A stretch of 56,640 nucleotides of DNA, filler included, from Sphacelaria rigidula (taxonomy: Eukaryota), in NCBI GenBank assembly GCA_964200075.2. It is 5 parts of 5 records of this genome, joined end to end, with 100 filler letters (N's around TTAATTAATTAA, not from the genome) between each part and the next. Parts side by side here need not be neighbours in the genome. Positions count along the whole stretch, not along the records: positions 1 to 11,249 come from CAXNAA020005170.1; positions 11,350 to 22,598 come from CAXNAA020005171.1; positions 22,699 to 33,946 come from CAXNAA020005172.1; positions 34,047 to 45,293 come from CAXNAA020005173.1; 1 more part is not named here. One strand, given 5' to 3'. Of the stretch, positions 1 to 56,640 are shown in pieces; within the stretch, counting starts at the first letter, position 1, and each line of letters starts with the position of its first letter. A program made the translations under genes and the position numbers. The notes beneath the pieces were generated by a model. The model saw only the letters and a program-made list of their open reading frames with translations. It made no database searches and was not told the origin of the DNA.

Positions 1-1188
1 GGCAGGTCTAGGTCCCCCACCCGAAATCGCAATTTCATATTTTTCGCAGCGTCCATTGGGCCATGCAAATATGCAATGTGTGGGGGAACATTGGAATTTT
101 CATTTAAGTTCGCCAGCTGCATGGAAGAAATCGACAGCGAAGAGGAAGTGCGACGCAATGCTCCCCGCGTGTCCGGCCTTGGTAACAGGAGTCAGCGACT
201 CATCCGCGTAGAAAAAACAAGAGGCCCATATCTGGCGGCATGAACAAGTCGTTTCTGGGGGGTGCATGTGACACGAGATTTGGCTTCCAGGTTCACCAGC
301 CACCACTGCACACCAATCCCATAGAGCATGAAAGCGAGTATACAGGCACTACGAACCGCAGTTTCCTTTCACAGTCGGATCCGCTCAAGTGTTTATGGTG
401 CTCCACCTTGATCTTTTGAGCTAGTGTTGGCCACTATTCGCCACCTGCACAACACGACACAGAGTAGTACAGTGCTAACTGCCGACGGTAACACGATCTT
501 GAACTTGTGGAAGTAAACGAAAGTTACGTGCCGCAAGCGATCATTGCAAGCACAGCCATTTCTATCTCTATCTGTCGTGGTTACCCGTGTTGTGTGCCGT
601 GCTGTCACCTGTTAAGCTGTACGGCGCAGTCGAGCGTGTCGGGGTACGACAACACATTAGGAATGCCGCTTGGAGTATAACAAGAATGTAGACATACCTT
701 TTTGGATTATGACACGTATTTCGGAGCGAGATATGTGGTAGAATGGGAGCGCTTCCGCGCAGTTTCCTAGTCATACCGGTTGAATGAAACTGATCGTACC
801 AACTGGCAGTCACTTCGCAAGTCTAAATGTAAGCGGACAAGATCACAACGAGGACTAATTACGGGGTCATCGTGTTGGTTTTTTGCTGCTTTGCTTTTTG
901 CTCAACACCTTTCATCTTTATGACCGGAGAATGGCCGGCGAGATAGAGGGTACTATGTACCACTGTGGTCTTTGATCGCGTTGGTGTAGAAGAAAACTAA
1001 ACAGCCGCATCTGCTTGCCTCAAGAGAACGAAACGTATTCATGGAGCTAAAGGCGCCAAAGCTTGACACAGACACCTACCCTCCGCGTACGAATTTTGTA
1101 GCCGCTGTCACTTCGAGCATGCCATCCATGGCCAGACAGTGCACCTCGACACACACTTTGACTCGTTATCATTTTTTTTTCTGATCAG

Positions 1189-4100
1189 GGCGCAGGAAAG
1201 CGGAGTTGGGCAATCGAGAATAGCCTCACGTCGGATGAGGAAGAAACGGCCCGGTGCATCCCGGATATCGACCTCAGGGTCTTGTCTGATTTCGATGAAA
1301 AGCAGGTATACATGGTGTGTCTGTATAGAGCGTACCCACAGAGAGGATAGTGTACTGCATCAAGAAAGGAGCACGTCTTGTCACATCCGCGTTGTCAAGA
1401 GGGCCAGTGAATGCGTGTGCGTGCGTGGTTGTGTCCTGAGGAGAACCCTGGGGTAGCGTCTGTGCTCAACGGTACAATAGGTGGTCCCAACTATATACGA
1501 GGTGTATAATGGTGGACAGCTACAGCAACGCCGCTTCATTCGCATCACTTGAGAAATGCATGTATAGCCTTAGGTGAAGTGGTCGCTGTACTTCGAGGTT
1601 GTCCAAAGCGACAACATTTGAATAATCGTGTAAGAAGCTGCTGCGAATACGATCACAACGTGACAGGACTGCCCTATACGTGGTAATATCCTGGTCGTTC
1701 CTTTGTAGAGTGACTGGAGTTGGCAGGAACACTGGCGACGAAGGTCGCAACCGTCCTCACAGCAACAAAACATGTCCTACTACTGAATAGGATTGTTTCG
1801 GATTAGTTTATATCGTTGATTGTGGTGAGACTTTCAGCAGATAAACGCCGGTTTTACCCAGTGCAGTCTTGCTTGTGTTTGCCTGGGTAGACGTGCTTGA
1901 TTGCGGTTAAGAGGACGAAAACGTACCACATATCCCTCTATGAAACATGAAATGCCAAGGGTCATAAGGCACAAGGTTCCCCGTGGGACCACATACGGTA
2001 CCGCGTTGGTTTCATCCTTTAGTTGCGCGACGTGACATGCGTCACTTTTGGTCCTCATGTTGCCTCGGTCTACGTATTTGAGATGTGACTTTAGAAAAAA
2101 AAATGGCGCTCCTGCGCTACCTTTGCCCTATATCCATCGTGTGTGGATTTGTGTGTGTGTGTGGGGGGGGGGGGGGGGTTTACTCATGATCTTGCATGCC
2201 GCAGTCATAAGGCCATTGACCTGGCATCCCTAGAAAACTGGGACGGAGCACGCTGGGTTTCACCGGACCAAGCTCGCAATCACCGGCGGCGGGAAAAATT
2301 TCGCCTAAAAAACGGGGTTCATGGGTGTTGTGTACGACGGCGTACTTGTGGTGGTGCATTTTCGCGAGGTAGAGCGCCGTCATGCTGCCGACTTTGATTG
2401 AATCGATTATCCCACATTAACTGACTGGCGATGAATGCGGCCGTGGCCATAAGACATGTGTAGCCTGTCGCTGAATTTCAAGATGATTTCTTTCTTTAGT
2501 ACCCGCCGCTCCCTCGAAAAAGGTCTCACAGCAATTGACTATTTTACCACCAACGCCCGGTCCCGACACCGCCTCCTGGGACCCGGATATGTGGCGGAAG
2601 AAGATATCAGAGGAAACCCTTGATACGGATTTTTTTTCATGTACCAGAGCACACGTGCGCAAAATTTCAGGCCTCAACTCCAGAAACCCGTGCAAGAAAT
2701 TGCGCGCGTGTGCGTCAATGTGTACAAACGTACGCGGAATCTCCCTAATTACTCGATTGTAGTTTGCTACCGACCCTTTTTTCGCGCGTCCAAGGTTGCA
2801 TCGGCCGTTTGGGATCAGCTTTTCGAATTTCGCAGCGAACGTTTGTACAAACATTCGCTGGACTACCTCGAGACGAGACTATTATAATTTGTTTTTTTAT
2901 TCTGAGGCAATCTGTACTCGTGCATGAGGGTCTTCACGCTGGGACCCCGGAAACCGGTAGAGAGCGGATAACCCTTGAAATATTCTTCGAAGATTTCGCC
3001 TTTTCCATTTGGATTATCCATATCTACCAGACTGCCAAGTTTGGGGATGATCGAAGTTCTTGCACGACAGGTACAAGGGAAAGCGTCAAGATGTTTTCCG
3101 GGTCTTGGGTGCATGTTGTCAGTGGACATCCGACGACGCCAAAACCCCACATCACCGATATACCCCGTTTTGGGGGGTACAACCCGATTCCGTACAAAAC
3201 GTTTCCACACAGGAATTATGCGTGAGATTTGGTAGCTGAAGGTGCTAGCTAAGGTTCGATTCATGATGAGATTGGGTGCAAATCGTGTCGAGATCTGGCA
3301 TTCATGATTTCAGAACAAAATGAAGGTCCCTGATCGACCGAGGAACATTCTCGCCACCATTGCCACGGCAGAGGACGCGGGAAAAAGTCTAGCTACGTCA
3401 CACTTTTCGCTTGATCGTGGGGCTCAATATGGTACCAATATTTTTATATCGGGTCCGTTCTGCGTTTTGCATCTATGGGGAAAATACATTTCCAAGGTTG
3501 TGTACTGTAGGGTACGGGTTTGTTCGGTAGGGTATGAAACTTATTACGGAAATTACGGAACTGTTCGGTACAGTTGTTGATGTCTTACATGACTTACAGG
3601 ACCTGTCGGCTACGGTATGGAGGTCGTACAGAAACCCTTACCCGCAACCGGATTAATGTATAACGGTATACCCGTGCTCTGGGTAACGGTACACATTTCG
3701 TACAGACCATGCAGAACTGTCGGGTACCGGTATGGAAGTCTTACAGAGCTCACATAACTGACGGGTACGGGTAATGCCGATGAAAATACCCCGGATATAC
3801 TAAAACTCGTGCTCTACATAAAGTTCTGGGCATTCACCCTGAACCAGCCTGCAAGATATTCTTTTTTCGTCCCACTTTTTACCCTCCCCCTTCCTCGAGA
3901 CGAGTCCATGGTCTCGAAGGGTCGAGCTATCCCTCGCTCGGTACACGTCTTACATTACATTTTGGTAGCGCGGATTGAATCATGTCTATCCACTCTCGGA
4001 CCGCGTCGACTGTCGCCCAACACACTCAGCCAAACAGCCAAACAGACACTTTCTCTTTTTTGCTGCTCACGTCCCTACATTTTTGAAAAAAACCAGATAC

Positions 4101-4751
4101 TGTCTGTACTTTTGAGAAAAATACTACAGTAAACTGGACTGATCTGGTGGGAGTAGAGCCGACGCTTTCCCAACTGAATGACGTCAATCGAACCATTGGA
4201 TCACCTGGGTGCGACCAGTGTATTGGCGAGAACAATGTGAACCTCCTCTCAACTTGGCTTGGATCAGTTGTAGTCGAATATGACGATGCCCACGAGAAGA
4301 AGCCACACGCGTGTGATGGGTTCAAAGTGGCTCCTCCCTTTTTTTCTCCCGTCTTGTATCGACGACCAGTCGTGGGTGCTGGAAGCTGGTGACGCGCTGT
4401 ACCTGCCTCCGAGGCTAGCGCACTATGGACTCAGCATGGATGAGGTGTGTTGCCTTCACGTTGTTGCCTTTGTTGCGGTTGCCTTTGTTGTTGTTGTTGT
4501 TCTTCCCGAGGATGTATGGATATCTGAAGTGTTTGCTCTGCACCATGATGAATATCTGACCTGTACTCGCCTTCCGCATGTCACCACCCGCGATGTGGAC
4601 AACAAACAGGAGTGCATGACGTACTCAATAGGTTTCCGAGCACCTTCTACGAGGAACCTGGTTCGCTTTTTCGGAGATCACGTGGCCTCGGTGCTCACAA
4701 AATCGGACAGCTTCTACACCGACCCTGACTTGCAACTGCAGCAAAATCCTG
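1189..4751 (+). CDS. JmjC/cupin 2OG-Fe(II) oxygenase, RoxA/YcfD (ribosomal uL16 hydroxylase)-like; partial, 3 internal exons
   Basis: Exons 1189-1305 (GAGKRSWAIE...PDIDLRVLSDFDEKQ), 4370-4444 (SWVLEAGDALYLPPRLAHYGLSMDE) and 4610-4751 (ECMTYSIGFRAP...FYTDPDLQLQQNPG). All are AG/GT-bounded and phase-compatible. The motifs LExGDxLYLPPxxAHxG, CMTYSIGFRAP and YxDPDL are typical of RoxA/YcfD. The 5' and 3' exons were not found in this segment. Confidence 0.9.
2163..2288 (-). mobile_element. 5'-truncated copy of C-tailed SINE-like family A
   Basis: Reverse complement reads ...GTGCTCCGTC...GGGATGCCAGGTCAATGGCC..ATGACT..GCATGCAAGATCATGAGTAAA followed by a long C run; matches the 3' end of copies at 11460, 12870 and 45000. 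Confidence 0.85.
2300..3400. mobile_element. Composite non-autonomous DNA-element remnant related to 21188-22598
   Basis: 2650-2710 resembles the arm GTGCAAATTTTCAGGGTCTAACTCC of the 22200 element. 3300-3395 aligns by eye with 22105-22197 (GATTTCAGAACA..TGAAGG..CTG..GACCGAGG). Boundaries are approximate. Confidence 0.5.
3505..3830. repeat. Degenerate ~40-bp tandem array (GGTACGGTATGGAAGTCTTACAGA-like units)
   Basis: Repeated units such as CGGTATGGAGGTCGTACAGA, CGGTATGGAAGTCTTACAGA and CGGGTACGGG. Confidence 0.7.
3862..4075 (-). mobile_element. tRNA-derived SINE family B, 5'-truncated and diverged
   Basis: CCCCTTCCTCGAGACGAGTCCATGGTCTCGAAGGG...ATTTTGGTAGCGCGGATTG aligns to the reverse complement of 11784-12090. 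Confidence 0.75.
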
Positions 4752-6902
4752 GTGAGTGAATGGTGTTGTTGATTTTGGCTTCAGAACAAGAGCTTTATTT
4801 GCGGCGTGGAATAGGGCCGTCTTTGATTGACTCATCCCTCTTGATGCATTTCCTCAGCGGTGTGCTTCGGCTTTCAATGACGTGTTGGTGTTACCTCATG
4901 ATACAATCATCAGGTACCTCTTTTTGTTTTGTTCTTGTTTATACTTTTTTGTATTCCGATCTATTCCGATCTTGACATGATTAACGTCAAGGGTTTGGTG
5001 TAGTGCGTTTAACACTTTGCAAAAGGCCACTCATACCTCGAATATCACACGTAGAATTGTAACGTTCCATGACTACCACGCGCCAACATGGAACTAGTCT
5101 GGGGCAGACTGGTAGGTCCCAAGTGCTGCGAAGATTCCTATGGGCGAAGAAGCTGCTTGGGCGAAAATGCGAATGAAAAAAATGACGAATTAAACGTGAT
5201 TGTGGTATTGGCGGTTGGCCAGCAGTGCATTTTCGGCACACACACACGAATCATATCCTACGGATGTGCTCGCTCACATGCTTACTATGCCTCATGAGTT
5301 ACGGTCTTTGGGTTAACACAGGCCCTTAACCGTGTATGATTGTGCGGGAGTTCTTCTCTTCATTGTTTTCCCGGCATTTTTTGGGCTGAAACTCACTTTC
5401 TTTTATGATCATCCTTTCTGTCAGGCAGCTGAACTGCCGGAAAAATCAGTCCGTTTGAAAATGACCATATTTCGCCCCCTTTCCGGGGGCGAAAAAACGA
5501 GACAAAAACAAAGTTCCCCCCCCACAACAAATCCCGGAATATCTTCAACATGTTCCAACAATTGTCATTTTCTAGCTGAAGTGTAGACCGAAAGTATACA
5601 TCAGATTCTTTATTTTCATGGGCTTACCCTCCCATACCTTGCGTGTTACCTTTCCAACGATACCAGATGTAAAGTCACACACACACGCCGTTGATGCAAA
5701 CGCCCCCTTTCAAACCTATCTATCACAATTTGTGGGACAGAGGAAGTAGAACAGAGCGATTGCGTTCTCGGAGTTTGATGTGCTTGCCTCTCTGGGAAGT
5801 GTCTTCCCATACTACTACCGCAGACTTGAGATCGGGATTCCGTAGAGTTGCAGATAATGGGGAGAGGTTTGAGTTTACATCGTATCCTCCCTCCGCCCCG
5901 GTGACCTTACTTGAAGTCAACCGTGCCATTGACAGTCTCTTCATATTCCCCGATTGATTCACCGGCCTACTGCCGCAGAGTATCCTCCCTGTGGGCCATG
6001 CGCGAGGTTTTAGAGCCGAACTATAATGGCAATTCATGCTGATCCCAGTAACGTCCTGTGACCGTCACGCCTCAGTCAGCCTCTTCATTTCCCGCGGTGG
6101 CATCGTAGGCGCTGCTCTCGTCGTCATACTCGTAGTCCAGTAGTTGTCTAGCAACCATGGCCGAACAGTTTAATGACACAAAATGACACACGCGCCGGAA
6201 ATGCTTGCGCTCCAACGGTCATCGAGTAGAATATTTCAATGGCATGGAATAGTTAAAACAAAGACGTGTAGGGGAGGCCCACATGTGACGTGTATGTGGA
6301 GAAAATATAACATTTTATTTTTATTTTTTCGTCATGATAATTTCATCGCTTCCTCGTATCCCTTTCATCTGGGACGAGCCCGTGGTCTCAGGGGAAATAA
6401 ATATTTCCCCCAACACTAGCCATGCACTTGAGTATCGAGGAGGAGATAGTCCAGGAGAGGATCAGCATCCCCAGCATCTCCTCACCCCGCCGACTCCCGT
6501 CCAAATTTGCAAACGTTGATCAACTGATGAGTTGACTCAATTATGCGGTATGACCCATCCACTAGAAGAAGGTATCGCTGGGTTATATACCCCTTAGTCA
6601 TACCGTAAGAAATGAGGTTTATGTGTTGAGTTGTCCGCATTGTGCATTGTTTTTGCTGGTCGCGTCGTCACCCCTTTTAGGGACGGAAATAAAGGTCAGG
6701 ACTGTTCAAAACGGTCGCGTCTGTTGGGGTTCGAAGCCCCACCGTTCTACCCTAACTGAGTCACGACTACTGCTGAATAACTTTAATTTAGACAACCGGG
6801 GCGCGGCCGCATGTCTGCCGCAAACACCTGCGACCTATCAATACGTCCCTCCAATTCCCTTCAATGCGCAGGGTCAATGGATCGATCAGCTGATATCATT
6901 AA

Positions 6903-7917
6903 GGCCGCTTCTTATAGACTGAAAAAAAACCTCTTGAGAAAAGTCGTTTTGGTCAGTCTCCACAGACTTTTTCCAGAACGCGACCTTATAGGACCGTTTT
7001 TCATGAAAAAAGTCTCTGGAAACGGGCTACAATTTGCAGACAGCGGGATTTTGCCAAATCTCTCTGCGAAAAGCCATTGATTTGCAGAGACTTCTCTCTG
7101 TCTGGGAATTGTCGTTCCATCATACATTCCTCACACACCGCATCCGCAATGGTACAGTCAGTGTTCCATCACACACTCCTTGCATACAAGCGTAGTACAG
7201 TCGGTGCAAAAGTAGTTGTCCACGTTGTATGTACAGTCCGTGGCAACAGCATAGCTGCTGCAGCACTCCGTGCATCCTCTTCATGACCGTAGCACCAGGG
7301 ACAGACAGTACAGACAGTAAAGTGCTGTTTTGCCTGCAGAGTTACTACCGTATAATAGCACGATGTCGCCCCTGCTGGCTGTGTTGACTGCTCGTATTGT
7401 TTCATGCTCGTCGTGCCCGCCACCGATTGCGGACTCTGGAGTATTCTGCGTACTGAGACGGTTGCTACTGCACTACTAACGGTCACGTGAATTTGTTGTG
7501 TGCAGTATGACACAAACCGTCTGCTGCACAAATTGCACCGCTTGCGACACGACTACTGTACCAAGCGGCGATCGCCTGAAGTAAGGGTTGATACGCCCAT
7601 CATTACGATCCCTATTATACCAGTAGCTACTGTGCGTGTGCGCGTGTACGTGTGTGTGTGTGTTGCCATCCCATCCATCCTGTACTTCGACGGGATTATT
7701 TACGCGTTGGTTTTACCGCATGCGGTACAAGCACAAAATGCAAATCATGTCCACTACCAGCGTATGCACGCAGGCTAGATGATGGCCTCGGGTGTACAAT
7801 TTTTTCATAGACTTTCAGGAAGGGTTTTGAAAGCTGATATCTCTGGAAAAAATCTGTGAGAAAAGTCGTCCAAAATGACTTTTCTCAGAGACTTTTTTCA
7901 GTCTATAAGAAGCGGCC
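6903..7917. mobile_element. Non-autonomous PIF/Harbinger-type (Tourist-like) element, ~1.0 kb
   Basis: Terminal inverted repeats GGCCGCTTCTTATAGACTGAAAAAA / TTTTTTCAGTCTATAAGAAGCGGCC extending imperfectly for ~80 bp, flanked by TAA at 6900-6902 and 7918-7920. Confidence 0.88.
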
Positions 7918-8567
7918 TAAAGGGACCTTGAAGGTGCATTAGAGGGGCATCTTGAAATTGGCGTGTATCTCCAAGGCCTGTCTAAGCTGTGGCTACGATA
8001 TCGATGCATGCTTACCCGCCAACAATACCACCGCTGCTGATGCATGCACGTATTACGTGTTTTCAAAGGATGACGGAGATGGCACATGTTTATGTCCCAT
8101 ACATTCTCCGCCAACTGAGGAGTATAGCAACCCGGTATTGATTGACCTATTGATTTTCGCACGTCAAGTAATCCCCCATATATTGATTCATCCGTGGTCA
8201 TTATCGACAATATAGATGTACCTGAGGTAAACAAAACATTAGAGATTCGCTGGACAACAGTGAAGAAACATAATGGTAGAACAGGGTAGACTGAAACAAC
8301 AACAAACAAAACACGCCAGAACAGACAAGGACAAAAAAAATGGGAATCAACTAGGAATTGCCGGTCTCCGCAACATGGCTTCAGATGGGGAAAGTCTTGC
8401 GCAAAAGTACATGCACTCATACCCAAACGAGAACAAGCTGTGGGAACAGATTGTTGGTTCTCCATACTAAACTTCATAGCACACCTCTCAAAAACTGAGA
8501 CACGATATCCAGACTTGGGGCATCTAGTGCCTCTGCTCGTAATATATTGATTTCAGTACGAAACCCT

Positions 8568-8918
8568 ATGTGCGCCATATGTGCGCCATAGCTCGAGATA
8601 GATGACGAATTAGGTGCCTATCGTCTCCCCAAGCTCCAGGGAATGTCCACACCAAAAGTTGTCTTCATCCGCTGAATGTATCGTTCGGGGTTTCATATGC
8701 ATTTCAGTATGGACACTATATCCGTACGGTATATGAATTACTAGACATGGGCTTTAATCATCGAGAAAACATTGCCCCAGACTTTTGAGCAGATGAGCAC
8801 CTTTCCCTTGATTGGACGATTAATACGATGTGCGGATCACGACCCAACTCATCTGTGTCAATGGGATATTGCTTCGAGATCTTCAATCCGTTCCTAGGCT
8901 GGCCCAGCTCGTATACAG
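8568..8918 (+). repeat. Dispersed repeat family D (~350 bp), copy 1
   Basis: Aligns by eye with the reverse complement of 49046-49408 (e.g. GGACGATTAATAYGATxTGCxGATCACGxCCCAACTC). Confidence 0.8.
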
Positions 8919-8954
8919 TATGTACATTACGGGTTCAGTGCGAGCTGCGAGCGA

Positions 8955-9250
8955 TTTTTTTTTCCCCACACTTGGAACCCCTCCCCTTCCTCGGGATGAG
9001 TCCGTGGTCTCAAGGGATCAAGCCATCTCTCCCCCGGTACGTGCCTTGTATTTTGGTCTCGCGGATTGGGTCAGCACTCCCACACCGCGTCACACACATG
9101 CTCCGTCTCGAAAGGGATGCGTGGTCAATGGTCAAATGACTAAGGCAAGCAACAAATGAGTACGCCCCCCCCACACCGCGTCAACTCACGTCACACAAAC
9201 CCAGTCGACTAGTTTGTTAACTCACGTTCTCACGCTTTCCACGGTGGAAT
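8955..9250 (-). mobile_element. tRNA-derived SINE family B copy, interrupted by a LINE 3'-end insertion
   Basis: T-run (A-tail on minus strand) at 8955, then body aligning to the reverse complement of 11784-12090, split at 9093-9169. Confidence 0.85.
9093..9172 (+). mobile_element. Extremely 5'-truncated LINE 3' end with oligo-C tail and 14-bp TSD
   Basis: TGCTCCGTCTCGAAAGGGATGCGTGGTCAATGGTCAAATGACTAAGGCAAGCAACAAATGAGTACG-C8, flanked by CCCACACCGCGTCA at 9079-9092 and 9170-9183; homologous to 36487-36560. Confidence 0.85.
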
Positions 9251-11249
9251 TGTACGTCTACCCACCAGTTTTGCGGCCCATCTGTCTCCCTTTTGCGAAT
9301 TCGGGTCTTTGGAGGGTGTGTCGACGTTATTGATCAGCTCATAATTTTCAAAACAAGTGAGCAAGTCACGCATTGTGGAGGTACAGGTTCAGTCGTATCC
9401 TGGAGCACAGTTATTGGGGCGCCTGACCCCCCAAAATGGGCAAAAAAAGTGTCACCGACCAAAAGCACCAACAGACCGGTGATCTCGTTCATCCCCTGAT
9501 TATGCACGCCGTAAAACCCCCCAAAGTACTTGTGATTTGAGTGGGGTTTCCACTTGACGATTTCCCCTTTTCGTCGTCCCGGACTACGAACCACGGCGTG
9601 CCTAGGCTACTCACCGGCGTGTATTTGTCCAAGCTACAATCTGATACTATTGTGGAACCAAAGGAGTTACGGTGATCGAGAAAATCGCAAAGAAAAACAT
9701 GTTTTTTTCACTTTATTTGTTGTAAAACTCGAATCCCGATGAGATAAGAAAAATCGACCACCAGATTTGTAGCTGCCGTCTTGGCGCAGATGATGCGAAA
9801 AAACGCATCCCAATCGACCGCCTTGGCGATGAGTAATGGGAGCGACCGTTTTGGTTATGAGCGCCAACCAGCGCCTCCAACACTTGCCGGTTTCCACGAC
9901 ATGTGAAAACCTCACCACTGTCCAAGGGCCTCAGAATAGATGACACCCATGAATGACTCTTGATACTGCAGATGGTTGATACATCGCATGTGTGGAATGT
10001 TCGGTAGGTGTAGAATTTGAACCTTTGACCGAACCCCTTGAGGCTTCCGTGTCTGCGAGTATTTACCCCCATCTGTGCATCGCTTGTGATAGTGGCAAGA
10101 GTAGCGCTCGTTCTCCTGCACCCGGTGTCATCACCACGCCACCATCGATAGCGTAGCTTTGTATCTAATCTCACCTGGCGGCAAGTGTGGACAATCTCTG
10201 AACTGAAGGAGAAAATAAAGCCAGAGCAAGCTGGCGTTCAAGAAGAGAGAGCAGTATCCGCAATGGCAACACACTCCAACAGCCGTTATAGACATGATCA
10301 TGAGTCGCTCGCACGAAAGCAAGAGTCATCTTTGCGATCTTGCAGGAGCGAAGCGAACAAGTTATAAAACCAAACCTAACCCTAACCACAACAAAAGCAT
10401 ACCGAGAATCCTCGGGCAAGGCGGGTGCAACGTGTTCCCTAGGCGAAGTGTGCGTTGCCAGACCTCAAATCGTTGCCCCAGGCCCCGATTCAGACAAAAA
10501 CGCGTTGTGGGCACGCTAGGAGCATGCTAGAAGCACAGCTCCCATGGAAAGATCCGGATTTCGGTGTTCACAATGAAATCAAGATGGATCAACTCACCCT
10601 CCCGAATGGTCAACTATACTGCGTCAAGACGACACGGAAGACAGGATAAAGTCGTCAGCCCACTTTTGCTGAAGCCACATGGCACCGAAGCCTCATTCAT
10701 GTCTTTCAGTGCACCAACCCGTCCTAAGACACGCGTCCGTTGTATCGGCAGTGGTGGGTGACGGCCGACGGTTTGTTTTGATTCCCTCTTGGAACACGAT
10801 ATCCTAGAAGTCCGATAAAAATCATGCATATTCATGAAATGAAGAGACATACCCACGAAACAACAACGACGCTTGCACAGGGCGAGTCATTCATCCGCTA
10901 AAATTGTAGAACGATGGGATCCGATAAATCAAACTCCTCAGAGCATGACGAGGAACGCGAGGAAGTAGACCAACATCCGCCCAGCCTACATGACAAATCC
11001 GGCGACTGTACTCCACTCGTCTGTGTAAGGGCCGTCCTCGTCGAAGTTCATCAGTACATATGGTTCTGTCGCATATTGAGCATATGATTTTGCAAAAAAG
11101 ATGGTTCAGCGTTCCCGTTCCAGGCGTTGGGCTACAAATGTTCATGATTGATATTGCTTGGTTTGAGTGTGTACAACGAGAATCGGAATTCAAGTAGCAC
11201 TGACAATCCCGTGGGCTCCTCGTGTAAGCAGAACGTGTTTTCGTTGAAA

Positions 11250-11349
11250 NNNNNNNNNNNNNNNNNNNNNNNNNNNNNNNNNNNNNNNNNNNNTTAATTA
11301 ATTAANNNNNNNNNNNNNNNNNNNNNNNNNNNNNNNNNNNNNNNNNNNN
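11250..11349. other. Artificial 100-bp contig spacer
   Basis: N44 + TTAATTAATTAA (stops in all frames) + N44. Confidence 0.97.
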
Positions 11350-11459
11350 AGGCGCTTCATGCAACCTGAACCCGAACATCAGGCACTGTATGGCCATTTT
11401 TTTCGCGACACTTTTCGCTGGTTTTGGGGGGGGCTATCGTAATAAGAGTCCCCCCCATC

Positions 11460-11761
11460 AGACACCCATGAGGTAATGCAGCCCATGGCTGTCTCTGGAA
11501 GTGGCGACACCAGAAAACGGAGCAACTCATTGGAGGTTATCATCCACATGCAAGATCATTATTACGACTCGGACCGAACAATTTTTGCAGGATGCAGGTC
11601 ACCCCTCATGCGAATCGCCGAACACATCACGGCGCTTCGCGGTCGGTGATGGCGAACCTAGTCCGACGAAAACCCGAACCGCTCCGTGCTGGCTTTGTAG
11701 GGATGCGAGGTCAATGGTCTAATGACTAGCTCTATGTCACACAAGATCACGAGTACACCCC
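11460..11761 (+). mobile_element. C-tailed SINE-like family A
   Basis: GACACCCATGAGG...GGCTGTCTCTGGAAGTGGC...GCCGAACACATCACGGCGC...GGTCAATGGTC...GAGTACACCCC; homologous copies at 12870, 40890 (-), 45000 and 2163 (-). Confidence 0.85.
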
Positions 11762-11783
11762 GTCGATAGGTCTGCGCAGTCTC

Positions 11784-12143
11784 GCCGCCGCACCCCGGTG
11801 GTGTAATGGTCCGACTGCCGCCATTAGGGTGGAGAGAACGAGGGTTCGATTCTCGATGCTGCGTTGAGTTTTTTCTCCGTAGTATCTGATTTCCGCCGTG
11901 GAAAGCGTGAGGACATGAGTAAACAAAGTAGTCGACTGAGTTTGTTTGACGTGAATTGATGCGGTACGGGAGTGCTGATAGTCATCACCCAATCCGCGAG
12001 ACCAAAATGCAAGGCGTGTACTAGGGAGAGAGGGGTTGATCCCTTGAGACCACGGACTCATCCCGAGGAGGGGGGGGGGTTCAAAGTGTGAACAATATAG
12101 AAAATAATAATAAGAATGATAACAACAACAACAACAACAAATA
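11784..12143 (+). mobile_element. tRNA-derived SINE family B, near full length
   Basis: Pol III A-box-like TGGTGTAATGG and B-box GGTTCGATTC in the head, a conserved body ending GAGACCACGGACTC...GGGTTCAAAGTG, and an (AAT)n/(CAA)n tail. Confidence 0.85.
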
Positions 12144-12429
12144 AGTCCACGTTGTCTGTACTATTCACGTTGTGCACGTAGCCTACGTCGTGGACGTCGG
12201 AGTCTACCAGTGTTTTATATGTCTATTTGTCATGAGCTTACACCACATGTTCCTTTCGGAGAAATTTCCGACTGCTGTATCATAACATTACATATCCCTC
12301 AGCTTTCCTGCGGACTCACAAGCTATGTGACTTTGTCTGTGGCCTAGACTTGACAGCTGATGTTGTGTGAGTTGGTCTGAGGCCTGTACATACTTTAACA
12401 CCTTTTCCTTCGAGAAATCAAGTCGGCAC

Positions 12430-15400
12430 CTTCTTTGTTTTCTCCTCCGAAGCAGAAGCTTCGTCTAGCTGACGCTTCAGTCCTAACGCTCGTCGCTCAG
12501 TCGTCTTCAGTTTCGCTTCCGTGTTCTTCAATTTCCAACGGTACTGTATGGGAAACATTTCACCATTTTCCCCATAGTACAGGAACAAATAGCACAAAAT
12601 GGACGAAGCACGAAAATATGCGAGCGATGTGGTTTGAGTTCATATTTTTCTCTCTCCATCGATCGTGCTTTTTAACCCCCCATCGCACCCTGGTCCGGCG
12701 TAAACCCCGCGTGCTCTATCCCGTCTTTGTAGGGACGGACCCCTATGTTGGCGTCGGTTGGCAACCGTGCTGTTAAACACGCCACTCACTGCGTACGCCA
12801 GGCAGCCAGGTTACCGTCTTTTTGCGCGTGCTTGTGTTTTTTCGCGTGGTAATCATAATGATGGTCGAGCTAGATCATATTGTGCGGGGTTGGAGAACCT
12901 CAATTCCGCGCAAAGGGGATGGTCATACTACGTAGTGTTTAAATGGTGAGACACCCATGAGGTAGCGTGGGACGCCTGGCTGTCTCTGGAAGTGGCAACA
13001 CTACAAAATAAAGCAACTCATTCGAGGCTGCCATCCATATGCAAGATAATCAGTGCGTTTCGGGCCGAAGAATCTTAGCAGGATGCAGCCGACCCTTCAG
13101 AGACTCGCCGAACACATCACGGCGCTTCGCGCTTGGTGATTGATTGCGAGCCTGCTCCGGCGAAAACCCGGCATGCTCTGGCTTTGTAGGGATGCAAGGT
13201 CAATGGTCATATGCTTACGACATGCAAGATTGTGAGTACACCCGCACCCTCCGCACCCCCTCTTGTCGGGACGGAATCGTAGTCTCAAGGAATCAATCAT
13301 CTCTCCCCCCAGTACCTGCCTTGCGATATATTATCGAGCACTGGATGAACACCACGCCCGCATCCCTTTGACTGTCACCGTTTGTTTATGTGAACACATA
13401 TTTTCTCTCTTCCCATGACCGAAACTAGTGGAATAGGTCATCAATGTGTCAGAGTTACCCACAGATGGTGGGTAAACTCCCACCTTATCCAGGACTCTGG
13501 GCGCAGGACCTACAGCTTCGTACTCGGTGGGGTCCACGGGATGAGTGGTAAGTCTCGCGGATAGGACTTGGAAATCCATCGTGTCAGTCGAGTTATTTTT
13601 TCCATGGCCAACAAGTTGTAGGATTCGGAGGGTATATATTCCTCCACATGGTATCTTATGTTCGGTTCCGAACCTTCTGGGAACAGAGCTGGGAACGTTC
13701 ATGTAGAATTAAAGGAATTCGTATTTTGGAGATTTGGGAAGCACTTCAGCCGGTGTCAATGGATTGGAGCATGGATATGATAGCCAGGTGTGTAGCTTAT
13801 CGGCTTACGCTTTCCCTTCACGTAATCAGTCTTCCAGCCTTCCAGCTTTTCAGTCGCCTAGTTATCTGCTGGTCTCCTCTACTCAACCAACACGGAGTCT
13901 GCCTGAGTCTACAGTTTGATGGGTACGGTACACTAGCCGTATCGGTGTGTGTTGCGGCAGTCCTCTGTGAGCAATGTGTGGTTAATATGTAATGTTTGAT
14001 GCTGTGCCTTGCTACGGGTTCATTAGGGTTCATTATTGTGTTGTGAGCCCGTCGGTAGCCTATACTCATACAGGTTGCATCGGTAACTGAACACGAGGTA
14101 CTGTCAGTTTGGCCAAGATATATATATATACCCCCGTGGTCTTCACAGATACTGAGCAGAAGCGTTGGGTGGCTTGATAGTAAGCTACTATCTACGCATT
14201 AGAGCCTGCGATTTGACCACCAATTGCCCATGCATTAATAGCCGTGGATGCGGGTAGAGTATACCCAGAATCTTATATGTGTCCCTCTCATGTTGACCTC
14301 TACGACGTGCTATGCTTTTGTCGTTGTTGAGCCGAGGCTAGTCACGGGCGACTGAATGTTCATACCCGACCGCTCAAAAGTTTTGAGTCGATCATCGGTG
14401 CCAAATCGCAGTTTGACGGGATTCAGAGACGACATTCTCGCCTATTTTATGACCACAAAATGAGGAAGTACATCGGGCGCCACGTTTGAGACGCTCGAGA
14501 TGAGCACAGTAAAGCTGCTAGGTCTAGAGCCTATTATTCCGCCCGCATTGGCGGCCTGTCAAGTATCAGTTTGACCAGCGGGACGCTAAGAAACGAGCTG
14601 GTTTCGGGTGCCGTGACAGTCCCGGTTTTTGTTGTTCAAATGCATAGAGGCGGATTTTATAAGGGTCAGGAAGGAAATATCGACGACAAAAAATATGGTA
14701 TTGTCACAGTTCGCTGTACGCAGCAAAGCGGTGAGGCGTTACTCCGATACGCCCGAGGTAAAGCTAAAGCCTGTGGATAAGACGTTTCTCTGTTCCCCCG
14801 ATTCTCCTGCGTTGAATATATCACACGTATACGGCGTAATCGTGAAGGCAACAATCGATATTTCTCTGGATTTTCTCAAGCGTGAATCATACCTGAAGAC
14901 ACAACTGCACCGCCCTGTCTCTATCTTCCATCAACTCCACCAGTTTTGCCGGCAAGCACAAATCCGAATCCTCCTGCCCCCGTTGTCCCCGTCCAATCAT
15001 GGGTGCGCGCGGCAGACCACCTCCCCCGGGATCCAATGGCTCATTAGTTACCTTCCCCTGTAGTCCTTGAGCCGATGCGCTGGACTTCACTTCGGTATCC
15101 TTTCTGTTGTGCACTGTTTCGGCGTTTTGGTCGATGACGGTATCATTTTCAGTGAAGCTTCTCCCTTCCACCACTCCTTCTCTTTTCTGACGTGCCTCCC
15201 TCGCAGTTTTGTCATTAAGGCAGTAGGCACTGTTAGACGGAGGCGGCGCTGCTTTGCTCCGAGACGTCTTCAAACTGAGCGTCGCCTCAGACGGCTCTTG
15301 GTCACTCCCCTCGACTTCATGGCAGCCGTTACTAATGCGAGCGTCCTCCCGCTGTGCAGCACCACTTCTGCCGTTGTGATTTTCTTGTGCTGTCATCGTC

Positions 15401-15678
15401 TGACTGGGAGATTCAGAAGGCGTCCGGTCTCTGAGTGCGGTAGGTGAAACCAGCGCTCCATGTCGAGGATCTACTGAGCTTCTTGTTGAACTAGGAGGAG
15501 AAGAAATAGCGTCCAGCCTTATGGCATGGTCATCCGATCCCTGCAGGCCTAGTGCGGCCGGCACCGAGACAGGTCTTGGCAGATTTTCTGACTGAACAGC
15601 CAGCGAAGATTTCAGACCGTAAGTTGCCCGAGTACGCCGATCCATAGCTTGCCGTAGACCAGCAGAGGTCATCGCCAT
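12430..15678 (-). CDS. Uncharacterised protein, disordered N-terminus followed by coiled coil; 3'-partial
   Basis: Exon 1 15678-14893 (ATG, 262 codons, ends ...DRDRAVQLCLQ|GTATGA) splices in phase 0 to exon 12543-12430 (YRWKLKNTEAKLKTTERRALGLKRQLDEASASEEKTKK|GTGCCG). Downstream exons were not identified. Confidence 0.75.
12870..13260 (+). mobile_element. C-tailed SINE-like family A, one of the two longest copies (~390 bp)
   Basis: 5' extension GAGAACCTCAATTCCGCGCAAAGGGGATGGTCATACTACG is shared with 41200-41260 (-); ends GAGTACACCCGCACCCTCC. Confidence 0.85.
13400..14110 (-). pseudogene. Degenerate LTR-retrotransposon (Ty3/gypsy-like) integrase C-terminal remnant
   Basis: Frameshifted pieces RGPHRV / AVGP resemble the GPY/F motif, and TAAT...CRLRQTP resembles the end of the integrase core; many stops. 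Confidence 0.4.
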
Positions 15679-15962
15679 GACAGCTTGCTCTTATGCCCGC
15701 TCTGGGCTACGCCTTTCTCATTTTATTCTCTTTGTAGGGCGTCGATTGGCTATCGGTTGCGATCCCCGCTCGAGGCGGGTGATGATGTACAGTAGCGCCT
15801 TGAGCTGTATTCGGCGACGAAATCGATTGCCCCGCATGTTCCGTTTCGACGAGATCCGCATGAAAAACGACGGTTTCCAGCGGCGGAATAAGTGTTGTCC
15901 CACCCTGTGCCCACCGCACCTTGCTGCCGAACAACCTCCACGCGTCGGGTGCCGGCGATATA
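15679..15962. promoter_or_regulatory. Candidate bidirectional promoter / 5'UTR region
   Basis: 284 bp between the divergent start codons at 15678 (-) and 15963 (+). Confidence 0.55.
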
Positions 15963-18900
15963 ATGCTACCCGACAAAGAGGAGAAATCATGGTTGATTCT
16001 GCGAAATCCCACCGTCCCTCTAGTCCTGGGTGCGGGTGCTGCTTCATTGCGAAATCGTAAATTGCCGCCGCCAGAAGTACCGGTGGCGACAAGCGAAGCA
16101 TCGTTGTTGAACAACGTGACGGGTGATGTGCTGGCGGCCTTCGGAGCTTCGGCAGGTGTATCTCCCTTCATAACGATTGCTGACCGCGCCATTATCCAGG
16201 TAAATTTAGCCTTGCGATACAATTGTGCATATTGTCTTCGAGGTAAATGAATGTAGACGATATCGGTAGATAGCTGTCCGTGAGTTGCGAGTCCGTGCAG
16301 TTGGCACTGTCAGGGCATGTCGCGTACTGCAACAGACATTTTGTAGGCTTGGCATGCCTCGGGCGCAGCTCTTGCACAAAAATACCATGACACTAGCATT
16401 GTCTGTATAAAAAATATTTTCCTATTTTGTCACACATCACATAAATACGTACATTTTTGTCGGCGTGAGGATAGTTGTCCCGAATTCCAAAAACCGTGCC
16501 CCGTCTCCTGGAAGATACATTTTTTTCTTGTTCCTCGCCTCTTTTATTCCCAAATATCCATAACTCTTGTTCGCTGTTTCCTTGCGTATGTTTTTTTCGG
16601 GGGATGGGAGGGGATTTGACACAGAACTTGGAATCTTGGTATTTGACCGAGGGTTTTGCGTTATTTTGTCGAAGTTATTGAAAAACACGGATCTAAGAGG
16701 TAATCTTGTCAGCTTTTTAATGCAATGACCAACCACCTACTGATTTCAAAATAGAGAGCGGCGAACGCCTCCTCTCAATACCCCGAGGGGACCTTATTTC
16801 TTTCCCAGAAAAACAAAAAATCACGAGATATTATGCATTTTGTTTCCGTCAGTGAAATGCTTCACTCCTACACACACATACACGCACACACATCAGTGCT
16901 GTTGTGAGCGGCCACATGCGTTCTGGTGGGCCCACATGATGCCACGAGCAACGAAGAATGGAAGAATGCACGCAACAGGGGCGGCTACCTAACATGAGTA
17001 AAATTGCCATTTCGGGGCAATTTCGGGGTAATTTCAGCCCAAAATTTTGCGCCAGAAGAGAGAAAAACTCCGCGGCTACCGACGTAGCTCGATTCCCCCG
17101 TCACGACAGTTGTTCACATTTCAATTCGTTTTGTTTCGAAAGTCATCATGACTAGGAAACACACCGAAAAAATGGTCCTGCACACGGACATATACTTCGA
17201 CCTTTCAGGGACCGGACCTCACAACAACCAAGCAGCTTTTCACGATTTCGAAGGTGCTCGTAGGCGAATAATCAAACGATGACACGCCCGACTGTGTCCC
17301 CTCAAATATACGCTCACACTATAATATCCCTGTGTGCACATGGGAAGTAGGAGTACTATTGGTTGCCGTAAGATTCGCGTTGGCATTATCGCAGTTGAGC
17401 ATCTTCATCTCCTCGAAGCTTGTTCTCGAAGCGAGTCCGTCGTTAACTTATTTTACACTACTTGTGGGCGCGGTATGTCCAATAGAAGTACATGCATTAT
17501 CGAAAACTTGGTATATCTTATTCTAGCATAAGGAGCAATGCAGTGGTCAAATGAACCTTAGCTCAAAAAGCTTCCTGCAGGAGTGTTCTCCACTTCGAAG
17601 AATCACACGAGGCGCTTGTAGTCTCAGTCGCCCCTAATTATCTCTGTAATCCTTAGGAACCCTTTTGTTTGCCGTATGTTCTTGTCCCAATCCTCTGCCT
17701 CCCGTCCGATGAAGAATGCGAGCGGCGCCATGAAGCTCGGGGCCTCCATGAAGGCGGGATTCATTGAATTGCTGACCCGACCACATGCATTTATTAGCCG
17801 GCCGGAATTTCGGATTATCTTGGGGGTGTACTTCTCCACCTACGCGGTTGCCAACAGCATCACGAGCGGTGAGCTATGTAGGCCCACCAAGGACGTCATA
17901 TGTCGACCCGAACAAGCTGTATTGGACATTTGAAGAAGCGGAGGAAAAGGACAAAGATCTTATTTTGTTTTTGGCACTTCTTGAGAGTGCAGGCTTGGGT
18001 GATTACCGTGACCAACGGGATTATTCTCATCAACCATTGTTGCACTCGACGAACCAGTTGCTGCGCGCCAGCCAGCTCTAGAAAAAATCGTATCCCGCGA
18101 TTACGCACGCCATCTGTGCTTGCTACATGTATTCTGCACCTGCAACGACAACATTTCCTCAAGGACCTAGACCAAGGCATCGGTACCGACGACGTCTACG
18201 CTGCCATGCATCGCCTCTTTACTTGCCCAGTCTGCGTGAGGACGGCTTCGGATCCACTGTGGCCGCGATTTGCGGCTACTTCCGTCGTGAACGTTACTGC
18301 TTCGGTGGCCAAAGACGCCGCGTTTACTCGAATGTTCGGCACCAGCAAGGCCAAGCCGCTGCCTGTTTCGACACTCATGTTGTTCGCCGGTCGAGATTGC
18401 ATGACAATTGCGGCTAGGTAATAAGACCAAGGCTGCACGAGGAAAATACGTCTGTCTCTCAACCGAGTGTTTTTTCACCATATGTTGCATCAGCGGTGTA
18501 GAGAGCCATTTGTGCTATTAAAGTCCCCTTTCGGGGGTGGGCTCGAACGTGTGCTTTTCACCCGAACCTACTGTGACGAAATTCGCGCAGCTTTTGAGAC
18601 AGTCGAGTGCCTCACTGACACGTCCCGTGGAATACTCATGCGGAACAGGGGTGAATAGGATGCTACTGTACGGGGTATGCATGAATATCGGGTATGTACA
18701 GCCGAACATGGAGCATGTGCAGCTATATTTCCGTAGACACACAGTTTCAAAAGTGCGCCATGTAGTGAAATATCACGGTGGGGGGGAAGAGGCGCGGTAA
18801 AGATCACGGTGGGAGAAACACTATGGATTCAGTAAAAGCGAATTTCCGCGCAAAGCGTTTGTGCACCGTTTCATGTTTCTAAATATATAATGTTTCTTCA

Positions 18901-20378
18901 CGGTAAATGCTTACTATGAAAAGCGCAGTTTTAATATCGTACTGCATTGTCGTAGCTGGGAGTTCTAGTTGCATCAGACGTGTTCATCAGAACGTGAGAA
19001 CAGTCCTCGCCATTTAATGCTCGAGCGGCCCTCGGATCTACTTGTTAATGTGAATGGGTCACAACACTCCATCAGATACCACACCTATGAGTTACTGTTG
19101 GCTCACAGCATTGTGGTAGTGTGACGCCTCATACGCTCAACAGTCGTATATTTGAGATACACGCAATCAATTGGGGTGGTAAGAAGTGAATAATAAAGCA
19201 ACGGAGGCTGCACATCATGACTTCTGTGCCCTTCAAGGATCAGCGATTGGGTAGAGGGCAATCTGTGCCTGGAGTATAACAAGATGCGATGGGAGATAAT
19301 ACGTAAATCAACGCAGAATATGAACGACACTTCAGCCCATATGTCGAAGCACCCAGAAGCAACCTTGAGCAGCAACGAACACCCTTGACCTCATCCCCAC
19401 CTCCCGTCTCTCCTCTCGTACGTGACAGTTTTAACCTCCCTGCACCCACTTCACGGCTCCTTCAAGGCCTTGGGAGGGTGCCTGCACAAACGGCTGATGT
19501 AGCGGCACAGATGGCTTGTCCGCCCCTCATCCAGCTCTTGTCTACCCCCCTGTGTAAGTTCCTCTGTGCAGCAAGCGTCTATTAACCCTTTTGGGACCCA
19601 TAGCCGATATTTGCTTTCGTGAAAATCGACATCATTTCTAGTCATTTTCAAGTCAAAATGGTGCCGATCCACAAAAACAAAATATGGATTCCCAAAGGGT
19701 TGGTAGTACATGAGATCAAAATTGAGTTGAGTATTCTTCGACAGCCGCCCAAAGTTCGTGATGCCTCGTTTTTGTGCTATTCCACGTAAGAGCTCGCCCG
19801 GAGACGATTCTCTAGTACTAGCACCTCCGATATTACTTGAAACCCCGACGTGGTTCTGGGGATGGTACAAACATGCGAGTGAGGTGCGAAAGCGATACAT
19901 GAGGGTGTGCCTAGGGGTGACCGCAAAAATATGTTTCAGCCCGGACTGCAGAAAAGATATGTATCCACATTGTTCGGCTTCTCTGCAAGTGACATCCACA
20001 CACGTACGACGATGATACTAGCTGTGCCACCGTCCAATATATCACAAGTGTGGTGATCATCGGTATCCTGCAGTGGCCAAACACTGGACGAACGAAAGCC
20101 CGCAAAACCGCCGAGTCAGAACAAGCAATGCCTCCCCCCAGGTGTGTGTACATGATGCCGACAACCTGGTCGGTGTTTTTCCTTTTGATCGAGCAGATTT
20201 GTTGGGGCTGGACCTTTACAACAGACCAATCGCCGAGCTTCGTTCAAGGGTGGCCTTCGTCGGACGGGAATACTGGGCCACGGTGTTCGCGCGGTGGGCA
20301 AGGGTGGCGCCTGCATACTCTATTGGCGGGGTGGTCAATCAGATCCTCATTCGAAATTTCAGGTCTATGGGGCTATGA
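15963..20378 (+). CDS. Conserved uncharacterised eukaryotic membrane-type protein (~294 aa), complete 5-exon model
   Basis: Exons 15963-16199, 17715-17868, 18231-18417, 19429-19553 and 20197-20378, all GT-AG with phases 0/1/2/1, total 885 nt. Motifs SPFITIADRAIIQNASG, GVYFSTYAVAN, KDAAFTRMFG, LFAGRDCMTIAASF, QLLSTPLYLLGLDLYNRP and RVAPAYSIGGVVN recall a family seen in fungi and protists. Confidence 0.9.
19586..19699. mobile_element. piggyBac-type palindromic MITE (~115 bp), copy 1
   Basis: TTAA-CCCTTTTGGGACCCAT...ATGGATTCCCAAAGGG-TT; homologous to 31528-31645. Confidence 0.75.
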
Positions 20379-21187
20379 GGCCAACGAGCATAACGTGTGA
20401 TGTTCTTGAGAACGGTTCGTCGCAATTTCAGGCGGGCGCGTGCGGATGTTCTCCTCGTGACAGGACACTGCTGGCTGGGGGTCTCGTTGGTTGTGCGGGT
20501 ACTGTGCAATTGTCTGCGGCTGAAGGCGTGCACAATAACAGGGAAAGTGCACTTCCATGTCCTTATCGTTTGATGCACAGATGGTTCTGATCGCCTGAAC
20601 GCGTTTTCCCAAATCCGGGGGTGTGGTACACAACCTGTGGATGACAACTCTTTGCTCATACCCCTCCACAGAGGAAGTGCACCCACCCCTGTCGCCGAAA
20701 CCGTGAGTTGACCAACCATATTTAGTGCGAAGGTACCTCTATCCCATGACCACAACCCCCTGCGACGGCATACCGAGAATCCTTGAGCAAGGGGAGTGCA
20801 AAGGGTCAACTACGCAACGCGTGTGTTGGCAAAGCTCAATTTGGCGTCTACGGCGCCAATTAAAGTAAGAACACGTCCTGCGTGTATACATGCTCGCTCG
20901 CGAGCTCCTGGAACGGTATGTGCCCCAGAAAGTTGAGTGTCACACTCCACGCTGGTGAGACCCGCCGTGTTGGCACCACGGAGTTTGGCGACGGGCTGAG
21001 GTGAACGGCTACGGAAAATAAGCATCAACTAATAGTGTCTTTTGTGACGGAATCCAACGATGAATGTACGCACAAAGGACATTGCATCTGATGACCCAGA
21101 CTCTCGGTCGAAGCCAATAGACAATACTGCTTACAGTTTACCCCACACCTTATGGGACCGAAAGTATGAACCGGTCGGAAGCGCACA

Positions 21188-21535
21188 CAGGCTGGTTCAC
21201 GCTTCTCAACCTAGTAACACTCATCCGCAAAACTTCACGCCGTTTTTCGGAGTCAGACCCTGAAACTTTGCACGATTTTTCCGTAGGTCATCATCACGTA
21301 AATTTCAAAGGTGGAGTTTTTTTCTTACTCCTTAGCTTCTTTGCCGTTTTTCGGCGGTCTCAGGGTTTGAGGGAAACTTGAATCCCATCGGACCCCCGAA
21401 AAACGGTAAAAATATCGAAAAGTAGAAAAAGTCGTCGATCGAGAGTTGCGTAATGACCGATAGCACATTTGTGCAAAGTTTTAAACTCCTAACAACGGCG
21501 TGAAGTTTTGCGCGTTGTGCGATGGCGCGAGCCTG
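21188..21535. mobile_element. Palindromic MITE family C, copy 1
   Basis: CAGGCT...AGCCTG ends; arms CGCAAAACTTCACGCCGTT / AACGGCGTGAAGTTTTGCG. Confidence 0.8.
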
Positions 21536-22199
21536 AAACGTGCAAACTCCTTACTATTCCGTTTCAGTATGGAAACGTCGTTTTTGGGTTTCCTCCAACG
21601 TTATGGCGAGAAAAACTGCCCGAGGTTTTCGAGTTTCTTGAGGACCAAACTTTATACATATGTCTCTTGAACTACCCCGGGACGTACCATTTTTCTTGTT
21701 TTCGAGGCATTCTGTACCACCTCTCGGGGGTCCCAGTAGAAGACCCCCAGAAGCCGGTAGAGAACGAAGAAACTTTGAAAATATTGTCAAGACTACTTTT
21801 TTTTCATTTGAAGCATCAATACCTGTACTGATCTGCCAAGTTTGCGGGCGATCTGATCTTTTCTACGATAGAAATAAGGAAAATCGTCACGAGGCTCCCT
21901 CGGTGTTTCGTGCGTATCATCAGTGGAAATTAGACGACGGCAAAAGTCCGCATCACCGAAACACCACGGTTTGGGAATAATTGGAATAATTCGATCACGT
22001 TGTCACCGTTTCCAAGCATGTTTTTCTAGATTCCCGAGCTGATGGCGGTTACTACGATTTGAAGCATGTGGGGATTGGGTGAATATGGGGCATTGGAATT
22101 CGTATTTTCGATTTCAGAACAGTTTGAAGGGCGCTGGTTGACCGAGGTACCCTTTCGCCCTTATTAGCCCCACTATGGCCATAAAAGCGAATGTGGCTA

Positions 22200-22547
22200 C
22201 AGGCTGGTTCACGGAAAAAAACCCAAATACACTCATCGGCAAAACTTCACGCCGTTTTAAGGAGTTAGACCCTGAAATTTTGCACATGTGTTCTCTGGGT
22301 CATTACACAACTTTGCAAGGACATTTCCCCCTTTACTTCTTGACTTTTTCCACCGTTTTCCCGGGGTCCCAGTTTTGTCGGGAAAACTTCGATCCAGTCG
22401 AAGCCCCGTAAAACGGTAAAAAAAAAAAAAAAAACTCTCGTCCTTGCAAAGTTGCGTAATGACCCGTTGAACACCTGTGCAAATTTTCAGGGTCTAACTC
22501 CTTGAAATGGCGTGACATTATCCGCGTTTGTGCGATGAACCTTGCCG
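22200..22547. mobile_element. Palindromic MITE family C, copy 2 (TA-flanked on the left, Tc1/mariner-like)
   Basis: TA-CAGGCTGGTTCA start; arms AAGGAGTTAGACCCTGAAATTTTGCAC / GTGCAAATTTTCAGGGTCTAACTCCTT. Confidence 0.8.
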
Positions 22548-22598
22548 TGCCACGGTGAAACGGCAAACTACTAGATTTTGGTATGTAAATGGCGTTTT

Positions 22599-22698
22599 NN
22601 NNNNNNNNNNNNNNNNNNNNNNNNNNNNNNNNNNNNNNNNNNTTAATTAATTAANNNNNNNNNNNNNNNNNNNNNNNNNNNNNNNNNNNNNNNNNNNN
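22599..22698. other. Artificial 100-bp contig spacer
   Basis: N44-TTAATTAATTAA-N44. Confidence 0.97.
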
Positions 22699-22714
22699 TT
22701 CACTTCAGCATAAA

Positions 22715-23215
22715 CTTCCTCTGCCCCATAAGTAAAGGTACCTAAATTTGTACGGGCCCTTAACGATGTCCGATCGTTTTTTCCCTTTTTTTTTTCAACT
22801 CTACGGTGTTTTTTGGGTCAAGAAAATGTGTTTAAAATTTGCAGCTCGTGCTTGAACCATGTCGCCGAACGGCTGCAAAAAAAGTAGCGCCAAAAAATGG
22901 CCGTTTTTTGCCCCATTCCGAGGGGGAAAACGTGTCCTGGCAGCAAGCCCCAGCGAAGGCGGGGGCGATTAAAAAAACAAGAAAAAAAATCCACACTTTT
23001 CCCCCCCTCGGAATGGGGCAAAAAACGGCCATTTTTGGGCCGACTACTTTTTTTGCAGCCATCCGGCGGCATGGTTCGAGCACGAGCTGCAATTTTTAAA
23101 CACATTTTCTTGACCTAAAAAACACCGTAGAATTCATTAAAAAAACAAACAAACGATCGGACATCGTGAAGGGCCCGTACAAATTTAGGTACCTTTACTT
23201 ATGGGACAGAGGAAG
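22715..23215. mobile_element. ~500-bp fold-back MITE with Stowaway-like termini
   Basis: CTTCCTCTGCCCCATAAGTAAAGGTACCTAAATTTGTACGGGCCCTT ... AAGGGCCCGTACAAATTTAGGTACCTTTACTTATGGGACAGAGGAAG-TA; arms pair over >200 bp, producing mirror ORFs on both strands. Confidence 0.92.
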
Positions 23216-24370
23216 TATACATGTGTATACATACTCCGGAGTACATGCCTCGGGAAGCAAAACCTCGGAGCCATCAGCTCAAGCCAAATCCGTCACAAAT
23301 TCGGTGTGCGAAGGGGGCATATCTACCCGTTGAACTGTTACGGTGTCTGTTGAGTGGGTCGTCATCCATTTGGTTGCTGCGTGGATATCGTGATCATTGA
23401 TTATGTAGATTCTTTGGGTCTGTGTCTTCATGTATCTACGTATCCATGTCTGTCTCTTTCTCCGTCCCTCTGTGTCTATGTCTGCGGCTGTGTCTGTGGC
23501 TATGCTTGTGGCTGTTTCTCTCCTCTTTCCTCTCCCTCCCTCTGCATCCATTCGACATTTTTCGTTCCACACGTCCCCGCTGTCCACGTACAAAAGACTC
23601 GAGGGGTTATAATCCGGGGGGGGAAGGGGAAATGAGTGAGAATATGCATATACCTCCATGTGAAAAAACGAAAATCACGTGACTATTTATGGCTTCAGCT
23701 ACGACATCAGCCGGGGCACAATACAAACAGGGCCCAAGTGAAATATGCGCACAACGAAAAACCTTGGCAAAAAAGGGAAAACAAAAAAAGGGAAAAAGAG
23801 GCTTGCAACGGAGTATACGGACACATACGCAAGGCTGAAAACTATTACAAGTCTCGAACCTCCCCACCGAAAGGTCCGTGCAATCGATGTAGGCACAGTA
23901 TGGTATGTAGTCCTTTTTTCGAAAGGGTGTTTTTTTTTCTTTTACCCTTAAGAACTGTGGTACACATACCTACGGCGAAAAATTTCTGGGTGGACACCAA
24001 ATTTAGCTGCCGAAGATTATACGTCGGTGTCGAGAAAAGATAGTGATAGAAAAACACGTTTTGAACGATGCAAACGTCCGCGCACAATGGGTAGGAATCC
24101 TTACAGCCCCCTCTCACCTACCCTAGGTAATTTTTTTTACAAGAATCGACCTAAAATAGGTCAGTCGATTATGATTGCGCGCCCCTACACAACACAGTTT
24201 TCGTCTGTATTTGAGAAAGAAAAACCCTCCGTCTCGACTCGCTCGATACTAGTAAATCTCCCGTGCGATTACTCCCCCTTTTTCAATACTGCACTATACT
24301 ACGACATCGAATCATTACATTTTTAAAACTTGAAATCGACTTGACTGAATACAGACATTTTCCCACTTGC

Positions 24371-26323
24371 CTTGTCTACCCTGTGCACAAAGGAATAGTT
24401 AAACTCCGGACTGGCAGAGGGCGGGTCGGGTTGCACCGTCTCCGACGTGAACGTTTCCCCCAGCAAATCGTATTGGCAGTACGCCGACCCGCATGTGAGG
24501 GGCAGCCCAGTACAGCCCTTGATTTCGAATCTGTAAGCCCAAGGCAACCCTACCAGATCCTGCAAGAAACCGAAAATATGCCGAGCGCAGATACGCACAA
24601 GACGAGTTGAAGGAGAACTTTGTTGTTGTTGTTGTTGTTGTTGTTGCTGCTGCTATTATTTTTTTTATTTCAAAGATAATTCTGGGCTGTGCAGATGGCG
24701 TTTGTTTGTTCGTTGCCCACCACCCACCTAGACAGTGTGTGCTCTACTGTATTCTTTGCGCACGTCGTCGCACAAAGCTTAGAGCTCATTTAGTGCCATA
24801 GATAGGTGATGACTTGTAACAAACAGTACATGCAAGGATGTAGAAAGTTCCACTACTACTCCTGGTTTTCTGGATTTTTCTTGTTCTTGTTTTTGTTTCT
24901 GTCTCTGTTTTTATCGTGCTCCCAACAATGCTGCGCCCTTCCCTCGGCGCGAGTTCGAAGCCCTACCGCAAGGAAGGGATTAAACGATCCATATTCCCCC
25001 TCGGCACTTTCCTTGTACTTTCGTTGACGAGCTTTGGATCGGCACTCCCGCGGGCTGCCGACAGCCATCAAATTATGTCACCCACCCGCCTCGCGCTCAT
25101 CATACCTCCTTATTGGACGACCAAAAAAACAAATTTTAGAGAATAAAAAGCTTCGCTTCTACTGTCTTGATCCACAGCCATTCCGAAAACCCGCTTACAA
25201 GTCGGTCGGGGTGATTATTCAAACCAAGTTACAGTATTACGGGACGCTGCAATTCACCGTCAATGTATATATATATACATGAGAGAGTAGGTTTTCGCTG
25301 TAAACAGAGCGGTGGCCGCCTTGTAGAGTAGGTACAGCAGTGCCGCAAAGCTGGCTTTCGACCGCACGTAGCAATGGCCAATACTGTATACTTACATATG
25401 GTTAAACGTGCGTTCGACTTCCCGAGTGCGTATAGTAACAATGCGACTGACTCCTCCGTCTGGCGGTGGGTTCATGTGTGCGCCATTTGGTTATAAATGT
25501 TTTGAGACATGAGATATGTATTTTTATATATATACTCATGTGCATACGAAGGAATGCTACAAAGCACAAAACTTGATACCTAATTAATTCATTAATTATT
25601 CATTAATTGATTGATTGATTTATTAATTGATTTACCTAAATTAATGAATTCATTGTGCGCCAACTTTCAGCAGCGTTTCTTTTCAGTATGGCTACGTATT
25701 CATCGATTAAAATGCACCGGGTTCATCTTTCATTTCATGACAGTCTCTCATTGATTTGAAGGCTATCGTACTATGGAAGACAAGCATGTACAAAGATCCC
25801 TTAGAATCTTCGCGCGCTCGAACAAAGCGTAAATAATAATAATTGTAGCAAGAGCGTCTCCAAAGGCAGGACAGGACCTCGCTGTGCTACACTTTTTTTC
25901 TTTCGTGATCACCTGGGGAGAGTCTATTTCTGGAAGCTCGATGTCTCCGCTATCGTCCGCTTCCGGATCGACCGTTTTTCCTTCGGCGCCGAGAGCCAGA
26001 GGGTACCACGCAGCCTCCAGCGTGCCTACCTCGTCGTAGGGAGCCCGTACGTTCTTGATCACCGTGAGCCTCTCCTCTTTCTGCGGAATTCGCGTGGATG
26101 TCATTGTCGTGGCTGGTGAATCATCACGTTCAAGAAAGAGAACAATCTTGACACACACGTAATAATAATGTGGAAGTGATACCTATGTCAGCGTATGTAT
26201 GTATTACACACATAAATCACGCGGTTCTGATCTTATTTTTATGTATGTTTTCCCGACGGCACGTGGATATGAAACGTATTGTTGTATGTGCTGTCTCGGA
26301 TAGATGCTTACACTATTTGCCAG

Positions 26324-26358
<35 letters not shown>

Positions 26359-29187
26359 TTACTACTACTACTGTGCGGCGGCGTACGTGCGTGAGAGGTC
26401 AAGCACGGACCAAGTGAAACCAGATCGATGATTAAATAGGTCGAAGGGGATGGTTGGATACAGCGAAGGATCCGAAGGTCGGAAGGATGAACGATTCGTC
26501 TGGAAATTAGTAGATCTCAGTGTAATTGATTCGTACCGTACGAATCAATCCTTGGGCTTTGTTCACAGTTTTGCACTCAGGCTACACTCACCCCAGGCAC
26601 GTGGAATGGCGTCACATTTGCGTGAAGACATTTTTGATTGGCGGCCGATTTTTTTCTCTCTCTTTCGAGAAATTAGGCCTAAAAGATCGTGGATTTGGTG
26701 ATTCGAACCGGCGGTGATTAGTCCGAACCGTGTGAGGATCGACAACAGTAGTAGTCAGTAGATGGGTTGATATACACCGCAAAACAATTGGATAGATGAT
26801 GATGACAGTCCTTCGCGGGTAGATCACCTGGGAACTCCGTTTCTTCTGTGGGTTCCGAGTATGTACTTTCAAACGACAGCTGAGCTATGTCTATACTACT
26901 GTATTTCGAAAATAGATTGAACATGTACCTTAACTTGGAAAAATCGTGATCTTTTTCCGCCGCGAGGCCGTGAAACGGAATGAACCGTGTTGGTGTTGTG
27001 TTTCTTTCAGAGGTTTACACGTTACACGTTCACATTACGTTCATCACGTCTGCAGAATTCAATCACCACGTTACGTTTCGCTTCGCACTTTGAAAAACTT
27101 AACGTAACTTTAACGTTTCATTTGAAAATTTTAATGTTACGCTCACGTTTCGTTTGGCACGTAAAACAAAACTACCGTTACATTTCGTTATATGTAACGT
27201 ATTATGAAACGCTTCATGAAACGTTTTACATTTAATGTAACGTTCAATTGACACGTGTAACGTTTGAATGTAACGTTTCATTCTGTGCATATTGCGGTTC
27301 ATTTACCAGTGTTTATGGCGTTGTAACGTGTCGTGTAACGCGTGACGCCGCCGTATACATGACGCTGACGTTAGCCCGCCGTATGTTCGAGCGTCGGCGC
27401 ATCATCTGATTGTGAACGTTACTTTCCTTATAGTGTATCGTTCATTCGTTTTTGACCGTAATATTTTCATATCTCCTCTTTTCTTTTCATCTTTTTGTTT
27501 TCAATGTTCAAAGGCTTGCTCCTTCGCACGACAGCACATACTGTACACATGATTGAACGCCGGCTCGAGTCGTCCTAGCATTACGCAGACAAAACTATAT
27601 TGGGTACCCTTGGTTGTATATATGTGTGCATGTGTACATGAACAGATAAAATAATTCATCACGGCCGTCAAAGGCAAGCGTACGTATGTATGCATTTATG
27701 TATGTATGACAGGTTTACCCCGCGGTCCAGGTAATCAAAGCATTTTTCTAGCATGGCAAGCTTTTGTTGCACTGTACACAGATGGATTGTTTCATTTGAA
27801 AATTTAGCGTTTACGTTCCATTACGTTTATTACATAAAAAAAATTAACGTTCACGTCACGTTTCGGCCAAAACATAACGTGAATGTAACGTGTAACGTTG
27901 TGGCACGTGTAACGTGTAGAGCCCTGGTTTATCAAAGCACAATCTTTTAGATTTTCAAAATTCATTGAAAACCTGAAGTGTGCACCGCTTGATGTAACAT
28001 GTTTATGGCGTTTCATGTAACGTGGAACGTACTGTGAAACGTTTTATGTAACGTGAAATGTCTAATGCACATGTAACGTGTAATAGACATTACACGTTCC
28101 ATGAAACGTCTCGTATTACGTGTTTTGAACGTTTGAACAGTTCAACGTTCACCTTATGTTTCGTTTGGCAAGTTGAAAAAAAAAATGTTATGCTAGCGTT
28201 TCATTTGAAATTTAACGCTACGTTCACGTTTCGTTTGGCACGTAAAAAAAGGATAACGTTCACGTTACGTTTCGGGGCCATGCGCGAAGTGAAGGTAACG
28301 TGTAACGTTGTGGCACGTGTAACGTGTAGACCCCTGTCTTTTTCGACACGACATTATGTTGGGCAGTGTAAGTTTGTACGATTTTGCACGTTTGTTTTTC
28401 GTTTTTTCGACCCATAGCTATACCGCTCACACACGGCAAAAACCATCGAAGTACGTCGGAATCCTCCCAAGGGAGGGTCATGCTACGCAAGGTGGGGGGG
28501 TCTTTTGGGCCATCTCTTCCACGAAATTCCTCTTCGAATCGTCGTTAAAACCAGCAACGGTTGTGCAAACGCGCTTCTACTGATGGAAAACACCCATTCA
28601 TACTACTTGACATCCTTTCTACCCGAACCTAGGCGCACCGCGAGTGTGTAAGGTCGTCTAACATACCTATGGGCACTTTTTTTTCGTGGAATGACCCCCC
28701 CCCCCCCCCCCCCCCTATCGTAGCAGACCCGAGGTTACATCGTTACCCGCATAGTTGTCTTGTTCCCGTGATAAACGCTGCCGAAGGGCCAAAGCACTAT
28801 ACGCACTTTTGATATGGTTTGTATTCTCGGTCCCAATAGAAGTTGTGTGACGAATAGAATCCAGTACCATGGTGCAAAAACATGTCTTCGTGTCATGCAG
28901 TTGGTATGTGTACTATCAGCAGTACTTCAGTATTCGCACGTGCACACACGCGCACGCACACACGATGGGGTATGACACACGATGGAGTATGGCACACGAT
29001 GGAGTATGATACACAATGGAATATGACACACACACACCTCAGTGGCCATCATGTAGACGATAGGCTCCGTGAAGAGTGTTGACACGCCAAGTTGGTGGGT
29101 TCCCTCGAGAAGCAGCAGACTAGGATCGTGCTCCGGGGGCACATCGTAGTGCCTCTCGTTGTCAAGAGCGGCTCGTAGCTGCGCCAC
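24371..29187 (-). CDS. Protein with kinesin-3 (KIF28-like) tail / C2-like domain; partial
   Basis: Phase-0 exons 29187-29038 (VAQLRAAL...PEHDPSLLLLEGTHQLGVSTLFTEPIVYMMATE), 26080-25913 (KEERL...EVGTLEAAWYPL...ELPEIDSPQ) and 24559-24371 (DLVGLPWAYRFEIKGCTGLP..AYCQYDLLGETFTSETV..SPEFNYSFVHRVDK). The pattern resembles the C-terminal C2-like region of protist kinesin-3 proteins. No motor domain is in this segment. Confidence 0.75.
26323..26371. repeat. (CTA)n microsatellite
   Basis: About 15 tandem CTA units. Confidence 0.95.
27008..28336. mobile_element. hAT-like non-autonomous element(s) with ACGT-rich subterminal arrays and two right ends
   Basis: Left end CAGAGGTTTACACGTTAC; right ends GTAACGTGTAGAGCCCTG (27926) and GTAACGTGTAGACCCCTG (28336); dozens of AACGT/TTACGT motifs. 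Confidence 0.75.
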
Positions 29188-30315
29188 CTGAGGCAAGATG
29201 GGGGAAGGCAGCCCGCGTCGAACGGCGAGCGATCGTACACATCCACTCATCCATTCACTCGTTCCACAAAAAAATAGGAAGAAGGGAACCCGACAGACGG
29301 CATCTTGATGACTATATAGAAAACGAGAGGCTGTTCCTTCGACGATGTTGTTTTTGTCAAATCAGTATGTTTCATGTTAATAGTTCAATCTCACCTCAAC
29401 ACATTGCACCACCGAGGAGAAAGACAAAACGTGTTCTGCCCTGATTTTTCGCTGTACTCAGTGCTGTATTGTGCAAATCATCATCGTGCATACCCTCGGC
29501 TCACAGGACCCGTCCCCTCTTGAGGTACATGAGTTATTGAATCACTTAATTAGTTGATGTATGTTGGGATATGGTTTTTATTTTTTGAACAGGGGGAAAA
29601 CAATATGGTGTCTTTACGGAAAACATATGATACACTTACAGCCCCTCCTTTGATCCACTGTACAAGCCAGGTGGGGGGAAAAGAACAGGGTAACTCCGGC
29701 AGAAAAACGTTGTGATTTCTGTCACTACGACGATTTTGGTTATCGCTGCATACCGAACGCTTTGCTGATAACTCCCGAATACTACCGGTGAGCCAAGGTG
29801 CCACTCCCTTTCCCCCTAACCCCACGAGGTGCAGACCTGACGTGACCTCCAACCCACATTGAAAAATCTCCCGTTTCGTAGCTTCAACACTATCTTCTGT
29901 CCGCCATATCCGTGATGGACAGGGATGCCGCTGAGACAAAAAGAAGGGCGTATTCTGAACGCTGATGGGAGGAGGGACGTGATTGACGAGCTCCTGGCAA
30001 GGATAATCGACGAAGTGTTCTCCAAGTTCGTTCACCCGAATAACTCACGTAGGGCTAGAGGGTATATAATTTGCGCCGTGGTATAACTGTGATGTTGGGG
30101 ACGACAGTAAAAAACATGTCCAGTGTGCAGCAAAAAAACACCCTTTCAAAACAATATTTTTCGGCAGGATTTGTGTGTTGTGTCGCCTCGAACCCCGTCA
30201 GACAGGCTCCCGAGCTTGCCACGAAAATGAAACCAACGCACCCCCGGGGTGGTCGAGCTATTTGTTCCCCACTATCCCCATATGTTTCTGAATGAATGTA
30301 AATCCATGCAGTTGT

Positions 30316-30758
30316 AACAGCCGGTCATCGACATTGAGGATGGAGCTATTCATTGAGGATGAGAACCCGGAGGATTAAAATCTTCGTATCCACATCAAAT
30401 ATTCGAAATATGGTTCCATTCCTTCAATTACTGGTAGCCATTGACAACTAATACACGTCATACAAATTTGGATTTCGATAACCGAAATGTTGGGGTCCTA
30501 TGTGAAAAATCCATTTTGGGGAATTTCGGCGATCCGATCGGATCACCTCGGTTCCAAAAATTGTTTCTTCATCTAGGACCCCAGCATTTCGCTTATCGAG
30601 ATCGAAACTTGTAGGGCGTGTAGCAGTTGTCGATACCTACCCTTAGGTGAAGGAATGAAACCATATCTCGAAGATTCGGTATGGATACGAAGATTTGAAT
30701 CCTCCGGTTTCTCGACCTCAATGGAAAGCTCCATCCTCAATTTCGATGAGTGGCTGTT
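30316..30758. mobile_element. ~440-bp fold-back MITE
   Basis: AACAGCC..TCATCGA.ATTGAGGATGGAGCT ... AGCTCCATCCTCAATTTCGATGAGTGGCTGTT; arms pair to a central GATCCGATCGGATC. Confidence 0.88.
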
Positions 30759-31527
30759 CTATATTATGGCGTCTATCGTCCAGAAATCATCCCTGAACTC
30801 GCCCAAGCACCCACGAGGCTCGCAGTGTGCTCTTTAGAAACTCGGCTTGTAAACCATGAAGTATACAATATTTTGCCTTTCGACAACGGTGGACTCAAAA
30901 GAAGTAGTGTCACGGAATTAAGGGTTTACCTCGCAGGCATTCACGGGATACCCCGGTCTTCGCATGCGGTTCGCAAGATCGAAAACTTGATCTGAAATTG
31001 TGCCACAATTGCGCAGAGTTCAGAGGGGAACCGAATTATTCCCTCGCCGACGAAAAAAAATCGAAATGTTTTACAAAATCATGAAAAGTGAGCCAAATTA
31101 GATTGGTAGAGACACAATGGTTGATATACAATGCAAACCGCGACCAGACACTCTAAGTTTGGCCGATGGCAGGGCTTTGGAACTCGATGGTAGAAGATGA
31201 CGTTCAGAAGAATGACGGTTGTCCGTTGATGTTTAAAAATGCTGTCGAATCATTATCCAGAACAACAACAAATACAAGGTTGAGAATCTTCAGTATGCAG
31301 TTCTAGCTAGAGGTAGCAAGAATTGTCACTGAAGCTCTAACCTAGGAGAAAACCAGAAATCGTGCGATGCATTCGAGTATTCACCGGCCAGCCAAGAAGT
31401 AACATACATAATAGAGAGTTTCAGAAAACGCTTCCTCGTCATTTCAGAGTGAAAATATCTCAGAATCGGAGTGTAGAATGAAAAGAAACACCTCATCGAG
31501 AAACAGTCAAGGGGATATCACATTTAA

Positions 31528-31645
31528 CCCTTTTGGAACCCATTGACGATTTTTGTTTTTGTGAATCGGCATTGTTTTCATTCATTTTCAAGTCAAAATG
31601 ATGCCGATTCACGAAAACAAAAATCGTCAGTGGGTTCCAAAAGGG
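31528..31645. mobile_element. piggyBac-type palindromic MITE, copy 2, intact TTAA TSD
   Basis: TTAA-CCCTTTTGGAACCCA...TGGGTTCCAAAAGGG-TTAA. Confidence 0.9.
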
Positions 31646-31717
31646 TTAACGGAGGGGGAAATAAGAGTTCGTTACACTCTGATCCTGAGGTATTTGCACT
31701 CTGAAATGACAAAAATG

Positions 31718-32119
31718 CAGAGCTCGGAAATGGTACCAGTTATAACTGGCCATTGTCATTATAATGGTAATAATGGTAATGGTTATGAAAAAATTAGATA
31801 TTGGTTTCAAACCATTATTTACCGTTACCGGCTTTATGAGCCATTACCGACTACGTATGCTACATACAGCCCTTGAAAATTGGCTCAATTTTAACTTCTA
31901 TTTTAGCTCTAGTGAAGGTAAATCGCGTTAAAACGTGCCTCCGGCACGGCGACTCTAGGGGGGCCCTCCGACGGGGTCCACTCTGCCGGGAGGGGCTTTT
32001 TGGCTCGCGGCTGCACCGCTCGATGACCAAACCATTATGTACCATTTAACTGGTTAATGAGTGCGCTACGCGTAACCATTTGACCGGTTAATGGTTAGAC
32101 AAACCATTTCCGAGCTCTA
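31718..32119. mobile_element. hAT-type MITE with 8-bp TSD
   Basis: TIR CAGAGCTCGGAAATGGT / ACCATTTCCGAGCTCTA; TSD CAAAAATG / CAAAAAAG; repeated AATGGT/ACCATT subterminal motifs. Confidence 0.85.
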
Positions 32120-32179
32120 CAAAAAAGCGTTTTCCGAAACTCTCTAATATATATATATACATGTACTGTATAGGTGCGA

Positions 32180-33200
32180 ATTCCCACCGTTTGCGAAGCA
32201 AGGTGGGCCACCTCGCACACAATGCCACGCCTCTCGACACTACTGCGAACAGCTAGTCGACGTGGCGCCGGCCGGTAGACCATTGGGCCCGGATGACCTC
32301 CTTGTCGGCGATGCATCCGCCACCGAGGCGACGGCCAGGTACCGCAGCAGGATATCTGGCAACGGGGTGCTGGCGACTCAGAGAGCCCAGCGTTCCGATG
32401 CCGTCAGAACCATTTCACGAGGGGAATACGTTCTAATGGAGAGGAGGCTCTCTGACATCGGAGTCTACGTGACCAGACGATGTCCGGGGTGCGGCGCGGC
32501 AGACGTCACCACCCGCCATGCACGCATCTGTCACCGGGCGGGAGCCCAGAGGTGAACAAATACTAACCGCTGGTACACGTAAATTGCGAGACAAATACCT
32601 CGAACGGTTAGAAGTGAAGACGACAGCGGGGGGAATTACGGTACCTCGTTTTCACTGCGGACCGAAACACTACCGGATGGACAGCGTCTTGTCAGTCGGA
32701 GAACATCATCATGTCACCAAACACGCAAGTAAACGCTATCGAGAGAAGGGTCTCCTGATTGACGTAACGCACGTCGGCCCCCCAGCCGGCGGAACACCCC
32801 CTTCGACGAGGAAGCTACAACATCGACGGCTTTGCAGCTGCAACATGTATCTGAGGTACGAAAAAAAGCGAACGCTACGCTAGTTAAGGGATACTTATAC
32901 TTCGATCACCGTTGCTTCGAAACTGACCACCCTGGCGGTGGAGAGCTTCGGGCGCCTCGGGAAGTGCGAGGACGAAGTTTTCGGCCAAACAGCTGCCAGT
33001 GTCGTGGGAGGAGACGAGGGGAAAGGAATGCCAACAACACGGGGTTCTTCTAGACGAGATTGGAAAGGTGATATCGGTGACAACCTAGGTCGCCATCTCC
33101 AGGATGGTGCAACGCTACTGCTCAGCACTGCGAGGGAGACAACAGACGGCTGGAGGTGGTAGCCTTAACCTAAGGGTGTGGGATTGGAACTTAGACGGGC
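32180..33200 (+). pseudogene. 3' remnant of RLE-type (CRE/R2-group) non-LTR retrotransposon: CCHC finger plus restriction-like endonuclease
   Basis: Frameshifted ORFs give CPGCG..HARIC (CCHC), YRMD...LLIDVTH and LAVESFGRLG, in the usual order of RLE domains; stops and frameshifts present. Confidence 0.75.
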
Positions 33201-33946
33201 TTGGAGACTGGACGCGCCGTGTTTGGGGTAGCAATAACTCCCCCTCGGCAACATATCACATAGGCAACTGTTCCTTTCAAGGTGCTACTTCCATCTTTGC
33301 TGTAAGACGTGTGGGTTCCCACGTTTTGTCATCAGATTCAAGTACTTGTTCCGCTTCGGCACTTTCTGTTCTGTCGTAGCTGGTTCTCTAGTATATGTTA
33401 TTCATTTCGTGCTGTTCGGGATGTTTGGTCCGGTCTGGTCGATTGATTGTCGGTGTTGAACGGTTCCATTATTTTTCTTCCTCTTTTGATGTGCTTGCTA
33501 CGAATGGAGTTTCCATTTTTCTTCAGCAATCTGGTGATTTGTTTTACGGTGATATGCGCATAGATATATATATATATATATACATTATGCATGCGTGCTA
33601 AGGACAACCGATATTTTTGCCTGAGAGTTATGCCGCGATTGGCTCCCCTCCAAACCAGCCTCAAAGCTGTCACGAAGAAAATAGCTATACAGCGCATGAT
33701 AGCTGGTTTCAGACTTCATCAAGCCCCTCACATGAGCGACATTGGCGAAAACGATTTCAAGCATGGCAATTCTCACCTGCTCGGCGTACTCGGCTTTTGT
33801 AATCTTGGTTCACATGTAGATTTTGCCTCTCAAATCAACTATTTCTCTGCGGGGCTATCGCGGCATCACTCTTGAGCGTGGAAGAAACGTAATAAGCTAC
33901 GGAAGGAAAGTAATGAGCGCCGGCATGTTGGAGGTGTCTCTATTAG

Positions 33947-34046
33947 NNNNNNNNNNNNNNNNNNNNNNNNNNNNNNNNNNNNNNNNNNNNTTAATTAATT
34001 AANNNNNNNNNNNNNNNNNNNNNNNNNNNNNNNNNNNNNNNNNNNN
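33947..34046. other. Artificial 100-bp contig spacer
   Basis: N44-TTAATTAATTAA-N44. Confidence 0.97.
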
Positions 34047-34192
34047 GTTGTTTACGCTATACTGCCATCGCAATTTCCTCATGTCTCTGTTTGTTTTTAG
34101 TGAGTACATTCCCAACTCTGCTCTCTTATGATTCAGGGGGGAGGGGGAGGTAAATACGCAAACACTACGCATGTAGCTTTGAGAAGGAACGA

Positions 34193-34268
34193 AGGAGAAG
34201 GAGAGAGAGAGAAAGAGGGAGAGAGAGGGAGAGAGAGGGAGAGAGAGAGAGGGAGAGAGAGAGAGAGA
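34193..34268. repeat. (GA)n-rich microsatellite
   Basis: Imperfect GA/GGGA repeat. Confidence 0.9.
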
Positions 34269-34754
34269 ACTCTTAAACGCGACAAGTTCTTCTACACGGA
34301 TTATTCGTTTTTCTAAAGCATGTCTTCCCGAGATAGTAATATATCATCTTTGTTGTCTGTTGTGCCTCTTCTGTTTTTTCTTCAATCATCTTCCGCGAGT
34401 GTTTCAGGCTTGTTTTGTCTCGGGTGCGTCGATCATGTTGGACAATGACCACGGCTGGATCCTGACTCCTGGGGGGTCGATTATAGTGCGGCAATCAAGC
34501 AATCAAGCTATCAAGCTATCGACTTCACGATAGCTCGCCTGTCCCAGGAACAAGCCACACCACGAAGAAGCCGTCAATGTCAGCTTCTCCTCGTGTACGA
34601 ACTTTGTACCAGATGAAGGCATTGGATGCGTACTTCCATACAACATTGGCCACTTGTGTGTCTTCAACAGTCTAGCGGGTGTCCCCCCCTCTCCGCGATA
34701 TGATTAAAAAAACCCAACAAGTCTGCTCACTCATTACACCTGTACGTAAAGCCA

Positions 34755-35072
34755 GCCGCCGCGCCACGGTAGTGTCAAGGTATAACTGACACCATTAGGG
34801 CGAAAAGAACGCGGGTTTGATCCCCGCCGGATGCGTTTGTGTTCGTTCTTCAAACTCTCTGGTTTCTGTCGGACGAAGCGAGATGACGTTATTAGACTAA
34901 AATACTATGATATTGACTGAGTTGTTTTGACGGTAAGCGACGCGGTGCGGGAATGCTGATAGTCATTATCCAATCGGCGAGACCAAAATGCAAGGCGTGT
35001 ACAGGGGGAGAGATGGGTTGATCCCTTGAGACCACGGACTCGTGACGATGAATAGGAGGGGTTCAAAGTGCG
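34755..35072 (+). mobile_element. tRNA-derived SINE family B
   Basis: Head GCCGCCGCGCCACGGTAGTGTCAAGG...GGGTTTGATCCC; body aligns to 11784-12090. Confidence 0.85.
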
Positions 35073-35150
35073 ACGGAATATTCTTATATGTATATACGAA
35101 TAGTAGACAGCGATATATGAATACACAAGCAACACGTGAAACGTTCTGAC

Positions 35151-36824
35151 CTGATAGGCCGCCCATCGATTTCGATGTTGCGCTACCGAGCTCATCTTGG
35201 CGAGCCTGGGTGCGGTCGCACGAGCCATGGCGACAATTTGAAGTGCGAGTTGCTTGTCGTCTTCTTGCTCCTCTTCGAGGCGCATCAGCTCGCGCATCTG
35301 TGTGATCACAGCACGCCACCATAACGGCAAGGAGAGTAACGGACCAAGAGAGTTGTTTTCAAGAAGCACCACACGTACATTGAGAAGCCTTTTCTCGACA
35401 TTTCTGGGGTTCTGCGACCCCTGTCCCTCACACCGTTTCCACGCAACGGTTTCCACCACGACCGGGTATACAACCAGTTGAGTATGACCCCACCGGAAGA
35501 TAAAGCTCTCCACAGGGAGTTATCTGCCTTTCACGTTTTGCTACTATGCAGTAGTACGCAGAAGGAACGCTCGAGACACACTTCCGTCAGCTGCTGACGA
35601 ATGGCGACGCATGACAGGGTTGAGAGCAAGGGGGAGCACAGCCAAGCAAACCGCGGAGGGGTTGAGGGAGAGGGTCTAGCCTCCTTCCTGCTCACGAGAG
35701 GTTTTTTGTTTCTCATCTTTGTGTTTTCTCGTGCATGTCTCTCGCCGACGACAGAAGTGGAATGAGAAAACAATTACCCATAGTCTAGATAGGGTGGCGG
35801 GAAAAGAGTATTTTCTGAACGTGGGCAGCGCCAGCACGATCAGGAACAAAGGAACCTCGCAAATTATCGTCCCAGGTCCAACCTGCAGGCTATCCAAGGA
35901 AAATGTAAACCGCACGTGTAAACAGTGTCTACAGAACGTTCCCGATGGCGGGTGGGTGGCGATCACGAGCTATATTTGCCAAGAATATCTCTGTTACAAG
36001 CATGATAATCACCCCCTCCCCTGCTGCCAGGATGAGATAAGGGATAAGGATTAAAACGTATCGGCACTGGCCAACGGACTACGCGAAGTAGTTGAAGGTG
36101 CGATTTCGGGTGGGGAACCTGGACCTGCCAGAGAGAGGAAAGAGGTATGCCAGTAGTCGTGTGGAGGAGAAAGTAGATGCACAGAATTGCCTCTGCGGCG
36201 AAGCAGTAGGAAGTAGAACTCATATAGTGGCAGGATAGGGACTAAACAAGGACGAGCGAGACGTGTTAGAGGGGGAAATGTGGGATTTAAACAAAGGTGA
36301 CACGAAATCGTTTTGGTATATTAGACAGTAGCAAGAAAACGATCGCTATACTAGGAGATGGGCGGTGGCCACAGACGGCGAAACAGGAAGGGCCAAAGAT
36401 ATGTAAAGTGGTTTTGTGTATTGCATGAAAGAACAGCAATGAACGCCCAAATGTTGGAGATGTGTCCCTATTAGGAGAAGGGACGGTGCTCCGTCTCGAA
36501 AGGGATGCGTAATCAACGGTCAACCGACTGAGGCAAGGAACATGTGAGTACGCCCTCCCCCCTCGGCCGCCGTAATCACTCACGCATCTTTCCTCCGTAA
36601 GCATGAGGCCGCTCTCGCGAGTCTTGGTATCCCTTTCAGCGCGATACAGCTGGGCGCACATGTCACCCTCTGCCTCCATGCCGACTCGCTCCGCCTGTTG
36701 CGCGGCCCGGTCTAACTGCCACACCTGTGTTGATAGAATGCAACAAGATTCATGCAATCACGCCATCTTCTTGCAATCAGTGGCCTGGTGATAAACCAGG
36801 TTCCCTGCCCCGACTCGTGAAACA

Positions 36825-36874
<50 letters not shown>

Positions 36875-39800
36875 TGCGTGTGTGTGTGTGGAGGTTACGT
36901 CACATCGAAGCACGTAGTGTGGGGAGCACGGAGGGGTCTTATATTTTCTTCTCGCCTGGTACCATAGTTTGACGATTCTTCAGTTCGTTCATTACCCACT
37001 GTCGAAAAACACCCCACGCGAGCCATCGCTCTACTTGCCCTCGTACATGTGGTGACACGTTTGAAGAAGTGCCGTTTCTTTCTCTCGAGAGATTACCAAA
37101 CCTGAGGTTGTAACTGCGACCACGCGTGCACCCGCGACAAGACCACGACTCAGGGTTGTAAAGCAACAAACGGTCAAGGGTTGAGTTTTGATGCAATTAT
37201 GATTTGATTAGGTAATCATATACAACATTTCTGCTGACTGTTGATCAAAAATAAAAGAGGATCAATCATTTGATTATTTGGGTAAGTGAAAGAGACGTTT
37301 TGTTCTACATTTGTGGTGCCTCCTGATTTGATTCATTTATTCGACGCTTCTCATCCTCCGCCCATGTCTACCGGCATTTGTGACGTATGTATGCGGCTGT
37401 AATGCACAATATGTATGTTAAGGGCGTGCGTGTGTGACGGGGCATGGGCTGGGTAATGAAAGTACAAGCGCATTGAGGCAGCCGGAGCCTTGATCTGCTA
37501 ATATTGTTTCCAAAATAATAAAAATTACGGTCAGTTGATTTCATCAAGTCATCAACCCTAGTTGATGATGATCAACTGATCACGATTAAATCAACTCGAC
37601 TAAAGACCAAATAATTAACAATCAAATCAACGCGAATACTGCGTTGATGTACAACCTTACTACGAATAAGCGTTACGTCTACGGGCAAGACGGTATCAAG
37701 ACAAGACTCCCACGCAAAAAATAAGACCGGCAGCATGCCGTGGAAAAAGTATTGAAATGTATTTCATTTGATCCGTGGAAGGTCACTATGACAGGCACGA
37801 GTGGGAATGTTCAGAACAGTACGAAGCTGGGGGTAAGCGCACTTGATACCTCCACATACCCTTCTGCAATACCACCCTCCCCTCCCCTCCTCCTCTACCT
37901 CCGTTGAAAACAAACACACGCAGCGGTATTTTCTCTTTATGAAACAACATCAAGCATTTCAAATACTACAAACATATCTACGACAAAACAAGCGCCCACG
38001 GGTGGGTGTGGCGCGGTGGGTTGGTGGGTTGGTGCATTGTTTGGTGCATTGTTTGGTGGGGGTGGGACTGTGCCCTTCGGTTTAAGCGTTTGGTGGGTAA
38101 GTGGGTAAAGATCTGTGTGACTCACACGTTTAACAACGGGAGACGCAAAAAAATGCAAATCTACAGGCAAACTGGGGGTCAAATTTTACCATACATCTGG
38201 GGGGTTCTACAGTGCAACCTTGTTTGCACGACATATATTTGCCACCTGGCGTGAGAAACGTAATATGAGACACGAACGCATCTCCCCCGTATGGAGAAAA
38301 CGAATGTGGAAACCCCTTCGGAATATTCGTAGGTGCCCGCTCTGCGTATGGTGGGCTTACGGCTGTTGTCACTACTGGCTGCGTGGTGTGTTGGTTTGGT
38401 ACGCTTTCCCTGCTTGGGCCTGGAGAGCTGCTGGTCCTGCTATTTGCCCTTGGAGACCGCAAATACACAGTGTGGGAAAAGCGTGACAATGCGGCTAGCT
38501 GTTGGTGTTGCTGCACTTGCTTGTCAGGCTACGTGGGATCCTACTCGTGATTCTAACGATGACTTTTTCGATTTTGCACAGTACATTTACGACGATCTCT
38601 TCCGAGAGCATCTCGGCGGCAAATCGCACCCACAACGCTCTTGCATCCCACGACCCAGAGGGGTTAGAACCCCGATGTTAACACACAGTTCTTGCACCAC
38701 CTCTTTGCATACAAGTAAAGAAACTTGCAGGGCGCGGATTCACGATGCCAGCTGATGAAGACAACTATGCGACGCTCGTGAGATATACCGGTGATGGTAA
38801 CGGCGGGTCCCACGCGTTCCCCAATCGTGCACTGCTCTATCTGGGCCGGGTGCACTATATAACCATGCCCCCTTGGGTGTGTCGTGACTGTGTGTACTAT
38901 AGCCGCCCGCTACATGTATGATCGTGTGCTGCTAGCATGTCCTGGTGATGCGGCTGCGGTGGGTTGCAATATATTTCTGTTGCGCGTGCGCATCATGAGT
39001 GCCGTTCTGAATATCGTCTTCAAAAACAATAAAACGGCCACCAGGCGCAGCGCACATATATAACAGTGCACGCTTAGACTACCACTACAGCAACAACGGC
39101 GCGCTGTGTTCTCGACAAAGAGAGGCACGCCACCTGACCATGTCCCCGTGGGTCTGTCTTGAGACCCTGTGTACCGTTTCCTTCCGCTACATACATAATC
39201 GTGTGCTGTTGGCATGTCCCAGGGATGTAGCTGCCGGGGGTTACGATACATTTCTGTCGAGTTTGCATTGTGTATGCTGCACGGGCAGGGTCACACTGCA
39301 GTATGCAGGGCTAAGAAGAGCCTACTGGCGCTGTTCCTCGTCATTCCGGATGTTTGCCTGGAGGGTGAAGAGGAGACGACTGACTTCCCGAAGGAAGCCC
39401 TTCAGCCGCATGCTGATGCCATCGAGGCCTTCTGGGAGATACATGAACGGGCACCTGTGACTGTAGCGGTGGTCGCGGGAATGGGAAGGGTTGTATCGCA
39501 GGCCACTGTATGGGACTCGGGAGTAGAGTATTCAGTCTCGGACGGATGGCCGGAGAGTAGCTCTTGACCTTCGCGTTTGCCCACGCCGGAAAGGTGGTGG
39601 GTGGGTAACAGATGTGGCACTTCGACTGCTATCTAATGGTGGTAAGTCGGTTGTCTAATGGTGGGTGGGTGGGTGGGTGGGTGGGTGAGTGGTTTGAGCT
39701 GGGTGGGTGGGGGGGTGGTGTAGTGTGGGTCGAGTGCGTGCTGGGGGGGTGGTGCGTGGTATGATTGGTGCTCAACGTTCTGTTGGCACAAGACGTCTGA

Positions 39801-42800
39801 ACTCAAATTCGAGACGCACGTCGCCTGGCGAGCCGCCAGCTCTCGTTGATTGGACACTTTTTCATCATGACCGGAGATTGGTTGACTTCCTCTTCGCCCC
39901 AACGAGGCACCAACATACCGTATTCGCTTCGCGCTTGGTGATTGATTGCGAGCCTGGTCCGGGTCAAATTCATGTATACCTACTCCAATTTGTTTTTTAT
40001 AAGCTTCACATTACTGGTAAATTGATGCATACCTACTCCAAAATAAATTAATAATATGTCTGTGTCACAGCACTTCACGATGAATAGGTATTTTTCTTTC
40101 CAGAAAGACATGAAACGTTTGATTTTCTCTCCCGGCATTCTTGATTGGTGTAGTTTCGGACGACTATGCATGCACGAGTGCGAAGTGAATGCAAAGGCAG
40201 AAATGTACTTTGAAGTATACATCATCCTACGACATAAACTATTAGCCTATCTCGTCAGCAATCAATCAACATCGTCATCACCTTCTCAACGGGAATCGAC
40301 ATTCTTGCAGCAGGCCGACAGAACGGGAGGGTGACGACCAACATCTGGTCTTCCTCGCGGTAACTGGCAACCGTTGCCCATCCGATCGGCGTCATGACTT
40401 GACTGTCTCTCCTGGTGTAGTAAAACAGATCTATCTCGTGAGTCAACATGAGGTGATCTGCGGCAACATATCATGCGCAGTTTCAAACGCGGAATGCGGT
40501 GCAGAGGGGGGAGGGTGTGTGTGTGCTCAAGAGGAGGGATCGAGGGAAGGCGTACTCATTTGTTGCTTGCCTCAGTCGTTTTATCATTGACCGCGTATCC
40601 TTTTCGAGAGGGAGCACCATTCCTACTCCTCAGAGAGACATACCCAACACCTGGGCGCTCATTATGTTTCTTCCATACATAACACAAAACTATTTCACGT
40701 ATCTTACTCCCTTCCTGTTTCGCCGTGTTTGGCCACTATCCATCTCCTATTGTGGTGATCGCTTTCTCGCTACTTTTCATGCCATATTTCTCTTTCGAAC
40801 ACTTCCAGTTCCTCCTTGTGTCGTTCACGTTCTCCCACTTTATGAAATATACTCTCTAGTGTGTTGCCACAGCGGCGTAGGAGGGCGCGCGGGGGGTGTA
40901 CTCATGATTCTGCACCCGTAGCCGTAAAACGGTAGACCGCGCACCCCCACAAAGCCGGGACGGAGCACGACGGGTTTTCGCCGGACCAGGCTCGCAGTAA
41001 CCAAGCGCAAAGGGCCATGATGTGTTCGGCGATTCGCATAAAGGTCGAACTGCATCCTGCTAAAATTGTTCGGCCCGAAGCGTACTGATTGTCGTGCATT
41101 CAGATGACAGCCTCCAAGGAGTTGCTTCGTTTTCCGGTATCACCGCTTCCAGAGACAGCCATGGGTGACACTACCTCATGGATATCTCGCAGTATGAACA
41201 CTCCGTAGTATGGTCATCCCGTTTGCGCAGAGCTGAGGTTCTCTTCCTAGCACAGTATGACCTGACTGAACAAAACCTGGGTTCATGAAGAACAACTACT
41301 ACATGGAACACGCCACCTACCCTGCTCGTGCTTTTCCCTGTTTTCCTTCACCACTGCCAAGCGTTTCTCCATATCCGCGATCCTCTTCTCGCATCGCATT
41401 TTGTGAAGGAGCACTTCTCTCAGCTGCTCTGTCGTATCCCTCAGTCTGGCAATTGATTGTTCCATGAGAAATTCCTGAGGCCGAGGGGAGCACGGTTGCG
41501 ATGATTAAAAACAGGGGTCTGGACAGCGATGACAAAGCTGAGCATCACCATCAACTTGAACTGACTGGGTGAGTCGATTTCTCAGTAAAACCGGACAAGA
41601 ATGCTCGCAGGTTACGTGGCACTTCTGATTCCGTAGTCTCAAACGATAACCGCATAGAGTATTTGTGCTTTATGTTGAAACGGGGGGTCAAAAACTTTTT
41701 TTTCGAGTGCAGTATGGGGTAAGAGGGACAGAGTCGTTTAGGTCACGCACCGTCGATTCAGGGTGCCCGTGAAATTCGGTCGAACGGTCAGGAACACAAC
41801 GCTCATCTGCATGAGGGAGATGAGAATCAAGTGGTACCCTGCGGGAACACATACTACGGTCGTTCGATCGTAGATTTTCCGCAGCTTTGACGCAAAAACA
41901 AAACCATTTTCCTCATGTTTCACAACTCTGTTCATTCACGCGATCCAGTCTTGATCGTGACTGCTGCACGACAACGAGTACCCACATGTACAAATTGAAC
42001 TAGAACCGAATGTATTTACGCAAAACGTTAACCCCTGGCTTTTGCAGCATAGTATGACAAGTTGAGTACATGTTGATCGGAAGCAAAAAACGTGAACGCG
42101 GATAATAAGATCACGGAAACAATTAGCCTTCAATGGGAAAGTCAAACAATAATGGCTATGAAAAAGTCAAAGTACAAGGATCCTATACGTATGTCTCCCA
42201 ACAAATTCCGTGGGACCAGTCGGCAAGATTTTAGCACGGATTTCTCTTCCACCCTCAATAGCCATTAACGCACCGAACGCTTCACTCGTATCATACGTGG
42301 TCAGGGAAAACGCAGTGACCCGCGAGTAAACCGGTCAGGCGGTATCGCCTGTACAGATAAGTTACTACAGTAGCTGTCGTCGTGTACCGGCGTTCACCTC
42401 CTCGACGGGTATACAGGACCCCAAACGGAAATGTCCAACAGAACGTTCACACCGACCTGCCCGGCAAAATTCATTTCCGCCTCCGTGAGGTCGCGCGTGA
42501 CCTGGGCAAGCACATCCACCCAGTGTCGATGCCTGCGATCAGCATCTTTTCGTATTTCCAGCATCCGCTCACATTCTCCCAACTCTGTTTCTGCTCGCGA
42601 AACAACCAACTCCAGGGCGGGGATGTCGCTGTGAGCCCTCTGGAGGATCTGGTATTTTTTACATGAAACATAATAAACAATAATAGTATAAATTGCCTCC
42701 GCCGCGACCCGGTGGTGTTATGGTCAGCCTGTCGTCGTTAGGGTGGAGAGAACGAGGGTTCGATTCCCGATGCGTTGGGGTTATTTGTTCGTAATATCTG

Positions 42801-44003
42801 ATTTCCACCGTAGGAAGCGGGAGGATGTGAGTAAACAAAATCTTCGACTGGGTTTAGTTGACCGTTGGCGACGCGGTGTGGCAGTGGTGATAGTCATGAC
42901 CCAATCCGCGAGACGAAAATACAAGGCGCGTACCGGGGGAGAGATGAGTTAATCCCTTGAGACCACGTACTCCTCACGAGGAAGGGAACGAGTTCACAGT
43001 GCGACAAGTGAAAAAAAAAAAAAGCAGATGCATTCTTTCTGATGTAGGGCTCATAGCTATTATACACACAGCGGCGTAGCAGGGCAAACGTTGTACTGCC
43101 GCCGGTGTGAAGGTAACAAAAGACACCAGCTTTATCCACTGGGTGTTTGAAAGACATGACGGTAGCTTCCGACATCGCCGCATCATCGCTTTACTGTGCA
43201 GCAGGTCTACGCCCAAGCGTCAAAGGTACAGGACACAGGCGGTTGATGACAGAGGTCGAGTACGCACACACCGAAACAGGTGGCTGGCGCGTACCACGAC
43301 TGTACTGAAACGCCTGCGAACCGATGTTACGACGCGATACTCGCAGGATAGGTCGTCAGTCTGATTGTAAATGACCTTTGACTACGCACTATTTGTCTGA
43401 ACTACGGTGCTAGGTTTCCTTCAGTCCCCAAAACTCTCAGGTCGTGTCTTCTTACCGAGATGAGAACAAACCATCACGTATCGAAAAAAAAGCAAGGATT
43501 TTATATGTCAACATAATAGAACTTCACAAGGCTTTGATGATGCCTTGCTCGTGATTGCAAATACTTTTTATTCTATTTTTTGAAATCGCCAAATCATTCA
43601 AGAGAAATTCAGCAAAGCGATCGCTTACTTCGTTTTGCCGTTTGTGGTAAACGGAGAGCACAACCATTCAATGGTGAATTGAAAAAAAGGTATTCGCATA
43701 TCATCCATTGCTGGCTCACGATCGACGCGACTGCGCTATGGCAATCGCGTTTCTTTCGCATAGCGTACCTGACGATACTCCACTCGATCATGCGTCTGCT
43801 CTCTCCGTAATTTTTGCAGCTCAGAAATACGAAGGTGGCTGATATTGATGCGATTGAACAGGGACAGGATGTCGAGGAAGCGAGCTTTGCGTCGCCCATC
43901 ATACGTGCGGTAGGTGAGCGGTCCGGCCCTTGTAGCGTTGTCATACCACGCCATCATGACGGTCTTCATTTCCTTCGCTTCCACATCTCCCTCGGCCTCG
44001 CGT
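35151..44003 (-). CDS. Uncharacterised coiled-coil protein with SH3-like VxTPxGxxxV motif; partial, 6 exons
   Basis: Exons 44003-43769, 42648-42457, 41474-41317, 40411-40282, 36724-36584 and 35297-35151. All are AG/GT-bounded with compatible phases (0,0,2,0,0), giving a continuous E/R/K-rich helical protein containing QVMTPIGWATVASYREEDQMLVVTLPF. Confidence 0.85.
36035..36563 (+). pseudogene. 5'-truncated LINE: decayed C-terminal zinc-knuckle region and C-rich tail
   Basis: IKTY..DYAK*LKVRFRVGNLDLPER..QNCLCGEAVGSRTHIVAG*..ERDVLEGEM..ILGDGRWPQTAKQ..GAPSRKGC; ends GAGTACGCCCTCCCCCC. Confidence 0.8.
36828..36890. repeat. (GT)n microsatellite
   Basis: More than 25 GT units. Confidence 0.95.
37151..37659. 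mobile_element. hAT-type MITE with AATCA/TGATT subterminal motifs
   Basis: TIR CAGGGTTGTA / TACAACCTTA; decayed 8-bp TSD CCACGACT / CTACGAAT. Confidence 0.7.
40890..41262 (-). mobile_element. C-tailed SINE-like family A
   Basis: Reverse complement aligns with 12870-13245 and ends GAATCATGAGTACACCCCCC. Confidence 0.85.
42699..43023 (+). mobile_element. tRNA-derived SINE family B with poly-A tail
   Basis: GGTGGTGTTATGG A-box, GGTTCGATTCCC B-box, conserved body, A13 tail. Confidence 0.88.
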
Positions 44004-44631
44004 CTTTTGTTGTTGTGAAAGAGAAAAGGGAAAAAAATGGCATGTGAGCGAAACACATATATCCTGCCCGCCCTCCTCCTTACCCGGTATCAGACGTGAG
44101 CGTCCAGAACAGTAACATACAGGTTCCTGTCACGTTTTGTATTTTGCCGCATTGTGCTAGTGCTGTACCGCGTCACAATGTTGTGGTGTGAAGCGACTAC
44201 GTGTGTACGTGCTGTAGGTACGTGTCAGTTTCAAGTGTTCAGCCTATTCGCTTCAGTTTTCAGCTCGTGTGTGCTGTTCCAGCCGCCACCGGTGAGTAGA
44301 CGGCGCGAAAAACCCGTTGGTTTATCAATACACTCAGTCTACGCAACGAAATCCTCTGAATCTCCCCAAAAGTCGACCAAGTCCTGGTAATTCACACCTG
44401 TACTGAATATTGACATCTTGTGAAAAGGTGATGAGCGCTTGACGGACGCTTGTGGAAGTTTTCCATTTCACGTGGGAGTATCCACATATACCTCGATCAT
44501 GCGGAGCCCCGTACCCCCCGCATTTCACTCCGTTACAAACCACCCACGCAGTGCGCCACCAACGCCNNNNNNNNNNCGCTGTTGGTGGTTTTTTCTTTTC
44601 TCCGGGGGTGCCCCCACACCCCCCCCCCCCT

Positions 44632-44666
<35 letters not shown>

Positions 44667-44699
44667 CCGAATCCTTTTCTAACCCCCCTTCATGGATCA

Positions 44700-44975
44700 A
44701 GTACAGTGACAGGGAAGACTCGGATCGTATGCAACACAGCAACAAAGTGGTGGGATAAGAAATTAAAAGAGGCTATAAGAGCAAGGAGAGAGGGTCACGC
44801 AAAATAAACACGTAGTGAAACTACGGTTCAGTGGGAGGAGTATGCTGAAGCTAGAGAAGACGTAAAAGTATGGTGGGAAATGAAAAAAAGGGAACGTGGA
44901 AGATGAAGTGAATAAAGCAAATGAAGACTTTGATGGCGGGATGAAGCAAATGTGCGTAGGTATAAAAGGGTAAAG
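44700..44975 (+). pseudogene. LINE ORF fragment (region between endonuclease and RT)
   Basis: IVCNTATKWWDKKLKEAIRARREGHAK...WEEYAEARE...NEDFDGGMKQM; the WW motif followed by a helical linker is typical of APE-type LINEs. Confidence 0.65.
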
Positions 44976-44999
44976 GAAGGAGTACTCAGCAAGCGTATG

Positions 45000-45293
45000 G
45001 TGAGACACCCATGACGCAGTGTATAAGCCATGGCTGTCTCTGAAAGTGGCGATCCCAAATGATAAAGCAGCTCATTGGAGGCTGTCATCTAAATGCAAGA
45101 TAATCAGTAGGCTTCGGGCCGAACAATCTTAGCAGGGTGCAGCTCACCCTTCATGCGACTCGCCGAACACACCACGGCGCTGGATGATTGAGTGCGAGCC
45201 TGTTCCGGCGAAAATCCGGCGTGCTCCGTCTCGGCATTATGGGGATGCGAGGTCAATGGTCTGATGACTATGGCATGCATGATCATGAGTACC
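45000..45293 (+). mobile_element. C-tailed SINE-like family A (cut by contig end at the tail)
   Basis: GAGACACCCATGA...GGTCAATGGTCTGATGACTATGGCATGCATGATCATGAGTACC. Confidence 0.85.
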
Positions 45294-45393
45294 NNNNNNN
45301 NNNNNNNNNNNNNNNNNNNNNNNNNNNNNNNNNNNNNTTAATTAATTAANNNNNNNNNNNNNNNNNNNNNNNNNNNNNNNNNNNNNNNNNNNN
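45294..45393. other. Artificial 100-bp contig spacer
   Basis: N44-TTAATTAATTAA-N44. Confidence 0.97.
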
Positions 45394-45953
45394 ATTTTGA
45401 GCCGTGATGATTTGTTCTAACCGTGAAAAAATGGGACAGGAGCCCCCCCCCTCCACCCCCCCCCCCCCCCACCCCTTGAAGATACTCCGAAATTCGAAAC
45501 TTGGAGCTATATTTTTCTGTAGAGCTGGGGCCTCCGACACAAGCCTCCCACTGCAGCACTACATGGTTGATTGTGCGTGCCTTCTGGTGCTCGATCTGCT
45601 TGTCGCACACCCATGGTTGACACTTGGCACTTCTTAACACCAGAGTCATTCGCTGTGCACAACACCCGAAGAAGCCTTCTCAGAGCCGAAAGAGGGTGCA
45701 ATCAATCGTCTTGAATCTTGTCCGAAAGAAAAAAGTACTGCCCCTCTCGATGTGCGACTAAAAAGTTACCGTCTCGTTCCAGTCCGTCACTGCCCGTCGT
45801 CTCCAATACACGATGCTCACCTCATCTTGCGTGCTCCGTGAAATGATGAGAAAGAGAAGATACAAGTGGACAATGAAATCGACATGATGATCGTCACAAC
45901 TGCACATGCTTCCCCTGCCCCTGCAAGATTTAGATTTGACCGCACTCGCGAGG

Positions 45954-48900
45954 ATGGAAGCTCAATCACGAAGCATTTTCATGGGGGAACAGCAGTACCA
46001 GTCATGTGGACTTGATAATTGCATGACATCTGACGGAGATTCCTCTGAGAGTGTTGACGGAGATGAGAAACAGCTTGTCCCGAAAGAGGGAGGACGCTGG
46101 GAGTATGAACATAACTGCTGGAATCTTTTTGAACGACACCGATGATTCACCGCTCTTTCGGGCAGCGGAAGGGGGCGCGATTGCCGCGAACCACGAAAAA
46201 TGTGACAAACTGTAGGCACAACGAGCAAGTAGACCCCTCCTCCCCTCTCACCTAGTGTCCCTCCCTTCCCTGAAGAATCCCGGATTGTGTGAAAAGGCGC
46301 GGTACAGATTATGCTGCATGAAACTGAAGCTCGTGTTTCCATGACGATGATGTAGTAGTCGCTCCCGTCTCCCCCTGATTTGCCTCGTCTCGGCCAGGTT
46401 CACGAGGCACCGGCGTTTAATAGCGTTCATCAGCCCCGCTATCATCGCGCACATCATCTGGTGGAGCTATGCCGCTAGCAACCCATCTACGTTCGACCTC
46501 TTCACCGAAAGCACGGGCACAAAAGACACACCCAACTGGTACATGTGCGTGACCATGGTGTTTGGATCCATGATCGCCGGTGCCACCAGTGAGGTACGCA
46601 CTCCTGTCCGTGTTGGAAGAAATGAACGAGACGAAAGAGCAAGGCGATCACGTTGAACAAAACGAACAATTATCTGCCCGCAGTATGCCAATGACCCAAA
46701 ATCGACCATTATTGGCCCAGATCTGTGCAGCATGTCCCTGGTTGGTGTCGGTTCCTGGCGTAACACGCCACGTTTGTTATTCCTCTCCTGGCATGACCAT
46801 GTTGTGTATCAATAGACCTGAATTTCTAACACGCCTTTCAGACCTCCATCCTCCTAGTTCCGCACTGTCTGATACACATAGCCGGTTCTGTACTCTCTGT
46901 AAAGACAACGATGAACAAATACTCTCTCTGGGCTATGCGAGTCTTGTGTATCTGCTAATGCCGCTGCGAGTCATGTATTCGGATGAACTGTCATACCCTG
47001 CTTGTCGAAAGCAGTCTCCGCTTTCCACTTGAAGTATTGGGCTACGGGAATCCCTCAACACGTGCATATAGGCTCACATCTCACAGATAGGGGGTGACTC
47101 GAAGTGAAAAATAATACTGGCGCGCGAAGCTCCATTATGGCCGAGCATTTGAAAACTGTCACTCGGCTAAAATCGACGACCCACCCGATATCAGGGGAAC
47201 AATTATCGCATGGGAGGCTCGTGTGTAGGTGTCGCTGCGCTGTCGTGTCTTCAGGTCTTTGTGAAGACGGTTTGATCTCCGCTAGGGCTACCTGCGTTGC
47301 CTTGTTGTCAGTTCTTTCGTCTCGGTGAAGAAAAATGTTTTCGGCACGCAGTGTTCTCCACACACTGTTGAAACAACCATGGTGTGTTGGCCGTTTCGTC
47401 TCGAGTCAAACGAACAAGGCGTTTCCCAAACCCTTTATTTCTGTGCCTGAGGTGTTGCTGTGCTGTTGTGCATTTGAACACTACGAAGTTCATGGTGCGA
47501 TGTGCGCTGGAGGGTGCCTGAACCGTTGCTGCTCCATGACGTGTTTCGGTCTGCACCAAATTCGGGTGGGATCAAGGTGTTGTTTGGGCAAACGTTGGAA
47601 CAACCGTCACGGTAAGGCTGTACAGCTGTCTGTGGCGTCACATCTGGTACTTGAGTTCAAGTTAGGTGCCGCAATCGAGGAAGACACGCACTGCGGGTCC
47701 GTGCAGGTTGGGGCCAAAAAATTGAGCCAGCACCGAGCTGCTGTATCCTTGATCGATGGTGGCAGGTAGCAGCTGTCTGTCTCGCGGCGGCGCAATGTGT
47801 GGGCCAATCCAAGCTACTTTTCGACTCATACTCCGCTCGTTTTTCTCATCTGATTCGAGAAAGCTCGCCGCATTTTGGTGTATTTGAAGATTCTGAATGG
47901 TCGAAAAGCCTCTCGCCTCATCATTTCTGCCTCGATATGTGGGCCCATGCCTGCGTTTGTCGTGTTTCTCTTATTTCAACACTCATGTGGGATTGAGAGT
48001 TTGCGTCTTCCAAAACAAAGTGCCAAAAAATGGTTGTTGACACTGATGCTGACCTTGACCGACAAGAATTATTGACCCTTGCTTCCACGACCTGACTCTT
48101 GAGACATTATTTTTGAAAATATCTGCTGACTGCTGACAGGGTGGCGCTGCCGTGGCTTTCCCCGTGATGACCATCGCCTTCGGCATCCTTCCATCGGTAG
48201 CTCGCGACTTCTCCTTCATGATTCAAAGTGCTGGAATGACCTCTGCCGCAGCCACCATAGCCCTCATGCGGGTGCAAGTGGAGATGCACTCTGTGCTGTG
48301 GTCGACGCTCGGTGGCCTCTGCGGTATCATTCTTGGTCTCGAAAAGGTACACAGTAGTGAGTAGTTTCGGGCTCAACTGTAACTGTTGGGGGTCTGCCCA
48401 GGAGAGATGAGCACATTATCTGAAGGTAGACGTTGTTTTGCTCTCCAAGAGCTTGTCACACTGTCCTCGCGAGGGTACAGGTAAAAGTGTCAAAGTATCC
48501 GTCATTGTTTCCACGTGTATAGGAGGCTGTATGTGCCATGAGGTATTGGTACGTGATCCGCCTCGACGTGGAATGTCTTCGCGCGAAGCCCCCGTCGTCA
48601 AGCATCCCCGGACCCTCTCCTGGCAACACACGATGACACGATGAAAAAAACAGGTGGCACCGCAGCTGACGCCTCCCTACTCCAAGATGTACTTCGTGTG
48701 CACCTGGGCTGCGTTTGCGTTTTCTCTCTTCTGGCTCAACCGCATGTATGGCCGCCGAGTGTTCACGTCCATCCCCCGCTGGGAAGAGGGCGTACTCTGG
48801 GAGAAGAAAATCGTTCTTCGCAAGGCGGCCGAGAACGAGACCGACGACTCGACGTTTTCGATTGGATTGAACTGGAAGGCTTGCATCGTGTTCACCGCTG

Positions 48901-51900
48901 GGTTTGTCGGTGGAATCTTCAGTGCTATTTCCGGCAGGTGTGTCGGGCGGCTGTGTTTGACATTCGTGTCTCTGCGTCTGCTCAAGTGTCAGTGTCAAAG
49001 TGCCAATCGTCTAATGGAAATGTTTCGGCATCCCTCCTGGTGTGATAGTACCGGATGACAGACGAGGTGGGCCAGCCCACAAACCGGTTGAATCTCTCAG
49101 CAATATCTCATCGACACTGTCGAGTTGGGCCGTGATCTGCAAATCATATTAATCGTCCAAACAAAGAGAAGGTGCCCATCTACTAAAAAAAGTCTGGGCC
49201 CACCCTTGTTGATTGGACCGTATGTCTGGTGATTCCTACACCGCACGGAGATAGCGTCCTTCCTACTGTAGGGACTACATCGAACCCCGAACGACACATT
49301 GAGCTCATGGCGCTGATTTTTGGTGTGGACAATCCCCGGAGCACGAGAGACGATAGACACCCTCACTTTTTCCCAGTTCGTCATCTATCTTGAGATATGG
49401 CGCACATGAAGTTCTATTCTAAAAATATATATGACGAGCAGGGACACTAGAAGCCTTCCATCTTGATATCGTGTCTCAGTTTTTAAGAGTTTTGCTGCGA
49501 AATATCGTGCGAATAGTGTAACTGTCGGACTACTACAGCCAATGAATACAATACAGCACTGTACTGTACTGTTGTCCGTGCTGCCCGTACAGTCGAGCAC
49601 TAAGCGGAAAAGCCCAACCGTCAGCTCTACAGTCACTTGGCACAGCAAGGTGGTGTGCTTATTCTTCGTCTCGCGTCACGCAATCCACCATGTATTGCTC
49701 GGTCAATATATTACAGTCGCACAATCACAATCCAGTCGCCCCGGTTGCTCAGTTGGTAACCTCGAGACCTTCTCATGGTTGGGTCGTGGGTTCATATCTC
49801 GGAGCGATCTGGGATTTTTTCTCACACCATGCCCAACAGTGGAGAACGACTGTGTCGTGGGTCCACAAAATTCGACTCAATAATCAACGACGGGAAGGGA
49901 CTGCTGAACCGCCCACATATACCGGAAGGTGTAGACCGGGTCGAAATAGATGAAACGACAACACCCACACACATAGTACAGACAGACAGAGCGGAGCGTA
50001 CACCACGATAAGACAGAAGAGTGTCGTGCCTCTCTCGCGCGCCCATAAGTTTGAATTATACCTACACCTTGTAGAAAACGATGGGCACTGCTTTTCTCAT
50101 GTTGAAAGCGTCAATCACCTAAAAAGGGCTACTCGGGAAAATTGTGTTGAGAAATGTGCCGTTGAAAAACGGATCTTTTTAAAACCTTGGCCGAAGACAC
50201 GTTAAAAGTTCTCACTACAACGAAAGGTGCACTGGCGTGCAAGCTAACCAGCAGCAACGAAGAGCATCTGCATACTGCACAAGCTCAAATACTTGGACCG
50301 CAAGCACCATCGCATCTACCAATGAACCAACGGTGACTTTTTGGTCACACCTGAACGCCAACATTTCGACGTGAAAACCACTATCCATTCATTTTTAATG
50401 TTTTTTCAAACGCATGAAGTAGCGTTGACTCGATTTTTCAGCTCGATTTTCAGAAGTTTGATTTGAAGCTCTGCATGGAGAACCACAAAGGTATGCCTGG
50501 ACTCGAATATTTTCCCGACTGTGAGGAAGAAAATGGTTTTCAGCCACAGTAAAATGCCTTGAGGAAATAATGGGTTTTCAATCACAGTAGAATGCCGTTG
50601 AAACATGAAGAAAAAAACTTTGCCCTACGCGAACTTTTTGTCATCATGTCTTATTCATGGTCTACAACATATTCTAGGCTCTAACTCTAGATGGTGACCA
50701 GCGGATTGGCTTGCAGACTACAAATCTGCCTCTAGGGCTGGCCCAGCTTATTCGTGGATCAGCGTGACATTTCTTGTGCTGGTCGGAACTTTCCACGGCA
50801 CTGAGCTTGGGGCCGACCCGCTGCCCGCCACAGCGCCTGGCGCCTGACTTGAATTGCCTTTTCATCTCGTGTGAGTTTTTTGCAACACCAACACCAACAC
50901 CAACACCATACCCCTATTCGCCGCGCTTTCCTTCCGCAGCGGTATCGATATCTGCACCTTCTCGGTCCTGACGCTGCTGTTCCGCGTATCGGAAAAGATC
51001 GCGACCCCGACGTCTGTGGTGCTGATGGCCATCAACACCCTTGTGGGCTTCATGTACCGCCAATTGGCCATGGGAGGAGTGGAGCCGGATGCGGTCAGAT
51101 TCTTCACGGTGTGCGTGCCTATCGTTGTGATCGGTGAGACCAGTTCTCGAATGATCGCCCAAAATATACGCCTTGCGTCTCTTTCTGTCTACTGGAATCG
51201 TTCCTTACAACTGTCGTTATTTCAACGCATGTGGACCGTGAAACTGATGGCTTTGTAGTGTCAACATGTTCCGAGGCTTCTTCGCTAGTATCTTGATCGT
51301 TCATCCTCAACCCTGGATGTGGGCGTTTGTGGTTGGTTGCAGAAGGCTGTATCTCGCCGTTTCGTCGCGAACCCCCTTTGGCGTACTGTACCTTCTAGCA
51401 CGTTCGTCCTAAAGCTGTTCCGTTCATGTGGTTTTGATTGCAGGCGCTCCTCTTGGCTCTCTGCTCGGATCGCACTTGCACCGCTTGGTGTTGGCATCGT
51501 TCGTCTACGTGACTGACGGTGTTCAGTTTATCGGCGCCCTGGCAGTGGTGCAGCCGTGGAGTACTCTCAAGACCCCCACCCCCCTGTGAGTATGAACTTA
51601 GCGCTGTTGAGGTGTTGAGGTCGTGGTAACACGCGTCTCGTGGTGGATCTCGAGTCTTGTTTTGTACACGGAATTTCTGCCTGTATTTTTTTTTGCGGTA
51701 TATTGAGGAGCGGTGGTAGTGCCCCTTCCAACGGGACATGTGGGCAAGCAACAGGCGGATAGAGTCTCCATCGCGCAGACGGTAGTAATGTGTATCTTCT
51801 GCGAGATCTCTCATCTAATGTGTATCTCATCTGTCGATATTTCTCTCGTTCCGCCATTGCTGCTGTTTGACCAGGCACTTGAGTCTGACGTCATTGGCGA

Positions 51901-52064
51901 TAATCATTGGTGGCGGGGTCGTTTTTTCCCTCATGGCGAGGGCCGGCAAGATCCTTCTCGACGACCTCGAGGAGAAGGAGCGTGGTGAGAACAAACAGCT
52001 CGGCAGATTCACAGCGGAAGAGGAGGGCAAGGTCAATTACTCCTCTATGGAAACCAAGGTGTAA
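45954..52064 (+). CDS. Sulfite exporter TauE/SafE (TSUP) family membrane protein, ~453 aa
   Basis: Exons 45954-46102 (tentative first exon), 46398-46593, 48140-48346, 48654-48937, 50940-51133, 51444-51585 and 51875-52064, all phase-consistent GT-AG. Motifs WYMCVTMVFGSMIAGATSEGGAAVAFPVMT, ARDFSFMIQSAGM, GGIFSAISGSGIDIC, EKIATPTSVVLMAIN and VVIGAPLGS. Confidence 0.92.
49046..49408 (-). repeat. Dispersed repeat family D, copy 2
   Basis: Homologous to 8568-8918. Confidence 0.8.
49738..49990 (+). mobile_element. Second tRNA-derived SINE-like element (tRNA-Met-like head)
   Basis: GCCCCGGTTGCTCAGTTGGTAA (A-box), CTCAT anticodon-like loop and GGTCGTGGGTTCATATC (degenerate B-box), with no intact acceptor stem. 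The 3' end is approximate. Confidence 0.55.
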
Positions 52065-52231
52065 CGTGGCATCCACAGTACTTGAAGTCTTGGTATACCA
52101 AGTATAAACGTGACTGATACATCCAAAACGTGCTCCACACGTGACAAGAGGAACAACAAAAATGCATCCCTACATTCCACTTGTGAGGGTACTGGAGAAA
52201 GTGCGGGTACTCCACGCCTCAGTACAGAGCA

Positions 52232-52735
52232 GGCGTAGACTGGAGGCGGTTATGGTGTCGGGATGACGTGTGCCGGGCACGCATATTGGTGTTACGAAAA
52301 TGCTGGCATGTGTAATATGTGCAGGTGGTGGTGCCGTAACACAGAAACGGACGTTTTGTCATGTGTAAGATATGCAAGTGATACTGCAATAACTCGTGGT
52401 GTTCTAGTGTTGACATTTGTCATTAGAGAAGGTGTGGGCTGGAGGAAATGCATTTGTAATTTATGAGGGTGGTGATGCAGTAACCCAGAAACGGAGGTTT
52501 TGTCATGTGTAAGATATGTACGTGATGCTGCAATAACTCGTGGTGTTCTAGTGTTGGCATGTGTCATTGGAGAACAGGCGTGGGCTGGAGGCAAATGTGG
52601 TGTCGGGATGACGAGCGTCGGGCACCCATATTGGTGTACCGAAAGTGTTGGCATGTGTGTAATATATGTAGGTGGTCGTACAGTAACGCAGTAACAGGTT
52701 TTGGCATGTTGAAAGGTATGTAAGTGCTGCTGCAA
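52232..52735. repeat. Degenerate tandem repeat with ~130-200-bp units
   Basis: Recurring blocks GGTGTCGGGATGACG..GGGCAC.CATATTGGTGT and GTTTTGTCATGTGTAAGATATG..GTGAT.CTGCAATAACTCGTGGTGTTCTAGTGTTG. Confidence 0.85.
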
Positions 52736-55700
52736 ACTCGTTTGGACTGTTTTGACCCCTTCTCACATCCCGTCGCTGGCGAACGAACGAACGTTTGTAG
52801 ATGACACGTCAGGCACCCAGTGTGTTGAAGATGGCGATTGATGAGGGTGAGGGCATGAGTATATTTCGACCGCGATCACAGCCTAGTTGCTGTCGGCTCT
52901 GGTGGCTTTTTTTTCCGCCAGTGAATCCGCGCGTTGCAGTTTTTGATGCACTTCCCCATGCCAAGCTGAAGAATCAGGGGAACGGTAGTGGGGATTTGCA
53001 CGGCCAGGTAGTTGCCGATAGCGATTTGTGCCTGAGGACAGGAAAAAAACATGAGTGGCGTGAACTGCCTACATTTCTGCGGCCTAGTCACAGTTGTTGG
53101 ATCGCAGGAGGATCCGCGGACGCGTATATGGTGAGCGTGCTGCCGCTCATTTGATTTGTTTTACAAGAAGTTATAACTTTGCCCCCACATCCAGCCGGCG
53201 TAATGCCAGCGCTAAATTTGACACTCCTTGGTGGCACGTGGGTGGTCGTCATTGTGGGTCATGGTTCGCGTGAGGGTGTACGGCGATACACGCACAAGAC
53301 ATGGATTGTGCTCAGTCGGTAGTTGCTGGTAAGAGAAATTGAAGTTCGAGGGTTGGTACGTGTGGTTTGGTTCGAGTGTGGTCGTGTGTTGAGCTGGCCA
53401 CCCGTGGAGGTCATTCCCAAGATTGTATATACACTCAACCATCTCCTTCGTGTGAGTGGTGCGTCCTCACTCTCTTGATGTCTTGAGTGCGTATGTATGT
53501 ACAGACGTGCACTACACGGACCAGGTTCTGGGTTCGTGGGTGATGTATGCGCGATATGCGCGGTTAGCGGTCTGAACGCCTCCGCTACATGCAGCAAACG
53601 TTGCGTCATCTGCGGTCTGTCCAGCGGTGTTGAGCGTTGTTCCTGCTAAGCACCTCGCACCCATTATGCTGTGATCCATGTACGATATCTACGGGGTAGT
53701 TCCAAAGGTGTGACTGTCATACAATTGGACTTTTGCCCGTTCGACTGGGAAGCGTCCGTGGATCGGGAAGTTGGCACGTTGTTTAGTCGGAACGATAGTG
53801 TAGCATGTCACGCAGATTGGCAGCAACGCTGTTTGAGGCACAATCGTGTTGTGTGACCCGTGTATTAATTGACGATCAATTGAAGTGCCTGCGTTCAGCT
53901 TCGTGGAGAGGAGGTTGATGACTAGCAAAGAGTAACTCCCGTGGGTGGGTATCCGCCCTTGCACTCCTTTCACGCCTTCCTTGGTAAATGAGATTGTCTC
54001 GAGGCAACTTGGCGTTGGACTTGGTGCCATGGCTGTTTTTTTTTGTCCAATTTACGAAATAATTAATAGGCTTCCACCAACCTGGCCCGTGTTTTTTTGG
54101 AGTTGGGGTCTTCACTGATAAGATTGCATCGTGTATCTCGCGGACGAATATTCGTTGATTTTGACACTGTTTATACTTACGGGAGGGGAAAATACTTATG
54201 GGAGGGATGATACTTATGGGGGGGAATTGAAGTCAAGGATTTAGGACAGCGAGTTGGGGTGATTTGGGCGGAGCTAGGTGTATCAACCGTCACATTTGCA
54301 CCCGTTTCAGTTGATTGTGGCGATGTTATGGCGAAACGTATGATGTTCGATGTTTGATGTTCGGCCGTACCACCGTTGCATCAGACGGTCACGCCTGGCA
54401 AAATGGATGCGCTGGGAACTCGAAAATTGTGTTGAGTGTTGAATTCAGTATATGTGAGCGAGCGGTGTTCGAGACAGCATGAAATGAGCAGAACTTGCTG
54501 GACCAGCCTAGAAGCAGATCTGTCTGGTGCAGGCAGTTCTTCAGCTCAGTGTTGAGTTGTGCTTTTGACTCTTGGGATGGAGCGCTAGGGCATGATTAAC
54601 AAACACGATTCGGGACCGTGAGGGTTTATTTCCATTCGTTGAGGACAAAACACGAGAAACAGTGTTTTCGTGAAATAAAGAGTAGAGGATACGATTGAGG
54701 GTGAAAAGCGGCCAATTAGTGAAATAATCGTTTCAGTTCCAAAATGCCCTTTCACGAGGCCCAAGAGGCTTTCTGTAGTAGCTTGCCACTGCGAGGCTGT
54801 TGATATTCCTGAGTAGGATATCGACGTGTAGCTTTGGGCTCACGCAAGTGATGAAGGCAAAGAAAAGCACACAGACTGAAAGATTGATATGTTGAAGCGA
54901 GTGATCAAAGCCGCTCCCAATGAGCGCTCTACTCTCAATTTAATGAAACGTTGTTGAGATCTGATGTTGACGAGAACGGTGCCAGGGCAGTTTCTTGCGT
55001 CACGTTGTTCTGGGAAATTTCCAGTTTGGAAATAGTCGACACTTTTTTTGGCCGCAAATACAGAATATCGTCACGTTTCTGAAACTTTTGTATCGCAAAC
55101 ATTTGCATTACCCCGCCGAGAAGAGTCTGGCTCTCTTTTCCGATACGTTTGGTCCCGAGGTTTCGAGAGAGGCCTCTGGGCAAAGTTCACGTGGAAAAAT
55201 TACGATCGCGATGCACAAGTATTGAAGAATTACCATGATTTGCACAGCGTGAGATCGAATCAGGCAGGAGGTGCGCTATCAACGCCTTGAAAGCACATGG
55301 CTGGCGGCAACTTCTTTTATTGACGGGTAACGGTTCAAAACCAGGTACAACTTCAACTTATTATGTAACTCGTTCGAGAACGGTCTTCTTCAATGTACCA
55401 CCCATATCTAACACTTGCGCAGCGAACCAAAATAAACACCGACGTGAGTTGGCGAGAAATTAGATCCAGCGTCATTCCCGATTTCAGTGTCTCGTTCCAA
55501 AACGAGACGTGGTGGCTTCAACGCGGGTAGAGCACAAATAGTAGGATCAGGGACGATACGGTTGAAGTGTGTATAACAGTGTGGAAATGTCCAAAAACTG
55601 TTTCTTGTTGTAGGTCCCTCAAAATATCGTGAAAATCCTTCAATTTTTGTGACGCGCTCGTAGTTGGTACCACGAACGTACCTGAGAAAAGTTGGGGTAC

Positions 55701-56640
55701 TTCGTTTTGTTTTGCGGAAGATATCGCGATTCTTAATTTCCAGAATCTCATCCTACAGATATCGGTCATCCTACACTTCTATTTCACTCTGTTGTATCTG
55801 AAGCAATGTCTAAAATGAAGTCTGGCTCAATTCCACCTGGTTGTTGTTGTCTCCACCCTGGAAGTCGTTCCGATATCTTCTCAGCACTCCGTACTGGACG
55901 TCCAAGAATGCGGGCGCCTTTCGTAGGCGAATTGACAATAAGGAAAATAAGGAAATCACACGAAAACTACTTTGTACTAGGCGGTATCTGCTGCAGACGC
56001 CATCCGTGACCACGGTAGGCGAAGTGCGCAGAGGAAGATATTGGGAAGTCAAATGTAAACAACTCCGTACTGGGTATCTTATGCGGACCCCTCCTGTGGT
56101 CGTGGTAGGCGAACTGCCCATTAGAACAAACGGCATAAGGGAATCAAATGAAAACAAAACAGGACCCAGAAACAGACTCGAAACGAGATTAAAAATAAAT
56201 ACTACCCTCGAACGTTCCGGTGCCGCGGGCGACCATTCGGACTACTGAAGGCAGGACCCAATGTTTCCACTCGACACGCGAAAGTAATCCTAAACGGAGC
56301 GGAACTCGGGGACCAGAGATCACCCACATACAACAGCAAAAATAATCACATGGTTCTACTGTATCTTTGTACCTCGAGAAGTACGGCCGTATGTACGTAC
56401 AACATACTTACTTCCAAGTATACTAGGCGTGACAAGAAAAACACTACATACCAACGCAACACCTCGAGGCAGGGGTACATCTAAAGACAATACTAAGTGA
56501 GAAAAAGAGACATGGGGGGGGGGGACGGGGGCTACCACTCCACCATATTCAGTTCGGTAATTATCAAGGCTCCTCTCGGGAATATTCCCGCGGGAAAAAT
56601 ACCGCGGTATTTCCACGGGAATGGGAAATGGGATCGTTCC

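Follow-up and report, generated by a model that had tools for sequence, protein, structure and literature searches.

The window analysed here, a stretch of 56,640 nucleotides from Sphacelaria rigidula, consists of five pieces (positions 1–11249, 11350–22598, 22699–33946, 34047–45293 and 45394–56640) separated by linkers of the form N44-TTAATTAATTAA-N44. Self-BLAST, alignment and an nhmmer profile recovered eight copies of a shared 3′ module, distributed over three of the pieces, five of them at the ends of copies of a short repeat (family A) and three at the ends of LINE fragments. The module is ~70–75 nt long and terminates in GAGTAC(A/G) followed by a run of C. Similarity among the tails is far above chance, with E-values from 1e-7 to 1e-18 in pairwise BLAST and from 8e-16 to 3e-23 in nhmmer. 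C or C-rich sequence follows each of the seven copies with a visible 3′ flank, and the pure C runs in the window range in length from 2 to 16. The initial annotation had listed five non-coding family A copies and two LINE 3′ ends on three independent contigs, with variable 5′ ends and a common 3′ end followed by oligo-C. All of these were found again by the present searches, and a third LINE 3′ end that had been missed (40549–40871, minus strand) was added.

Two family A copies are near full length (~370 nt). The copy at 12872–13243 (plus strand) ends in GAGTACA and CCC followed by C-rich sequence, and the copy at 40891–41263 (minus strand) ends in GAGTACA and C6 and has the most diverged tail, as had been claimed. 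Strong homology in the copy at 11460–11761 (plus strand) begins at 11460, right after a C7 run, and its end is GAGTACA plus C4. The copy at 44997–45293 (plus strand) is cut by the end of piece 4 and shows one base beyond GAGTAC, leaving a tail that cannot be judged. The remaining one, at 2163–2284 (minus strand), is a 5′-truncated fragment of ~105 nt plus C16, with CCCGCCGCC preceding its 5′ junction.

Among the LINE-derived sequences, a tail-only copy of 77 nt lies at 9093–9169 (plus strand); it extends from TGCTCCG to GAGTACG, with 6–7 extra bases at the 5′ junction and five C that do not come from the target. The other two 3′ fragments are likewise 5′-truncated. One, of 534 nt at 36030–36562 (plus strand), is 77.5% identical to the outside contig L150, corresponds to residues 1084–1252 of the LINE protein P0001, and ends in GAGTACG CCCTCCCCCC. 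The other is the 323-nt fragment at 40549–40871, located ~20 nt beyond the point where the family A copy at 40891–41263 ends in its C tail. An internal fragment of the LINE frame at 44698–44970 (plus strand; residues 390–481 of P0001) precedes the family A copy at 44997 by ~27 nt. Further LINE fragments are cut at piece ends (1–71 and 34047–34125 on the minus strand, 33889–33946 on the plus strand), which indicates that the pieces tend to break within the LINE repeat. More generally, assemblies break inside repeat copies, and four piece ends of the window fall in them.

The longest stop-to-stop frame in the window measures 267 aa and no LINE open frame is present there, so the identity of the LINE was established from outside sequence. 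Pfam detected no transposon domains in the ten longest window frames, one of which has a JmjC-like match. In the outside contigs, the module forms the 3′ end of an open frame with endonuclease (APE) and reverse transcriptase (RT) domains, 1253 aa long in L067 and 1382 aa in L150. L067 was the sole real one of 119 stretches returned by a metagenome scan with an 18-nt pattern, the rest being chance matches; a first scan of genome contigs yielded 42 stretches, of which two, L147 and L150, were real. Residues 64–285 of P0001 match Exo_endo_phos (PF03372, E = 3.1e-11) and residues 634–883 match RVT_1 (PF00078, E = 7.7e-33), with a further match to PF14529 (E = 9.2e-07); the endonuclease is thus N-terminal to the RT. 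The solved structures nearest to this RT are the R2 and L1 ORF2p reverse transcriptases (E = 2.5e-22 and 3.6e-21). About 250 residues separate APE and RT, a C-x-C-x9-H-x4-C motif follows the RT, and L150 contains no second frame of at least 150 aa on the strand of the LINE frame. With its RT, N-terminal APE, target site duplications (TSDs) and truncated copies of 77, 323 and 534 nt, and without LTRs or TIRs, the element has the features of an APE-type LINE. The LINE reading of the initial annotation is therefore supported, and the full LINE whose reconstruction it had proposed is available as intact frames in L067 and L150. A scan of viral contigs with P0001 gave no matches, and the ESM Atlas returned only unnamed APE+RT clusters that carry no clade information.

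In order, the module comprises the final ~22 codons of the LINE frame, a hairpin (5-bp stem, 4-nt loop), TGAGTAC(G/A), and a variable C run. The stop codon TGA lies within the terminal box TGAGTAC, so the LINE 3′ UTR amounts to ~5 nt plus (C)n. The shared tail is thus mostly coding sequence, and the coding end of such a LINE is easily misread as a 3′ UTR. The encoded peptide reads ...GCVVNG...; a script matched this C-terminal motif in 18 of 120 homologues, 16 of which are true matches by eye, at 4–8 residues before the stop, and the ~50 residues that precede it are variable among the homologues.

The insertion at 9093 provides the clearest view of the 3′ end. Over 74 nt, its 77-nt insert is 100% identical to the intact LINE tails of L067 and L150, and its hairpin is at 9129–9142. 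The insert is flanked by a perfect 14-bp duplication of CCCACACCGCGTCA (9079–9092 and 9170–9183, plus strand), the first three C of the 3′ copy being fused with the C run of the element. The target is a copy of family B (8955–9249, minus strand), a SINE with a tRNA-like head and an A-rich tail, and the empty site is seen in all three other family B copies (11784–12091, 34755–35073 and 42699–43004, all on the plus strand). There are eight C at the insert and only three in the empty site, and hence five C did not come from the target. These extra C, together with the divergence of outside contigs after the C run described below, support the conclusion that the C run belongs to the element.

C-run lengths of the individual copies are 8, 8, 13, 9+T+9, 16, 6, 4, 3, 3 and 2, with C8 and C13 in the intact LINEs. 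The contigs of four runs from two studies leave the match to L150 right after its C13 run, with 193 to ~2,100 records per run (at places 95–97, 1420+378+350 records in X1, 671+285 in X3, 1407+390 in X4 and 193 in X5); these Logan contig depths are not equivalent to copy numbers. The consensus of the loose ends adds 12–16 further G on the plus strand, that is, C in the sense of the element, and its low agreement of 0.35–0.48 points to many different flanks. An oligo-C end is therefore present in many copies, consistent with many insertions that each leave a G/C tract. The initial annotation had named poly-A ends as evidence against its proposal. None of the 11 tails with a visible 3′ flank ends in A, and no A run follows the tail at the loose ends in the contigs of the four runs. 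We accordingly rejected an L1-like, poly-A-dependent retroposon as the source of these copies.

A bias of the targets towards C, also proposed earlier, is suggested by the clean TSD at 9093, which starts with CCC, and by five of the eight copies, which have at least six C in the 12 nt before the 5′ junction compared with 6.3% of background positions, where both the measure of C content and the junction positions were picked post hoc with the data already in view. The evidence for duplications is more uneven: the perfect 14-bp repeat makes 9093 the one window copy with a clean TSD, and the others are ambiguous. The copy at 36030 has two candidates, a C-rich 16–19-mer and TAATCAC, both ambiguous, and the copy at 11460 has a possible 7-nt duplication CCCC(A/G)TC. 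The near-full-length family A copies at 12872, 41263 and 44997 show neither a recognisable duplication nor a C-rich 5′ flank.

More distant relatives, at 31–58% amino-acid identity, retain GTGGTCAATGG, the hairpin and ACATGAGTA, while their tail is (ATT)n and their duplications are 13 and 15 bp long. Since these relatives have the same box and hairpin with a different repeat, the C tail appears to be a lineage-specific swap of the terminal repeat. In an alignment of 25 tails from the two lineages, the two inner pairs of the 5-bp stem change on both sides (pair 21–28: CG 8, UA 7, UG 4; pair 22–27: GC 11, CG 7, AU 1, UG 1). Paired cells amount to 90.1% across all 11 pairs tested, compared with 25–52% when the partner is slid, and none of 500 shuffles reached the observed covariation score. 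The covariation became apparent only once the second lineage was added and, as it derives mainly from two lineages, it reflects few independent events. In folding, single tails did not exceed shuffles in stability (z from −1.15 to +1.54), and RNAalifold applied to 10 brown-algal tails gave a weak −3.9 kcal/mol. On the strength of the alignment, the stem-loop near the 3′ end appears to be conserved by compensatory change.

Family A is non-coding, ~370 nt long and without a long frame, and by BLAST and alignment it shares with the LINE only the last ~70–75 nt, in which the hairpin and the box are retained. BLAST of its 5′ part against the initial 1 kb of the L150 element revealed no similarity. 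Rfam had no matches over the tail or family A at the gathering score or at E up to 1, and only two chance-level matches over L150 60–300 at E up to 10; ARAGORN found no tRNAs, and no A or B box was seen in family A by eye. The LINE/SINE partnership of the initial annotation thus stands with respect to the shared tail, and its SINE half does not in the strict sense, as the searches revealed neither a pol III head nor a small-RNA origin; family A could still contain a pol III promoter. Relative to the LINE tail, family A differs by a 5–6-nt indel, a 1-nt indel and ~20% substitutions, so that it may derive directly from a different LINE subfamily. We estimate at about 80% the probability that these elements are APE-type, apparently single-ORF LINEs of brown algae accompanied by family A as a non-autonomous ~370-nt passenger.

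LINE/SINE pairs with a shared 3′ tail are textbook knowledge. Pairs in brown algae were reported in 2025, and the partnership itself is therefore not new: in Ectocarpus, the non-autonomous RTEX-N1_Ec32 shares its 3′ end with the LINEs RTEX-1_Ec32 and RTEX-2_Ec32 (Genome Biol 2025, PMC12477816). RTEX-N1 resembles family A in its brown-algal host, in the 3′ end shared with LINEs, in frequent 5′ truncation, and in having a 5′ region, which in RTEX-N1 is described as being of unknown origin. It is longer, at ~600 bp versus ~370 nt, and the main text of that paper mentions neither a terminal sequence nor a C tail (PMC12477816). Regarding the initial question whether the pairing was already described, this kind of pair was, and the C tail does not feature in that main text. 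A protein 73% identical to the present LINE (P0003) has the same C-terminal peptide, and two Ectocarpus genomes have annotated proteins that match P0003 at 90% identity or more. Stringent pairs known elsewhere include eel UnaL2/UnaSINE1 with (TGTAA)n and the tobacco TS SINE with an RTE-clade LINE and (TTG)n (PMC3747384). As described in that review, they share with the present elements a common tail of ~70–100 nt, a conserved stem-loop near the end, a terminal simple repeat of variable length, 5′ truncation and TSDs; in contrast, the repeat unit here is the single base C, and the shared tail consists almost entirely of coding sequence, with the stop codon inside the terminal box. The review lists poly-A, poly-T (SINEs only), (TTG)n, (TTGATG)n, (CA)n, (CAA)n, (CCAT)n, (ATT)n, (TAA)n and others among LINE and SINE 3′ repeats, and (C)n is absent from its lists (PMC3747384). 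Text searches of the literature, whose noisy results are weak evidence of absence, returned no C-tailed LINEs. The homopolymer C tail is the uncommon part, and we regard the C-tailed pair as a genuine though modest variation on a familiar partnership.

As reportedly described by Malik and Eickbush in 1998, RTE LINEs have a single ORF with APE and RT and very short 3′ UTRs made of short AT-rich repeats, and the 3′ end of their ORF is co-opted by SINEs. The (ATT)n-tailed relatives fit this picture, whereas the present LINE has a longer frame (~1360 aa), ~250 residues between APE and RT, and the C-x-C-x9-H-x4-C motif after the RT. In a comparison of features, the traits expected of RTE/RTE-X are all found: one long ORF, a 5-nt 3′ UTR plus repeat, and a non-A simple-repeat tail, (C)n here and (ATT)n in the relatives. 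Mammalian L1 and Alu are of the relaxed, poly-A-dependent type, in which the tail anneals to a complementary homopolymer stretch at the nick and the TSD consequently begins with the tail base. The homopolymer here is C instead of A, and given that both elements have a specific, conserved module upstream of it in common, recognition probably does not operate through the homopolymer alone.

By analogy with stringent-type LINEs, we propose that the hairpin and box would be the signal by which the RT recognises the RNA of the LINE itself or, in trans, that of family A. A nick by the endonuclease in the bottom strand, where the top strand starts with C, would free a ...GGG-3′ end, and this end could prime reverse transcription by pairing with the oligo-C terminus of the RNA. 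This would give rise to 5′-truncated copies whose TSDs, of ~14 bp, have C as their first base. The C run, presumably templated by the RNA, would then play the role of (ATT)n, (TTG)n or poly-A in other LINEs and vary in length by slippage.

The C run could instead be made at integration, either through untemplated addition of G to the nicked bottom strand before the RT engages GAGUAC(G/A), or through post-transcriptional C-tailing of the RNA. Runs from 2 to 16 or more C among near-identical tails would be expected in that case, the relatives with the same box and (ATT)n indicate that the repeat is separable from the recognition module, and the extra bases at 5′ junctions (6–7 nt at 9093, GGGGG in L168) indicate that untemplated addition occurs in this group. 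However, slippage on a templated repeat accounts for the variable lengths just as well and is documented for other repeat-tailed LINEs (PMC3747384), and the 9093 target has C exactly where pairing with a C-ended RNA requires it; we consider an origin at integration distinctly unlikely. It appears highly improbable that the C-rich 3′ sequence belongs to the target only, with an endonuclease favouring C-rich sites, an element ending in GAGTAC(G/A) and the apparent tail being the start of the TSD. While the C runs of old copies can be fully assigned to candidate TSDs (CCCC(A/G)TC at 11460, the C-rich 16–19-mer at 36030, CCCGCCGCC at 2284), this explanation conflicts with the excess of C over the empty site at 9093, with the C8 and C13 of the intact LINEs, and with the 12–16 C that the loose ends of contigs add beyond the C13 reference.

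Family A, for its part, might not be a living partner but an old chimeric or recombinant retrocopy that acquired its tail from a different LINE subfamily and whose spread was ancient or proceeded by other means. The copies are merely 75–80% alike and lack clean duplications, their tails differ by indels from all four LINE-type tails compared, and neither Rfam nor ARAGORN revealed a pol III head. Against this, the same box and C run terminate all five copies in 56 kb as well as a further copy in L147 (with a single C visible at the piece end in the copy near 45000), the 5′-truncated copy with C16 is what target-primed reverse transcription predicts, and the hairpin and box are kept. Moreover, the family A tail read in the LINE frame gives GCEVNG, similar to the C-termini CEVNG and GCEVDG of the LINE homologues P0012 and P0027. 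We therefore view an old retrocopy as unlikely and favour family A as a passenger of the LINE.

The same module followed by (C)n or (ATT)n constitutes a natural pair for the influence of the terminal repeat on the start of reverse transcription and on target choice. A more speculative possibility, which we hold to be unlikely, is that the terminal repeat is a swappable address label: a change from (ATT)n to (C)n with the hairpin and TGAGTA kept might have shifted insertion to C/G tracts, including the elements' own tails. A 66-nt module plus C run, whose discrete 5′ end at TGCTCCG would be determined by RNA processing or a fixed enzyme stop, might then form a minimal retroposon, conceivably the most abundant mobile unit of the genome, arranged in head-to-tail arrays and seeding G/C tracts. 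The basis for this notion is thin but real. The best-supported joints lead from places 171–175 back 73–81 nt to places 95–101, with 5–29 contigs per row in X1; a loose end at place 173 reads as a long C run directly before a module unit; and the tail exceeds the remainder in word depth by a factor of four to forty or more. At 9093, too, the copy begins at TGCTCCG, the start of this discrete unit.

The five pieces of the window are each ~11.2 kb long and are joined by linkers of the form N44-TTAATTAATTAA-N44, with G+C content of 43–54%. The window contains no intact transposon gene, its longest stop-to-stop frame being 267 aa. Self-BLAST, alignment of ends and an nhmmer profile identify eight copies of one ~70–75-nt module spread over three pieces. 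Five belong to family A, at 11460–11761, 12872–13243 and 44997–45293 on the plus strand (the last cut by a piece end) and at 40891–41263 and 2163–2284 on the minus strand. The other three belong to a second repeat, at 9093–9169 (+), 36030–36562 (+) and 40549–40871 (−). The initial annotation had described five family A copies and LINE 3′ ends on three pieces, C-rich after a shared tail, and this is borne out; its list of LINE ends was correct for the copies at 9093 and 36030 and incomplete, the copy at 40549–40871 having been overlooked. The module copies carry a terminal GAGTA(C/A)(A/G) and then C or a C-rich stretch, with pure C runs of 8, 4, 3, 3, 6, 2 and 16 nt; in the copy at 45000 the end of the piece truncates the tail. 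LINE or family A sequence occupies four of the piece ends (1–71, 33889–33946, 34047–34125 and 44997–45293), which points to breaks of the assembly within these repeats.

The identity of the second repeat was established on contigs outside the window, the window alone being insufficient. A pattern scan of metagenome contigs returned 119 stretches, one of which was real (L067), and a scan of genome contigs returned 42, two of which were real (L147 and L150, filed under prokaryotic MAGs, yet clearly algal). In L067 the module forms the 3′ end of a 1253-aa open frame (P0001) with Exo_endo_phos (E = 3.1e-11) and RVT_1 (E = 7.7e-33) domains; in L150 the LINE frame spans 1382 aa stop to stop and is the sole long frame on that strand. 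The tail thus ends open frames with APE and RT in both contigs, confirming that the second repeat is a LINE. The reverse transcriptase domain is followed by a C-x-C-x9-H-x4-C motif. The conserved end ...AAC AAA TGA GTACG (C)n contains the TGA stop codon, so that the shared tail consists of the last ~22 codons, 5 nt and the C run. At E ≤ 1e-3 there are 213 homologues of P0001, and the P0003 cluster, 73% identical to it and with the same C-terminal peptide, includes proteins of Ectocarpus sp. CCAP 1310/34 and Ectocarpus sp. 4. In the window, BLAST and tblastn searches with the LINE located an internal fragment at 44698–44970 and three further fragments, each cut by a piece end.

The 3′ ends were surveyed genome-wide by matching Logan contigs of four sequencing runs in which the window is represented (X1, X3 and X5 from one study, X4 from another) to L150 at a likeness of at least 85%. 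The LINE is on the minus strand of L150, and its C13 run occupies places 95–107. Loose ends accumulate just past this run, at places 95–97 (1420 + 378 + 350 records in X1, 671 + 285 in X3, 1407 + 390 in X4 and 193 in X5). Their consensus continues with 12–16 more G on the plus strand, which is C in the element sense, and then dissolves to an agreement of 0.35–0.48, indicating many different flanks. No A run follows the LINE tail in the loose-end consensus of the four runs. The proposed oligo-C rather than poly-A end is upheld. Summed word depth of X1 on L150, which does not equal copy number, is 4.4 million at places 1–176, 1.0 million at 177–352 and mostly 0.02–0.47 million over the LINE body, with one bin near zero. 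The best-supported joints in X1 run from places 171–175 back to 95–101, spanning 73–81 nt with 5–29 contigs per row, and the loose end at place 173 (378 records in X1, 315 in X3) reads as an extended run of C immediately preceding the unit. Together these indicate that head-to-tail arrays of a ~77-nt tail unit exist, with C runs between units. The 5′ boundary of the unit is rather sharp, and the 9093 copy begins at the identical base.

The 9093 copy is nested inside a copy of the retroposon family B (8955–9249, −), of which three other copies, at 11784–12091, 34755–35073 and 42699–43004 (all +), lack the insert. The insert is 77 nt long, lies between perfect copies of a 14-bp duplication, CCCACACCGCGTCA, and has 6–7 extra bases at its 5′ junction. 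From TGCTCCG to GAGTACG its module matches both L067 and L150 with 100% identity over 74 nt. Judged against the three empty family B sites, five C are not supplied by the target, and the C run belongs to the element, as had been claimed. The 9093 copy is proof of retroposition. Its duplication starts with CCC, as expected if a bottom-strand ...GGG-3′ end paired with RNA ending in C. The other copies provide weaker evidence. By a measure of C content picked after the data were seen, 5 of 8 copies have at least six C in the 12 nt before the 5′ junction, compared with 6.3% of all window positions. Candidate C-rich duplications at 11460, 2284 and 36030 are short or imperfect, the 36030 copy has a rival candidate, TAATCAC, and the longest three copies of family A have none. 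It is likely that priming takes place on G/C tracts.

A profile scan of genome contigs yielded 32 loci that encode LINE relatives at 31–58% identity, mostly in a single large assembly that is labelled a bacterial MAG and is evidently eukaryotic. Their 3′ module, found in 24 copies, retains GTGGTCAATGG, the hairpin, GGCAGCA and ACATGAGTA, and their stop codon is the TGA of the terminal box, as in the brown-algal LINE. The relatives have (ATT)n or (TATT)n tails that vary in length, and clean 13- and 15-bp duplications. The (ATT)n that relatives with the same recognition module carry has been replaced, in a lineage-specific manner, by the C run. In one full-length relative (L168, ~5424–5440), five extra G separate the 5′ end from the target-site duplication, which points to untemplated or cap-derived bases being added at the 5′ junctions of this LINE group. 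The contigs L147, L150 and L163–L193, which are assigned to bacterial or archaeal MAGs, carry eukaryotic LINEs; one "bacterial" assembly (contigs of 0.09–2.8 Mb) carries dozens of LINE copies and is therefore very likely to be eukaryotic or to contain heavy contamination.

The hairpin was aligned across 25 tails of both the (C)n and the (ATT)n lineages. It has a 5-bp stem and a 4-nt loop, and its two inner pairs vary on both sides: pair 21–28 is CG in 8 tails, UA in 7 and UG in 4, and pair 22–27 is GC in 11, CG in 7, and AU and UG in one each. Pairing is seen in 90.1% of cells over the full set of 11 tested pairs, compared with 25–52% when the partner is slid. The covariation score was reached by none of 500 shuffles, and few independent events underlie the covariation. 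Peptide conservation over the module does not extend past GCVVNG; a motif of this type was matched by script in 18 of 120 homologues, 16 of them true by eye and 4–8 residues before the stop, and the ~50 residues ahead of the C-terminal motif vary. This pattern fits a constraint on the module acting at the RNA level. Single-sequence folds of the tail gave no unusual stability, and no Rfam family, ribozymes included, matched it. A diverged, inverted module copy lies on the minus strand of L150 (4745–4800), ~500 nt upstream of the LINE frame; it retains the GGTGCTCCGTCTC and ATTGACC parts and lacks the hairpin. This single example is located where repeat depth falls (bins 4577–4928), which is probably where the LINE begins; the copy may be a piece of that 5′ end or lie next to it by chance.

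Family A is ~370 nt long and non-coding, with copies 75–80% alike and a common 5′ end marked by 12872 and 41263. Its similarity to the LINE is limited to the last ~70–75 nt. One 5–6-nt indel and one 1-nt indel separate its tail from all LINE-type tails, so its parent was probably another LINE subfamily. Family A showed neither a small-RNA head nor a pol III box, and the proposed term SINE is therefore valid loosely and not in the strict sense; the Ectocarpus authors express the same reservation on RTEX-N1_Ec32 (PMC12477816).

The finding is real, and the proposed pairing of a LINE and a non-autonomous partner, both ending in oligo-C, is essentially right. We take the LINE to resemble RTE-type elements in its single frame, near-absent 3′ UTR, simple-repeat tail and passenger built on the ORF end; its frame is longer than that of typical RTE elements. 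A 2025 Ectocarpus paper describes LINE clades CRE, RTE, RTE-X and Unknown and abundant non-autonomous elements sharing 3′ ends with RTE-X LINEs, and its main text gives no terminal sequences of these elements (PMC12477816). The LINE and family A are probably present, undiscussed, in the Ectocarpus repeat library. A 2013 review counted 58 SINE/LINE pairs; its lists of LINE 3′ repeats contain (TTG)n, (CA)n, (CAA)n, (CCAT)n, (ATT)n and (TAA)n and no (C)n, and poly-T is given for some SINEs (PMC3747384).

Family B, ~310 nt long, has by eye a tRNA-like head (GGTGTAATGG ... GGTTCGATTC), for which neither ARAGORN nor Rfam made a tRNA call. Its tail is A-rich, so that an A-tailed system coexists with the C-tailed one. 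Three times, family A or LINE tail copies lie in or beside family B (9093, 11761/11784 and, by eye, 13243 onward). Self-BLAST also detected a tandem repeat at 52226–52762 (period ~145–170 nt, 79–87% identity) and a ~125-nt repeat at 19582–19701 and 31524–31649, which matches in both orientations and is therefore palindromic and MITE-like. An open frame at 4274–4756 (+) with a JmjC-domain match (PF08007, E = 5.8e-10) probably represents a host-gene exon.
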